A stretch of 64,000 nucleotides of DNA from Planctomycetota bacterium. GTDB taxonomy: Bacteria; Planctomycetota; UBA11346. Positions 1-64,000 of the stretch are shown in pieces (position 1 is the stretch's first letter; each line of letters opens with the position of its first letter). The position numbers were made by a program, and so were the translations under genes. Under the pieces are notes generated by a model. It searched no databases. It was not told where the DNA came from and worked only from the letters and a program-made list of their open reading frames with translations. The stretch is taken from contig JBBQSO010000020.1 of the NCBI GenBank assembly GCA_038213805.1, positions 1-64,000 on the forward strand, in the 5' to 3' direction.

Positions 1-2
1 AC

Positions 3-1247
3 CTGCTCGCGCGCCTCTCCGACCTCTACGCGCACGCCACCGTGACCGTCCTCGGCCTCACCCCGCTGCAGTGGGTGCTGGTGGTGGGCTGCGCCACTGC
101 GGTGTGGGGCGCGGTCGCCGGTCTGGTGCAGACCGACATCAAGAAGGCGCTCGCCTACTCGACGGTCAGCCAGCTCGGCTTCATGTTCATGGCGGCCGGC
201 GTCGGCGCCTTCGACGTGGCGCTGTTCCACGTCTTCACCCACGCCTTCTTCAAGGCTACGCTGTTCCTCGCCGCCGGCTCGGTCATCCACGGCCTGCACC
301 ATGAGCAGGACATGCGCAAAATGGGTGGCTTGGCCAAGCTCATGCCGATCACCTATACCTGGTTCTTCTGCGGCTGGTTCGCAATCATCGGCCTGCCCGG
401 GGGCTCGGGCTTCTGGTCGAAGGACCTGATCCTCGAGCGCCTCTTCGCCGGCGCCAACTTCGCCCCGGTGATCGGCGCGATCGCCGCGGCCACCGCCTTC
501 CTGACCGCGGTCTACATGACGCGCGTGATGTACCTGACCTTCTGGAGCCCGAGCCGCCTGAGCGACGAGGCCAAGGCCCACGTCCACGAATCGCCCGCGA
601 CCATGCTGGTGCCGATCACCATCCTCGGCTTCGGCAGCCTGGTGGTCGGCGTGCTGTGGGCGCCGCTCGGCTTCGGCGTGCACTTCTTCGGCAACTACCT
701 CGCGCCGGTGGTCGGCGGTGCGCAGCAGGTGGTCGCCGCGGCGGCGCAGGCAGCGGGCGGTGCCGCCCACGAGCACGTCGCGGCCGAGGGGGCCGTCCAC
801 GCCTTCGAGATGCCCTGGGCGACGGTCATCGGCACCGTCGCCGCGTTCCTCGGCCTGGTGGTCGCCGCGCTGTACTGGCGCAAGGGCCCGACCGGCGCGT
901 TGACCGGTGACCTGACCGGCTTCGCCGCGCGCTGGACCTGGGGCTTCGACCGCTTCTACGACGCGGTGGTGGTGGCGCCGGTCAAGATCCTGGCCTTCGT
1001 CATCGCCTGGATCGTCGAGGCCATCGTCGGCGGCATCGTCGGCCTGGTCGCGCCGCTCGCGCGCTTCATGAGCGAGGGCTACACCAGCATCCAGCGGCCG
1101 CGACTGCGCAGCTCGCTGGCCCTGAGCGTCGCCGGCGCCACCGTGCTGGTCGCCGTCCTGCTGCTGCAGGGTCCACTGGCGATCGGCGTGGCGGTGGCCG
1201 GCGTCGCCGTGGCCACCCTCTACCTGTTCCTGGAATTCTTCTTCTGA
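3..1247 (+). CDS. nuoL: NADH-quinone oxidoreductase subunit L (5' truncated by window edge)
   Basis: Motifs DIKKALAYSTVSQLGFM, HAFFKATLFLAAGSVIH, EQDMRKMGGL; followed by nuoM and nuoN. Confidence 0.95.
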   Translation: MLARLSDLYAHATVTVLGLTPLQWVLVVGCATAVWGAVAGLVQTDIKKALAYSTVSQLGFMFMAAGVGAFDVALFHVFTHAFFKATLFLAAGSVIHGLHHEQDMRKMGGLAKLMPITYTWFFCGWFAIIGLPGGSGFWSKDLILERLFAGANFAPVIGAIAAATAFLTAVYMTRVMYLTFWSPSRLSDEAKAHVHESPATMLVPITILGFGSLVVGVLWAPLGFGVHFFGNYLAPVVGGAQQVVAAAAQAAGGAAHEHVAAEGAVHAFEMPWATVIGTVAAFLGLVVAALYWRKGPTGALTGDLTGFAARWTWGFDRFYDAVVVAPVKILAFVIAWIVEAIVGGIVGLVAPLARFMSEGYTSIQRPRLRSSLALSVAGATVLVAVLLLQGPLAIGVAVAGVAVATLYLFLEFFF

Positions 1248-1272
1248 GGCCGCCTGGCCACGCCAAGGAATC

Positions 1273-2850
1273 GTGATGCTCTACGCTCTGCTCGCCGCAC
1301 CGCTGCTCGCCGCCCTGCTCACCGTCTTCGCCTCCGGCAAAGACAGCGAGTCGAGCTTCCGCATCGGCTTCGTGCTGTCCCTGGCGATCGCCGTGTTCGG
1401 CTCGGCCCTGGTGCTGTGCAACGCCGGACAGCCGGTGTCGGTGCCGTGGTTCACCATGTGGGGAACCAGCGCGACCGTGCACTTCAGTCTTGGCGCGAAC
1501 GGCCTCAGCGCCTGGCTGATCCAGCTCGTCACCTGGTTGACGCCGGTGGCGCTGCTCGGCAGCCGCGGTCTGGTCGGCGGGCGCATGCGCGAATTCGCAG
1601 TCGCCATCCTGGCCATGGAAGGGTTGATGATCGGCTCGCTGCTGGCCCGCGACCTGGTGGTCTTCTACGTGTTCTACGAGGCCATGCTGGTGCCGATGGT
1701 GGTGCTGATCTGCGTTTACGGCGGTGCCGAGCGCCGTTCCGCGGCGCTGTGGTTCTTCCTCTATACCATGCTCGGCTCGGTGTTCATGCTGGTCGGCATC
1801 TGGTGGCTGGCCGACAAGACCGGCAAGACCGACATCGCCGACGTCATCGCGGCGCTGCCCGCGCTGCGCCAGGACGGCACCCTCGGCCCCTACGCCGACA
1901 AGCTGCTGTTCCTCGCCTTCGTGCTCGCCTTCGCGGTCAAGGTGCCGCTGGTACCGCTGCACAGCTGGCAGGCGCGCACCTACGCCGAGACCCCCGCGGG
2001 CGGCGCGGTGATGCTCGCCGGCGCCATGGCCAAGATCGGCATTTACGGCTTCCTGGTCTTCGTCCTGCCGATGTTCCCGGCGCAGTGCGCGCAGTATGCG
2101 ATGGTGTTCATCGTGCTCGGCCTGATTGGCGTGGTCGGCGGCGCGCTCGCGGCGCTCGCCCAGGACGACATCAAGCGTATGCTCGCCTATTCGTCGCTGA
2201 GCCACCTCGGCCTGGTCATGGTCGGCATCTTCAGCTTCCACCAGGCCGCGCTCGCCGGCGTGCCGGTGCAGATGATCGCGCATGGCCTGTCGGTGGCCGC
2301 GCTGTTCCTGCTGGTCGGCTACCTCGAGGGGCGCACCGCCAACCGCGGTATCGACGACTTCGGCGGCCTCGCCGGGCGCACGCCGCTGCTCGCGGTGCTG
2401 TTCGTGGTCGCGGCGCTGGCCTCGGCCGCGCTGCCGGGCACGGGCAACTTCGTCGGCGAGTTCCTGCTGCTGTTCGGCACCTATGCCGGCGCGGGTGCCA
2501 CTGTCGCGGTGGTCGCCGGCCTGGCGGTGATCCTGGGCGTGGTTTATCTGCTGCGCGTCATCCAGCGCTGGTTCTATGGTCAGCGCCACCCCAGCCTCGA
2601 CCGCCTCGCCGACCTCGGCGCGGGCGAGGCCCTGGCGGTGATCCCGCTGCTGCTCGCCAGCTTCGCCCTCGGCTTCTACCCCAAGCCGATCACCGCCCAG
2701 ACCGGGCCGGTGCTTGAGGAGCTGGTGAAGTCCGCGCGCGCCGCCAACGACACCCTGCACGGACTCAAGCTCGCCGACGCGCCCAGGGCCCCTGCGCCCG
2801 CGGCCGCGGCCCCCGCCGGCACGCCGGCCGTCGCCGCCCCCGCCCCCTGA
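1273..2850 (+). CDS. nuoM: NADH-quinone oxidoreductase subunit M
   Basis: AFAVKVPLVPLHSW, DIKRMLAYSSLSHLG, LPGTGNFVGEF; start may be ATG 1276. Confidence 0.95.
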   Translation: MMLYALLAAPLLAALLTVFASGKDSESSFRIGFVLSLAIAVFGSALVLCNAGQPVSVPWFTMWGTSATVHFSLGANGLSAWLIQLVTWLTPVALLGSRGLVGGRMREFAVAILAMEGLMIGSLLARDLVVFYVFYEAMLVPMVVLICVYGGAERRSAALWFFLYTMLGSVFMLVGIWWLADKTGKTDIADVIAALPALRQDGTLGPYADKLLFLAFVLAFAVKVPLVPLHSWQARTYAETPAGGAVMLAGAMAKIGIYGFLVFVLPMFPAQCAQYAMVFIVLGLIGVVGGALAALAQDDIKRMLAYSSLSHLGLVMVGIFSFHQAALAGVPVQMIAHGLSVAALFLLVGYLEGRTANRGIDDFGGLAGRTPLLAVLFVVAALASAALPGTGNFVGEFLLLFGTYAGAGATVAVVAGLAVILGVVYLLRVIQRWFYGQRHPSLDRLADLGAGEALAVIPLLLASFALGFYPKPITAQTGPVLEELVKSARAANDTLHGLKLADAPRAPAPAAAAPAGTPAVAAPAP

Positions 2851-2863
2851 TGCCCAGCCCCTG

Positions 2864-4447
2864 GTGACCCCCATGCCTCCTGCCGATCTCTTCCCGCTGC
2901 TCGCGCCCCTCAGTCTGGTCATCGCCGGGGCGCTGGTGGTGCTGGGCTTCGAGCCCTTCTTGCAGCGCAGCGCCAAGCACGCCCTGCTGCCGTGGCTGGC
3001 GGCCCTGTTCCTGGTCGGCGCCGGCCTGGTCCAGGTGTACGCCCCGACCGGGCACCTGCATGGCCTGCTCGCCATGGACAACGCGCGCGCCTGGTTGTGC
3101 GCGTCGATCATCGGCGCCACGCTGTGCGCCATCGCCGGCCTGCAGCAGACCCTCAGCCGCGACGACTACCCGGGCGGCGAGGCCTACGCCTTGACGCTGT
3201 TCGGCGCCGCGGGCGCGTTGCTCATGGTCATGGCCAACGACACCCTGGCGCTGTTCCTGGGCATCGAGCTGGCCTCGCTGTCGGTCTACGCGCTGGTCGG
3301 CCTGCGCCGCAACCGCGCCGAGTCCAACGAGGGCCTTTTCAAGTACTTCGTGATGGGTGCGGTGTTCTCGGCGATCTACCTCTACGGCGCGGCGCTGACC
3401 TACGGTGCGACCGGCGGCACCGGCTTCGGTCGCGCGGTGATCGGCCAGCACGACCAGCTCTTCCTGTTCGGCCAGGTGCTGATGATGATCGGCCTGCTCT
3501 TCAAGGTCGGTGCGGTGCCCTTCCACTTCTGGACGGCCGACGCCTACACCGGCGCGCCCATCGCCGTCACCGGCTTCATGGGTGCGGTCATCAAGGTCGG
3601 CGGCTTCGCCGCGATCGGCGCGCTGTGGCTGGCGATGGCGGCGGTCAAGAGCGGCTTCAAGGTCGAGGCGCCGCTCAACCTCGGTGACGCGGTGACCCTG
3701 ACCGAGGCCGGCAAGAGCGCGCTCGCCACCTTCAACCTGGTGTTCCTGGTGCTCGGTCTGCTCAGCCTGGTACTGGGCAACTTCAGCGCTCTCAAGCAGA
3801 CCAGCGCGCGGCGCATCGTCGCCTTCAGCGCCGTCGCGCAGTCGGGCTATATGCTGCTCGCCCTTGCGCTGCCGACGGTCGGCGACCAGCTCGGCCTCGG
3901 CCCGCTGTGGTTCTTCCTGGTCGCCTACGCCATCGGCACCGCCGGCAGCCTGACCGCCTTCGCAGCCATCGCCGGCCCGGACGACGCCGGTGACTCGCTC
4001 GCCGGCCTCGCCGGCCAGGGCCGCGTGCAGCCGTTCTACGGCTTCATGCTGACGATCTTCCTGATCAGCATCGCCGGCGTGCCGGCGACCGCCGGCTTCG
4101 TCGGCAAGTTCCTGGTCTTCGCCGACCTGGTGGCCAAGGACAAGGTCATGATCGCGGTCTTCGCCATGCTCATGGCGGTGGTCGGCGCGGCCTACTACAT
4201 CCGCATGGTGGTGACGCTGTGGTCAGCGCCCGTGAAGGAGCCGGTGCGGACCGGCAGCACCGCACTGACCACCTGGTCGCTGGCCGCCGCGGCGATCGCC
4301 GTGGTGGCGCTGATCGGCTGGCCGGGCGCGCTGGTCAAGCCGCGCCAGATGGCGGCCGTGGCGCACCCCGCCGCCCCCGTCGCGGTCGCGGCCGATGCCG
4401 CGGCCCAGCCGGCGGTACCCGTCGACCACGTCGCCGCCGCGCCCTGA
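2864..4447 (+). CDS. nuoN: NADH-quinone oxidoreductase subunit N
   Basis: SNEGLFKYF, FKVGAVPFHFWTADAYTGAP, SIAGVPATAGFVGKF. Confidence 0.95.
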   Translation: MTPMPPADLFPLLAPLSLVIAGALVVLGFEPFLQRSAKHALLPWLAALFLVGAGLVQVYAPTGHLHGLLAMDNARAWLCASIIGATLCAIAGLQQTLSRDDYPGGEAYALTLFGAAGALLMVMANDTLALFLGIELASLSVYALVGLRRNRAESNEGLFKYFVMGAVFSAIYLYGAALTYGATGGTGFGRAVIGQHDQLFLFGQVLMMIGLLFKVGAVPFHFWTADAYTGAPIAVTGFMGAVIKVGGFAAIGALWLAMAAVKSGFKVEAPLNLGDAVTLTEAGKSALATFNLVFLVLGLLSLVLGNFSALKQTSARRIVAFSAVAQSGYMLLALALPTVGDQLGLGPLWFFLVAYAIGTAGSLTAFAAIAGPDDAGDSLAGLAGQGRVQPFYGFMLTIFLISIAGVPATAGFVGKFLVFADLVAKDKVMIAVFAMLMAVVGAAYYIRMVVTLWSAPVKEPVRTGSTALTTWSLAAAAIAVVALIGWPGALVKPRQMAAVAHPAAPVAVAADAAAQPAVPVDHVAAAP

Positions 4448-4454
4448 GCGCCGC

Positions 4455-4907
4455 ATGACCGCGCACCTGCGCGACATCCGCGTGCGCTACGCCGAGACCG
4501 ATCAGATGGGCGTGGCGCACCACGCCGCCTACGTGGTGTGGTTCGAGGAGTGCCGCATCGAGCTGATGCGCGCGCGCGGCGCCGACTACCGCGAGCAGGA
4601 GCGTCAGGGCGTGCGCATGCCGGTGATCGAACTGACGGTGCGCTACCGCCGCCCGCTGCGCTTCGACGATGTCGCGAGCTGCGCCACCACGGTCGCGGTC
4701 AAGGGGCCCAGCCGCCTCGCCTTCCGCACCGTGGTCAGCCTGGGCGCGACGGTGTGCGCCGAGGCCGAGGTCACCGTCGCCGCCACCGGGGCGGATGGCC
4801 GGCCGGTGCGCGTCCCGGAGGACGTTCTGCGCAGGATCGCGGATGATGCGCTGTCAGGGCCGTCGGGTCCGGAGGTCCGGAAGTCTGGAAGTCCGGAAGT
4901 CTCGTAG
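4455..4907 (+). CDS. Acyl-CoA thioesterase (YbgC/4HBT hot-dog family)
   Basis: RVRYAETDQMGVAHHAAY motif; ATG 4455 just after the nuoN stop. Confidence 0.88.
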   Translation: MTAHLRDIRVRYAETDQMGVAHHAAYVVWFEECRIELMRARGADYREQERQGVRMPVIELTVRYRRPLRFDDVASCATTVAVKGPSRLAFRTVVSLGATVCAEAEVTVAATGADGRPVRVPEDVLRRIADDALSGPSGPEVRKSGSPEVS

Positions 4908-5062
4908 GAGTGGGTCGATGCCGGTGGCGCGTGCGCGCCAAAGCGCGCGTCCCGTTCCGCGTCGCTGATGCGTCCCGTTCCTCGTCGCTGAGGAGTCGGG
5001 ATTCCCGAGCGGTCACTGGGCCAGGAGACTTCAGGACTACCGGACCCCCAGACTTCCGGACC
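4866..5062. repeat. Inverted pair of GTCCGGAA-type octamer arrays around a 121-nt spacer
   Basis: Left arm 4866-4903 (4 units + GTCTC); right arm 5025-5062 is the reverse-complement arrangement (4 units + GTCTC). Confidence 0.9.
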
Positions 5063-5336
5063 GCCCGCCAGCGATGGCGGGCACGATGTCGACGAGTTCG
5101 CCGTCCTTGAGCGCGGTGGCTTGGCCGTCGAGGAAGCGGATGTCCTCCTCGCCGACGAACACGTTGACGAAGCGCTTCAGCTTGCCGGCGTCGTCGCACA
5201 GGCGCGCCATGATGCCGGGATGGGCGGCCTCGAGCGCGGCCAGGGCCTGGTCGACCGTCGCCGCGGGGACCTCGATGGTCTCCTTGCCGGCGGTGAGGTT
5301 ACGCAGGACGCTGGGGATGCGGACGGTGACGGCCAT
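5037..5336 (-). CDS. MoaD/ThiS/CysO family ubiquitin-like sulfur carrier with 8-aa extension after GG
   Basis: MAVTVRIPSVLR, FVNVFVGEEDIRFLDG, IVPAIAGG; SD AGGAG upstream of ATG. Confidence 0.9.
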   Translation of the reverse strand: MAVTVRIPSVLRNLTAGKETIEVPAATVDQALAALEAAHPGIMARLCDDAGKLKRFVNVFVGEEDIRFLDGQATALKDGELVDIVPAIAGGRSGSLGVR

Positions 5337-5453
5337 GACGGGCTCCTGTGAGGCGCGGGGGGGCATGGTGCCGGGGGCGGCCCTTCGGGCAAGCCCGGGC
5401 CGGGGTCCACTCGGCAGGCTTCTCGCCCGCCTGGAAGCCGCTAGGCTGCGGCC

Positions 5454-6155
5454 ATGAACGCCGATGCCGAACTGGTGATGGGCAGCATGTTCGCCGTGGT
5501 CGGCGGCCTGCTGCTGTTCGCCCTGGTGCCGCTGCTCGGGGTGGCGGTGGTGCGCTGGCTGCGCCTGCCGCAGGACCCGCCCGACGCCCTGCGCCTGGAT
5601 CCCCCGCCCCCGGGCGTGCGCCCGCCCGGGGCGCCAGAGGCGGCGCGCGCCATCGCCGCCGGTCAGGCACGCCTGGCCGCGCTCTACCACCGCACCTACG
5701 CCATCCTGCGCCTCGCCCAGTCGTGCGGCGACGCGCTGGCCGGCGTCGAGCTGCAGCTGGCCGCGGTGCCGCCCCCGGCCACTGCCGCGGCGGTGGACCG
5801 TCTGCGCGCCGCCGCGGTGACCGCGAGCGCGGCCAGTGCGGCCGCGCAGGAGGTGCTGCGGCCCATCGACCTGGCGCTGCGCCCGGATGGCATCCCGCGC
5901 CAGCCCGGTACGGTCGCAGTGGCGGTGCCCGCGTCAGCGGCGACAGCTCCCGCCCTGGCTGAGGACGCCCTCGCCGCCGCCGCGCGCAGCCTCGCCGATC
6001 ATGAGGTCGCAGCGCAAGGGGCCTATGCCGCCGCCGAGGCGGCACTGGTCGAGCTGCCCGACCTGCACGGCCGTCGTCGCCTGTATCTCTTGCTCGGGGT
6101 GGCGCTGTTCATGGCGCTGTGGTTCGTGGCGATGTCCATCCTGATGCGGCGCTGA
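5454..6155 (+). CDS. Hypothetical membrane protein (N- and C-terminal TM helices, Ala-rich helical middle)
   Basis: Hydrophobic termini; lies 7 nt upstream of radC. Confidence 0.7.
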   Translation: MNADAELVMGSMFAVVGGLLLFALVPLLGVAVVRWLRLPQDPPDALRLDPPPPGVRPPGAPEAARAIAAGQARLAALYHRTYAILRLAQSCGDALAGVELQLAAVPPPATAAAVDRLRAAAVTASAASAAAQEVLRPIDLALRPDGIPRQPGTVAVAVPASAATAPALAEDALAAAARSLADHEVAAQGAYAAAEAALVELPDLHGRRRLYLLLGVALFMALWFVAMSILMRR

Positions 6156-6162
6156 AGCGGCC

Positions 6163-7107
6163 ATGGCGCTCGCGCTCGAGGATGCCCTGCGCCTGCAGCC
6201 CGCCTCCGCCACGCGCTTCCTGCGCGCCGCTCTCGGCCTCGCCGCGCCCTCGCCGGCGGAGCTCGCCGAGGCCGGCGTGCCGCATTACGAGGCCACGCTC
6301 TTCTGCCGCCGCCTGACCGGTGCCGGCGAACTCGTCGGCGATGGTTGGAGCGTGGCGGCGCGCACTGGCTACGCCGCGCTGCTCGCCCGCCAGGGCGCGG
6401 ACGCCCGTCCGCAGCAGCGCCTGGCGCGCCTCAGCGACGAGGAACGCCCACGCGAGAAGGCGCTGCGCTCCGGCTTCGCCGCGCTCGGCGATGGCGAGTT
6501 GCTGGCGCTGCTGCTGCGCACCGGTTCCGGCGACGAGGGCGTGCTCGAATTCGCCGACCGCCTGCTCATCGACCATGACGGTCTGGTCGGCCTGTCGCGC
6601 CTCGATCTTGCTGCGCTCATGGAGGAGGGTGGCCTTGGTCCAGCGCGCGCTACTGAGCTGGCCGCCGCATTCGAACTCGCCGCGCGCCTGGCGCGCTCCG
6701 CCCGGCGCCGCGACCGCCCACGCCTGCGCACGCCCGAGGAGGTCGTGCAGTACCTGCAGGGCGAACTCGTGCGCCTCGCCCACGAGGAGTTCTGGTGTCT
6801 CGCGCTCGACGCCCGTGGTGGTCTGATCGGCGAGCCGCGCGTGGTCAGCAAGGGCGACGTCGACGGCACCGAGGCCGGCCCGCGCGCGTTCTTCCGCCTC
6901 GCTCTCGCCGCCGGCGCGAGCAGCTGCCTGGCGGTGCACAACCATCCCAGCGGCGACCCCGAACCCTCGGCCGCCGACCGCGCCATCACCCGGCGTCTGG
7001 CGGAATGCGGGCGGCTGCTCGACCTGCCGCTCAATGATCACCTGATCTGCGGCGATGGCGGACGCTTCGTGAGCCTGCGGCGGCAGTGCCCAGAGTGCTT
7101 TCGCTGA
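6163..7107 (+). CDS. radC: RadC/UPF0758 JAB-domain protein with N-terminal extension
   Basis: ERPREKAL, ELLALLLRTG, HEEF, HNHPSGDPEPSAAD, DHLI. Confidence 0.9.
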   Translation: MALALEDALRLQPASATRFLRAALGLAAPSPAELAEAGVPHYEATLFCRRLTGAGELVGDGWSVAARTGYAALLARQGADARPQQRLARLSDEERPREKALRSGFAALGDGELLALLLRTGSGDEGVLEFADRLLIDHDGLVGLSRLDLAALMEEGGLGPARATELAAAFELAARLARSARRRDRPRLRTPEEVVQYLQGELVRLAHEEFWCLALDARGGLIGEPRVVSKGDVDGTEAGPRAFFRLALAAGASSCLAVHNHPSGDPEPSAADRAITRRLAECGRLLDLPLNDHLICGDGGRFVSLRRQCPECFR

Positions 7108-7110
7108 AAG

Positions 7111-7130
7111 AGCAGTGCGCCTGCACTGCT
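7111..7130. terminator. Hairpin just after radC stop
   Basis: AGCAGTGC-gcct-GCACTGCT; no clear U-tract. Confidence 0.35.
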
Positions 7131-7324
7131 GCAGCGACGCGACACTTGGAACATTCCTCCGCGCCAGGGTCGCTGCTCAGCCTGCGCCCAGAGGCGACCG
7201 TGGGCGTGTCGGCGAGTCCCGTTGCCGAGCTTCCAGGAAAGCCCCGGAGGACCTTGCCGTCCCCTCGACGACCGTGCTCACGTCCGCCCCATCCCTGCGC
7301 GCGCTCTCCAGCCCGCGCGGGATC

Positions 7325-8392
7325 TCAGGCCTTGGCGCGTTTGTAGAATGGCAGGGAGCAGACTTGCGCGGCGCAGCGCGTGCCGCGCACGTCGATTTCC
7401 AGAGCGGTGCCGATCGCCGCCAGGGCGGTGGGCACGTAGCCCATGCCGATCGCCACCCCCAGGGTCGGCGACAGCGTACCGCTGGTGACGACGCCGACCG
7501 CAGCGCCGCCGGACAGCACTGCATAGCCATGCCTGGGCACGCGCTTCTCGGCCATGGTCAGGCCGACCAGCCGCCGGGACGGCCCGCGCGCGAGCTGCTC
7601 GAGCACCACGCGGTCGCCGATGAAACCGCCCTGCTTGTCGACGGCGAAGGCCAATCCGGCCTCGACCGGGGTCACGCTGCGGTCGAGCTCGTTACCATAG
7701 AGCGGCATGCCGGCCTCCAGGCGCAGGGTGTCGCGGCAGCCCAGGCCGCAGGGCTCGGCGCCGGCTGCCACCAGCGCCAGCCAAAAAGCTTCGGCGCGGT
7801 CATTGGCCAGGAAGCATTCGAAGCCGTCCTCACCGGTGTACCCGGTGCGGCTGAGGCGCACCGGCGTCCCCTGCCAGACGGCATCCAGGAAGCTGTAATA
7901 ACGCTCGGACCGGCCGTCGAGACCCATGCCGGCCAGCAGCGCTGCGGCCTGCGGTCCTTGCACCGCGATCATCGCCTCGGCGGCGGACAGGTCGGCGATG
8001 GCCACCCCGGGCTCGGCCTGCCACAGGGCGAGGATGGCGTCCTTGTTGCTCGCATTGACCACCACGTGGAAGGACTCGGGGCCCTCACGGCTGACCAGGA
8101 CGTCGTCCACCACCGTGCCGTCCTCGGCCAGGACCAGGCCGTAGCGTACCCCACCCGGGGCGAGGTCGGACAGCCGGCGGCAGACCCGGTGGCTGAGGTA
8201 GGCGAGGGCCTTGGCGCCGCTGACGCGCAGGCGGCCCATGTGCCCCAGATCGAAGACGCCGACCCGGCTGCGCACCACCTGGTGCTCGGCGGTGATGCCC
8301 TGGAATTGGACGGGCATGTCCCAGCCGTGGAAGTCGACGAACTTGCCGCCGCGGGCCTGCTGGCAGGCCCAGAGTCCGGTGCGATGTGCCAT
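7325..8392 (-). CDS. gcvT: Glycine cleavage system aminomethyltransferase T
   Basis: FHGWDMPVQF, FDLGHMG, SRTGYTGEDGFE, RDTLRLEAGMPLYGNEL. Confidence 0.95.
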   Translation of the reverse strand: MAHRTGLWACQQARGGKFVDFHGWDMPVQFQGITAEHQVVRSRVGVFDLGHMGRLRVSGAKALAYLSHRVCRRLSDLAPGGVRYGLVLAEDGTVVDDVLVSREGPESFHVVVNASNKDAILALWQAEPGVAIADLSAAEAMIAVQGPQAAALLAGMGLDGRSERYYSFLDAVWQGTPVRLSRTGYTGEDGFECFLANDRAEAFWLALVAAGAEPCGLGCRDTLRLEAGMPLYGNELDRSVTPVEAGLAFAVDKQGGFIGDRVVLEQLARGPSRRLVGLTMAEKRVPRHGYAVLSGGAAVGVVTSGTLSPTLGVAIGMGYVPTALAAIGTALEIDVRGTRCAAQVCSLPFYKRAKA

Positions 8393-8517
8393 CTCTTGTT
8401 TCTCCAACGGTTTCCCGTCATACTGATGGGACGAGCCCGGCAACAATCAGGTTGCGGACCCACGCGATGTACGTTCACTCGTTGGCACAGCAAGCTTTAG
8501 CGTCTGGCGGAGGTGGC

Positions 8518-10974
8518 ATGCGATTCCTGAATGCGGGTACTCACCAGCGGCCCATGGCCCTGGTCCTGGCGGCCACCCTCGCCGCACTGGCGGGCGTCGC
8601 CCGTGGTGCCGAGGGAGACCCACCCGCGCCCGCGCCGCAGGTCGCCCCAGCCACGCGCCCGGATCCGGTCATCGGCCCGACGGTGCTCATCCCGGCCCCT
8701 CCCGGCGCGACCGACGAGGTCCTGCGTGCCAACGTGCTGATCGCCGCCGGCCATCCTGCGGAGGCCCGCGCCCTGCTCGAGCTGCGTGTCCAGGAGCACC
8801 CCGAGGACATCCCCGCCCGGCAGATCCTGCTCTCGGCGCGCGTCGCCGAGATGGAACAGCAGATCCGCGAGCTGCTCGCCGAGGAGTCGAAGAACCCAGA
8901 CCCGGCCCTGGACGTCGACTACCAGGACGCCCGCGCGCGCAGCGACAAGGCGGTGATCAAGCGCATGGAGATCGCCGAGTACTACGCCGCGGAGCGGCGT
9001 TACCCGGACGCGGTGGTCACGCTCAACGCCATCCTGCGCGACTACCCGCATGAACCGGCGGTGCTCAAGCTCAAATTCCGCCTGCTCAAGACCATGATCC
9101 AGATCGAGCGCGCCGAGCTGATCAAGGACAAGCGCACCCGCCACGACGACGCCATCAACGACGTCATCGACGACCAGCGCATGCCGGGCGAACTGCCCAA
9201 GGCCAAGCGCCAGGTCTTCGTCTTCGACGAGGACATCGCCACCATCGAACGCGAAGCGCTGCGCAAGAAGCTGCAGACGCGCCTCGACCTCATCTTCGAC
9301 GGCACCGGCGGCACCAAGCCGGCGACGGTGCGCGAGGTGTTGCAGCCGCTGTTCGCGGTCGCCGGCGTCAACTACGTCATCCTCGACTCCGCGCTCGGCA
9401 CCGAGACCCTGACCATCCACCTCGTCAACGAGAGCGTCGAGACGGCGCTCGCGACCATCTCCAAGCTGGTCAACATCCGCTACAACTACGCGGCGGGCAC
9501 GGTGTTCATCTCGAACGCGACCAGCGACGTGCTGGTCACGCGCATCATCCGCGTGCAGTCCGGCCTGACCGACGTGGTCACTGATCCCAAGCTCGAGGAC
9601 ATGGCCGCGGGCGGGGGCGGCGGGGGTGGAGGCGGGGGCGGCGGTGCGGGCGGCTACGGCCCACAGGGCCAGGGCGGCGGCGCGGCGAACCTCTTCGCTC
9701 AGCAGCAACAGCAACAGCAGCAGCAGGGCCAGGGCGGCGGCTCACCGCAGACGTCCGACCTCGAACGCTTCCTCGACAAGGTTCCAGACCTGGTGGTGGG
9801 CTGGCCGGCGGACGGCAAGATCTACCTCGACCGCAAATCCAATACCATCTATGTGCGCGCCACGCCCTCGGCGATCGATGAGGTCGAGCGCCTGCTCTAC
9901 GCGCTCGACTACAACAACGTGCAGGTGCTGATCGAAGCACGCTTCATCGAAGTCAGCGACGACGCGCAGAAGGAGTTGGGCATCGACTGGGCCGGCGGCG
10001 CTTCGAACACCGCCGGAACCGGCATCATCAGCGCGCCAACGACGGCGTTCAATCAGCCCAATCCGCTCACCGACGCCGGTGCGGTGATCAATAACGGCGC
10101 CGCCGCCGCGGGCGCGGGCGGCGGCTTCCTCGCCCAGGTTTTGGTCGCACCCAGCGACTATTTCAAGTTCAAGGCGACCTTGGCCGCGCTGCAGAGCAAG
10201 GGCAAGACCGACACCCTGTCCGAGCCCAAGATCCTGACCCTGAACAACGCGGTTGGCATCATCGAGGTGCGCCAGGACATCTCGTACATCTCCGGATACG
10301 AGAACGTCGGTTATAACCAGAATGTCGTGCAGAACGGCAACAACAACATCCCGAACAACAACAACATCATCCAGAACAGCGGTCAGCTGGTGCCGCAGTT
10401 CACCAAAGACTTTGAGGGCATCCACCTGCAGTTCCGCCCGTCGGTGGCGCGCAACAGCGACATCGTCACGCTGAGCATCTCGCCGACCGTGCGTGAGCTG
10501 ACCCAGGCGCCGCAGGCGATCGCCTTCAACAACGCCTCCGGTGCCGGCGGCGTGGTCCAGAACCAGGTCGAGCGCCCGCCGCAGTTCGACACCCGTCGCC
10601 TGGTCACCGCGCTGCACATCCGCAACGGCGGCACGGTGGTGCTGGGCGGCCTGGCGCGCGAGAAAGACTCCTCGACCGTGCGTGGCGTCCCGGGCCTGTC
10701 CGACATCCCGGTGCTGGGCCGGCTGTTCCGCCACGAGAGCAAGGCGACCACGCGTCGCAACCTGATGATCTTCGTCACCGCGCACATCGTGAACCCCCAG
10801 GGCCAGAAGGAGGGGGAGGAGATCCAGCGCCTTCGCGACACCGCGCGCGTGCTGCTGCCGAGCCAGCTCGAAAAGGCCGAGAAGAACAGCGCCGCGGAGG
10901 CGGCCAAACCCGATCCCGAGGCCGAGAAGCCGGTCGACGCGGGCCCCGTCTGGCGCAGGGATCGCCGGCGCTGA
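8518..10974 (+). CDS. Secretin (GspD/PilQ family) with signal peptide and TPR-like N-terminus
   Basis: QVLIEARFIEV, LSEPKILTLNN, NGGTVVLGGL, GVPGLSDIPVLGRLFR, NLMIFVTAHIV; SD GGAGG. Confidence 0.9.
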   Translation: MRFLNAGTHQRPMALVLAATLAALAGVARGAEGDPPAPAPQVAPATRPDPVIGPTVLIPAPPGATDEVLRANVLIAAGHPAEARALLELRVQEHPEDIPARQILLSARVAEMEQQIRELLAEESKNPDPALDVDYQDARARSDKAVIKRMEIAEYYAAERRYPDAVVTLNAILRDYPHEPAVLKLKFRLLKTMIQIERAELIKDKRTRHDDAINDVIDDQRMPGELPKAKRQVFVFDEDIATIEREALRKKLQTRLDLIFDGTGGTKPATVREVLQPLFAVAGVNYVILDSALGTETLTIHLVNESVETALATISKLVNIRYNYAAGTVFISNATSDVLVTRIIRVQSGLTDVVTDPKLEDMAAGGGGGGGGGGGGAGGYGPQGQGGGAANLFAQQQQQQQQQGQGGGSPQTSDLERFLDKVPDLVVGWPADGKIYLDRKSNTIYVRATPSAIDEVERLLYALDYNNVQVLIEARFIEVSDDAQKELGIDWAGGASNTAGTGIISAPTTAFNQPNPLTDAGAVINNGAAAAGAGGGFLAQVLVAPSDYFKFKATLAALQSKGKTDTLSEPKILTLNNAVGIIEVRQDISYISGYENVGYNQNVVQNGNNNIPNNNNIIQNSGQLVPQFTKDFEGIHLQFRPSVARNSDIVTLSISPTVRELTQAPQAIAFNNASGAGGVVQNQVERPPQFDTRRLVTALHIRNGGTVVLGGLAREKDSSTVRGVPGLSDIPVLGRLFRHESKATTRRNLMIFVTAHIVNPQGQKEGEEIQRLRDTARVLLPSQLEKAEKNSAAEAAKPDPEAEKPVDAGPVWRRDRRR

Positions 10975-13175
10975 TGGCGCGCACGGTCATCGGTCTGGAC
11001 GTCGGCAACCACACGGTGCGCGCCGTCGCGCTGCGCCGCGAGGGCGGGCGCCACACGGTGGTCGCGACCGCCGAGGTGGCGCGCCGCGACGAAGCGCTGC
11101 AGCCGCGCCCGATGGCGGTGGTGCTGGGCGAACTCGACAGCCTGCTGCCGCTTGGCCGGAGCGCCCCGGTGGTCGCCGCCAGCGACATCCCGGCGCTGGT
11201 GCGTTACATCTCGACCGTGCCGCTGCCGCCGGATCGCCTGCAGCGCCTGCTGCGTCTCGAGCTGCAGCAGCACATGGACGGCGCCGAACTGGCCGCGGAC
11301 ACCTATGCGCTGCCGGTGCCCGGCGACGAGATCATCCACTGCTGCGTGCTCGCCCAGCCGCTGCAAGTGCACGCCGCGCTCGCCGAGATGAAGAGTGCGG
11401 GCATCACGCCGCGCCAGGTGCACTTCGGCACCCTCGCCCTGTTCAACGCCACCCTGCCCAACCCACCGGTCGAGGGCGACGGTCTGGCACTGATCGTCGA
11501 CATCGGCGCGACCTCCACCGGCGTGGTGCTGTGCGGAGAGCGCCGCCTGCTCGCCTGCCGGCAGCTCGCCTTCGGCGGTGACGCCTTCACCGAGGCCCTG
11601 GCCACGGCCCAGGGCCTGCCGACGACCTCGGCGGAGGCGCTCAAGCTCGGCCATCAGGCGGCGCCGCGGATGGCCACCACCAGCCTGCTCGAAGAGGTCC
11701 ACGTCGAGGACGACATGGTCGTCCTCGACGAGTCCGACAGCTTGTTCGCCGATGTGCCCGCACCCGCACCGGTTGTGCCGGGCACTGTCGCGCCTGTGGC
11801 CGCAGCCCCGGCCGCATTCAGCGGCGCACTGCTCTTCGAGGATGAGGATCAGTTGGCGTCCGCGCCCATACCGGTGGGCGCCGGCCGCTTTGATGAGCAC
11901 GTCATCGCGCTCGCCGAGGACCTGCCCGGGTTGTCCGCACCGGAATCCTCTGACCCCATCGCGCCGCCACTGGAGGCGTCGACGCCACGCCCGCCCACGT
12001 TGGCGCAACCGCTCGCGGCGGGCGCCCTGCCGGCCGTGCTCGCGCCGGGCCGGGCGACCATCGCCGATGGGTACCGCGCCCTGGGGCCGGAGATGACGCG
12101 CGCCGCGGAATCGCTCTATACCCAGCTCGCCAGCTCGGTGGCGTGGTTCAAGACCCAGCTCCACCTCAGCTCGCTGAGCGTGACGCGGGTCTACCTGACC
12201 GGCGGCGGCGCCAGCCTCGAAGGCCTGGAGGGCTACCTCGGCCGGCGTTTCAACCTGCCGGTGCAGCGCCTCGACCCGTTCACCACGCTGCCGGGCGACC
12301 TGCCGGAGCACGGCCATGAGTTCGCCACCGCGCTCGGCCTGGCGCTGTGCGCGGCCGACGCGCCTGGCGCGATCGGCATCGACCTGATGCCCGAGAGCAT
12401 CGTGCGCAAACGCTTGTGGAGCACGCGCCTGGTCTGGCCCTACGTGGCCGCGGCCAGCCTGCTGCTGGCGGGCGTGCTCTACGCGTGGGCGTTGATCAGC
12501 GAGCAGCGCGCCAACCGCGAGAACTCCGAGGCCTTCGCGGCCTATCAGCAGGACTATGACCAGCTCAAGGCCCGCCTCGACGGCCTCGACCTGGAGAAGG
12601 AGGATCTCTCCCAGGACCTGCGCGCCATCGCCGGGCGGCTCTATGCCGGACGCGACCTGCTCAATACCGTGCGCGCCCTCAAGGAGCTCACCAAGCAGTC
12701 CCCCGACCTGTGGGTGACCCGCGTCGAGACCCTTGATGTCGGCACCGACGCCGAGGTTCGTGATCCGGCCACCACCGGCCCCCAACGCCTGCGTGGCGCC
12801 GGCGCCGCGGCCGCTCCGGCGCGCAAGGACACCGCCATCGATCGCGGCGCGGTCGACGTGCACGGCCTGGTGAAGTTCGACAAGAACCACACCGACGTCG
12901 AGCTGGCCGAATTCTTCGCCACCTACAAGGACGCGCTCGGCTCGTGGCGTCCTGAACCAGACGGCCCGCAACTGTTCCGCGATTCCCGCGTGATCGAGAT
13001 CGGCGTGCAGCACGAGGAAGCGGTGGTCGGCGCCAAGCCGACCCGGCGCGCGCGTCCCAAGACCGCAATCGTCGACGGCCGCGTGCCGTTCACCATCCGC
13101 CTGTTCTTCCAGGCCACCCAGCTCGATCAGATCTCGAGTGCGCAGCCGCTGCCCGGGGGCGTCCATGCTCCCTGA
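10974..13175 (+). CDS. PilM-like actin-fold protein fused to a TM and PilN-like domain
   Basis: IGLDVG, IVDIGATST, FGGDAFT, VYLTGGGASLEGL, ATALGLAL, then IDLMP + TM + coiled coil. Confidence 0.85.
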   Translation: MARTVIGLDVGNHTVRAVALRREGGRHTVVATAEVARRDEALQPRPMAVVLGELDSLLPLGRSAPVVAASDIPALVRYISTVPLPPDRLQRLLRLELQQHMDGAELAADTYALPVPGDEIIHCCVLAQPLQVHAALAEMKSAGITPRQVHFGTLALFNATLPNPPVEGDGLALIVDIGATSTGVVLCGERRLLACRQLAFGGDAFTEALATAQGLPTTSAEALKLGHQAAPRMATTSLLEEVHVEDDMVVLDESDSLFADVPAPAPVVPGTVAPVAAAPAAFSGALLFEDEDQLASAPIPVGAGRFDEHVIALAEDLPGLSAPESSDPIAPPLEASTPRPPTLAQPLAAGALPAVLAPGRATIADGYRALGPEMTRAAESLYTQLASSVAWFKTQLHLSSLSVTRVYLTGGGASLEGLEGYLGRRFNLPVQRLDPFTTLPGDLPEHGHEFATALGLALCAADAPGAIGIDLMPESIVRKRLWSTRLVWPYVAAASLLLAGVLYAWALISEQRANRENSEAFAAYQQDYDQLKARLDGLDLEKEDLSQDLRAIAGRLYAGRDLLNTVRALKELTKQSPDLWVTRVETLDVGTDAEVRDPATTGPQRLRGAGAAAAPARKDTAIDRGAVDVHGLVKFDKNHTDVELAEFFATYKDALGSWRPEPDGPQLFRDSRVIEIGVQHEEAVVGAKPTRRARPKTAIVDGRVPFTIRLFFQATQLDQISSAQPLPGGVHAP

Positions 13176-14058
13176 CATCTCCCAGGATCTCAAACGCGCG
13201 TGGTTGGTCTTCGCCGGCGCAGTGGCCGTGGTGCTGGTCGCGGTGTGGATCATCAGCGACGGTGGCGAGGCGGCGGTGCAGGCCAAGGCGGCCGAGGACA
13301 CCTGGGGCGCGCACAAGGGCCCCGTCGATCTGCGCAAGCGCGTCGAACTGCAGCGCGACGCGAATCAGCACCTGCGCGACACCATCGAGAGCCTGAAGAA
13401 GGCATCGGGCTTCGTCATCGATGCCAAGCGCTTCGGCATCCCGGCGACGGAGAAGCAGCCCGGCCTGCTGTTCCGCAACCGCGAGATCGAGGTCCGCCAG
13501 GCGCTGCGCCAGAAGGCCCAGCCGCAGAGCGTGCAGTACGACGAGAACGTCGGCTTTCCCGACGAGACGGTGGTGCCGCCCGACAGCGAGGCGCCCTACC
13601 TGATGACCATGCTGCAGCTCACCGAGCGGGTGGTGAACATCGTGCTCTCGAGCGAGCACGCGCCGGTCGAGACCTTCGAGATCCACCACTTCCCGGTGGT
13701 CGAGACCGGCCCCGTCACGCGGCCGGCGCTGCTGCGCGAGTATCCGCTCGAGCTTAAGGTGCGCGGTAGCCTGCACGACCTGATGTGGATCCAGCACGCG
13801 CTCAGCCTGAGCGAGGAGAACGGTGCCCACACCTACCCGCTCATCCTGCAGAGCTGGGAGATCGTCAGTGAGAACACCAAGCCGAAAGACAGCATCAACC
13901 AGCTCGATGCGGTATTCCGCGTCGCCGGCATGCAGTTCCTGACCCCCGAGGAGCGCGATCACGATCCGCGTGCCCCTGCGGCGGCGCGCGTCCCCGTGGG
14001 TGGGCGCACCCCGTCGCCGGCCGCGGCTGCATCCTCCAACAACACTGCAAGGCCCTGA
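13165..14058 (+). CDS. Putative PilO/GspM-like inner-membrane assembly protein
   Basis: N-terminal TM, coiled coil, EYPLELKVRGSLHDLM segment; overlaps upstream gene. Confidence 0.55.
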   Translation: MLPDISQDLKRAWLVFAGAVAVVLVAVWIISDGGEAAVQAKAAEDTWGAHKGPVDLRKRVELQRDANQHLRDTIESLKKASGFVIDAKRFGIPATEKQPGLLFRNREIEVRQALRQKAQPQSVQYDENVGFPDETVVPPDSEAPYLMTMLQLTERVVNIVLSSEHAPVETFEIHHFPVVETGPVTRPALLREYPLELKVRGSLHDLMWIQHALSLSEENGAHTYPLILQSWEIVSENTKPKDSINQLDAVFRVAGMQFLTPEERDHDPRAPAAARVPVGGRTPSPAAAASSNNTARP

Positions 14059-14059
14059 G

Positions 14060-14848
14060 ATGAGCCTGCGCATCGCCCCCGAACGCCCGGTCGCCGTCGC
14101 CGCGCTTGCCCTGCTCGGACTGGCCGCGGGCTACTGGCTGCTCTCTGGCGTCGCCGCGATCGATCCCGGCCTGCCCTCGTACAAGGCCGGCGCGGTGGTC
14201 CGCCTCGAGGCCGCCGTACCGCAGATCGCCGCGTTCGAAAAGTTCCACGTCAACGTCGACAATCCCTTCGTACCGCTGCAGGATCGTATCGTCGAAGGCG
14301 ACAAGATCCGCGGAGTACGCGCGCCACGACCGATCTCAGTGGCGACGCAGCCGCCGCCGCGCATCCCGCCGCGGACTCCGGCGGTACCAATCGATCCTCC
14401 GCGTCCCGCCTGGGCCCCGCCGCGCGTGACCGCGTTGCCCGCCAACGCTCCGGAGTGCGTCGGCCTGCTTGCGCCCGATGGCAAGCAGGTGCTGATGGTG
14501 CGCGGCGCCGGCGACACCGCGGTGTCGACCATCGGCGTCGGCGAAAGCGTCGCCGGCTGGAAGCTGATCGCGATCGAGAACGGCAACCAGGCGCGCTTCG
14601 CCGACCCCGCCGGCGTCGAGCAGGTCTTCCCAATCGGCACCGGTGACCTGGCCAGCGGCGGTCTCGCCGTCAACACGCCCGCCCCAGTCACCAGCAACGT
14701 GCCGAAGGCCGCGCCGACTCCGAAACCGCCGACGGCCCCCACGCAGGTCAAGCCGGGCAAGCCCCCGGTCCCGCCCGGCATGGGCGCGCCCGGGGGCGCT
14801 CCGCCGTATAAGCGCCCCGGCCTGCCACCGCGCCAGAAGGTGCCGTGA
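14060..14848 (+). CDS. Pro-rich bitopic protein, possibly PilP/GspC-like
   Basis: TM, NPF motif, IGVGESVAGWKLIAIE beta-motif; last gene of the cluster. Confidence 0.5.
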   Translation: MSLRIAPERPVAVAALALLGLAAGYWLLSGVAAIDPGLPSYKAGAVVRLEAAVPQIAAFEKFHVNVDNPFVPLQDRIVEGDKIRGVRAPRPISVATQPPPRIPPRTPAVPIDPPRPAWAPPRVTALPANAPECVGLLAPDGKQVLMVRGAGDTAVSTIGVGESVAGWKLIAIENGNQARFADPAGVEQVFPIGTGDLASGGLAVNTPAPVTSNVPKAAPTPKPPTAPTQVKPGKPPVPPGMGAPGGAPPYKRPGLPPRQKVP

Positions 14849-14993
14849 GGGGAGAGCGAGTGTCTCGTGCCTGCGGGCCGCACGGTCGTGCTTTCAAGCG
14901 GTCCATTGCGGATTGATTTCAACGCAGAGTACGCCGCTGTGCGCTCTGCTTCAAGGAAGCCCCTCAGCCTGATGGTAGTGAGTGCAAGGCTGC

Positions 14994-15950
14994 CTACTCC
15001 ACGCGATTGAGTCGCTCCCCACGCAGAAAAGCAGCGAGGTTCTCGGTCACCTGGGCGATCAGCCGGGTGCGCGCCTCGACCGTGCCCCAGCCGATGTGGG
15101 TGGTGACCGCGACGCGGCCGGCCCAGGGCGCGGCGGGGTCGAGGAAGGGGTGCGAACCGATCGGTGGCTCGACCGGCAGGACGTCGGTGCCAAGGCCGCC
15201 GAGCCGGCCGCTGGCCAGCGCCGCGACCACTGCCGCGTCGTCGCACAGCGCACCGCGGGCGGTGTTGATGAGCAGCGCGCCGGGCTTCAGCGCGGCGAGA
15301 AAGGCGGCGTCGACCAGGTGGTGGGTCGTCGACGTCAACGGGCAGTGCAGGCTGACCACGTCGGCCTGGGGCAGTGCCTCGGCCAGCGGCACGCGTCCGG
15401 CGGTGGTCGCGCCGGGCAGGCGGGCGGCGATGACGCGCATGTCGAAGGCGCGCGCGACGCGCGCAACCGCGCTGCCGATCGCGCCCATCCCGACCACCAC
15501 CAGGCAGCGCCCCGCGAGTTCGTGGATGGGGCGGGTGAAGATCGAGAAATCCTGGCCGCGCGCCCACGCGCCCGAGCGCGCCAGGCGGCCGTGGCCGCTG
15601 ACGTCCAGGGTCAGCTCGAGGATCAGCGCGAAGGCCACCTGCGCGACTGACGCCGTGCTGTAGCCCGGCGCGTTGGTCACCACCACGCCGCGCGCCCGCG
15701 CCGCGGCCAGATCGACGATATTGGTGCCGGTGGCGAGCAGGCCCAGATAGCGCAGGCGCGGCGCGGCGGCGAACGCCGCGGCGTCGAGGTGCGTACGGTT
15801 GGTCAGCGCCGCATCAGCGCCGGCGAGCCGCTGGGCGAGCTGGTGCGCAGCGGTGTGGGGGTGGAGTTCGAGTTCGCCGAGGGCGGCGAGCGCATCCCAG
15901 CGCAGCGCGCCCTGGTCGGCCGCGTGGCTGTCGAGCACGACGATGCGCAT
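14994..15950 (-). CDS. D-2-hydroxyacid dehydrogenase (glycerate dehydrogenase-like)
   Basis: GMGAIG, SLHCPLT, LINTARG, DVLPVEPP, HIGW. Confidence 0.92.
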   Translation of the reverse strand: MRIVVLDSHAADQGALRWDALAALGELELHPHTAAHQLAQRLAGADAALTNRTHLDAAAFAAAPRLRYLGLLATGTNIVDLAAARARGVVVTNAPGYSTASVAQVAFALILELTLDVSGHGRLARSGAWARGQDFSIFTRPIHELAGRCLVVVGMGAIGSAVARVARAFDMRVIAARLPGATTAGRVPLAEALPQADVVSLHCPLTSTTHHLVDAAFLAALKPGALLINTARGALCDDAAVVAALASGRLGGLGTDVLPVEPPIGSHPFLDPAAPWAGRVAVTTHIGWGTVEARTRLIAQVTENLAAFLRGERLNRVE

Positions 15951-15952
15951 GG

Positions 15953-17377
15953 TCAGGCGCGGCCGAGGGCTTCCAGGCCCGCGGCAATGCGCAGCAGCCC
16001 GGCGTCCGCCCACTGCGCGGCCTGCAGCTGCATGCCGATCGGCAGGCCCTGCTCGTCGGCGCCGAACGGCACCGATATCGCCGGAACGCCGGCGAGGTTG
16101 GTGGCGATGGTGAAGATGTCCGAGAGGTACATCTGCAGCGGATCGCTGAGCTTCTCGCCGAGGCGGAAGGCAGTGGTCGGGCTGACCGGGCCGAGCAGCG
16201 CGTCGCACTGGGTGAAGGCGCGCTCATAGTCCTGCAGGATCAAGCGGCGAACCTGCTGGGCCTTGCGGTAGTACGCGTCGTAATAGCCGGTCGAGAGCAC
16301 GTAGGTGCCGAGCATGATGCGGCGCTTGGCCTCGCGACCGAAGCCTTCGGCGCGGCTCTGCGCGTAGAGCGTGTGCAGTGACTCGGGGTTGGCGGTGCGG
16401 TGGCCGAAGCGCACGCCGTCGAAGCGCGAGAGGTTGGAGGAGGCTTCGCCGGTGGCGAGCACGTAGTAGACGGCGATGGCGTAGCGCTCGTGTTTGAGTT
16501 CGACCGGCACCAGGGTGGCGCCAGCCTCGGCGAGGCGGCGCTTGGCAGTCTCGAGCTGGCGCGCGACCGCGGGCGCCAGGCCCTGGGCGTGCGCCGCGAC
16601 GTAGCCGATGCGCAACCCGGACAGCGAGCCGCCCTGGCCGGCGGCGGCGAGGCCGGCGGCGCTGCGCGCGGCGCTGGTGCTGTCGTTGGCGTCATGTCCG
16701 GCCATCGCCTCGAGGACCAGGGCGGTGTCGGCCACGTCGGTGGCGAGCGGGCCGATCTGGTCGAGGCTGGAGCCGAAGGCGATCAGCCCATAGCGGCTGA
16801 CGCGGCCATAGGTCGGCTTGAGCCCGACCACGCCGCACAGGCTGGCAGGCTGGCGGATCGAGCCGCCGGTGTCCGAACCCAGGCTGACCGGCACGATGCC
16901 CGCGGCGACCGCGGCGGCGCTGCCGCCCGAGCTGCCGCCGGGGATGCGCGTCGGGTCCTTGGGGTTGCGCACCGGCCCGTAGGCACTGGTCTCGTTCGAC
17001 GAGCCGAAGGCGAACTCGTCCATGTTGGTGGTCGCGACCACCACCGCGCCGGCCGCCTCGAGGCGCGCCACCGCGGTCGCGGTGTAGGGCGCGACGAAGC
17101 CCGTGAGGATCTTCGAGCAGGCGGTGGCCTCGACCCCGGTCAGACACAGGTTGTCCTTGATGGTGATGGGCACGCCGGCCAGCGGCAGGCGTTCGCCCGC
17201 CGCGATGCGCGCGTCGACGGCGGCGGCGGCGGCCTGGGCGCGCGCGCCGTGCACGCGGATGATGGCGTTGGTGGTGTCGGCGGCGGCGCGCGCCAGCGCG
17301 GCGTCGACGGCGGTGCGCGCACTGGTGCCGGCGTTGACGCTGGCGGCGATGGCGCGGGCGGTCTGGGGGCTGCTCAT
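15953..17377 (-). CDS. gatA: Glu/Asp-tRNA amidotransferase subunit A
   Basis: [44 protein letters not shown]. Confidence 0.96.
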
Positions 17378-17462
17378 GGGAGGCGCTCGGCAGGGGGACG
17401 GCGCGCGCAAGGCGCGGCGCGGGATTCGGAGGGGGAAGGCCCCGCGGTGGCGGGGCGGGCGT

Positions 17463-17753
17463 TCAACGCTCGACGACCTTGGGCACCAGGAAGGCGACCT
17501 CGTTGCGCTGGGGCGCGTTGCCGAGCACACCCTGGTTGTCGAGCATCGCCGCCGGCTGGTCGGCGCGGGTGACGTTGGTCAGCCCGGCGACATTGGCGAT
17601 CGGCTCGACCCCGGTGGTATCGACCTCCTGGAGCTGCTGCACGTAGCCGACGATGGCTTCCAGCTCCTGGGCCATGCGCAGGAGTTCGGTGTCGCTCATG
17701 GCCAGGCTCGAGAGCTTGCAGAGGTGACGCACGTCGTCGGCAGTGATCGCCAC
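17463..17753 (-). CDS. gatC: Glu/Asp-tRNA amidotransferase subunit C
   Basis: VRHLCKLSSL, EVDTTGVEP, FLVPKV; directly upstream of gatA; GTG start. Confidence 0.92.
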   Translation of the reverse strand: MAITADDVRHLCKLSSLAMSDTELLRMAQELEAIVGYVQQLQEVDTTGVEPIANVAGLTNVTRADQPAAMLDNQGVLGNAPQRNEVAFLVPKVVER

Positions 17754-17825
17754 GGGGCTTCTCCAGGGGCCGAAAGCCTAGGTCAGCACGGGAAATGTCT
17801 AGGCGGGGCCGGGGCGGCCCCGCCG

Positions 17826-17976
17826 GTCCGGTAGTCTGGAAGTCGGACGGCCAACGTGGCTCGCCGGCTGGTGCCGCGCCGCGGTTTCCCATCCCTGATC
17901 CCTCCATCAGGTTCGGCCCGGCCGCAACCCTGCGCTACGAGACTTCCGGACTTCCGGACCTCCGGACTTCCGGACC
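17826..17976. repeat. Inverted pair of GTCCGGAA-type octamer arrays around a ~91-nt spacer
   Basis: Left 17826-17847 (about 3 degenerate units); right 17939-17976 (GAGAC + 4 x TTCCGGAC-like), overlapping the ispD 3' end. Confidence 0.85.
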
Positions 17977-18663
17977 TCTACCCACCAGGATCGCCTCCGC
18001 CAATCGCCAGTCGTCGGGCGTCGTAAGCTTCAGATTCAGCGCGTCCCCCGCGACCACCGCAACGGTGTGCCCGGCGCGCTCCAGCACCTGGGCGTCGTCG
18101 CTGCAGGTCCAGCCTTCAGCTGCGGCGCGCGCGAAGGCGGTCAGGCCGTGGCGGCGCTGGAAACCCTGAGGGGTCTGGGCCAGCCACAGGTCGTCGCGTG
18201 GCACGGTGGCCTCGACCACCGCGGCATCGCCACGCCCGGCGCGGCAGCGCTTGACGGTGGCCGCGCACGGCACCGCGACCAGCGCAGCGTCGTGCGTCTC
18301 CAACGCCTGCAGGCAGGCGCGTATGCAGGCCTGGGGGACTAGTGGACGCACCGCATCGTGGACCAGCACGACGGTGTGCGCCGGATCGCTGGCGAGCAAC
18401 GCGGCGTGTACCGACGCCTGCCGCGTGGCGCCGCCGGCGACCAGGCGGACCGGGAATGGTGGCACGCCAGCCGCGATCAGGGCGGCAACTTCGGCTGCGA
18501 TGTCGGGGCTGACCGCGAGCACGGCCTCAGCGACCAGGCCGGCGAAGGCATCCAGGCTGCGCAGCAGCACGGCGCGGCCAGCCAGTGCGAGCAGCTGTTT
18601 GGGGCGCGGACCACCGAAGCGGCTGCCGCTGCCGGCGGCGGGGATGATCAGGCTGGCGGACAT
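17935..18663 (-). CDS. ispD: 2-C-methyl-D-erythritol 4-phosphate cytidylyltransferase
   Basis: PAAGSGSRFG..PKQ, VLVHDAVRP, AQTPQGF, SDDA, NLKLTTPDD. Confidence 0.95.
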   Translation of the reverse strand: MSASLIIPAAGSGSRFGGPRPKQLLALAGRAVLLRSLDAFAGLVAEAVLAVSPDIAAEVAALIAAGVPPFPVRLVAGGATRQASVHAALLASDPAHTVVLVHDAVRPLVPQACIRACLQALETHDAALVAVPCAATVKRCRAGRGDAAVVEATVPRDDLWLAQTPQGFQRRHGLTAFARAAAEGWTCSDDAQVLERAGHTVAVVAGDALNLKLTTPDDWRLAEAILVGRGPEVRRSGSPEVS

Positions 18664-18675
18664 CGCTGCCTGGGC

Positions 18676-20739
18676 TCAGCCGGGCGGGCGGCGGGGCGCA
18701 CCGGGCTTGCGCTCAAGCGCACCCTTCTCTACCAGGCGGGGCGGCGGCGTTTCGCTGATATCGGTGGTGGAGCGGTCGGCGCGCTGGCGTTCCGGATCCG
18801 GGATTACGCGCAGGGCCTGCTCGGTCTGGTCCTTTTCCGGATTGGGCGCCACGGCACGCGGGGTCGGCCGCGGTGGCTGAGGCTTGGCCGGAGCGGCGGG
18901 GCGTGCGGTGGCGATGGGTTTCGCGGGTGCCGCGGCGACACGGGTGGGCGCCACCGGTCTGGCAGGAGCGGCCGGCTTGGCCATGGCGGCCGGCCGCGTC
19001 GCGGGTGCGCTGGCTGAAGTCCCGGACCTGGCAGGCGGGCTCGGTGGGCGGGGGGCCGTCGCGACCGTGCGCGGCGCCACGCGGACCCGAGCGGTGCCGA
19101 CATCCTCGTTGACGGGAGCGTCGTCGCGGCGACGCAGGCCGATGAGGAAGAGGATGAAGGGCACTACCACCAGCAGGCCCCAGACCACGGCGTGCACCGG
19201 GTGGGTCTCCCACAGACCGGCGAAGCCGCGGCCGTCGGTGACCGTGGTGCCGTAGTTGCCGACCACCGCCGCCCACCCGGCGGGTGCGAGGTAGCTGTTC
19301 CACGCCAGGTACTGCCAGCCGGCGGCGTAGCCAAGTTTGGCCGAACGCGCCGTCTCCTGGGCGAGAAAGGCGTGCTGGGCGTTGTAATCCGGTTGGGCGC
19401 CGGCGCTGCGCCAGTGCTCGCGTGCGGCGTCGAGCAGCGTTTCGACCTGCTCTGGCGTGCCGCCGGCAGTGCGCAGCTGGGCTGCCTGGTGCGCCTCGGC
19501 ATGGCCAGCGAAGCGCAGCGCGGCCGCGGCCCGCACCGGATCGTCCGCCAGGTCGGTGGCGACGGCCGTGAGCATGCTCGCCGCGAGGCCGTAGTTGCCG
19601 GCGGTGTAGAAAGCGATGGCGCTGGTCAGGCGCTCGTTGGGTGAGACTGCGGTGATGGTGCGGCTGATGCGCTCGACCTCGGCGGTCTGGCCGGTGCGCT
19701 GGTAGGCTAGCAGCAGGTTGAAGGTGATCGCGCGATCGCTGCTGCCCAGCTCCTGGGCGCGGCGCAGATGGGGGATGGCGTCGGCGTAGCTCTCGGTCAG
19801 CACCAGGGCATTGCCGTACTGGAGCTGGATGTCGGCCGAGGCCTCGCGCAGCGCAGCCGCCTTGTCCAGGGCAGCGATGGCGTCGCGCGCGCTGCGCTTG
19901 GCGCCCTCGGGATCGTCGGCGCTGTTCAATTGGGCCCGGGCCATGTGTACGCAGCCGATGCCCAGCCAGGCATCGGCGTCGCCGGCCTGCAGGGTGGTGA
20001 CCTTGGTGAAGGCGGCCTCGGCCTTGGCGAGCAGCTTGGTTTTCTGCTCGGCCTCGCCGGAGCTGGCGGCGAGGCTGAGCTGGAGGCGGCCGAGCTCGTA
20101 CCAGGCATCCGGGAACGCGTCGCGCTTGTTCACTGCGTTGCTCAGGCTGGCGACGGCGCGCGGCCAGTCGGAGCGCTGCTCGGCAACGCGTGCATCGAGG
20201 AACGAGAACTCCGGCGGGATCGCGCTGGTGGTGCGCGCCATCGCCGCACCCAGGTGGCGCTCGGCGCGCGCCAACGCTGCGGCTCCGGCTGCAATGGTGC
20301 CGGCCTCGTAGTTGACCCAGCCCTGGGTGTCGAGGGCGCCGGTGAAGCGGTCGGCGATGGCATAGGCGTCATCGCGCCGGCCGAGTCGGCCGAGCACCTG
20401 CACCGCGATCGCGCCGCTCACCGCATCCTTGGGCTCGAGGGCGAGGGCGTGCTGCGCGGCGGTGAGCGCAGGCTGGTCGCGGCCCTTGCCAAGTTGCCAC
20501 TGGGCGAGACTGCGCCAACCGTCCGGCCACTTGGGGAAGTTTGCGGTGATGGCGACCAGCTGCGCCTCGGCGGCCGGGTCCTGCGCCTTCAGCGCGGCCT
20601 CGACCGGTGTCCACTGCGCAACCGTCGGTGCGTCGGCCGCGGGCAGACCGGCGGCGAGCAGCAGCAGGCAGGCCAGCGGCAGCAGCCAGGCGGGGCGGGC
20701 GCAGTCGCGGCCCGCTATCACGAGGTCGGGGCGGCTCAT
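18676..20739 (-). CDS. Exported TPR-repeat protein with C-terminal TM and Pro/Ala-rich tail
   Basis: Signal peptide, repeated TPR-like helices, TM VVWGLLVVVPFILFLIGL; ATGA overlap with upstream gene. Confidence 0.8.
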   Translation of the reverse strand: MSRPDLVIAGRDCARPAWLLPLACLLLLAAGLPAADAPTVAQWTPVEAALKAQDPAAEAQLVAITANFPKWPDGWRSLAQWQLGKGRDQPALTAAQHALALEPKDAVSGAIAVQVLGRLGRRDDAYAIADRFTGALDTQGWVNYEAGTIAAGAAALARAERHLGAAMARTTSAIPPEFSFLDARVAEQRSDWPRAVASLSNAVNKRDAFPDAWYELGRLQLSLAASSGEAEQKTKLLAKAEAAFTKVTTLQAGDADAWLGIGCVHMARAQLNSADDPEGAKRSARDAIAALDKAAALREASADIQLQYGNALVLTESYADAIPHLRRAQELGSSDRAITFNLLLAYQRTGQTAEVERISRTITAVSPNERLTSAIAFYTAGNYGLAASMLTAVATDLADDPVRAAAALRFAGHAEAHQAAQLRTAGGTPEQVETLLDAAREHWRSAGAQPDYNAQHAFLAQETARSAKLGYAAGWQYLAWNSYLAPAGWAAVVGNYGTTVTDGRGFAGLWETHPVHAVVWGLLVVVPFILFLIGLRRRDDAPVNEDVGTARVRVAPRTVATAPRPPSPPARSGTSASAPATRPAAMAKPAAPARPVAPTRVAAAPAKPIATARPAAPAKPQPPRPTPRAVAPNPEKDQTEQALRVIPDPERQRADRSTTDISETPPPRLVEKGALERKPGAPRRPPG

Positions 20740-21275
20740 GGTGCGGGCTTCTCCGGGGCGGCGGGCTGGACGGCCCCGTGGGCGTAGCCATCGCGCTGTG
20801 CGGCGCTCAGCAGGTCGGCTTCGGCGCTCGTCGGCACCACGGCGAGACGCACCTCGCCAGCGGCGTCCGCGGTCCAGGTCCACGGCAACAGATCGCTGAC
20901 GACATCGACCGGAAAGCGTTGCCACCACGCCAGGGGCGTCTGCACGCGGGTCTCGCAGCGCGCCAGGCTGCCGTCGGCCTCACGGCGCCACGCGCTCACC
21001 GGTAGGTCGATGGGCAGCATGCTGGTGGCCGTCGTGGCCGGCGGGTCGACGGCGATGCGGCTGACGATGATCACCGTGGTCGCGGTCGGCTTGTCGCCGG
21101 GGTCGCCGACCGGGGCCGTCAGCGGCGGCTGGGCGGCCTCAATGCGTGCCCGGTGTTGGACGCAGCCGCACTGCAGCGCGCCTGCGCCGAGCACCATGAG
21201 CGCGCCCAGCAGCGCGGTCATGGGGACGCGCGAGCCTGGGACGGTGGAAGCTGAAGGGCGTGGACGGGGCGCCAT
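20736..21275 (-). CDS. Hypothetical probable lipoprotein
   Basis: Hydrophobic stretch ending LQCGC; operon context. Confidence 0.6.
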   Translation of the reverse strand: MAPRPRPSASTVPGSRVPMTALLGALMVLGAGALQCGCVQHRARIEAAQPPLTAPVGDPGDKPTATTVIIVSRIAVDPPATTATSMLPIDLPVSAWRREADGSLARCETRVQTPLAWWQRFPVDVVSDLLPWTWTADAAGEVRLAVVPTSAEADLLSAAQRDGYAHGAVQPAAPEKPAP

Positions 21276-21284
21276 CGTGGCAGC

Positions 21285-21854
21285 CTAGGGGCCACCGCGG
21301 GGGGCGGAAGGCATGACCTCGCGCTCGCGGCGCAGCAGGGTGATGGTCAGGCCAACCACCACCGCAGCGAGTAGGGCGCTCTCGATGCAGAACAGGGTCA
21401 CCGAGCGCTGATGCAGGGTGTTGAAGGTCGCGCGCTCTTCATCGCTGGGCGCTGGCGGGGCCTGCTCGCGGCTGTCGTAGGCCGGCACGGCCGGGCGGTG
21501 CTTGACGACCGCCTCGAGAGTCGCACGCGACGCCAAGTGCGCGGCCGAAAGCCCGACCAGCGCCAGCGCGCAGGCCAGACCGGCCAGGGTCCGGTGTGCG
21601 CGCAGCGCGGCGCCGGCGCAGCCGCCGAGCAGCATCAGCAGCAGCGGCCATAGGCTGTATTCGACGACCTTGCCCCAATGCAGCAGCAGGTCGCCGAAGA
21701 GCATGCCGGCGAGCGCGCGGCTGAGTTCGGCGCTGGTCCCCGCGCCGCCGGGAGCGTGCGCAAACAAGGTGGGCGCGGCGAGCGCGCCGAGCAGCAGGTC
21801 GCCAGCCAACCAGATGGTGGCGGTGATCAGGGCGAAGACTACGAGACTCTTCAC
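21285..21854 (-). CDS. Four-TM membrane protein (DUF4149/TMEM205-like)
   Basis: WL.G..AAPTLF, AG.LFG, FNTLHQRS motifs. Confidence 0.65.
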   Translation of the reverse strand: MKSLVVFALITATIWLAGDLLLGALAAPTLFAHAPGGAGTSAELSRALAGMLFGDLLLHWGKVVEYSLWPLLLMLLGGCAGAALRAHRTLAGLACALALVGLSAAHLASRATLEAVVKHRPAVPAYDSREQAPPAPSDEERATFNTLHQRSVTLFCIESALLAAVVVGLTITLLRREREVMPSAPRGGP

Positions 21855-22132
21855 AGGGCGACGTCCTCGAGACGGCTGAGCGCGAGCACGCGCGCGCGGG
21901 GGATGCCGACCTGGCGGCGGTTGGTGCGCACGCCAAGTTTGCGCGTCTCGACCAGGTAGACCTCCTTGGTGCAGTTGGCCTCGCGGTGGTCGTGCAGGTC
22001 GGCCTCGGTGAAGACCAGATGCTGGTGGTCGACGGCGCTGAGCGTGCCGATCACCAAATACAGCTCATCAAGGTCGGCGACCACCAGGGTCCCGACGTGA
22101 GCGCGCATCCAATCGTCGGCCACAGCGTCCAT
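21851..22132 (-). CDS. Small protein, possible Sm/LSm-like fold
   Basis: VGTLVVADLDELYLVIGTLSAVDHQHLVFTEAD resembles the Sm1 pattern; GTGA overlap with next gene. Confidence 0.6.
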   Translation of the reverse strand: MDAVADDWMRAHVGTLVVADLDELYLVIGTLSAVDHQHLVFTEADLHDHREANCTKEVYLVETRKLGVRTNRRQVGIPRARVLALSRLEDVAL

Positions 22133-22228
22133 GATCGTACTGTCCGCATGGCGGGCACTGCGGCAAGGGCAGGAAGGGGGGTGGGTGGGGGGTGTGGAGG
22201 GCTCGCTGGAGACGGATAAAATAGGAGG

Positions 22229-22358
22229 CGCGGAGACGCGGAGAACGGAGGAGGATGAAAAACGGCTGGGCAGGCTGCCAGAGCACCCGGCCTCGACGTC
22301 GCGGGTGCGCGTCTGACGGCACGTCAACATCTCCGCTGGTCTCCGCGTCTCCGCGTCT
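22229..22358. repeat. Inverted pair of CGCGGAGA octamer repeats around a ~80-nt spacer
   Basis: CGCGGAGA x2 at 22229-22244; TCTCCGCG x2 at 22340-22355, plus degenerate inner copies. Confidence 0.75.
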
Positions 22359-22362
22359 TGTT

Positions 22363-22701
22363 CTATCGGCTGTCAGGTCCGGGGCCGTCGTCCTGGGCAG
22401 GGGCGAGGGTGCGCAGGTTGGCGTACGTGAACAACCCGGCGTCGTGGCCGTCGGACCAGGTCACGCGCAGCGCGTAATTGCCGATGCGGTCGAGGTGCAC
22501 CGCGTGAATTCCGACGGGTACCGTGGCCGGGTCGAGCAGGGCGGCGCCGGTCATCTCATCGACGCAGTGCGCGCACGGGCAGCGCAGGCGCAGTGCGCGG
22601 GGTGCGTGGCGATCGACGCGATCGCGCCACGTGATGACGATGGCGCCGGCGTCGGCGGCGTCGGTGGCAAGCGTGGTCGGGATGGGGATGCGAGTGCGCA
22701 T
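22363..22701 (-). CDS. DUF971 / GBBH-like N-terminal domain protein
   Basis: LRLRCPCAHC, IGNYALRVTWSDGHDAGLFTYANL. Confidence 0.88.
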   Translation of the reverse strand: MRTRIPIPTTLATDAADAGAIVITWRDRVDRHAPRALRLRCPCAHCVDEMTGAALLDPATVPVGIHAVHLDRIGNYALRVTWSDGHDAGLFTYANLRTLAPAQDDGPGPDSR

Positions 22702-22777
22702 GGCGGGGACGGCGGTCCAGCGCCGGCGCCCGCCGCCCCGCGGCAAGCGCGGGACGGCGAACGCCGGACCAGGGCGT

Positions 22778-25700
22778 CTACTTCGCTGCGGGTTCCGGCT
22801 TGGGGGCGTCGGCGGGCTTCACCTCCACCGGCTTGGCCTCTGCTGCGGCCTTCTCCAGCACCTTCTTCATGAAGACGAACTCCTCAGTGAACGAAGGGTC
22901 ATCCTTGAACTGCTTGGCGGCGAGCTCGGCGACCATCAGCGCATGCTTTGGCGCCCCGGTCAGGGCGGCGCGCCAGGCGATCCAGTAGTACTTGGGCTTG
23001 TAGTCGAGCTCCTCCTTCCAGATGCCGAGCACGTTGGCGTACCAGTCGAGCGGCAAGAAGCGCGCGGCGTCGCCCAGCCACTGCGCGGTGTCGTCACGCA
23101 GCCGCTTGTCGTCCTTCTGTTTCACGAAGGCGAGGCGTTCGCGAACGATCTTGGCGTCCTGGGTGAGCAAGGCGTTGATCAGCGTGCAGAGGTGGTGGGC
23201 ATGGTCGAACGCGGGGCTCTCAAGCCCGAGCTTGGCGGCGGCGGCATAGGACTCGGCCTCCTGCTTGGCCAGGCGCAGTGCGAGCGGGCGGTCGATGGTG
23301 GTCTTCTCCTTCTCGAACAGCTCCATCAGGCGCATCGACCAGAACGGCGGCGCGAGCTTGATCCAGGGCAGGTCGAGCTGCAGCTGGGCGAGGCCGCCGA
23401 TGCGTTTGGCGTGCGCGTATTCTGCGCTCTTGGGCAGGGCGACGCCGTCAAGCAGCGCGCCGAGGCGCTGCTCGCCCAGCACCGCGGCGTAGTAGCGTCC
23501 GGCCACGGCGTAGCGCTGGAGCGCGTCCTCCGGTTCGTCGGTGTCGTGGAAGGCGACCTTGCTGAGCCAGTCCTGGACGCTGCGCGCCACCACCTGCAGG
23601 TCGGCATCCTTGGTGAGCGCATCGGTGCCCAGGCCGTCGAGCAGCAGGACCGCGGTGCCGGAATATGCGGCCATCAGGTGGCGCAGGGCCAGCAGTTGGC
23701 TGGAGTTGTCCCAGGCCTTCTGGTTGAAATTCGGGCTCGCCAGCCACTGGCCGACCTGCTCGACGTTGGTCGCCATGCTTTCGAGCATGGTCTCTTTAAG
23801 GGTGCGCAGGGCGAGGTCGTAGGCCTTGCCGTGGATCAGCGCGCCGGCCAGTTCGAGACCGACCTGGGGCAGCGTGGCCTCGGTCTTCTCGCGCGTCTCC
23901 GGCGACTTGCGCAGCGCGGGCAGCTGGCGGTCGAGGATGTCGAGCGCAGACTTGCGCGCATCGTCTGTCTGATGGGCGTCGAACTGGTGCATGACCAGTT
24001 CGATCGACAGGCTGAGGCGGCCGCCGGCGTCCTCGGTGCGTGTGATCGCCTCCTGCTGGTGCTGCACGGCCAGGGCGTACTGGCCGGTGAAGCTGTAAAG
24101 CCCGGAGAGCTCGCGGAAGTTGGCGTTGTCCTGGTCGCCGCCCTCGATCAGCTTCTTCATCTTGGCGATACCACGCTGGTAGGTCTGGTACTGCCAGTCG
24201 CGCTGCACGTCGATCATGGTCTTGGCGTAGTCCGGCTCGGCGAAGATGCGCCAGCTCAGCCGCCACGAGCCGCGGGTGTTCTCGCCGCTGAAGCGCAGCA
24301 GCAGGCTCAGGCCGTCGGGATCAAAGGTCTCGGACTCGTCGAAGCTGCGGTAGGCCTTCTCGAGGCTGGCGGGCAGCTTGGGCGCGATGAACTCGAGGGG
24401 CGGGCCGGTCTGCAGCACGAAGGTGTGCCAGTTGCCGTCCTCCTTCTTTTCGGCGAAGCACATCGCCGCGTGCTGCGGCAGGGCGATGACCTGGGCGCTG
24501 CGCCCCTGGCGGTTGGCGATCACCTCGTAGAGTTCGGAGAGGTCGTCGCAGTCGCCGCGGATCATCCCGCCGCAGGCAGTCGAGATGGTCTGGGCGGCGG
24601 TCTGGTGGATGTCGCCCTTGACGCCTTTGTTGCCGATCAGGAAGGGATAGCGGCTGTCCGGGCTATCGTAGACGTAGGCGAAGATGTACTCGCCGATCAG
24701 GTCGAGGTTGGCCGGATCGGGCAACGTGCGCGCGGCATCGGCGAGGAAGCGCTCGACCTCTTCGGGGCTGCCGTTCTTCGGCGGCACCAGCACGCCGTGC
24801 GGGGTGAGCAGCGACACCAGGTCGCCGTTGAGCGCGGTGATCAGCAGGTGCGGGGGCATGAAGTCGGCGGCGGCGTTGGGATCGACGCCCTTGTGGTGGC
24901 CGGCGGGGAAGGCGCGCCGCCAGTCGTCCTTGCTGGCGGTAAAGCCTTTGTCGCGGGTCCACGAGGCGAGCAGCTGCGCACCCTGGTAGACGCGCGCGGC
25001 GAAGGGCGCGGCGCTATCGGGCACCGCGGTCGGATCGGTGCCGCCCGGCAGGTCGACGACGATCATCGGCTTGGGCTCGGGGTGGACCCAGTAGTACAGC
25101 GGCTCCTCGTGGATCTGGATGTACGAGCTGCGCGTCGGGGTGGTCAAGAACCAGCCGCTGCGTCCGAACGCGTCCTTGACCTCTGCGAGGCGCAGCCCGG
25201 TGCCCTCAAAGAGCGTGACGGGTTCGTAATGCTCGGCGGACGCGACCAGCCGCTCGAAGCCGACGATGGTGTCCTGCTCATTCTTGTAGAACTGGCGCAG
25301 CCAGCCACCGCGCACCACGCGCCGCGCGAAGCTGGGCGCAACCTCGTCGACGTCCATCTTGGGGTCGTCGTCCTGGGGCAGGCGCTTGAGCACATCCTCG
25401 AGGGTCTTCTTGCCGAGGTCGTCGAGGTCGGTCTTGGCCATGTCCGCGATCAGGCCGTCGACCGCACTGGCGACCTTGGCCTTGTCGGCGCTGCGGTCGG
25501 GGGCCTGGTTGTCGACCTTCTTCATCACGCCTTCGCCGATGACGATGGTCGCCGGAGAGCGCAGGTGAATGCCGGTTAGGACGCCTTCCTTGAGTTCGAA
25601 GCCATCGCTCTTGAGGTTGGCCACCTGGGCCTGGGCGATCAGCGCGGGCAGGCCGGCGATGGCGTCGAGGCGGTTGTCGGCGACCAGTTTGAGGCTGACC

Positions 25701-26011
25701 GGCAGCCTGCCGATCGGGGTCTCGATCAGCGGGTTGCCGTCCTTGGTGATCTCGCTGACCACGAAACCGGGCTTGTCGCCGTCCGCCCACACCACCTTGC
25801 CGCCCTGCACCGTCAAGCTGGGCACCTGGGGCAGGCTCTTGAGCAGGTCATTGGCCGCGGCGGCGGTGTCCACGGTCGGTGGAGTCGGATTCTGGGCGGC
25901 GGCCGAGGCCGGCGAGGGCGGCGCCGCGTCCGCCGCGTGGACTGCGGACGAGGCCAGGGAAGCGCCCAGGAGAAGGGCGAGGAGCGCCGACATCGATCGC
26001 GTCAGGTGCAT
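22778..26011 (-). CDS. Large exported protein with putative transglutaminase-like core and TPR-like helices (1077 aa)
   Basis: Signal peptide; RGDCDDLSEL followed by PQHAAM; helical C-terminal half. Confidence 0.75.
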   Translation of the reverse strand: MHLTRSMSALLALLLGASLASSAVHAADAAPPSPASAAAQNPTPPTVDTAAAANDLLKSLPQVPSLTVQGGKVVWADGDKPGFVVSEITKDGNPLIETPIGRLPVSLKLVADNRLDAIAGLPALIAQAQVANLKSDGFELKEGVLTGIHLRSPATIVIGEGVMKKVDNQAPDRSADKAKVASAVDGLIADMAKTDLDDLGKKTLEDVLKRLPQDDDPKMDVDEVAPSFARRVVRGGWLRQFYKNEQDTIVGFERLVASAEHYEPVTLFEGTGLRLAEVKDAFGRSGWFLTTPTRSSYIQIHEEPLYYWVHPEPKPMIVVDLPGGTDPTAVPDSAAPFAARVYQGAQLLASWTRDKGFTASKDDWRRAFPAGHHKGVDPNAAADFMPPHLLITALNGDLVSLLTPHGVLVPPKNGSPEEVERFLADAARTLPDPANLDLIGEYIFAYVYDSPDSRYPFLIGNKGVKGDIHQTAAQTISTACGGMIRGDCDDLSELYEVIANRQGRSAQVIALPQHAAMCFAEKKEDGNWHTFVLQTGPPLEFIAPKLPASLEKAYRSFDESETFDPDGLSLLLRFSGENTRGSWRLSWRIFAEPDYAKTMIDVQRDWQYQTYQRGIAKMKKLIEGGDQDNANFRELSGLYSFTGQYALAVQHQQEAITRTEDAGGRLSLSIELVMHQFDAHQTDDARKSALDILDRQLPALRKSPETREKTEATLPQVGLELAGALIHGKAYDLALRTLKETMLESMATNVEQVGQWLASPNFNQKAWDNSSQLLALRHLMAAYSGTAVLLLDGLGTDALTKDADLQVVARSVQDWLSKVAFHDTDEPEDALQRYAVAGRYYAAVLGEQRLGALLDGVALPKSAEYAHAKRIGGLAQLQLDLPWIKLAPPFWSMRLMELFEKEKTTIDRPLALRLAKQEAESYAAAAKLGLESPAFDHAHHLCTLINALLTQDAKIVRERLAFVKQKDDKRLRDDTAQWLGDAARFLPLDWYANVLGIWKEELDYKPKYYWIAWRAALTGAPKHALMVAELAAKQFKDDPSFTEEFVFMKKVLEKAAAEAKPVEVKPADAPKPEPAAK

Positions 26012-26170
26012 GGGACATCCCGGCTTGTGCTGGAGGAGGCAGGAAGGGCCAACCATCGCTGGCGGGCCCATGGGTCAAGGACCTGGAGGGGTGGGACGAA
26101 CAGCAGGGGGAGGGCTTTCCGGGAATGGGTTAAGTCCGCACCCGGGGAACAGCGGGAGGGGGGGAATTGC

Positions 26171-26420
26171 AGGCGCGAGGCACGAGACGCGAGGAGCGGC
26201 AAGAAAGCAGGCAATCAAGGAAGCGAGGAAGCGAGGACGGCAGAGGGCCAAAGGGAGAGGGAAGAAAGTGGATACGGGTCTGGAACCGGGAGTGGACCAG
26301 CATCCAGACCCATGGCGGTGGTCATCCGACTTTCTTCCCTACTGCTCTTCTGCCCTCCCCTCCACCCACGGCCTGTCCCCCCGAGTTCCCGAACCTGTAC
26401 CCTTTCCCCCCTTTCCTTCA
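26171..26420. repeat. Degenerate heptamer/octamer repeats with purine/pyrimidine inverted arms
   Basis: AGGCGCG-like x4, GCGAGGAA-like x5; AGGGAAGAAAGTGGAT (26258-26273) pairs with ATCCGACTTTCTTCCCT (26324-26340). Confidence 0.6.
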
Positions 26421-26634
26421 CCTGGAACCACGATAAATACTTTCCGCCCGTGTGCGGGTGCCCTGGTGGTGGCGGTCGGTTTTTTCCTGGTGTCCGTTTC
26501 GGTGCGGCGTGCTGCGGTGACGCTGCGCGGGCTGGTCCGGGGTGGGTGAGGATGGAAGCGACCCCTGCCGGCAGGCCCACGCCACGGGGTTCCGCCTCCC
26601 ACTCCTGAAGCCCTCCCCAGCTCGTAAGGTCGCC

Positions 26635-28507
<1,873 letters not shown>

Positions 28508-28512
<5 letters not shown>

Positions 28513-28784
28513 TGGCTGATGGCTGACAGCTGACAGCTCGCGGCGAGAAAAACGCCGCTTGCCTGCCGAACAAAGGCTTCGTTCCCATCATTGAAGAACG
28601 CACGCGACTCTGAGTCGCGTGCGTTTTTCATTGGTCGAAGGCCTGCCGTAAGATTTCGCCGATTACGTCACCCAGGGAAATTCCTACAGCTACCGGTCGC
28701 CTGGGCCGTCTGCCGCCAGCCGCCAGCCGCCAGCCGTTTGTCATCAGCCATCAGCCATCAGCCATCAGCCATCAGCCATCAGCC
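28508..28784. repeat. Inverted pair of GCTGATG/CCATCAG heptamer arrays
   Basis: Left GCTGATG x2 + GCTGACA x2 (28508-28538) contains the typA stop; right 11 in-phase heptamers 28706-28782 (CCGCCAG x3, CCATCAG x5, variants). Confidence 0.9.
28592..28630. terminator. Probable bidirectional intrinsic terminator
   Basis: AACGCACGCGAC-tctga-GTCGCGTGCGTT followed by T-run, between convergent genes. Confidence 0.8.
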
Positions 28785-28786
28785 TC

Positions 28787-29404
28787 TCATTTCCTCTCAA
28801 CCAACGTCCCATCCTCCGCCACCGTCAGATGCACCTTGTCGCCGGTGCTCGGGACCACCGTTGCGAGGTAGGTGTGCTTGCCGTCCACGTCTTTGACGCG
28901 GATGTCGGTCAGGCGGTCGAGGCCGGCCTCCTTCTCGAGGGTGGCGCGCGGCTTCTCCGGAACCTGGTTGAGGGTGAGTTCGTCGGACTTGAAGGAGTCG
29001 ACGGCCTTGCCCACGGTGTCCTTGGTCGCCTGCCAGGCGCTCTTTGACACCTCCTTGGTCTTTTCCCAGGCGGCGGAGCCGGTGCGCTTCGCGCTCGCGG
29101 TGGCGTCGTTGACCACCTTGTAGTCGCTCTTGTCGAGCACCGTGCCGTCGGAAGCCACGCTCAGGCGCTCGTCGATACCGTTCTGGGCGATGGTCGCCTT
29201 GTAGACGGTCTTGCCGTCGGTGACCTCGCGGGTGATGCCATTGATGGTCCGTCCGCCCGCCTCCTTGCGGATCGCTTCCTTGGCGGCCGCGGGTAGGTCG
29301 AGCAGGGTCTGATCGGGGAGGGTGTCGGCCGCCCTGGCGCTGGCCGCGGAGAGCAGCAACAGCAGCGGGATTGCGGCACGGGGAAGGCGGAAACGGGTAG
29401 CCAT
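28787..29404 (-). CDS. Exported protein with two PepSY-like (BLIP-like) repeats
   Basis: Signal peptide; duplicated L..LP....AI.KEAG...DGK..Y.AT......VA.DGT unit; SD GGAGG. Confidence 0.75.
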   Translation of the reverse strand: MATRFRLPRAAIPLLLLLSAASARAADTLPDQTLLDLPAAAKEAIRKEAGGRTINGITREVTDGKTVYKATIAQNGIDERLSVASDGTVLDKSDYKVVNDATASAKRTGSAAWEKTKEVSKSAWQATKDTVGKAVDSFKSDELTLNQVPEKPRATLEKEAGLDRLTDIRVKDVDGKHTYLATVVPSTGDKVHLTVAEDGTLVERK

Positions 29405-29536
29405 GGGTGGGTCCTCCGGAGGGGTACCGCACAAGACGTTCCAATGGCTGGGCTGCTTACCGGCCATCCGAGCGGTTGTATGGCGGACCGTGCTTGCCCT
29501 GACAGCGCGCCGCGCGAGCGTCCTTCCGGAGATCGC

Positions 29537-29869
29537 ATGGACCCTTCCCCTACGCCGCTGACGAGCCCCGAGACGGCTGATGCTGCCGTTATCGGTCATG
29601 ATGCACCGCAGACGCGACGCCAGGTGCGCACCGTGCGCGGTGGCACTCCCCAGCGCGGCGATGCCATCGCGCCTCCTCCGTCAACGCGCCTGCCGATCGC
29701 CGGGTCGCGCAGCGGCCGTCCATCTCGATGGACCACCCAGCCAGACCCCGACAGCCCGCTCCATCAGACGGCCGCCCGGCGCACAGTGCACCTGCGCGTG
29801 CGCGTGGTGCTGCTCGCGCTCGTGCTTATTGCAGTGCTGGTCGTCGCCATCGTCACGATGACGCATTAG
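29537..29869 (+). CDS. Hypothetical tail-anchored membrane protein
   Basis: SD GGAGA, disordered N-terminus, C-terminal TM. Confidence 0.55.
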   Translation: MDPSPTPLTSPETADAAVIGHDAPQTRRQVRTVRGGTPQRGDAIAPPPSTRLPIAGSRSGRPSRWTTQPDPDSPLHQTAARRTVHLRVRVVLLALVLIAVLVVAIVTMTH

Positions 29870-30768
29870 CGTCCGAGCCACCGTCCGAGGTATTCGTAGC
29901 AGGCGACCTGGACCGCATCGAAGCCGAAATTCTGCGGGATCAGGTAGAGGGGGGACCACGAGGCGATGCGCCCGCGTCGGTCGGCGCCGAGCGGGGTGAC
30001 CTTCAGACCGGCCTTCTCGCACAGCGCCAGGGCGCGCGGCAGGTGCCAGGCGGAGCTGACCAGGGCGACGTTCTCCCAGTGTCGCTCGTCGACCATGCGC
30101 TTGTAGGCGGCGATCTCCTGGCGGGTGTTCCCCGCTGGCATGCCGACGCTGAGGATGACCGCATCGGGCACGCCCATGCCGCGCCACAGCGTGGCGGTCT
30201 CCTCGGCGAGGTCGCGTTCCACATCAAGGCCCGCCATGCTGTGCCCCGAGGCGACCAGGTGCAGCGTCTTGCGTTCGGCGAAGAGTTGCGCCGCCAAAGC
30301 CAGGCGGTCGCCGCCGCTGCCCAACTGCGGACGGCCATCGCTTCCGAGCGTGGTGCCGCCGCCCAGCACGAAGACCGCGTCGAACACTCCCGGCAGGCTG
30401 GCGGGGGTGCAGGCAGGAATGCGCATCTCAAGGCTGCCAAGCAGCGCGTTGCCCACCCAGACGTTGCCGGCGAGGGTGTAGAGCATCCAGATCGCGGTGG
30501 CGGCGATGGCGGTGCGGCGACGGCGCGCGCCCCACGCGGCGATGGCCAGTGCGGCGAGCAGCAGCCAGGACAGGCTGGCCGGCATCAGCAGCAGCCCGAG
30601 CGCCTTCTGCACCACCAGATCCTGGCTCGCGACCACGCCAAGCCCCACCACCCCGGCCGCGACCGTGCCCACGCCCAGCCACCACTTCGGCGTGCGCTCG
30701 GCGCGATCACGCCAAGCCAACCACGCCTTGGAGGAGGTGAAGAGCAGGATGAGCATGGCGATCAGCAT
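29866..30768 (-). CDS. YdcF/ElyC (DUF218) family membrane protein
   Basis: VFVLGGG, NTRQEI, LVSSAWHLPRA, YEYLG. Confidence 0.88.
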   Translation of the reverse strand: MLIAMLILLFTSSKAWLAWRDRAERTPKWWLGVGTVAAGVVGLGVVASQDLVVQKALGLLLMPASLSWLLLAALAIAAWGARRRRTAIAATAIWMLYTLAGNVWVGNALLGSLEMRIPACTPASLPGVFDAVFVLGGGTTLGSDGRPQLGSGGDRLALAAQLFAERKTLHLVASGHSMAGLDVERDLAEETATLWRGMGVPDAVILSVGMPAGNTRQEIAAYKRMVDERHWENVALVSSAWHLPRALALCEKAGLKVTPLGADRRGRIASWSPLYLIPQNFGFDAVQVACYEYLGRWLGR

Positions 30769-30824
30769 GGCCGGCACGGTAGCGCCCGATCTGCGCGCGC
30801 CACTGGGCGACCTGTTGGAAGGTT

Positions 30825-30935
30825 CTAGACCCTAGACCCTAGGGACAGCCAGCTGCTTCCGGCGTGTGCCCTGAGATCCAATTCTTCAGCAATCACCGTG
30901 GTCACGCTCCCTAGGGTCTAGGGTCTAGGGTCTCG
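30825..30935. repeat. Inverted pair of CTAGACC heptamer arrays around a 62-nt spacer
   Basis: Perfect 21-bp inverted repeat CTAGACCCTAGACCCTAGGGA (30825-30845) / TCCCTAGGGTCTAGGGTCTAG (30908-30928). Confidence 0.92.
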
Positions 30936-31771
30936 TCCAACAGTTGTCCCATGACGGCGGTGTCCGCGCCCACGGTGGGGCCGATGTGCAGGGCGAGCGT
31001 CAGGTAGGTGCGTGCGGCGGCGGTCAAATCGGCGGGGGTACCGGCGGCGAAGGTGCGCTGGATGGCATCGGCGAGCCGCTGTCCGTGGGCGGCGACGAAG
31101 GCGACTGGATCGTCGATGAGCTCAGCGAGGGGCGGGGCGGTCAGCTGCTCGAGCCAGCCGGGCGGGACGCGGGCGGAGCGCTCCGCCGGGGGTAGCGCGA
31201 TGCCGGCCTGGAAGAACGCGGCGAGCGGTGCGGGGTCAAGTCGACCTTCGCGGCTGATGACCATGGCGGCCTGGACCATGCCGTAGGCGAGGCGGGCATA
31301 GGCGTCGTGGGCAAGCTCGCCGCTGGTCGGGTCCTGACCGGCCAGGTACTCGGCCACGGTCTGCACCGGCAGCGCCGTGACGGTCGGGCATAGGCGGATG
31401 CACGGCAGCTCGCCGTCAGGATGGAAGTAGCGGATCGCCCCCTCGTGGCGCTGCCGGCCGAGCGGGTAGAGCCGGCAGGCCAGCGGCCGGTCGGCGTGCA
31501 CCGTGCAGCCGCCCTCGGCGCGATAGAGCGAACAGGCGGGTTTATGGTGTGCGGGCGGTCCGAGCGTGCCGGACGGGCCGTTGAACAGCAGGCGCGTGCC
31601 GCCGCAGTCGGTGTAGCGCTCGCGGAATGCGCGCGGCGCCAGGCCCAGGCCGCGCGCCAAGCGGGCGAGCTCCCACGGGCTGATGAAGATCTGGTGGCCG
31701 TGGCAACAGGTCCCGAGCCGGGTGCAGGTCAGCGGTAGGCGGTCGGTGCCTTGGAGCGGGGTGAGGGTCAT
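30911..31771 (-). CDS. YkgJ family cysteine-cluster protein
   Basis: CTRLGTCC, CSLY, CTVHADRPLACRLYP. Confidence 0.85.
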   Translation of the reverse strand: MTLTPLQGTDRLPLTCTRLGTCCHGHQIFISPWELARLARGLGLAPRAFRERYTDCGGTRLLFNGPSGTLGPPAHHKPACSLYRAEGGCTVHADRPLACRLYPLGRQRHEGAIRYFHPDGELPCIRLCPTVTALPVQTVAEYLAGQDPTSGELAHDAYARLAYGMVQAAMVISREGRLDPAPLAAFFQAGIALPPAERSARVPPGWLEQLTAPPLAELIDDPVAFVAAHGQRLADAIQRTFAAGTPADLTAAARTYLTLALHIGPTVGADTAVMGQLLDETLDPRP

Positions 31772-31779
31772 GCGGGGAT

Positions 31780-32013
31780 GGGTGCGGGGTTGCGGGTGCG
31801 GGGTGTGGAGTCCGGATTCGACGGCACCGTGGCAAGGACGCCATGGGCATGTTTACATCGCGCGGGCAAATCACGTTAACCAGCGTGGCGCCTGTCCACC
31901 ACCAGCAACCGGGGTCACGCGCGAAGCTGGACCTTGAGCCCACGATCGTCCCCGGCTATCGTCTCCAGCCCCGCACTCGGCACTCGGCACTCGGCACCTC
32001 ACGCCCCGCACGT
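31780..32013. repeat. Inverted pair of GRGTGCS heptamer arrays around a ~150-nt spacer
   Basis: GGGTGCG-like x4 (31780-31807) versus (C/G)GCACTC x3 plus degenerate units (31965-32013). Confidence 0.7.
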
Positions 32014-32033
32014 CTTTCTTCCGGAGAGTCCCC

Positions 32034-33056
32034 ATGTCCGCACCCATCCGCTGGGGCATCCTCGGCCTCGGCGCTATCGCCCGGAAGTTTGCCATCGGCC
32101 TGCAGGCGGTTCCGGACGCCAGACTGGCCGCGGTGGGCTCGCGCAGTCTCGACAAGGCCCAGGCCTTCGCCGCCGAGTTTGGCGGCGCGCGCGCGCATGG
32201 CAGCTATGAAGCGCTCGCTGCCGATCCGGAGGTCGATGCGATCTATATCGGCACCCCGCATCCCATGCACCGTGCCGATGCGATCCTCTGCCTGCGTGCG
32301 AAGAAGGCCGTGCTGTGCGAGAAGCCGTTCACGGTGAACGCTGCCGAGCTCGAGGAAGTGGTGGCGGTGGCGCGCGCCGAGCGCGTCTTCCTGATGGAAG
32401 CGATGTGGACGCGCTTCCTGCCGGCGATGGGACGGGTGCGCGAGTGGCTGGCCGCCGGCGCGATCGGCGAACCGCGCATGGTCACCGCTGATTTCGGCTT
32501 TCGCGCGGAGTGGAATCCGGACAGCCGCCTGTTGGATCCCAAGCTCGCCGGTGGTGGTCTGCTCGACGTCGGCATCTATCCGATCGCGGCGGCGGCGATG
32601 GTCTTCGGGCCCAATCCCGCGCGCATCACCGGACTCGCCCACCTCGGCGTCACCGGCGTCGACGAGCAGGCCGCGATGGTGCTCGCGTATCCGCAGGGCC
32701 AGCTCGCCGTGCTGTCCTGTGGCGTGCGCACCGAGACCACCCATGCCCTGCGCATCGACGGCACCGCTGGGCGCATCACCGTGCCTCATTTCTGGCGCGC
32801 AGATCGCGCGATCCTGACGGCCGGGGACCGCACCGAGGACGTGCAGCTCGGCCACCAGGGCGGAAACGGCTACAACTTCGAGGCCGCGGAGGTCGGCCGC
32901 TGCCTGCGCGCCGGGCAGACCGAGAGCGCGGTCGTCACCCTCGACGAATCGCTGGCGCTGATGCGCATCCTCGACGAGTTGCGGCGGCAGTTCGGGCTGC
33001 GGTATCCGATGGAGACCAGTCCGGAAGTCCGGAAGTCCGGAAGTCCGGAAGTCTGA
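32034..33056 (+). CDS. Gfo/Idh/MocA family oxidoreductase
   Basis: RWGILGLGAIA, VLCEKP, LMEAMWTRF, GGGLLDVGIY. Confidence 0.93.
   Translation: MSAPIRWGILGLGAIARKFAIGLQAVPDARLAAVGSRSLDKAQAFAAEFGGARAHGSYEALAADPEVDAIYIGTPHPMHRADAILCLRAKKAVLCEKPFTVNAAELEEVVAVARAERVFLMEAMWTRFLPAMGRVREWLAAGAIGEPRMVTADFGFRAEWNPDSRLLDPKLAGGGLLDVGIYPIAAAAMVFGPNPARITGLAHLGVTGVDEQAAMVLAYPQGQLAVLSCGVRTETTHALRIDGTAGRITVPHFWRADRAILTAGDRTEDVQLGHQGGNGYNFEAAEVGRCLRAGQTESAVVTLDESLALMRILDELRRQFGLRYPMETSPEVRKSGSPEV
33019..33056 (+). repeat. GTCCGGAA x4 perfect tandem array ending in the stop codon
   Basis: 33019-33050 then GTCTGA; no convincing partner arm. Confidence 0.9.
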
Positions 33057-33221
33057 CAGCCAGCAGACCCCGGCGGGCGCCGGATCAACGGTCGTCCGAC
33101 GACTGCGGCACGCGCTCATGCAGTACGCAGCGAGCTGTTCGTGCGGTGGGGGAAATGCCGTCATTGCCAGTTTGATCGCACGCGCAGGCTGGCGCCGAGC
33201 GACCACCCCCAGGAGACGACC

Positions 33222-33833
33222 ATGCTGCGCATCCGCCATCTCATCCCCTCCGTCCTCCTCGGCGTTGTGTGCGCGCATGCGTGCGCTGAAGAAGGCAATG
33301 GCTGGGACCTACGCCTCGCCCTGGGCGGCGCGCCCGGCGTTTCGAAGGCCAAGACGGACAATTCCGGCGCCAGCTCCGACATCGACGACCACGGCGGTGG
33401 CATCATCCGCTTCTCGGCCTATTACACGCCCGACATCGCGGGTCCGATCGGCTTGCAGTTCGGCCCGACCATCGCGGCCTCACGCCACGATGGCCACACC
33501 GCTGGCGGCGACTTCGATGTTTCCGATTCCAGCGTCGGTTTCGCCATCGGGCCGTTCCTGCGCGTCGCACGCTGGCGCTTCGGCCTGACGCCGTACATCG
33601 ACCTCGGCCGCGCGCGCGAGCACGACGACGCTGGCCACTCCGACAGCGGCCCATACGCGGCCCTTGGGCTCACCGTGGGCGCGATGTATACTTTCGACAA
33701 CCATCTCATCCTCGGCGCCGACCTCGGAGTCGAGGGCTGGAGTACCAAGCTCCACCAGCCGGGCATAAACGCCGACGTCACCTACTCGGGCAGCGGTGGG
33801 ATCATCGATATTTACGTTGGTTTCAAACTTTGA
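33222..33833 (+). CDS. Small outer-membrane beta-barrel protein
   Basis: Signal peptide, about 8 amphipathic strands, C-terminus IYVGFKL; SD AGGAG. Confidence 0.75.
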   Translation: MLRIRHLIPSVLLGVVCAHACAEEGNGWDLRLALGGAPGVSKAKTDNSGASSDIDDHGGGIIRFSAYYTPDIAGPIGLQFGPTIAASRHDGHTAGGDFDVSDSSVGFAIGPFLRVARWRFGLTPYIDLGRAREHDDAGHSDSGPYAALGLTVGAMYTFDNHLILGADLGVEGWSTKLHQPGINADVTYSGSGGIIDIYVGFKL

Positions 33834-33858
33834 CGGCAGGTATCCTGCGGACGGCTCG

Positions 33859-34011
33859 ACGCAGAGTGCTCAGGGGGGCACTAGGCCGCAGAGGACGGCC
33901 GGGGAGGGCGGGTTCTTGCCGCGGCGCCCTGGCCATGCCAGGGCAAAGTCTTCGAATGCGGCAAGGTTCGCCTCTGCGGTCTCAGGCTCTCCTCCGCGGC
34001 GCACTCTGCGT
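33859..34011. repeat. Nested CGCAGAG/CTCTGCG inverted-repeat element
   Basis: ACGCAGAGTGC (33859-33869)/GCACTCTGCGT (34001-34011) and CCGCAGAGG (33886-33894)/CCTCTGCGG (33971-33979). Confidence 0.8.
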
Positions 34012-34058
34012 TAAAATATCCAATCGCCCCCGAACTCGCCCATCGCATCAGGCGGGGC

Positions 34059-36683
<2,625 letters not shown>

Positions 36684-36881
36684 GGCTTCCATCCTGGATG
36701 GAAAGAGGGGAGACGAACGGCAGCTTTTACGCTGAGTGGTCTTAGCGAGCTCTATGCCATTTTTTCCATGTCATTCCGACACCAAATCAAAAGAAAAAAG
36801 TCTTTTATGCATGATGCGAAATGAAATGGAACACCATGCGGGTCGCCATCGCCCGTCACCCGCACACTGATTGTCGCCCGT

Positions 36882-37748
36882 TCAGGGCGTGCTGATGCGG
36901 GTCTCGCGCGGGCAGTCCACCGAAGCGGTGAAGCAGATCGGGTCGAGGTAGCACGCCGAGTTCGGATGCCCGCCGCCGCCGCGCCGCTCCGCGATCGAGC
37001 CGCAGTCGATGCGGCCGCCTTCGGCGGAGCGCAGGCTGTGTACCCAGCGAGCGGTGCCCTTGCGGTAGTAGAGCACTGCCAGGTCATAGCCCATGCCGCC
37101 GGCCGCGACCGGGGTGCAGATGTGGTCGCCGAGTTCGTTCTGATCCTGGTTGGTGTTCACCGCCAGGGCGCGCGCGCCAACCAGGCCATAGGGGGCCTCG
37201 ACGCTCAGCCCGGTCTTGGCGGCCTTCAGCACGCGCTCCATCTTGGCCGCAAGCAGTGGTCGGCCCAGCGTGGCCATCGCCGCGATGTCGGCCTCAAGGA
37301 TGCCGGCGAAACGCTCGCCGGGGAAGGTCGCCGTCAAGCCCTCGGAAACAGCGCGGCTGTCGGGCAGCTTCCACTGCCACAGGTCCTTGTCCTTGATGTA
37401 GGCGATCACCGGCGGCGGCTCCTGGCCCGGAAAGAGCGTCTTCCAGGTCAGCGACGTGCCGCACTCCGTCGTGTCCATCACCCCCCAGCCGAGGGTCTTG
37501 CAGATCGGCAGCTGGCTGGCGTGGTGGTCGATCCAGATGAACTCGCTGGACTGCGCCTTGAGCGCGCGCATGTGCGCGATCGGCAGCCCGAAGTCGACCA
37601 TGTAGACCACGCGATCGAGCACCTGCGGCGGCGTCATGCTGTACTGCATGGCCAGGAACTCGCAGTCCGGCACCTTGCGCGCCACCACTGCTGCGGAGCC
37701 GTTGCCGTCGAGGCAATTCTTGTGATAGATGCAGAGCGGGCGGGGCAT
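36882..37748 (-). CDS. DHH/DHHA1 family phosphoesterase (NrnB-like)
   Basis: YHKNCLDG, VDFG, WIDHH, DKDLW, SLRS, GGGH. Confidence 0.85.
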   Translation of the reverse strand: MPRPLCIYHKNCLDGNGSAAVVARKVPDCEFLAMQYSMTPPQVLDRVVYMVDFGLPIAHMRALKAQSSEFIWIDHHASQLPICKTLGWGVMDTTECGTSLTWKTLFPGQEPPPVIAYIKDKDLWQWKLPDSRAVSEGLTATFPGERFAGILEADIAAMATLGRPLLAAKMERVLKAAKTGLSVEAPYGLVGARALAVNTNQDQNELGDHICTPVAAGGMGYDLAVLYYRKGTARWVHSLRSAEGGRIDCGSIAERRGGGGHPNSACYLDPICFTASVDCPRETRISTP

Positions 37749-37830
37749 GGCGGCAGCGTCGGGGGCGGCGGGGGATGGGCAAGGCGGGGGACGGGCAGCG
37801 CTGCACCCAAGGGCAGGCGGCGATCCTCGA

Positions 37831-39159
37831 TCAGAACTGCCAGGTCGCGCCAAGGCGCACGGTCAACTGGTAGATATTTGCGGCGTCGTCCTGCAGGACC
37901 AATTGTCCGGAACCGACCTGGTGACCGTAGCGTAGCTGAGCGCCCAGATCGTAGGTGATGTGGCGGTAGCAGAGGCTGCCGCCTGTGCTCAGGCCGTAGT
38001 AGCGGTCGAGAGTCATCGAGGTCGGGTCGCCAAGAGTGTCGACTTTGCGCAGCCCCGGCTGCTCCTCGTAGAACGCGCCGACGCGCGCCACCGCCACCAC
38101 GCGTGGTAGGATGAACAGGTGCTCGTAGCCGACGCGGGCGGAGATGCCGTCCTTCTGGTCGGATGCGGGATGGTCGAAGAATTGCGGTGCGGACTCCTGG
38201 CCATCCCTGGTCAGGCTGAAGCGGCTCCACTGCGTCCAGCTCACCTCCGCCGCGACCGTATCCTCGTCGTCCTGACGCCAGGCAGCCGCGACGGTGGCGA
38301 CGGTTGGCATGCGCAGGGTGGAGAAACTGTCGCCGGTGACCGGCGGGGGTGTCGGTTGCCCGACGATCGCCTGCTGCAAGGCCAGATGTTCGGAGGTGTG
38401 AAGCTTGTAGCCGGGCTTCACCACCGCCGCCAACGCCAGCGCCGGGGTCGCCTGCCACCATGCGCCCATCACCGCGCTGTAGCCCTCGTCCACGCGGATA
38501 CGCGTGGCGGTGTCCTCATCGCTGATGAGTTCATCGTTGAAATCAGGCAGCAGGACGTCGTCGTGCCGGCTTCTGTATCGCGTCGTCGAGCTGTCCTGGG
38601 TGATGCTGTCGTTCCAGATGCTGCCGGTAATGCCCAGGCCGAGGCCGGGAATGACCTCGATGGCATAGGCGGCACTGAGCGTGGAGAATGCGCCGCTCTG
38701 GGTGATGGAGGTATCGGTCGTCGCATCCTGTGTGAATGGAATCGTCGTGAAATCATGTTGGTGTGATTTTGACGAGCGCGTGAAGTCGAATTGACGCTGC
38801 CAGATGACGCCGACAGTCTGCTGATGGTCGAAGGCGAAGAATGGCAAAGCCGCGCTGACATGGTCGAGATCGATGCGCGACTCGCGATGGCGTTCGCCCT
38901 GACCGGTGTTCAGCGACGTCGCATAGAGCCCACCGGCGACGCTCGCCTCCGGGCGCTCGAGCTGGACCATGCCGCCGGGATTGGCCGCCATCGCGGTCGC
39001 GTCGTCGGCAATGGCCGTGAAGGCGGCCATGCCCATGGCCCGCGCGCCGGCATTCATCGGTGCGGGGGCATTGCCGAAATCGATGATGTTGGCCTCCGGC
39101 GCGATCGCCGCGGCGGCCGCAACCGGGCAAGCGAGCAGTGCCACCCAGGCCACCGCCAT
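37831..39159 (-). CDS. FadL/OmpP1-like outer-membrane beta-barrel
   Basis: GARAMGM..AFTAIADDATA..NPGG plug motif, beta strands, terminal ATWQF. Confidence 0.8.
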   Translation of the reverse strand: MAVAWVALLACPVAAAAAIAPEANIIDFGNAPAPMNAGARAMGMAAFTAIADDATAMAANPGGMVQLERPEASVAGGLYATSLNTGQGERHRESRIDLDHVSAALPFFAFDHQQTVGVIWQRQFDFTRSSKSHQHDFTTIPFTQDATTDTSITQSGAFSTLSAAYAIEVIPGLGLGITGSIWNDSITQDSSTTRYRSRHDDVLLPDFNDELISDEDTATRIRVDEGYSAVMGAWWQATPALALAAVVKPGYKLHTSEHLALQQAIVGQPTPPPVTGDSFSTLRMPTVATVAAAWRQDDEDTVAAEVSWTQWSRFSLTRDGQESAPQFFDHPASDQKDGISARVGYEHLFILPRVVAVARVGAFYEEQPGLRKVDTLGDPTSMTLDRYYGLSTGGSLCYRHITYDLGAQLRYGHQVGSGQLVLQDDAANIYQLTVRLGATWQF

Positions 39160-39341
39160 GCCGCCCTCGCGTCCAATGCTGGATAGCGTGCGCACGCGGG
39201 AAAGGCGGAGCCTGGGCATGACTGGGCGGGATCCTCCGCCGTCGCTGCGGGATGCAAAGGCAGAATGAGCCTTCAGGGCACGGCGCACCGTCGGGGCGAC
39301 ATGTGGTCGCACGCCCACTCCAGGTATGGCGGCCCGCTGGA

Positions 39342-39632
39342 TCAGGGCAGGGACAGATTCTGTGCGACGGGTACTCCGCTGTTGGTGATAGTCACGCTCG
39401 CTGGTGTCGGCGTGTAGGTGGTGCCGTTGTACACGACGGTGATGGGCGTCGGGTTGCCGTTGTTGTACGGGACTGCCGTGGCCACGTACGCCGTTGAGGG
39501 GGTCGCCGGCCAATGCATGGGATAGTTGCAGACCATCGTGGCACCACCGTTGATGGCGACGAGCGGGGGTGCCGCACCGGCCACGATGAGGGAGGGATCA
39601 ACGGTGAGCGTTCCACTGACTCTGGACGACAT
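39342..39632 (-). CDS. Small beta-rich hypothetical protein (96 aa)
   Basis: SD AAGGA before ATG; Thr/Pro/Val-rich. Confidence 0.5.
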   Translation of the reverse strand: MSSRVSGTLTVDPSLIVAGAAPPLVAINGGATMVCNYPMHWPATPSTAYVATAVPYNNGNPTPITVVYNGTTYTPTPASVTITNSGVPVAQNLSLP

Positions 39633-39916
39633 GACGTTCCTTTCGCCTGAAGCAGGCAGAAACCGGGTGATTGCGCGCAGTTTTCGAAAGCGGCGCGTAG
39701 CGTCGATTCGTACACAATGGTGCTTTGGCCGCCAGATCAAACCCCAAGTCTGACAAATCCTTATACAGACCTTTACCACTCCTTCCCGGGCGTGGCAGGC
39801 TCGCCTAACGCGCCGCTTCCCCCTTGTCTTGGGCGCACATCCCCCATGATGCCTCTCCCTCACGGAGCGGCCGCACAGGCCGGCTCCCCCCATATATTCG
39901 CCTCGCGGAGCTCTCC

Positions 39917-42016
39917 ATGGCCACTCCCCTGCACAAGATGCGCAATTTCGTCATCGTCGCCCACATCGACTCGGGCAAGACCACCGTGTCGGAGCGCATC
40001 CTCTACTATACCGGCAAGAAGCACAAGATCGGCGAGGTGCACGAGGGCGGCACGACCACCGACTGGATGAAGGAGGAGCAGGAGCGCGGCATCACCATCA
40101 CCGCCGCGGCCGTCTACGCGACCTGGCGCGACCATTACCTCAACCTGATCGACACCCCCGGACACGTGGACTTCACCGCCGAGGTCGAGCGCTCCTGCCG
40201 CGTCCTCGACGGCGCGGTGGTGGTGTTCTGCGCCGTCGCCGGCGTGCAGGCCCAGTCCGAGACGGTCTGGCGCCAGGCCAACAAGTACAAGGTGCCGCGC
40301 CTGGTCTTCGTCAACAAGATGGACCGCAGCGGCGCCAACTTCGACCGCGTCGTGGATCAGGTGAAGGAGCGCCTCAACGGCAATCCCGTTCCCATCCAGA
40401 TGCCGATCGGCGCCGGCGACGAATTCACCGGCATGATCGACCTGATCGACATGAAGTACTACACCTTCGAAGGCGACAAGGGCGAGGATCAGATCGAGCA
40501 CGAGATCCCCGAGCAGTACAAGGCCGAGGCCGAGAAGCGCCGCGCCAAGATGGTCGACGCCGTCGCCGGCGAGGACGAGGCCCTGACCGAGAAGTACCTC
40601 GAGAGCGGCACGCTCTCGAACGCCGACATCCTCGTCGGCCTGCGCCTGGGCACCCAGCACTACAAGATCCAGCCCATGCTGTGCGGCGCCGCGCTGCGCA
40701 ACAAGGGCGTGCAGAAGCTGCTCGACGCCGTCATCGACATCCTGCCCGACCCCAAGTCGGCGCACAACATGACCCAGTTCGCGGTGGACGACATCACCCA
40801 CGCCAACCCGATGCCGACGGTGTGCGACCCCAAGGCGCCGCTGCGCGCCATGGTCTTCAAGATCATGAGCATGCCGGCGATCGGCGACGTGTCGTTCGTG
40901 CGCGTCTACCAGGGCACCATCAAGGAAGGCGACCAGCTGATCTGCGCCCAGTCGGGCAAGAGCGAGCGCGCCAGCCGCATGATCAAGCTCGTCGGCGCGA
41001 CCCCCAACAAGGTCGAAGAAGCACCCGCGGGCGACATCATGGCCATCGTCGGCCTGAAGAACACCATCACCGGCGACACCCTGGTCCATCCCACCGACCC
41101 GAACCCGATGCTGCTCGAAGGCATCACCTTCGCCAAGCCGGTCATCACCATGGCGATCGAGCCCAAGTCGAACGCCGACAAGGAGAAGCTCGCCTACGCC
41201 TTGGCGCGTCTCGAGCGCGAGGATCCGACCTTCAAGAAGTGGGTCGACCCCGAGACCTCGCAGCTGATCGTCGCCGGCATGGGCGAATTGCATCTCGAGG
41301 TGCTCCAGCACCGCATCCGCGACGAATACAAGGTCGACGCGGTGGTCGGCAAGCCCAAGGTCAGCTATCGCGAGACCGTCAGCAAGTCGATCGAGATCCG
41401 CGGCAAGCACGTCAAGCAGTCGGGCGGCCGCGGCCAGTACGGCGATTGCATCCTCAACATCCGTCCGCTGACGGATGAGGAGAAGCGCGCCGGCAACGAA
41501 TTCATCTTCCTCGACTCGATCCGCGGCGGCACCGTGCCGAAGGAGTTCCGCAAGCCCATCGAAGAGGGCGTGCGCAACGCCCTGGCGCGCGGCTACATCG
41601 CAGGGTTCCCGTGCATCAACGTCCACGTCGAGCTGATCGACGGCTCGTACCACGACGTCGACTCCAGCCAGGAGGCCTTCATCTCGGCCGGCGCCCTCGC
41701 CATCCGCGAGGCCTACCCCAAGCTGGGCGTCCAGCTGCTTGAGCCGTGGATGCACGTCGAGGTCGAGACCCCGGATGAATTCACCGGCTCGATCATGGGC
41801 TCGCTGCAGTCCAAGCGCGCGATGATCACCGAGACCGCGAAGCGCGGCCCCAACAACATCATCCGCTGCGAGGTCCCGCTCGGCGAGATGTTCGGCTACA
41901 CCACCGACCTGCGCTCGATGAGCCAGGGCCGCGCGGGGTACTCGATGGAGCCCAGCGAGTACAAGGCCGTGCCGAACAGCATGGTCGAGAAGCTCGCGAA
42001 GAAGGCGGCCGGCTGA
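39917..42016 (+). CDS. fusA: Elongation factor G
   Basis: [55 protein letters not shown]. Confidence 0.96.
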
Positions 42017-42043
42017 GACCGGTTTCCAGCTGAAGGCTGACAC

Positions 42044-42068
42044 CACCCCCGGGCTACGCCTGGGGGTG
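42044..42068 (+). terminator. Hairpin after fusA
   Basis: CACCCCCGGGC-tac-GCCTGGGGGTG with weak T-tail. Confidence 0.55.
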
Positions 42069-42345
42069 ATGTGTTTGGCGGCGCCTTACCGCTGCGGCCG
42101 GTCACGGTGTGCCGTTCATCCATGGCGATCCTTCTTCGGCACGCTCGCGACGAAGGGTCGACCCGAAGTGCCGCAGGAGCTGAGATCGGAAGACGCAACG
42201 GGTGGGGGCGGCAGTCGACCCGACAACCGGTGTCATGCAGCCGCGACCCATCTGTCCCTTGGAGCTGCGCAGAATCCACTGCGGCGTCCGGGTGATCCGT
42301 GACCTCGCGTTGACACCCCGGCGCGCCGCCTACAAGCCACCGACC

Positions 42346-43614
42346 ATGTCAGACGCAGCCACCTTGTCAGCTCCTGCCGCCCAGGACCAGCGCTCCACCT
42401 GGGCCTGTCTGTTCAGTGCGCCGGTGCTGATTGCGGCGCTGGGTTACTTCGTCGACATCTACGACCTGGTGCTGTTCAGCATCGTCCGGATCCCCAGCCT
42501 CAAGGATCTCGGGCTCAGCGGCGAAGCTCTCACCAGTGTTGGTCTGCACCTGATGAACATGCAGATGATCGGCATGCTGATCGGCGGCATCCTGTGGGGC
42601 GTCATCGGCGACCGGCGCGGCCGCATCACCACGCTGCTTGGTTCGATCCTGCTCTATTCTCTGGCCAACATCCTCAACGGCATGGTCGGGACGGTCGAGC
42701 AGTACGCGGTGCTGCGCCTGCTCGCCGGCATTGGCCTGGCCGGCGAGCTGGGCGCCGGCATCACCCTGGTGGTCGAGAGCCTGCCGCGCGGCAAGCGCGG
42801 GTACGGGACGATGATGGTGTCGGCGGTCGGTGTCTCGGGCGCGGTAGTAGCGTATTTCGTCAGCCTCGCGGACTGGCGCGAGTCCTACTACATCGGCGGC
42901 GGCATGGGCCTGGCTCTGCTGGTCCTGCGCCTGGTTGCGCACGAGTCCGGGATGTTCGCGCGCCTGAAAACCTCGGGTGTGGGCGATGGCATCGCCCGCG
43001 GCAACGTCTTCGCCCTGTTCACCAGCCGCAGCCGCTGTGCGCGCTTCTTCACCTGCGTCGCGATCGGTTTGCCGCTGTGGTACGTCGTCGGCATATTGGT
43101 GATGCTGTCCCCAGAACTGGGCAGGGCCCTGAGTGTGACCGGCGAGATCAGCGGCGGCAAGGCGGTGATGCTGACCTACGTCGGTCTGGTCGTGGGCGAC
43201 TTCGCCAGCGGCCTGGTCAGCCAGTGGTGGCGCAGCCGCAAGCGTGCCGTCGCGCTCTTCATGGCGTTGACTGCGGGGACTTCGGCAGCCTATTTCGCGT
43301 TCCGCGGCGCCAGCCCGGAGGCCTTCTACGCGTTGATGATGGTGCTGGGCGTGTTCGTCGGCTACTGGGCGCTGTTCGTGACCATCGGCGCCGAGCAGTT
43401 CGGTACCAACCTGCGCGCCACCGTCGCCACCAGTGTGCCCAACGTCGTGCGCGGTGCGCTGGTGCCGATGGCCCTGCTCTTCCAGGCTGGCAAGGGTACG
43501 CTCGGGACTCTCGGCGCGGCAGCAGCGGTTGGCGCAGTGGTGTTCGCCATCGCTGCGGTCGCCCTGGTGTTCCTGCGCGAGACCTTCAACGCGGACCTCG
43601 ACTACGTCGAGTAG
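42346..43614 (+). CDS. MFS transporter
   Basis: GVIGDRRGR motif A, LRLLAGIGLAGELGA, about 12 TMs. Confidence 0.92.
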   Translation: MSDAATLSAPAAQDQRSTWACLFSAPVLIAALGYFVDIYDLVLFSIVRIPSLKDLGLSGEALTSVGLHLMNMQMIGMLIGGILWGVIGDRRGRITTLLGSILLYSLANILNGMVGTVEQYAVLRLLAGIGLAGELGAGITLVVESLPRGKRGYGTMMVSAVGVSGAVVAYFVSLADWRESYYIGGGMGLALLVLRLVAHESGMFARLKTSGVGDGIARGNVFALFTSRSRCARFFTCVAIGLPLWYVVGILVMLSPELGRALSVTGEISGGKAVMLTYVGLVVGDFASGLVSQWWRSRKRAVALFMALTAGTSAAYFAFRGASPEAFYALMMVLGVFVGYWALFVTIGAEQFGTNLRATVATSVPNVVRGALVPMALLFQAGKGTLGTLGAAAAVGAVVFAIAAVALVFLRETFNADLDYVE

Positions 43615-43633
43615 GTCTGCCGTAGTGGGTGGT

Positions 43634-44047
43634 TTACTGCCCCGCGCTCCTGCGCAGCTCCGCCTCGGCCTTCAGAAATTCGTCGTAGTGGATGCTGTCC
43701 AGCCAATGGGCGATAGACGCGGGGCTGTCGCCGAGGGTGGCGAGCTGGCGCTTGGTGTCGGGTAGCTGGGCGCGGATGGCGGCGGCCTCGTCCAGGTTGG
43801 TCTTCACCGCCGGGCTGTCGGTGAGGCCGAGCGCCATGACCTCGCGCATGCTCTTGGTCTGGTTCATCAGACGCACCGCGAATTCCGACTGCGCCTTGAC
43901 CTTGAGGTCGAGGCTGATGGAACCGGTCACGGGATCGCCAACGGAGCTGGTCGTAGGCATGGCGACCGCCGCGCCGGCGCTGCTGCGCCAGATGACGATG
44001 GCGACCGTCGCCACGATGGCCAGGCCGAGCGCTGTGCTGATCTTCAT
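43634..44047 (-). CDS. Hypothetical exported/anchored protein
   Basis: N-terminal hydrophobic helix; SD GGAG. Confidence 0.6.
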   Translation of the reverse strand: MKISTALGLAIVATVAIVIWRSSAGAAVAMPTTSSVGDPVTGSISLDLKVKAQSEFAVRLMNQTKSMREVMALGLTDSPAVKTNLDEAAAIRAQLPDTKRQLATLGDSPASIAHWLDSIHYDEFLKAEAELRRSAGQ

Positions 44048-44301
44048 GGCGTGCTCCGCATGCGGTGCGCCTCCAGCCGGAAGGCTGTCGGCGGCCACAC
44101 CGGCAGTCTACCCCGGGATGGCGCCGCCGCGGCTGCCATCCCGGTGATCACGCGACGCAGGTGCTCTGCCGCGGCATCGAATCGGTCGCGGGCCTCTGCG
44201 ATCGGCTGCGCCAGGGTGGGCTTGCAGGGCGGTCCGGGAGCCTGTTGGCGCGTTGGCGCGCCGCGGGTTCCATTGGAAGGTTGCGCCATCTCCAGACGTC
44301 T

Positions 44302-44637
44302 TCAGCCCTTGCGCAGCGTCTCGTCGACCTGTCTTTCGGCCAGCAGCCAGTCATGGACCGGGTTGCCGCCGCTGAAGCCGCGCTTCTGGGCGATAAAGTA
44401 GGCGGCATCGCCGATGAGTTTGCGCCGCTCGTCGGCGCTGACCACCTTGGTACCCGCCTTGGCCGGGGCTTTCGCTGCCTGGGCTGCGGGAGCTGCTGCT
44501 GCCTTTGTCGCCGGGGCGATGGGGGCCACGGACTTCGCAACGGGTGCAGCTGCTGGTTTGGCTGCAGGGACGGCAGCGGCCGGCTTTGCCGCCGGTGCTG
44601 CGGTCTTTCCAGGGGTCGGTTTCGGGGTCGGTGCCAT
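44302..44637 (-). CDS. DUF2934 domain protein with Lys/Ala/Pro-rich N-terminus
   Basis: IGDAAYFIAQKRGF..G....DWLLAERQV. Confidence 0.85.
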   Translation of the reverse strand: MAPTPKPTPGKTAAPAAKPAAAVPAAKPAAAPVAKSVAPIAPATKAAAAPAAQAAKAPAKAGTKVVSADERRKLIGDAAYFIAQKRGFSGGNPVHDWLLAERQVDETLRKG

Positions 44638-44950
44638 GTGGATCTCCCAATGGAGTGAGCCTAAGCCCCCGCATCGGCTCTACAAGACCACGCGGACGTC
44701 ACGCCATTGTGCAATCCGCCGCCGGGTGCGACGCCCAGGCCTGGGGGATCGTGACTGGCACAGGCTGGGCCCGAGGCATGATTCAGGGCGATGCTTGAAA
44801 CCCGGTCCACCGCGTCGATAACCGCATGATCGTAGTGACACTACCCATTCCCTTGCAGGTGCGCATGTCCGTGGTTCGCAAGCAAAGCCCATCGCCCGCC
44901 TTCGCTGATGGGATCCGTGCCAGGTCGCATTATAGGTCCAAGGGGTGGCG

Positions 44951-45844
44951 ATGAGGCGCGTCCTGCTGGTGGAAGACGATGATGCGGTGCGCAGGGTGCT
45001 CGAGATCATCCTCACCCGCGCCGGCTGGGAAGTCGCGAGCGTCGGCGGCGTGGACGAGGCCGAGCGCAGCTTTGGGCTGGAGCCGACCGACGTGGTGCTC
45101 TCCGACCTGGTTATGCCTGGCAAGGGCGCGGTCGAGCTGCTCGTAAGTCTGCGCGAACACGACCCGCGCCTGGCCTTCGTGGTGATGTCGGGCCAGCTCA
45201 CCGACGAGCGTTTCCGCGCCCTGCTCCAGGACGGTGCCAGCGACTGTCTGGCCAAGCCCTGCGAAGCCGACCTGCTCAATCGCGCGCTTGAACGCGCGGT
45301 GCTGCTGCGCCGCAGTCTCGATGGTGCGGTCGGCGCGGATCAGCCGCCGTCGCTGGAGATGCCCGCCGACCTCGTCGAGCGCACGCGTCTGCTCGGGCGC
45401 GTCGACGAGGCCGCCCAGGCCGGTGGCTTTGACCTGCGCCGCAACCGCATCCTGCTCGCCCTCGACGAAGCCTTCACCAACGCGGTCAAGCACGGCGCGC
45501 GCGGCGACCGCAACCGCAGCATCGTCGTCACCGCCTCGTTCACCGTGCACGGCGGCGTGGTCACGGTCAGCGATCCGGGCCCGGGCTTCGATGCCGGGAT
45601 GGCCACCCTCGAGCGCGACCGCGCGCTGAGCCGGCGCGGCATGCACCTCATCCGCACCGCCTGTGACGACGTACGCTGGATCGGTCGCGGCAATGTCTGC
45701 CAGATGGTCTTCCGCCAGCCACCGCCCGAGGAGCTGATGGCCGCACAGCGTGCCCGCCAGGCACGCAGCGAGCGACGCCGCGCGAAGCGCATGGCCTCGT
45801 CGACGACGCTGCGTCCGCCGGTGGCCGGCCCGGGACCCGTCTGA
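44951..45844 (+). CDS. Receiver domain + RsbW-like HATPase_c protein
   Basis: LLVEDD, SDLVMPG, LAKP; ALDEAFTNAVKHG, DPGPGFD, RGMHLI; alternative start GTG 44945. Confidence 0.85.
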   Translation: MRRVLLVEDDDAVRRVLEIILTRAGWEVASVGGVDEAERSFGLEPTDVVLSDLVMPGKGAVELLVSLREHDPRLAFVVMSGQLTDERFRALLQDGASDCLAKPCEADLLNRALERAVLLRRSLDGAVGADQPPSLEMPADLVERTRLLGRVDEAAQAGGFDLRRNRILLALDEAFTNAVKHGARGDRNRSIVVTASFTVHGGVVTVSDPGPGFDAGMATLERDRALSRRGMHLIRTACDDVRWIGRGNVCQMVFRQPPPEELMAAQRARQARSERRRAKRMASSTTLRPPVAGPGPV

Positions 45845-45851
45845 GCGCGCC

Positions 45852-47033
45852 ATGGCGGTGAGCCGCGCCTTCCTGCGCGAGTTTCTCGACGAGTCGGAGC
45901 GCCACCTGCTCAGCGTCGAGGGTGCGGTGCGCGCCATCTCCGGTCAGCCCTACCGCGAGGAGCCGCTGCACGAGGCCTTCCGTGCCATCCACGCCTTCAC
46001 CGGCGGCGCCTGCTTCCTCGGCCTCGAGCGTCCGCACCGCCTGGCGCGCGCCGTCGAGTCGGCGCTCGATGCCCTGCGCGTGCGCAGCCTGGCCTGCACC
46101 GCGGAGCAGTCCGGGCGGCTGTTCGATGCGCTCGCGCGGCTGCGCGTGCTGCTCGCCGCGCAGCGCGGAGAGGGCGCGGTACCGGGCGACGACGAGGAGC
46201 AGATCGCCGCGCTGCGTACCGCCGTCAACCTCGCCCTTGCGCAGTCCGACGACTACCGGCCGAGCACCTCGACGGTGGTGCGCCTGATCAAGGCCGAGAT
46301 CGCGCCCGCCAGCGACGTTTTCGCTCCCGACGTGCCCGACGAGCCCGGCAAGCCCGCGCTCGAGCCGCGCATCGTCACCAGCGCGCGCTTCAACCAGGCA
46401 GCCCTCGCCGCCATCGACCGCCTGGTCGCGACCCTGCCTGGCGACTGGCACGAGATCGGCAAGCAGCTGCGCGAACTGGGTCGCCACGCCGCCGCCTGGC
46501 CGACCGCCGCATGCGACCGTCTGGTGGCGATGCGCCGCTTCGGCGACCGCCTCGAGACCGGCCATCCGGAGGCGGCAGAGGCCTACGCGCACATCGTCCT
46601 CCAGGCCGAAGGGCTGCGTGCCATCCTCGCACCGGCGGCAACCGCCGCAGCGCCAACCGCCCCGCGAGCGGTACCAGTGGCTGGCGAGGCGGCCGCGGCT
46701 GACCTCGACCCCGACACCCTGTCCTTCTGCCGCGAGGCTACCGACCTGCTCGGAGCCATCGAGTCGGTGGTGAACAAGCCGGGACGATTTGATGATGACG
46801 GCATCGAGGCCGTGGTGCAGGCGTTCCGCGCGCTCGGAGAAACCGCCGCCCGCCTGCACATGCCGTGGGTGGAGAACGTCGCCCGTCGCCTGGAGCGTGA
46901 CCTCGAACAGCGCCACGGTTCGGCCTCGACGTCGCCGGCCACGCAGCGCGTCCTGGCGACGGCCGGGGTGGACGCGCTGCGCGTGCTGATCCGGCGGGTG
47001 CGGGGACAGGGGCGGGGGGCGGGGAGGCGGTAG
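45852..47033 (+). CDS. Hpt-domain protein (CheA-P1-like N-terminus, degenerate second Hpt)
   Basis: EFLDESERHL..FRAIHAFTGGACFLGL..ESALDALR. Confidence 0.75.
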   Translation: MAVSRAFLREFLDESERHLLSVEGAVRAISGQPYREEPLHEAFRAIHAFTGGACFLGLERPHRLARAVESALDALRVRSLACTAEQSGRLFDALARLRVLLAAQRGEGAVPGDDEEQIAALRTAVNLALAQSDDYRPSTSTVVRLIKAEIAPASDVFAPDVPDEPGKPALEPRIVTSARFNQAALAAIDRLVATLPGDWHEIGKQLRELGRHAAAWPTAACDRLVAMRRFGDRLETGHPEAAEAYAHIVLQAEGLRAILAPAATAAAPTAPRAVPVAGEAAAADLDPDTLSFCREATDLLGAIESVVNKPGRFDDDGIEAVVQAFRALGETAARLHMPWVENVARRLERDLEQRHGSASTSPATQRVLATAGVDALRVLIRRVRGQGRGAGRR

Positions 47034-47266
47034 ACTCTAGACGCTAGACCCTAGACCCTAGACCCTAGACCCTAGACCCTAGACCCTAGACCCTAGACCC
47101 TAGACCCTAGACCCTAGACCCTAGACCCTAGACCCTAGACCCTAGATCCTAGATCCTAGATCCTAGATCCTAGATCCTAGAGAGGTGTAACGGGTCATGA
47201 GCAGAGGATGGCGATGATGCGTCATCACTTGGTCAGGCGATCTAGGGTCTAGGGTCCCAGTTCCCA
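47031..47266. repeat. (TAGACCC)n heptamer array of 21 units with inverted partner arm
   Basis: TAGACTC, TAGACGC, TAGACCC x14, TAGATCC x5 (47031-47177); inverted GATCTAG GGTCTAG GGTCCCA GTTCCCA at 47239-47266. Confidence 0.97.
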
Positions 47267-47372
47267 GGTTTCCGCGCGAGTCGCGTCGGAACCTCGATCA
47301 GAGAGGTGGACAGGGAAAAGCGGCGGCCCCCGCCTTGCCCGGGCACGGGGGCCCGGCATCATTCCCGGCCCT

Positions 47373-50012
47373 ATGACGCAGCCCCAGACCCAGCCCCGCG
47401 CCTACGAACCCGCCGCCATCGAGCTCAAGTGGCAGGCCCATTGGGATGCCGCCGGCACCCACGAGGTGCGCGACGATCTGCCGCGCGAGCAGTGCTACTA
47501 CGTGCTCGAGATGTTCCCGTATCCGAGTGGCAAGCTGCACATGGGGCATGTGCGCAATTACTCGATCGGTGACGCGGTCGCGCGCTACAAGCGCATGCGC
47601 GGGTTCCACGTGCTGCACCCGATGGGCTGGGACTCCTTCGGCCTGCCCGCCGAGCAGGCGGCGATCGAGCGCGGCGCGCACCCGCGCACCTGGACCTATG
47701 ACAACCTCGCGTACATGCGCGGGCAGCTCAAGCGCCTGGGCCTGAGCTATGCGTGGTCGCGCGAGTTCGCGACCAGCGACCCCGGCTACGCGGCGCGCGA
47801 GCAGGACCTTTTCCTCGACCTAGTCGAGAAGGGGCTGGTCTACCGCAAGTCGTCGCTGGTGAACTGGTCGACCGGCCTGAACACTGTGCTCGCCAACGAG
47901 CAGGTCATCGACGGCAAGTGCTGGCGCACTAGCATGCCGGTGATCCAGAAGGAGCTGCCGCAGTGGGTGATGCGCACCACGCATTACGCCGAGGAGCTGC
48001 TCCAGGGCACCTACGACCTGAAAGGCTGGCCTGACGCGGTGCTGACCCAGCAGCGCAACTGGATCGGCAAGTCGCTGGGCGCCGAGATCGACTTCGCGGT
48101 CGAAGGCCACTCGGGCGTCAAGATCACGGTCTTCACCACCCGGCCCGACACCGTGTTCGGTGTCACCTTCCTGTCGATAGCGCCCGAGCACGCGCTGCTC
48201 GAGGCCATCGTGCCGGCCTCGCACCGCGCCGCGGTCGAGGCCTTCAAGGCTGAGACCCGCGCGGTCTCGGCGCACGACCGCACTGGCGACACCGCCGAGA
48301 AGAAGGGCGTGTTCACCGGCGCCCACGTCATCAACCCGGTGAATGGGGAGCGCGTCCAACTGTGGGCGGCCAACTTCGTGGTCGCCGACTACGGCACCGG
48401 CGCGGTCATGGCCGTGCCGGCGCACGACACCCGCGACTTCGAATTCGCGCGGAAATATGGCATCGCGATCAAGGCCGTGATCGCGCCTGCGGGCGGCGCG
48501 GCCGCGCCTGCGGATGCGGCGTTCACCGAGGCGGGCGTGCTGGTCGACTCCGGCACCTTCACCGGCCAGGACTCGACCGCGGCCAAGACCGCGATCACCG
48601 CCTGGCTTCAGGAAAGCGGCAAGGGCCGCCAGACCATCACCTGGCGCCTGCGCGACTGGGGCATCAGCCGCCAGCGCTACTGGGGCAATCCCATCCCGTT
48701 CGTCTATGGCGAGACCTCCGGCGCAGTGCCGCTGCGCAAGCAGGACCTGCCGGTGACGCTGCCGGACGACGTGACCTTCGACGGCATCGGCAATCCGCTC
48801 GAGAAGCATCCGCGCTGGGCGACCACCGCGGCGGACGGCGCGCCGCTGAGCGTGCGCACCGCGCACGGCCCCGAGGCGGCGCGTCGCGAGACCGACACCA
48901 TGGACACCTTCATGGAGTCGTCGTGGTACTTTGCGCGCTTCACCTGCCCGGATTTCGCGGGCCCGCTCGATAAGAAACGCGTCGACCACTGGCTGCCGGT
49001 CGACCTCTACATCGGCGGCATCGAGCACGCCGTGCTGCACCTGCTCTACGCACGCTTCTTCCAGAAGGCGCTGTGCGACATCGGCTACTCGACGGTGCGC
49101 GAGCCGTTCAAGCGCCTGCTCTGCCAGGGCATGGTGTGCATGGAGACCTTCTCACGGCCACTGGCCGACGGGAAGAAGCAGTACTTCTACCCTGATGAGC
49201 TCGACATCGACAAGGACGACAGCGGTCGCATCGGCGCGGCGCGGCTCAAGGCCGACGGCCTGCCTGTCGACGTCGGTCGCGTCGAGAAGATGTCCAAGTC
49301 GAAGCGCAACACCGTCGATCCGCAGCGGCTCATCGACACCTACGGCGCCGACACCGCGCGGCTCTTCGTGCTCTCGGACGTACCGCCCGAGCTGGACGTG
49401 CAGTGGTCGGAGAACAGCGTGCGCGGCGCCAACCGCTTCCTCAAGCGCGTCTGGGTGCTGGTGCAGGCCAACCTCGCCGCGCTGCAGGCGGTCACGCCCT
49501 TCGCCGGACATGCCAAGGATCTCGCCGGTGCCGACCAGGCGCTGGTGCGCAAGGTGCACTGGGCGGTCAAGCGCGCCACCGACGCGCTGGAAAAGGACTT
49601 CGCCTTCAACACCGCGATCGCGGCGTGCATGGAGCTGACCAACGAGCTCAAGCCTGAGGCGCTGTCCGCGCCGGTGTTCGCGCTTGGCGTCACCAGCCTG
49701 CTGCGCCTGCTGGCGCCACTCGCTCCGCACCTCGCCCACGAGCTGTGGGCCGAGCTGGGCAATGCGCAGGATATCACCGCCGCCGGCTGGCCGGCCTACG
49801 ACGCCGCGCAGATCGATGCCGACGACGCCGAACTGCCGGTCCAGGTCAACGGCAAGATGAAAGGCAAGATCGTGCTGCCACGCAGCCTGATCGGCGCCGC
49901 GCTCGAAGCGGCGGTGCTCGCCCATCCCGACGTGGTCGCCCTGATCGGCGACCGCCCGGTGCGGAAGCTGGTGGTGGTGCCGGGCAAGATCGTGAACCTG
50001 GTCCTGGGTTAG
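47373..50012 (+). CDS. leuS: Leucine--tRNA ligase
   Basis: MFPYPSGKLHMGH, FTTRPDT, DWGISRQRYWG, KMSKS, PVQVNGK. Confidence 0.97.
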   Translation: MTQPQTQPRAYEPAAIELKWQAHWDAAGTHEVRDDLPREQCYYVLEMFPYPSGKLHMGHVRNYSIGDAVARYKRMRGFHVLHPMGWDSFGLPAEQAAIERGAHPRTWTYDNLAYMRGQLKRLGLSYAWSREFATSDPGYAAREQDLFLDLVEKGLVYRKSSLVNWSTGLNTVLANEQVIDGKCWRTSMPVIQKELPQWVMRTTHYAEELLQGTYDLKGWPDAVLTQQRNWIGKSLGAEIDFAVEGHSGVKITVFTTRPDTVFGVTFLSIAPEHALLEAIVPASHRAAVEAFKAETRAVSAHDRTGDTAEKKGVFTGAHVINPVNGERVQLWAANFVVADYGTGAVMAVPAHDTRDFEFARKYGIAIKAVIAPAGGAAAPADAAFTEAGVLVDSGTFTGQDSTAAKTAITAWLQESGKGRQTITWRLRDWGISRQRYWGNPIPFVYGETSGAVPLRKQDLPVTLPDDVTFDGIGNPLEKHPRWATTAADGAPLSVRTAHGPEAARRETDTMDTFMESSWYFARFTCPDFAGPLDKKRVDHWLPVDLYIGGIEHAVLHLLYARFFQKALCDIGYSTVREPFKRLLCQGMVCMETFSRPLADGKKQYFYPDELDIDKDDSGRIGAARLKADGLPVDVGRVEKMSKSKRNTVDPQRLIDTYGADTARLFVLSDVPPELDVQWSENSVRGANRFLKRVWVLVQANLAALQAVTPFAGHAKDLAGADQALVRKVHWAVKRATDALEKDFAFNTAIAACMELTNELKPEALSAPVFALGVTSLLRLLAPLAPHLAHELWAELGNAQDITAAGWPAYDAAQIDADDAELPVQVNGKMKGKIVLPRSLIGAALEAAVLAHPDVVALIGDRPVRKLVVVPGKIVNLVLG

Positions 50013-50013
50013 C

Positions 50014-50295
50014 GTGCGCGCGCCGCGGGTGGTGTTCGGCGACACCGTGGTGCCGGCCACGCCGGGCCACGACCTGCTCGCGCTGCTGCTGTCCGCGCAG
50101 GCGGACATCCAGTACCTGTGCATGGGCGGCTCGTGCGGCACCTGCCGGGTGCAGATCCGCGCGGGGCGCGCGCACCTCGCGCCCATGGGCGCGGCCGAGT
50201 TGGCGCTGCTGCCGGACAGCGATGGTGGCGAACGTCTCGCCTGCCAGGCGCTGGTGATCGGCGATGGCGATGTGGTGGTGGCACAAGCGCATTGA
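50014..50295 (+). CDS. 2Fe-2S ferredoxin-like protein
   Basis: CMGGSCGTC and RLACQ. Confidence 0.85.
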   Translation: MRAPRVVFGDTVVPATPGHDLLALLLSAQADIQYLCMGGSCGTCRVQIRAGRAHLAPMGAAELALLPDSDGGERLACQALVIGDGDVVVAQAH

Positions 50296-50612
50296 GCATG
50301 CGGGCGGACGGACGGTTGCCTGTGGGAGCCCTGGAGGGACGTCCAGGGAACTGCCCGGCTGCGCTCGCGAGGAATGCTGCAGGGACTGACAGTCGCACAA
50401 GAAGTAACGGATTTTACCGCCCGGAATTCATATTCTGGCGATGCTGCACCGGGCAGATGGCGCTGGCGCGCGCCGCCTCTGGCACCATAGTCGATGGTCA
50501 TCCGCAGCGTCCGTGCGGCACGCCGACTTCCGGAATTTCCGGGCTGATTGTCACATTTTATAACCATCCCAACGTCCGCGCGGGAGCGATCCTGGCGCCT
50601 GGAGCACATCCC

Positions 50613-51353
50613 ATGGCCAAAGCCTCTTTCAATCTCATCGGCGGCGAAAAAGGCGGCGTGGGCAAGTCGGTGATGGCGCGCCTCGTCGCCCAGTATTTCA
50701 TCGACCGCGACCTGCCCTTCGTCGGCTTCGACACCGACCGCTCGCACGCCACCTTCCGGCGTTTCTACGCCGACTTCGCCAGCCCGGTGGTGGTCGACGA
50801 CTTCGCCAGCCTCGACGCCGTCGCCGAGGCCGCGGTGGCCGCGCCAGACCGGCAGATCCTGGTCGACCTCGCCGCCCAGACCCTGGCGCCGCTGCAGCGC
50901 TGGTGCGAGGACTCCGGCCTGTTCGAGCTGCTCGGCGAAGCCGGCCTGCCGGTGCGCTTCTGGCACGTCATGGACGACGGCATGGATTCGGTGGCAATGC
51001 TCGAGCGGCTGGTCACGACCTTCGGCCGCAGCGTCTCGTACGTGGTGGTGCTCAATCATGGCCGCGGCGCCGACTTCGCCGCCTTCCACGCCTCGGCGGC
51101 CAAGCGCCTCGCGCTCGACCACCAGGCCACCATCATCGAACTGCGCCGCCTGCACGAAGGTTCGATGCGCAAGATCGACCTGCACGACGCCAGTTTCTGG
51201 GCCGCGATCAACGTGCGCAGCGGCGACCAGCAGCTCGGTCTGCTCGAGCGGCAGCGCGTGAAGATCTGGCTGGGCCGGGTCTACGAGGACCTCGACCGCG
51301 TCTTCGGCGCCACGGCGCAGCGCGCCATCGCCCAGGGCGCCGCGGGCGGATGA
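50613..51353 (+). CDS. ParA/MinD-like P-loop NTPase
   Basis: Deviant Walker A GEKGGVGKS, FDTD, LVDLAA; SD GGAG. Confidence 0.8.
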   Translation: MAKASFNLIGGEKGGVGKSVMARLVAQYFIDRDLPFVGFDTDRSHATFRRFYADFASPVVVDDFASLDAVAEAAVAAPDRQILVDLAAQTLAPLQRWCEDSGLFELLGEAGLPVRFWHVMDDGMDSVAMLERLVTTFGRSVSYVVVLNHGRGADFAAFHASAAKRLALDHQATIIELRRLHEGSMRKIDLHDASFWAAINVRSGDQQLGLLERQRVKIWLGRVYEDLDRVFGATAQRAIAQGAAGG

Positions 51354-51495
51354 GCTGGTGGGAGGTTGCCTGCGGTCGGGGTGATCGCTGGATGCAGCAG
51401 GCGCCGCGCCGCAGAGACCTGTGATCCGAGGTGCGCGGCGCTCGACTGCCCCAGTGAGGATCCGCATGTGCGCAACTCTTCCCAATGCGCTGACG

Positions 51496-52516
51496 ATGCG
51501 ACTCGCGCTAGTCTGCGCCGGCATCCTCGCGGGAGGTGCGCGCCTGGGTGCGGCCACCGCGTCGTACCCGGTCGACGCCTTTTCCTGACGTCCTCGCAAA
51601 GCGCGCAGCTGCAGGCGGCTCTCGATCAGAACCAGGTGGCGGGCAATCCGACCATCTCCAGCCCCAGCAACCTCGCTCTGCTGAGCTGCGAGTTCCAGGC
51701 AGGTACGCGAGGCACCGCGATGCTCTTCGCGTCCGGCCAGACGCGCGTCGCGAGCTGCGCCTGCGTGCGCGCCGGCAACCCCAATGCGACCATCGTCGCC
51801 TGCACCGGCTTCGCGAGCGCGCAGAAGTTCTTCTCCAGCTGCACTTCCACCGACATGCCGATTGGCGGCATCAGCACGAACGGCCTGTCCCTGCAGAACC
51901 AGTGCGGGCGGATCCCTCCTCCAGCGGCCTCGGCGTTTCGCAGGTGGACGCCACGATCACGGGTTTCGCCTCCGCGGCGGACATTTCTGCGCCTGCGCCG
52001 CAGTTCCTGGTCGGCAGGGTCTTCGCGGCTCAACTGGTCGACGCCATCCCCGGTGTGTTGCCGCCAGGGATCACCCTGGGCGCGCCGGTGCTGGCCGCTG
52101 GTCGCAGCGCGGTGAAGAGCGGGGACAGCGCGACCATCGCCATCGCCATCACCTATGCCGGCGCGGCGACCGTGACTTTCGCGCGCACGGTCACCGGCTT
52201 CACCGTTGGCGACCTGGTGCTGGGCAGTGGCACGGTGGCCGGATTCAGTGGCAGCGGCGCGAGCTACGTGGTCGCGGTCACCTATGATGTGGTGGTCTCG
52301 GGGCTGGGTAGGACGGGCACCGTGATCGCGACGATCGCCGCAGACCAGGTGATGGTTGGCGATGCGCCAAACTCGGTCTCGACCAGCGCCGCCAACCAGG
52401 GGACGCTGACCGTGCCAGCTGCCAGCGCGGCGTCAGCGAAGACGTGCGGGAGGGGGCTCAGCCTTGCGATGCTGCCGCTGCTGCTGCTCGCCTGGTGCCG
52501 TCGGCGCGCGGCCTGA
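51496..52516 (+). pseudogene. Exported Cys-rich/Ig-like surface protein with two frameshifts and C-terminal sorting-like signal
   Basis: Signal peptide from ATG 51496; frames shift at T4 (51580-51583) and G3 (51906-51908); ends TCGRGLSLAMLPLLLLAWCRRRAA. Confidence 0.7.
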
Positions 52517-52520
52517 CCGG

Positions 52521-53408
52521 CTACTTGCCTTCGGGAGTTCCGGTGGCGGCCGGGGCCGGAGCGGCTGCAGGGGCCGCTGCGGGCGCAGCCGCGGTCGGCA
52601 CGGGGGCCGCGGCGGGCGCGGCTGCGGGCGCCGCGGACTCGGGCGTGGTCGCCGGGGCAGGCGCGGCAGTTACCGGCGCACCAGCGGCCGGCGCCGCCGA
52701 GGCCGCCACGGGCGCCGGGCCCGCCTGCTGACGCTTGAGGCGCCAGTATTCCTGGCGGGCCAGGTCGATCAGCTGCCGGGCGCCCACATCGGAACGGCTG
52801 ATGACAGTCTCGAGTTTGGCGATGGCGTCGTCGATCTTGTTCTGTTTCTCCTGGGCCTTGGCGGCGCCGAGGATGGCGGCGATCTGGCGGTCCTGGGCCT
52901 TGCTGCCGGCCTTGCGCTCGAGCTTGAGGTAGGCGCTCTCGGCGGCGGGGAAGTCGCCGGCATCGAGGGTGGTGGCGGCCTGGCTGAGGCCGGCGACCAG
53001 CTCGAGGTCCTGGTCATCGGCTTTCTGCGCCCAGTCCACTGCCTTGGCGGCGGCGGCCTTGGCGGCGGCGGCATCGGGCTTGGCGAGCGCTGCCTGGGTG
53101 AGTTCGATGTAGGCGCGGGCGCGGAAGAAGGGGGTGATCTGCTCGTCGGAGGCCAGACTGGTGTAGGCGGCTTCGCGCTTGGCGGTGTCGCGCTCCTCGC
53201 CGGCCTTCTGGAAGGCGTAGACGCTGGCGGCGGCGGGCGACTCCTGCATGCGCGAGTGCACGATCACCGCCACCACCACGATCACGATCAGGGCGGCGAT
53301 CAGGAAGCCGAGGCGCCGCACCACGCGCTGCGAGAGGGTCTCGAGCCGGTCGTAGATCGGGTCGGAATAGCTGGTGGTGGGGCCGGCGGATTCGGGGACG
53401 TTGGCCAT
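52521..53408 (-). CDS. YfgM-like TM-anchored TPR protein with Ala/Pro tail
   Basis: Single N-terminal TM, TPR-like helices. Confidence 0.75.
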   Translation of the reverse strand: MANVPESAGPTTSYSDPIYDRLETLSQRVVRRLGFLIAALIVIVVVAVIVHSRMQESPAAASVYAFQKAGEERDTAKREAAYTSLASDEQITPFFRARAYIELTQAALAKPDAAAAKAAAAKAVDWAQKADDQDLELVAGLSQAATTLDAGDFPAAESAYLKLERKAGSKAQDRQIAAILGAAKAQEKQNKIDDAIAKLETVISRSDVGARQLIDLARQEYWRLKRQQAGPAPVAASAAPAAGAPVTAAPAPATTPESAAPAAAPAAAPVPTAAAPAAAPAAAPAPAATGTPEGK

Positions 53409-53455
53409 TGGAAGGTCTCGGGTGGGCGCGCGGACCAGGCGGCGCGCCGGGGAAT

Positions 53456-53911
53456 TCAGGGGGTCGGCGCAGTCGCCGGCCGCAGGTGGTAGCGGATGGT
53501 AGTGCGCGAGTCCGCCCGTCCAGTCTCAATGAACAGGTCCTCGCCCCCCTTGTGCCAGCGCTGGTTGGCCGCGTCAGCCGACACCGCCTGCCAGCCGCTG
53601 GACGCGAGCTGGCGACGCACCTCGGCGAGCAGCTCGGCGGGCTTCTGCGGCGCAGCGTTCTCGCGCTGGATCATGCTGACCTCGAAGCGCCGCACGCTGC
53701 CGCCGGCGAGCGCGACCGCGAGCTGGTCGTCGTTCGGCTGCATCTGGTAGCCCGGACGCGGCAGGGGGATGTCGGGGAACTGCTCGGGGTAGAAGGCCGG
53801 CACACGCGGCGGACGAGGCGGCTTGCGCGCCGGCTCGTCACCGCAGCCGCAGATCAGCACGAGCAGGCCGGTCACGGCGCCGGCCGCGATGCTGCGCCGG
53901 ATCCCGCCCAT
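53456..53911 (-). CDS. Hypothetical lipoprotein
   Basis: GLLVLICGC lipobox-like; TGATG coupling with upstream gene. Confidence 0.65.
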   Translation of the reverse strand: MGGIRRSIAAGAVTGLLVLICGCGDEPARKPPRPPRVPAFYPEQFPDIPLPRPGYQMQPNDDQLAVALAGGSVRRFEVSMIQRENAAPQKPAELLAEVRRQLASSGWQAVSADAANQRWHKGGEDLFIETGRADSRTTIRYHLRPATAPTP

Positions 53912-54597
53912 CACGCCTGCTTGTAGGTGAAGACGTGGCCCGCGATGGTGATCACGTCGCCGGCCTTCAGCGCGCTGTCGCTGGTCTTCTGGCCATTGAC
54001 CCTGACCGCGCGCCAGCCGCCGGTGGCGATCAGATGGTGGCCGTTGCCGGCCTTGACGATCTTTGCCTGAATGGGGCGCACCAGGAAGCCCTTCGCGGGG
54101 ATGTCGGCCGCGGTCGCGGCGCCGACCGTGGTCTCGTCCTTGGCCAGCGGCACCAACACCTGGCGGCCACCCTGGTCGAGGCCGATCGCCATGCGCTTCT
54201 GGTTGGGATCGCCGGCCATGGCCTTGGCGAGCGCGGACTGGTCGACGAACATCGTCATCTCGCCGCCCATGCCCTGCGCGGTCTTCTTCTTGTCGCCGCC
54301 ATCGGCGTTGGCGTGCGCGTCGTAGATCAGGCTGTGCTTGCCCATCACCACGCGGTCGAGGTGCTTGAGTGGATGCTTGGTGATGCGCTGACCGGCGACG
54401 AAGGTCCCGTTGTTGGAACCCTTGTCGAGCACCGCCCAGCCTTCGCCATCGCGCACTACCGAACAGTGGTGGCGGGAGACGCCGAGGTTGTCGACCACGA
54501 TCTCGCAATCGGTGGCGCGCCCGACGCGCATCTCGTCCTTGTCGAGGGTGAACTCACCCTGGGGATCGGATCCGAACATCACCGTGATCTTGGCCAT
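53911..54597 (-). CDS. FHA domain protein (one canonical plus one degenerate FHA)
   Basis: VGR, VSRHH, DKGSNNGTFV; second VRVNG..LKAGDVITI. Confidence 0.9.
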   Translation of the reverse strand: MAKITVMFGSDPQGEFTLDKDEMRVGRATDCEIVVDNLGVSRHHCSVVRDGEGWAVLDKGSNNGTFVAGQRITKHPLKHLDRVVMGKHSLIYDAHANADGGDKKKTAQGMGGEMTMFVDQSALAKAMAGDPNQKRMAIGLDQGGRQVLVPLAKDETTVGAATAADIPAKGFLVRPIQAKIVKAGNGHHLIATGGWRAVRVNGQKTSDSALKAGDVITIAGHVFTYKQA

Positions 54598-54792
54598 CCC
54601 GCCACCTCCGAGCCGTGTACGATAGGTGAACAGCCCGAATGGTCAATCTCTCGGAGTGCCGCAAGCACCAGCCTGTACTGGGTTTTCGCTTCAGCGCAGG
54701 GGGTCTGGCGGCTGCCGGGGCGGGGGCCTGGGAGTGGCCGCGAAGCCTCTTGCGCCGCCTGGCAATGGCTGAACACTGCCCCGCCGTCACCC

Positions 54793-54868
54793 GCTCCCAT
54801 CGTCTAGAGGCCTAGGACACCGGCCTTTCATGCCGGCGACACGAGTTCGAATCTCGTTGGGAGTACCA
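54793..54868 (+). tRNA. tRNA-Glu (TTC)
   Basis: Acceptor GCTCCCA/TGGGAGT, anticodon arm CCGGC-CTTTCAT-GCCGG, T-arm ACGAG-TTCGAAT-CTCGT, encoded CCA. Confidence 0.96.
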
Positions 54869-55205
54869 TTCAGACCTGGTTTCTTGAGCTTTCCCGTGGG
54901 GGCGCCTGTGTTGCCCCCAGGGTGACGGCTCATGCCGGCCTGAAACTCTGGTCGCGTTACCCTTGCATCAATTCTGAAATCCACCGTCAGCGCCGACGTG
55001 CCGCCAGACGTGCCGCGGATGCGCTGGCCAGGGCATGCTGTTGGCTCGGCGGGAACTGGGTTTCAGCGCCTAGCGCGCGGGGGTCGGTCAAAGCTGCGTG
55101 CACGCAGTCGATCGCGCGTGCGTGCCGAACGCCAGGGTGGGCGGCGCTGGCGATCTCTATGATGGGTGCTCAGGTGACAGTCCACCAACCCGGCAAGGAC
55201 CAGCC

Positions 55206-55940
55206 ATGGCCACCGTCTCCCGCATCGCCCTGATCACCGGCGCCAACAAGGGTATTGGCTTGGAGACCGCGCGTCAGCTCGGCCGCCTGGGCATCACCGT
55301 ACTGCTCGGCAGCCGCGACGCGGCGCGCGGCGCCGCCGCGGTCGCCGACCTCGCCAAGGACGGCGTCACCGCCAGCGTGCTGCCCCTGGAAGTCATCGAC
55401 GAGCCGTCGATCGCTGCCGCTGCCGCGCGCGTCTCCAAGGAGCACGGCCGCCTTGATATTCTGATCAACAACGCCGGCATCCTCGACTACGCCGCGGAGA
55501 CTGGGCCGGAGACCACCACCCTGGCGACGTATCGCCGAGTCTTCGAGACCAACTTCTTCGGCCTGATCGCGGTCACCCAGGCCTTTCTTCCGCTGCTCAA
55601 GAAGTCGCCGGCCGGGCGCATCGTCAACCTGACCAGCATCCTCGGCTCGTGCGCCGAGCACTCCGACCGCAATTCGCCGATCTTTCAGGCACGTTACACC
55701 GCTTACGACACCTCGAAGGCGGCGGTCAATCTCTATACCGTCGAGCTCGCGCTGGCGCTGGCGGGCACGCCGATCAAGGTCAATGCCGCCCATCCCGGCT
55801 GGGTGAAGACCGACCTGGGCGGCGACCAGGCCCCGCTCGGCGTTGCCGAAGGTGCACGCACCACGGTCGCGCTCGCCACGCTCGGGGCCGAGGGACCGAG
55901 TGGCGGGTACTTCCACCAGGGCGTGCACATGCGGTGGTGA
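55206..55940 (+). CDS. SDR family oxidoreductase (carbonyl reductase-like)
   Basis: TGANKGIG, NNAG, YDTSK, HPGWVKTD. Confidence 0.93.
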   Translation: MATVSRIALITGANKGIGLETARQLGRLGITVLLGSRDAARGAAAVADLAKDGVTASVLPLEVIDEPSIAAAAARVSKEHGRLDILINNAGILDYAAETGPETTTLATYRRVFETNFFGLIAVTQAFLPLLKKSPAGRIVNLTSILGSCAEHSDRNSPIFQARYTAYDTSKAAVNLYTVELALALAGTPIKVNAAHPGWVKTDLGGDQAPLGVAEGARTTVALATLGAEGPSGGYFHQGVHMRW

Positions 55941-55947
55941 GGCACCC

Positions 55948-56613
55948 ATGCCCATCACCATCGATATCCACTCCGATGTCATCTGCCCGTGGTGCTGGGT
56001 CGGCAAGCGCCGGCTTGAGGAGGCGCTTGCGGGACTGGCGCCGGATACGGCGGTGGTGCGTTGGCATGCCTATCAGCTCAATCCCGGCATGCCGCCGGGT
56101 GGTATGCCGCGCGCCGAGTATCGGCGGCGCAAGTTCGGCAGCGCCGAGCACGCGGCGCCGCGCGATGCACAGGTGACCACGGTGGCGGCGCGCGCAGGGC
56201 TGGTCTTCGATCTGGCCGGCCAGCGGCGCACGCCCAACACGGTCCTTGCGCATCGGCTGATCTGGCTGGCCGGCAGGCGCGGCGTGCAGGACGCGGTGGT
56301 CGAGGAACTCTTCAGCGCCTATTTTAGTGCGGGACGAGATGTGGGCGATGCGGCGGTGCTGGCGGATGTCGGCGCGGCGCATGGCCTGGACGCGGTGGCG
56401 GCTTTCCTTGCCGGCAGCGAGGGGGCGGCGGAGGTGCAGGCGGAGGAGGACGCCATCCGCGCGCGCGGCATCGACGGCGTGCCGCTGTTCGTCATCAATG
56501 GCGAGGAGCGCATTGCCGGGGCGCAGCCGACGGCGGAATTCAGCGCGCTGCTTGAGCGGCTCGCGTCCGCCGACTCCGCCGGCATTTGCGATGATGGATC
56601 GTGCAATTCCTGA
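55948..56613 (+). CDS. DsbA family FrnE-like oxidoreductase
   Basis: SDVICPWCWVG, GIDGVP, GAQP, C-terminal CDDGSC. Confidence 0.9.
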   Translation: MPITIDIHSDVICPWCWVGKRRLEEALAGLAPDTAVVRWHAYQLNPGMPPGGMPRAEYRRRKFGSAEHAAPRDAQVTTVAARAGLVFDLAGQRRTPNTVLAHRLIWLAGRRGVQDAVVEELFSAYFSAGRDVGDAAVLADVGAAHGLDAVAAFLAGSEGAAEVQAEEDAIRARGIDGVPLFVINGEERIAGAQPTAEFSALLERLASADSAGICDDGSCNS

Positions 56614-56632
56614 ACGGGCGAGCTACCGCCGC

Positions 56633-57310
56633 TCATTCCCATTTCAATTCGCGCACCCCATCGAGTCCGCGCAGGTCGTCGAGCACCTGCCGCGAGAGCG
56701 CGTAGAGCGGGGCGCGCTTGAACTTCAGTTCCAGGCGCATCAGCCGCTCGTTGGCGACCAGGTCGTAAGTCAGGCCGACGCGCTTGATGTGCAGGCCATG
56801 GCGTTCGAGGCGGGTGCGGATCTCCGCCTCGTCGACGCCATCCAGGCTGCAGCGCAGGTCTATCCAGGCGTACCAGTCGTTCTTCACCAGGTGTTCGAGG
56901 CGCGGCAGCACGACCAGGGTGATCATCAGCAGCGTCCACAGCAGCCCGCCGAGCATGAACTCGCCGGCGCCGAAGGTCAGGCCGAGGACGGTGACCGCCC
57001 ACAATGTCGCGGCGGTGGTGACGCCGCGCACGCTGACGCCCTCGCGGATGATCGTCCCCGCGCCCAGGAAGCCGATGCCGGTGAGCACGCCGGATGCGAG
57101 CCTGGCGGGGTCCGGGTGCCAGCCGGCGGTGGTGGCCAGCGGCGCGTAAAACTGTTCCGACAGGATCATCGCGGCCGCCGCAGCGAGGCCGGCGAGCATG
57201 GTGGTGCGCAGACCGGCGGCGCGCCCGTGGCTCTCGCGCTCGATGCCGATGACCAGGGCGGCGGCGAAGGTCAGCCCGAGGCGCAGGGCGAAGTCGCCGG
57301 TGGTCAGCAT
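56633..57310 (-). CDS. MgtC/SapB family protein
   Basis: IGIERE..AGLRT, DPARLA, GIGFLGAG, GVTTAATLW. Confidence 0.92.
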   Translation of the reverse strand: MLTTGDFALRLGLTFAAALVIGIERESHGRAAGLRTTMLAGLAAAAAMILSEQFYAPLATTAGWHPDPARLASGVLTGIGFLGAGTIIREGVSVRGVTTAATLWAVTVLGLTFGAGEFMLGGLLWTLLMITLVVLPRLEHLVKNDWYAWIDLRCSLDGVDEAEIRTRLERHGLHIKRVGLTYDLVANERLMRLELKFKRAPLYALSRQVLDDLRGLDGVRELKWE

Positions 57311-57448
57311 GGCATCCCTGGTCGGTGCGGCGGTGGCCTTGGGATCCTCGCCACGGGCCGGGGATTTACAACGCGGCCGCCGCGCGCCGCGCGCCCACCG
57401 GGGGAGGCGGGCTGGCATGACATGCGGAGCCAGGTGCCCGGCAACGGC

Positions 57449-57477
57449 AAAACCCCCGGCGCGGGTGCGCCGGGGGT
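57449..57477 (-). terminator. Intrinsic terminator downstream of the DegP-like gene
   Basis: ACCCCCGGCGC-gggt-GCGCCGGGGGT with T-run on the minus strand. Confidence 0.8.
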
Positions 57478-57506
57478 CTGAGGGAGTTCAGCCCAGGGCC
57501 CGATCG

Positions 57507-59030
<1,524 letters not shown>

Positions 59031-59269
59031 GGAGCACCTATTGGAATGGGGCGGTTGTCCATGTCGTCAGACGCAGGGCGTCCGGCGGGCTTTCAGCCCA
59101 GGGATGACAGCCTTGGGCGCTGGGGATCCCGCGTGCGTGCGGCGCGTCGATGGGCCGCCGGCCTGGTGATCCTGTTCCTGCTCGGACTCGCGGTCCATCC
59201 GGCCTTCAGGAACATTGAACGGCAGCGGATCATGTTGCGCAGGTGTCCAAGCCGTCGTCCAAGCGCATG

Positions 59270-62200
59270 TCACCCCATCAGGCCGACGCCGTCCTCGCCG
59301 AGGGGGGCGAGCAGGGCCTCGATGTCCGCCAGTTCGAGGCGGCCGAGGGCTTGGCCGTCCTCGTCGACCAGGGCGTCGGCGAGGGCGGCCTTGCGCGCCT
59401 GGAGCTTGCGGATGCGCTCTTCCACGGTGCCGGCGACGATCAGGCGGTAGATGGTCACCGGGCGGGTCTGGCCGATGCGGTGGACGCGGTCGGCCGCCTG
59501 GCGCTCAACCGCCGGATTCCACCACGGATCGAGCAGAATCACCGAGTCGGCCGCGGTCAGGGTCAGACCGGTGCCGCCGGCCTTCAGGCTGAGCAGGAAG
59601 ACCGCGCATTCGCCGCCCTGGAAGCGCTCGACCAGGCGCTCGCGCCCGCGCGATTGGCCATCCAGGCGCAGGCAGGCGACCTTGCGCGGCGCCAGCACGT
59701 CGCTCTCGACCAGGTCGAGCAGCGCGGTGAACTGCGAGAACACCAGCACGCGGCGGCCTTCGTCGAGGAGCGTGCCAAGCAGTTCGCCGAGCGCGTCCAG
59801 CTTCGCCGAATCCGTGCAGCGTGCCGCAAGCTTGCCCGGCAGCAGCCGCGGGTCGCAGCACGCCTGGCGCAGGCGCAACAGCGCTTCGAGGATCTGCAGG
59901 CCGCTGCGCTTGAGGCCGCGTTCCGCGATCACTGCGCGCACGCGCTCGTCCATCGCCAAGCGTAGTGCATCGTAGAGCGCGCGCTGCGCTGGTGCCAGCT
60001 CGACGGTCACATCGATCTCGGTGCGCGCGGGCAGTTCGCTGGCGACCGCCTCCTTGGTGCGGCGCAGCAGGAAGGGCGCGATGCGGCGTCGCAGCAGGGC
60101 GCGGCGCGCCGGATCGTCCTGGGTTTCGATGGGCGCGCGGAAGGTGCGCGCGAAGCCACGTGCGCTGCCGAGCGCGCCCGGCGCGACCCAGGACAGCAGC
60201 GTGTGCAGCTCGCCCAGGTGGTTCTCGACCGGCGTGCCGGTCAGGCACACGCGCTGGCGCGTGTCAAGGCGCCGCACCGTCGCGGCAAGGCGCGACGTCG
60301 GGTTCTTCATCGCTTGTGCTTCGTCGCAGACCGCCACATGCCAGGGGCGCGCGGCGAAGGCTTCCTCATCGCGCGCCAGGGTGGCGTGGGTGGTGACGAT
60401 CACGTCCGCCTCGACCTCGCCGACCGTTGCGCGTCCGGCACCGTGCAGCACAGCGACGCGCAGGCCGGGGGCGGCGCGCGCGAGTTCCTTGCGCCACGGG
60501 CCGACCATGCTCGCCGGGCAGATCACCAGGCTGGCGCGATCGTCGCGGCCGGCGAGGTGCTCGGTGAGCAGGTGAGCGATCGCCTGCGCGGTCTTTCCCA
60601 GGCCCATGTCGTCGGCGAGAATGCCACCCAGACCCAGGCCGCGCAGGTGCTGCAGCCACGACAGCCCCTCGACCTGGTAGGAACGCAAGGTCAGGCCGAG
60701 CCCCGCCGGGGGAGCGACCGCGGGCGGCGTCAGGCATGAGCGCATGCGCTCGGCGACCGCGCGCAGCCGCCGCTCGCCGAGCCAGCGCGGCGAGAGCCGG
60801 TCGAGCGCCTCGATGATGTCCGCGCGTGCCGCATCGATGCGCCAGCCGCCGCCCGGACCCGCCGGCTGGTCATAGAGCTCCATCAGGTGCCCGTGCAGAT
60901 CCTGCAACAACGACAGCGGCACGCGCAGCACCGTCAGCGCGCCCGCCGCGACCAGGATCACCGGCTGGTCGCCGCTGCTGCGCGGCAGGCGTTCCCACGC
61001 CGCCGGTCCGCCCGCCAGCAGCGGGGCGAGCAGCGGGACCAGATCGATCCGCTGGCCGCCCACCTCCATGCCCAGATGGAGTTCGAACCAGTCGCCGGCG
61101 TCATGCTCCTCGACCTGCGCGGTGATGCCGCTGAGGTCGACCTCGGTGATCGTGCCGACGTCGACGCCGCTGATCTTCCAGCCGCTGCCCTGCAGGGCGG
61201 CGAGCGCCGCGACCGGCATGGGCACCGCATCCTCGCCCGGCGCGAGCAGGTCAGCGCAGCGCGCCCATAGCAGCGCGGACCCGACCCCCTTGAGCGGCAC
61301 GGCCTGCGTCCCCGCTGGCGGCCACGCGGCGAGACCGAAACGCGCGAGCTCTGCGCAGCGCGCCTGTTCGTCTGCGAGATGGCGCAGGATCGGCGTGCCG
61401 TCGGCGCCCTCGACGACCGGCGCGCCGCCGCAACCGACCTCGCCGCCCGGGTAGCGGAAGCTTGCCACCGCGAGATCGGCGTCGCGTTCGCGCCGTTGGC
61501 CGCGCACGTACCAGCCCAGACGCGTGCGCGCGATGCGCAGGCATGGCGTCGCGACCTGTGGGGGCTGCACATCGGGCAGCGCCAATGCGGGCAGGCTTGT
61601 CGCCAGCATGCCGGAGGCCACCTGCGCCTCGATGGCATCCATCCAGGGCATCGCGACGACCTTGCGCAGCAGCGCGGGATCCAGCGTGGACGCCAGCGGT
61701 GCGACGCCAGCCGCGGTGCGGACCCATGGTGGTTCAACCGCCAGGACTTCGAGTGCGCCGTCGGCGGCGTCGACGAGTTCGATGCGACGCGACGTGCCGT
61801 TGTGGCGCCAGGTTGCCGTGGCGGTGATCGGCGGCAGGCGCACGAGCGCGGGACCTTGATACGATCCCCAATGCGCCCTGCCGGTGTCCAGGGCCATCTC
61901 GAGCAGCGCCGCCGGCATGGGCTCGCGATCCCGGCCGAAGGTGCTGAATTGCCATCCCCGTCCCAGGGACAGGCCGCGCAGCATCGCCACCAGCCGTTCA
62001 TCGTTGCGGCCGGCGCAGCGCGGCGGGTTGCTGAGGAAGGCGTCGTAGCTGCTGAAACGCTTCGCCAAGCCGCGGGCGCCCGATTTCAGCCGCCGGCAGA
62101 CCACCGGGACGATGCTGAGGCCCGACTCGTCCGAGCCGTCCACGACGTGGACGAGGTGCTGGGTGCCATCGTCTGCGGACGTCATCCGCCCGGCGTCATG

Positions 62201-62638
62201 CCAGTCGGCGAGCCACGCCCGCACGTCGGGATCGCTGTGGCGCCAGGCGCGGTCGCGCAGGGTGGCGACCCCCGGAAACAGCTCGGGGATCTGCGCGGGC
62301 GGCTTGGGCGGCGGTGCGGTGCGCCCCGGTCCCGGCACCAGGGAATGCCCCTGCGTCGACGCCCACACCAGCAGCGCCGCGACCGCGTGCTTGCAGTTGA
62401 ATCCGACCGGGCACGAGCAGTGCGCGACGATCGCGTCGACCTCGAAGCCCCGCGCATCGTCGTTGCCCACGATGCTGACCTCCACCTCGTAGGCGGCGCC
62501 GCCTGCGACGGTGGCGCAGAACTCGCGCGGCGTGGACGGCACCAGGGCGGTGACGTAGCCGCAACGCGCATAGCGTTCACCGCGCGTCCGGGTCGGCGCG
62601 TCGAAGTCGGAGCGGAAGGCGTGCGCAAGGCTGGCCAT
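59270..62638 (-). CDS. SWIM zinc finger + SNF2 family helicase
   Basis: CSCPVGFNCKH; LADDMGLGKT, DEAQ, TGTPVEN, QAADRVHRIGQ. Confidence 0.93.
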   Translation of the reverse strand: MASLAHAFRSDFDAPTRTRGERYARCGYVTALVPSTPREFCATVAGGAAYEVEVSIVGNDDARGFEVDAIVAHCSCPVGFNCKHAVAALLVWASTQGHSLVPGPGRTAPPPKPPAQIPELFPGVATLRDRAWRHSDPDVRAWLADWHDAGRMTSADDGTQHLVHVVDGSDESGLSIVPVVCRRLKSGARGLAKRFSSYDAFLSNPPRCAGRNDERLVAMLRGLSLGRGWQFSTFGRDREPMPAALLEMALDTGRAHWGSYQGPALVRLPPITATATWRHNGTSRRIELVDAADGALEVLAVEPPWVRTAAGVAPLASTLDPALLRKVVAMPWMDAIEAQVASGMLATSLPALALPDVQPPQVATPCLRIARTRLGWYVRGQRRERDADLAVASFRYPGGEVGCGGAPVVEGADGTPILRHLADEQARCAELARFGLAAWPPAGTQAVPLKGVGSALLWARCADLLAPGEDAVPMPVAALAALQGSGWKISGVDVGTITEVDLSGITAQVEEHDAGDWFELHLGMEVGGQRIDLVPLLAPLLAGGPAAWERLPRSSGDQPVILVAAGALTVLRVPLSLLQDLHGHLMELYDQPAGPGGGWRIDAARADIIEALDRLSPRWLGERRLRAVAERMRSCLTPPAVAPPAGLGLTLRSYQVEGLSWLQHLRGLGLGGILADDMGLGKTAQAIAHLLTEHLAGRDDRASLVICPASMVGPWRKELARAAPGLRVAVLHGAGRATVGEVEADVIVTTHATLARDEEAFAARPWHVAVCDEAQAMKNPTSRLAATVRRLDTRQRVCLTGTPVENHLGELHTLLSWVAPGALGSARGFARTFRAPIETQDDPARRALLRRRIAPFLLRRTKEAVASELPARTEIDVTVELAPAQRALYDALRLAMDERVRAVIAERGLKRSGLQILEALLRLRQACCDPRLLPGKLAARCTDSAKLDALGELLGTLLDEGRRVLVFSQFTALLDLVESDVLAPRKVACLRLDGQSRGRERLVERFQGGECAVFLLSLKAGGTGLTLTAADSVILLDPWWNPAVERQAADRVHRIGQTRPVTIYRLIVAGTVEERIRKLQARKAALADALVDEDGQALGRLELADIEALLAPLGEDGVGLMG

Positions 62639-62702
62639 GGGAGCGGGGGATCCTGCGATTCGTCCGGCCCAGGGAAGGAGCGAGGTGCGCAGGGTCAGCG
62701 GG

Positions 62703-63836
62703 TCAGCCCTCTTCGGCGGCTGCCTGCTTCGCCTTCCGGCCGACGGGCTTCACGCCGATCGCAGCTGCGATCTCGCGGTGCAGGCGCTGCACACGCTCGA
62801 CCTGGCCCTTGGCGGCGAAGCGCTCGTAGAAGCCTTCGGCGCGGAAGTCGCGCTGGCGCTCGGTCAGGGGCGCCAAGCGCGCGGTCCAGCGCTCGATGCG
62901 GCCCTTGGGATCGGCGTCGCTGCGCACCAGGTCGACGGCGACGCGGATCAGCGCCTTGAGCGTCACCGGCTTGGTCGCCATCGCGTCGGTGTCGCCCCAC
63001 AGTTCGCCGAAGGCGGTGGCGGCGGCCTTGAGAAAGTCGCGGATCACGGCGTAGCGGCGCTCGACCTCGGGCGCGGCGGCGCTGTCCGCGCCGTCGGCCT
63101 CGACCCAGCGCAGCACCTCATTGAAGAGTTCGGCCTGCAGGATCCACTTCTCTTTGCCGGAGCGCCCGCCGAGGCGGTTGATGCGGTAGCGCAGCGGGCT
63201 GTCACCGGAGGTGTAGAGGCGGTCCACGACGCGCGCGGCCAGCTTGCGCGCAGGCCCGGCGAACGACACGCGCTCGTAGAGGTCGATCAGGTGGCTCTTG
63301 TTGATGCGGGTGCCGGTCGAGTTGATCAGCACGAACATCTCAGCGGCGAAGTTCTCGTTGCGGCCGTCGAAGACCATGCACGGCACGCGGATGTGCTTGG
63401 CTTCCTCCGGGTGCTTGAGCAGGTGGAAGTGCAGGGCCGCGAGGCGGTGCTGGCCGTCGATGATCAGGAAGCGGTCGGACGGCTCGTCGAGATTGCCGAC
63501 GTGGTCCCACGGCGCGACCGGTGCGAAGGGCAGCTGCTTGGACGTGTAGAGCAGCACGGATCCGGGGATCATCGGCTGAGGTCCGCAGGTCTCATAGAAG
63601 TTGCGGATCGCGGCGACCTTGGCCTTGGCCATCGGGCGCTGGAAGGCGTCCTCCTGCTTTTCGACGTTGTGGATGAAGCGCCCGACCTCGTCCTGTTCCC
63701 CAGGCGCCGCTCCGGCGATGCGGCCTTCCTCAGCCTCGAAGCGCGAGGTGAAGCGCACCCGGCGCAACAGGTCCTCGGCGGGGTAGACCACGCTGTAGAA
63801 GACGCCTTCCTTCTGACTGACGCGGGTAGCGAGCAT
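62703..63836 (-). CDS. DGQHR domain protein (DndB-like, ParB/Srx superfamily)
   Basis: FQRP, IIDGQHRLAAL, MFVLINS..INKS. Confidence 0.88.
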   Translation of the reverse strand: MLATRVSQKEGVFYSVVYPAEDLLRRVRFTSRFEAEEGRIAGAAPGEQDEVGRFIHNVEKQEDAFQRPMAKAKVAAIRNFYETCGPQPMIPGSVLLYTSKQLPFAPVAPWDHVGNLDEPSDRFLIIDGQHRLAALHFHLLKHPEEAKHIRVPCMVFDGRNENFAAEMFVLINSTGTRINKSHLIDLYERVSFAGPARKLAARVVDRLYTSGDSPLRYRINRLGGRSGKEKWILQAELFNEVLRWVEADGADSAAAPEVERRYAVIRDFLKAAATAFGELWGDTDAMATKPVTLKALIRVAVDLVRSDADPKGRIERWTARLAPLTERQRDFRAEGFYERFAAKGQVERVQRLHREIAAAIGVKPVGRKAKQAAAEEG

Positions 63837-64000
63837 GGAAGCGCTCCAATGGGTTCGAATGGGCCCAAAGCTTAGCGGACCATGCCCGCCTCGACAAGGG
63901 GGGAGTATGGAGCCGGTCCAACGACTGTGCCTTCAGCGTTGAACCTTGGCGCCACCTGAGGGGAATGGCCGCTGAGTTCCGTTGAGTTCCGCAGCGTACG

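Follow-up and report, generated by a model that had tools for sequence, protein, structure and literature searches.

In a 64,000-nucleotide stretch of contig JBBQSO010000020.1 from an uncultured Planctomycetota bacterium (the window), short tandem-repeat arrays recur in pairs that face each other across a spacer, and the repeat unit differs from one site to the next. The question is whether these pairs are accidental neighbours, structures that serve the adjacent genes, or copies of an element. The window is part of a genome of 5.5 Mb (90% complete), which was scanned whole.

Architecture of the cassettes in the window

Array sites in the window were located with TRF and by direct reading of the sequence, and arrays were found at every site where a sequence-only reading had described inverted arms around a spacer (Table 1). 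In a typical cassette, a unique middle of 50-100 nt is enclosed by mirrored arms, each about 20-35 nt long and made up of 7- or 8-nt units. The solo arm at 33018 had been overlooked in that reading. The weakest site is the stretch at 26171, where inverted matches amount to only 12 nt perfect and 20 nt at 70%.

Table 1 Repeat cassettes and related elements in the window
Feature	Position	Strand	Structure
Gene-less class A cassette	4866..5062		left arm 4866-4903, GTCCGGAA (array 4867-4901, 4.4 copies); spacer 4904-5024; decayed right arm 5025-5062 (38 nt, 82% complementary)
Gene-less class A cassette	17820..17976		decayed GTCCGGWA left arm 17820-17844; spacer 17845-17940; right arm 17941-17976, GACTTCCG (4.4 copies, 17941-17975)
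Gene-less class B cassette	22215..22367		left end 22215-22255, GATAAAATAGGAG + CGCGGAGA units + CGGAGGAGGA; right end 22330-22367, TCTCCGCG units + CTTGTTCTATC; CGCGGAGA-unit arrays 22224-22244 and 22339-22358
Decayed cassette-like stretch	26171..26420		left half purine-rich (AGGCGCG and AGGAAGCG arrays); right half pyrimidine-rich
Gene-less class A cassette	28507..28784		left arm 28507-28538, GCTGATG/GCTGACA; spacer 173 nt; right arm 28712-28784, GCCGCCA (3.6 copies) and CATCAGC (6.1 copies, 28742-28784)
Gene-less class A cassette	30825..30933		CTAGACC arm 30825-30842; 68-nt spacer 30843-30910; CTAGGGT arm 30911-30933
Class A-like cassette	31780..32011		GGGTGCG-type arm 31780-31816; GCACTCG/GCACCCC-type arm 31973-32011; arms imperfectly complementary (76% over 21 nt); surrounds divergent promoter region
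Solo left-type arm	33018..33053	+	AGTCCGGA, 4.5 copies
Gene-less class B cassette, CGCAGAG type	33859..34011		left end 33859-33894; right end 33971-34011; the ends are inverted repeats (74-83% complementary) lacking a clean tandem array
Gene-less class A cassette, very unequal arms	47031..47256		left 47031-47181, (TAGACCC) 21.6 copies, including a block of CTAGATC variants; spacer 59 nt; right 47241-47256, (TCTAGGG) 2.3 copies

Several elements touch the ends of coding sequences. The cassette at 4866 separates the convergent genes 4455-4907(+) and 5037-5366(-), and both stop codons fall in or at its arms; the one at 28507, also flanked by convergent genes, has a terminator-like hairpin in its spacer. 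The stop codon of gene 30911-31771(-) is inside an arm of the cassette at 30825, and gene 32034-33056(+) reads through the solo arm to a stop codon immediately after it. The cassettes at 30825 and 47031 share the CTAGACC/GGTCTAG family.

Pairing, polarity and arm structure across the genome

Counted at ≥3 copies and ≥90% match over the whole genome, arrays of period 7 (416) and period 8 (142) far outnumber those of period 9 (19) and period 10 (2). They form 194 clean cassettes, and a further 86 have a decayed partner arm. Among nearest same-unit neighbours less than 250 nt apart, 194 are inverted and 9 direct (binomial p 2e-46), whereas beyond 250 nt the two orientations are about equally frequent. 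Adjacent period-7/8 arrays of exactly the same family comprise 134 inverted and 4 direct pairs; label shuffling predicts 9.7 ± 3.0 inverted pairs, and the highest count among 2000 shuffles was 23. Polarity is fixed for each unit family, holding in 134/134 exact pairs, with one topology only in every family. Where an array appears solo (203 cases), a decayed partner lies on the side predicted by polarity in 86 and on the opposite side in none. Heptamer arrays are plentiful in this genome, so some neighbouring of separately arising microsatellites is to be expected; as an account of the pairs, chance adjacency has a negligible probability and is already refuted by the pairing, polarity and decayed-partner counts. 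The observation is confirmed as real and far above chance. These counts bear out two earlier proposals, that the arrays are not independent microsatellites and that one architecture accommodates interchangeable units; the earlier interpretation as a whole is partly supported.

The arms themselves are regular. Those of the GTCCGGAA family have a median length of 35 nt (IQR 30-36), and 67 of 116 share the same inner phase, making this arm a defined module of fixed length and phase. In most families (GTCCGGAA, GCTGATG, CGCGGAGA and GCGGAGT) the G-rich strand runs 5' to 3' toward the centre, whereas the CTAGACC family has the opposite skew.

Two classes of arms and the genes between them

The cassettes fall into two classes. 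Class A has arms that are pure tandem arrays (GTCCGGAA, GCTGATG, CTAGACC, GCGGAGT), and its full copies carry a PF05635 four-helix-bundle gene. Class B has purine-rich CGCGGAGA/CGCAGAG arms that also contain non-repetitive stretches on their outer and inner sides, with an outer GATARAAC flank, and its full copies carry a GxxExxY PD-(D/E)XK gene (PF13366). The name of PF05635 is '23S rRNA intervening-sequence protein'. In the window genome, PF05635 genes lie between arms at C19:5907-6407, C29:26284-26776 and on C115. The arms of the window cassette at 22215 are of the type that encloses the GxxExxY gene C28:58982-59496; profile scores reach E 6e-36 for PF05635 and E 3.5e-37 for PF13366. Two further PF05635 genes, on C6 and C9, are without clear inverted arms.

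Across testable loci of the same taxonomic family, period-7/8 inverted arms flank 31/69 PF05635 loci (5/400 control small genes) and inverted arms flank 28/29 GxxExxY loci (45/400 controls). Gene and arms look like one unit because 28 of the 29 GxxExxY genes are armed. Both gene types had been named beforehand as flanked by similar short repeats in other bacteria, and both are found between arms here and in relatives. PF05635 proteins that share an arm unit have a median identity of 77.5% (12 pairs), compared with 40.7% for different units (409 pairs), and the five dispersed PF05635 copies of genome G007 all have the same arms; the PF05635 gene and its arms travel together. Neither PF05635 nor PF13366 is a known transposase, which counts against the explanation favoured below.

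At the level of whole genomes the link is not specific: cross-tests of cargo presence against arm abundance (p 0.02 and 0.07) are as significant as matched tests (p 0.018 and 0.009), and a 20-genome sample gives no correlation (rho 0.13, p 0.59). No cargo-gene remnant is detectable by tblastn in 188 short spacers (best E 0.04), which speaks against the suggestion that the gene-less cassettes are collapsed copies.

Genomic position, spacers and folding

Cassettes adjoin the 3' ends of genes. The median distance from stop codon to arm is 8 nt, compared with 65 nt from arm to the next start codon, and the outer side of solo arms faces the stop codon in 67/90. Convergent-gene gaps are enriched (50/173 cassettes, against 333/2043 background intergenic regions) and divergent gaps depleted (21/173 against 582/2043). 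The judgement that termination alone is insufficient was fair, but this strong bias had gone unseen.

None of the 188 spacers has a second copy within the genome, and no similarity was found among spacers of one family, in line with the impression gained in the window. Spacer GC is 65.1%, against 65.5% in ordinary intergenic DNA, and a stable hairpin (z below -2) occurs in 18% of spacers versus 7% (p 0.03). The folding energy of a complete cassette is about -90 kcal/mol. By this measure the sense strand is not favoured (52 vs 48, p 0.29), and selection on the RNA thus shows no direct signature.

Turnover between related genomes

In sister genomes a cassette may be absent, belong to another family, have its spacer flipped, or have both arms rewritten together. 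The cassette at 30825 is missing from G003, and only a right-arm remnant is present in G010 and in a contig of run X3, so the anticipated presence/absence polymorphism exists. G010 lacks the 33859 cassette and has a single GGCTC in place of the window's two; at this site G003 carries another cassette, also of the CGCAGAG type. The stretch at 26171 is kept in G010 and differs in G003. At 31780, G010 shares the spacer of the cassette and G003 shares part of it; the G003 arms are built from another unit. One spacer has opposite orientations in the window genome and in G010, with the arms unchanged (49/65 reverse-orientation matches, z 9.1). At C65:17234 the two arms have changed together, with GCTGATG units in one form and GCTGACG in the other, while the spacer between them is conserved, and a single intergenic site, C3:28865, has three families in three genomes.

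Abundance changes as sharply. Threefold GCTGATG counts are 811 in G000, 84 in G010, 15 in G003 and 1 in G002, with zero in the 17 other genomes searched; GTCCGGAA arms occur in 11/41 genomes and 6/18 genera, in hundreds of copies or none. Over syntenic DNA, G004 has about 3 arrays per 100 kb and G000 has 56. Operon genes that are 22-36 nt apart in relatives are split by cassettes. Seven empty sites yielded neither a target-site duplication nor a clean insertion junction, and the relatives' intergenic DNA at empty sites is too short to match the length of the spacer.

Origin of the cassettes

Three further explanations remain to be weighed. The arrays could arise in place and be remodelled there by slippage and conversion between arms, serving the host as bidirectional terminators, as insulators or as hairpins that stabilise mRNA; the small genes would then be secondary lodgers in the hairpin loops. 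The proximity to stop codons, the convergent enrichment, the strong folding of whole cassettes, the somewhat commoner hairpins in spacers of ordinary intergenic GC, and the arms altered around conserved spacers at C65:17234 and 31780 all agree with such a function. Independent in-place growth, however, would hardly give identical 35-nt modules of fixed phase at about 100 loci, some congeners lack a family of which sister genomes hold hundreds, and G004 manages with few arrays over the same syntenic DNA. Cassettes also split adjacent operon genes, the spacer DNA at these sites is new and not local, and nearly all GxxExxY genes are armed. Host function is therefore judged possible but doubtful.

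Two explanations remain. Telomeric repeat units resemble the 7-8 nt length seen here, and breaks healed by telomerase-like templated addition to both 3' ends, then joined with filler DNA, would give strict polarity, a G-rich strand pointing to the centre in most families and unique spacers with no source in the genome. Templated repeat addition, one of the mechanisms proposed from the window, is disfavoured because open-ended addition would not give a fixed arm length and inner phase. The opposite skew of CTAGACC, the non-repetitive parts of class B arms, the co-variation of cargo genes with arms and the lack of an RVT_1 reverse transcriptase match in the 90%-complete genome also stand against it, making it very unlikely. 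Ordinary REP/BIME or REPIN elements moved by RAYT (Y1) transposases are more improbable still. Extragenic inverted doublets near 3' ends in hundreds of copies, and five Y1_Tnp hits in the genome, four above the curated cut-off, fit that description, but conventional palindromic REPs, and no heptamer arrays, surround the four Y1 genes examined, each cassette arm is a tandem array and not a single imperfect palindrome, and the genes between arms are PF05635 and PF13366.

The explanation preferred here, with a probability of roughly 0.55, is that each of the ten window elements is a gene-less copy of a small fold-back (hairpin-ended), selfish-looking cassette that numbers about 280 in the genome. 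Full elements carry one of two small genes, and the element type has been little studied. The arms would be the sole cis-acting part, kept up by a DNA-level process of gene conversion between arms and between loci in which the cognate small protein probably also acts, while the middle piece would be free to drift, flip or disappear. Gene-less copies may be mobilised through a hairpin or cruciform intermediate. Since the spacers have neither a second copy nor family similarity, copy-and-paste of entire cassettes without a gene would require all copies to be older than the detection horizon, with neutral divergence of about 25% separating even the closest genomes. Cassettes would settle right behind stop codons or between operon genes; once co-transcribed, they could form a stem of about 30 bp, open to cutting by RNase III like an rRNA intervening sequence, and an RNase III gene is present in the genome. 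Being co-transcribed and folded into a stem behind stop codons, they would do little harm to the host.

Comparison with known systems

REP/BIME/REPIN elements with RAYT resemble the cassettes in several ways. They are short extragenic hairpin repeats near gene 3' ends; their hundreds of copies come as inverted doublets around a more variable middle, and the cognate gene has its own repeats on either side. Their cognate genes are Y1, whereas those of the cassettes are PF05635 and PF13366, and the Y1 genes of this genome have different REPs; the cassettes further differ in having tandem-array arms and spacers that share no similarity. MITEs share the small size, terminal inverted repeats, many gene-less and few gene-carrying copies, and presence/absence polymorphism; unlike MITEs, the cassettes have no homologous interior, no target-site duplication was seen and no known transposase is involved. 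The STRR, heptanucleotide arrays of filamentous cyanobacteria, also fill intergenic DNA with tandem heptamers. In Nostoc, only a few inverted heptamer pairs are reported (Rehm et al., PMC4692102), and the passages drawn on here describe no link to a cargo gene.

The description of the system as undescribed is only partly right. Convergent heptamer pairs are already known from Xanthomonas, at 70-75 pairs per genome (Rehm et al. 2015, PLoS One, PMC4692102). Like the cassettes, these GGGAATC pairs lie between genes and consist of tandem heptamers, present tens to hundreds of times; two nearby arrays often stand on opposite strands in a convergent arrangement, and the repeat type is usually kept between related species while array lengths vary. 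They involve one G-rich unit, treated as a quadruplex former, whereas the Planctomycetota cassettes use several unrelated units, some unable to form quadruplexes. The passages of PMC4692102 drawn on here name no cargo gene, mechanism, polarity rule, stop-codon position or turnover, and to that extent the claim of novelty stands.

The ORF-containing 23S rRNA intervening sequence of Coxiella burnetii, described by Warrier et al. (2016, PMC4990558), encodes S23p, of the PF05635 family, and RNase III cuts its stem of 28 bp. It sits in rRNA helices, whereas the cassettes follow protein genes in mRNA spacers, have tandem-array arms and are mostly gene-less; RNase III cutting, demonstrated for Coxiella, is proposed for the cassettes. 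Both are regarded as selfish elements, and in both a PF05635-family gene occupies the loop of a terminal-inverted-repeat stem, of 28 bp in Coxiella and with arms of about 31-35 nt here.

Mirrored arrays in the window

The sequence-only reading had described recurring pairs of inverted tandem-repeat arms around unlike spacers. TRF on the window, combined with direct reading, finds arrays of 7- or 8-nt units at each of these places, arranged as two mutually facing arms. One further solo arm that the reading had passed over is included in the table. The gene at 32034-33056 reads through this entire arm and meets its stop codon directly after it, so that the protein tail is longer by about a dozen residues.

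Array pairs, solo arm and filled (gene-carrying) copies; locations with a C-number are on other contigs of the genome, all others are window positions
Feature	Location	Facing arm	Unit or arms	Remark
Clean pair	22224-22244	22339-22358	CGCGGAGA	
Clean pair	28507-28538	28742-28784	GCTGATG	
Clean pair	30825-30842	30911-30933	CTAGACC	
Clean pair	47031-47181	47241-47256	CTAGACC	
Pair, one arm decayed	4866-4903	5025-5062		82-85% complementary
Pair, one arm decayed	17820-17844	17941-17976		82-85% complementary
Imperfect inverted repeats	31780-32011			
Imperfect inverted repeats	33859-34011			
Weakly symmetric stretch	26171-26420			
Solo arm	33018-33053		GTCCGGAA	
Filled copy	C19:5907-6407		GCTGATG arms	117-aa protein, PF05635 (E 6e-36) and TIGR02436
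Filled copy	C28:58982-59496		GGAGGCGC / TCTCCGCG	129-aa protein, PF13366 (E 3.5e-37) and TIGR04256 GxxExxY
Filled copy	C29:26284-26776		GTCCGGAA arms	PF05635, short match
Filled copy	C115:11837-12145		GCTTCTC / GAGAAGC	PF05635

In the CTAGACC element at 47031-47256, the left arm is expanded to 21.6 copies with an end block of five CTAGATC variants, and the right arm holds 2.3 copies; arm lengths within one cassette can therefore diverge greatly. The spacer of the first window cassette contains a 23-nt unit twice (4947-4991, 95% match). Just past the window end, at C20:64089-64186, lies a further pair of the purine-rich class, GAGGAACG / TTCCTCCG, with a 55-nt spacer. Arms of different families repeatedly have the motif GGACAGCC / GGCTGTC(C) just inside or next to them (for example at window 30843-30850 and 22369-22375), and the two closest sister genomes, G003 and G010, have it as well. 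This motif may belong to the GCTGNNG group as one more unit variant, or it may be an independent signal.

Pairing and polarity across the genome

The genome is a 5.5-Mb draft of 180 contigs with 69% G+C, the window lying on contig C20. Arrays of at least three copies and at least 90% match are concentrated at period 7 (n=416) and period 8 (n=142), followed by period 9 (n=19) and period 10 (n=2). In a pair scan of 1952 retained arrays of period 5-9, same-unit neighbours 10-500 nt apart comprise 205 inverted and 12 direct cases. The inverted gaps have a median of 85 nt, and 124 of the 205 measure 50-99 nt. The nearest same-unit partner at less than 250 nt is inverted in 194 cases versus direct in 9; beyond 250 nt the two orientations are about equal in each 250-nt bin.

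The pairing noticed in the window far exceeds chance. Adjacent period-7/8 arrays form 134 exact-family inverted pairs versus 4 direct ones, against 9.7 +/- 3.0 inverted pairs expected from label shuffling (maximum 23 in 2000 shuffles). Each family adopts a single topology (49, 41, 18, 12, 9 and 3 pairs) with 0 reversed pairs, and the pair scan yields 13-61 same-arm pairs per family. This polarity extends to seemingly solo arrays: among 203 from the five main families (34 near contig ends left out, score at least 12), a decayed inverted partner lies on the polarity-predicted side in 86 and on the opposite side in 0. Together with the 194 clean pairs, these bring the genome to about 280 cassettes.

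Arm and spacer anatomy

The arms have the character of defined modules. Those of the GTCCGGAA family have a median length of 35 nt (IQR 30-36), the inner end stands in one phase (...CGGAAGTC) in 67 of 116, and the bases inward of this end are hardly conserved. The CGCGGAGA family has additional non-repetitive parts, an outer flank GATAAAACAGGAG / CTTGTTCTATC and an inner CGGAGGAGGA.

The spacers are unique, as their dissimilarity within the window had suggested. Only 13 of 188 give a non-self BLASTN match in their own genome, all of them nested repeats or local duplications and none a true second copy. By best-match scores, spacers of one family resemble each other no more than those of different families do (p 0.84, 0.20, 0.30), and tblastn with six cargo proteins reveals no significant cargo-gene remnants in short spacers. 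Long decayed palindromes are ruled out as their origin, because centred pairing equals that of controls. The spacers match array-free intergenic DNA in G+C (65.1% vs 65.5%), with a slight mirror skew (+0.06 and -0.06), and structured sequence (z below -2) is found in 18% of spacers versus 7% (p 0.03). Selection at the RNA level was sought by folding 100 tandem-context cassettes, in which sense and antisense strands are equally stable (52 vs 48, p 0.29; mean about -90 kcal/mol).

Position relative to genes

Positions were read against our own codon-usage calls (4060 genes, 87% coding). The 194 cassettes comprise 102 in tandem, 50 in convergent and 21 in divergent contexts; a further 11 fall within calls and 10 at the edges of contigs. 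Background intergenic regions 100 nt or longer number 1128 tandem, 333 convergent and 582 divergent. From a facing stop codon to the arm, the distance is 8 nt (median; at most 5 nt in 40%), and from the arm to a facing start codon it is 65 nt (median). An arm overlaps a stop codon or comes within 10 nt of one in 40 of 59 and 39 of 57 cases in the two largest families. True solo arms retain this orientation, the outer side pointing toward a stop codon in 67 of 90 (median 5 nt) and the inner side, at more than 110 nt, toward stops as often as toward starts. The bias may reflect targeting, or it may reflect purifying selection in compact intergenic regions that need a promoter and a ribosome site. 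The RNase III gene of the genome (C15:73861-74208) is situated between two CTAGACC cassettes, 72393-72519 and 74516-74683, which may be coincidence.

Genes carried between the arms

Widening the permitted gap between arms reveals a few filled copies (see the table). Their genes belong to PF05635 (four-helix bundle) and PF13366 (GxxExxY), the two gene types that the sequence-only reading had named as flanked by similar short repeats in other bacteria. Both families are large and, to our knowledge, lack an assigned function. The genome contains five PF05635 matches and one PF13366 match. The PF05635 genes on C19, C29 and C115 are bracketed by inverted arrays, and those on C6 and C9 are without clear inverted arms. 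The genes at C6:60284-60598, C9:20929-21243 and on C115 have in common a conserved upstream stretch with a promoter-like TTGACG...ACAAT, and so seem to carry their own promoter.

Among 41 genomes from this taxonomic family, 26 have PF05635, with at most 19 copies, and 20 have PF13366. Flanking inverted repeats (score at least 13) surround 37 of 69 testable PF05635 genes, 31 of them with period 7 or 8; direct repeats reach the same score in 9 of 69. For PF13366, they surround 28 of 29 testable genes, with arms of purine-rich 8-10-nt units such as CGCAGAGG, AACGGAGG and CGCGGAGA. Among 400 random small genes of the cassette-rich genome under study, 45 reach the inverted-repeat score and 5 have periodic arms, one of these being the C19 PF05635 gene itself. 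Fisher tests of the cargo loci against this control give p 3e-24 and 5e-23. By the arm types found around cargo genes, the window elements split into two classes: the arms GTCCGGAA, GCTGATG, CTAGACC and GRGTGCS are of the PF05635 type, and the elements at 22215-22367 and 33859-34011 are of the GxxExxY type.

At the level of whole genomes, presence/absence tests of cargo against arms are significant, but the cross-tests are significant too, so this link shows no specificity. An underpowered comparison of array density with PF05635 copy number, on samples of up to 40 kb per genome from 20 genomes with many short contigs, gives rho 0.13 (p 0.59).

Two other genes between arms were rejected as cargo. 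The small gene C53:31040-31504, which surfaced in the control, is an ordinary gene between neighbouring cassettes. A 132-aa ORF beside a GTCCGGAA cassette and between GTCCGGAA arms (C13:41962-42593, locus L173) is not counted because both arms are right-type; it matches no Pfam or NCBIfam family, and the Atlas gives a Planctomycetota cluster of 57 members with weak Hfq/LSm-like leads (score 0.85).

The gene and its arms vary together. The five PF05635 proteins of the genome are mutually 30-40% identical, except for C6 versus C9 (69%), and each array-bracketed gene has a different arm unit. Over 31 loci, proteins with a common arm unit are 77.5% identical (median, 12 pairs) versus 40.7% for those with differing units (409 pairs), the pairs being phylogenetically non-independent; the closest pairs of the differing set have related units. 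The related genome G007 harbours five dispersed PF05635 copies, 76-92% identical, with GCCGAAY arms. Both the co-variation and these dispersed copies show that gene plus arms multiply as a unit.

Turnover between sister genomes

Compared with those of the window, the genes of G003 and G010 show about 84-96% identity. The three closest genomes are about equidistant (94.4, 93.6 and 94.4% identity), which leaves no outgroup to polarise gains versus losses. At 27 cassette sites compared, G003 has a syntenic counterpart at 25. Of these, five are empty, the aligned flanks lying 7-22 nt apart, and two retain a recognisably homologous spacer; unrelated sequence occupies the remainder, in many cases a cassette from a different family. 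For G010, 14 of the 27 sites have a counterpart, three empty or remnant-only and the others ranging from the same cassette to another family. The empty sites in both sisters bear out the presence/absence polymorphism expected of the mobile cassette that had been proposed. In the relatives, these sites have less intergenic DNA than the spacer is long, and the spacer is therefore not of local origin. No clean target duplication is visible at seven empty sites in G003 or G010, where flanks are about 6-10% diverged and junctions blurred; the window site at 33859 has GGCTC on both sides. The contigs of four sequencing runs add one G010-like allele, a join of 30770 to 30911 in run X3, and nothing at strain level.

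Individual sites display distinct modes of change. A different type of cassette occupies C3:28865 in each of the three genomes (GCTGATG, AGACGCC and GCGGAGT), and the spacers there are unrelated. At C65:21115, the genome under study and G010 have identical arms around a spacer that is inverted between them, 49 of 65 positions matching in reverse (z 9.1) versus 39 of 65 forward. At C65:17234, a spacer with a terminator-like hairpin is conserved across all three genomes, and every unit of both arms reads GCTGATG / CATCAGC in the genome under study versus GCTGACG / CGTCAGC in G003 and G010.

This unit switch is genome-wide, as indicated by the matches to GCTGATG x3: 811 in the genome under study, 84 in G010, 15 in G003, 1 in the related genome G002 and none in 17 other genomes searched. 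GCTGRCG x3 has 34 matches in the genome under study and 36 in G003. Its reversed form, used as a control pattern, has 45 matches, in G002 only, and G002 therefore seems to have an abundant heptamer family of its own. Arms of the GTCCGGAA type are present in 11 of the 41 genomes, representing 6 of 18 genera, and a genome has either dozens to hundreds of matches or none; the number of matches is roughly the same forward and in reverse, and a reversed control pattern has no match.

Interpretation

The cassettes are best read as one fold-back family in which the arms are the only conserved part and the cargo defines two classes. The flipped spacer at C65:21115 shows recombination between arms. The concerted, genome-wide switch of units suggests either conversion, both between arms and between loci, or the displacement of older units by a variant that had newly become successful. 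The unique middles imply either that all copies are older than the detection horizon, which is short given a neutral divergence of about 25% between the closest genomes, or that the middle is captured or made anew.

As a mechanism we tentatively propose, at a probability of roughly 0.3, that the PF05635 and GxxExxY proteins are putative cognate factors recognising the arms of two classes of unrecognised mobile element, which would move, flip and be rewritten via a hairpin or cruciform. The arms would be arrays of protein-binding units, copied or converted genome-wide, which would account for the change from GCTGACG to GCTGATG throughout the species, and the middle would be any DNA that happens to be enclosed. 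If true, the cognate-factor model would at once cover the long-noted bacterial excess of 7-nt repeats, explain where rRNA intervening sequences come from and give a function to two very large protein families. That the cassettes instead serve the host as bidirectional terminators or insulators appears less likely: such a role accounts for their position and the convergent-gene bias, but leaves the identical arm modules, the patchy distribution and the cargo link unexplained.

Comparison with known systems

Like REP/REPIN elements, the cassettes are extragenic inverted doublets near gene 3' ends (194 inverted vs 9 direct; stop to arm, median 8 nt). A REP/REPIN unit, however, consists of one imperfect palindrome about 20-40 nt long, whereas the arms are tandem arrays of 7-8-nt units. 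The genome has five Y1_Tnp matches; the four examined are flanked by ordinary REP palindromes, with no period-7/8 arrays within 600 nt. A Y1 gene flanked by the repeats that it mobilises, the mark of a REP/REPIN-RAYT system, is not found among these four. The Y1 (RAYT/IS200-like) genes at C48:21166-21507 and C97:14408-14752, with their conventional REP-type palindromes, constitute a second, separate repeat system. As in MITEs, terminal inverted repeats are common to many copies (13-61 pairs per family); unlike MITEs, copies of one family lack a homologous interior, and gene-carrying copies encode PF05635 or PF13366 rather than known transposases. A CRISPR array, with 25-40-nt direct repeats and unique spacers, is ruled out, as the repeats are inverted, dispersed and in single pairs. 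A diversity-generating retroelement is likewise ruled out: the genome has no reverse transcriptase (RVT_1) match, and the four-helix protein scores 27.5 bits against an Avd model cut-off of 80.

The full copies resemble 23S rRNA intervening sequences in having an inverted-repeat stem around a PF05635 ORF (C19, C29 and C115; 31-37 of 69 loci in relatives). Those sequences sit in an rRNA helix, whereas the ten window elements and the other cassettes examined lie between or at the ends of protein genes. The Coxiella intervening sequence has a 28-bp stem cut by RNase III, with a PF05635 ORF in the loop, and the origin of such sequences is an old open question (PMC4990558). The present genome also has an RNase III gene, and from this likeness RNase III processing of the co-transcribed hairpin would be a reasonable expectation.

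The geometry is shared by the Xanthomonas repeats, in which two arrays of one heptamer likewise lie on opposite strands, convergent, close together and intergenic. The accessible part of that study counts 70 and 75 convergent GGGAATC pairs in two genomes, cites heptamer over-representation in many bacterial genomes as known since 2007 without explanation, and itself notes the excess as unexplained, giving there no cargo, polarity rule or mechanism (Rehm et al. 2015, PMC4692102). A search outside subscription journals found no literature linking PF05635 or GxxExxY genes to repeat-array arms outside rRNA. As far as seen, the genome-wide count, the absolute polarity, the fixed arm module and the stop-codon position of pairs and solo arms are new, as are the cargo-based division into two classes, the co-variation of protein and arm, the flipped spacer and the species-wide unit switch. 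In conclusion, this genome offers a compact, countable case where the heptamer excess, two protein families without known function and the origin of intervening sequences meet, and its sister genomes allow flipping, concerted arm rewriting and replacement to be read directly.
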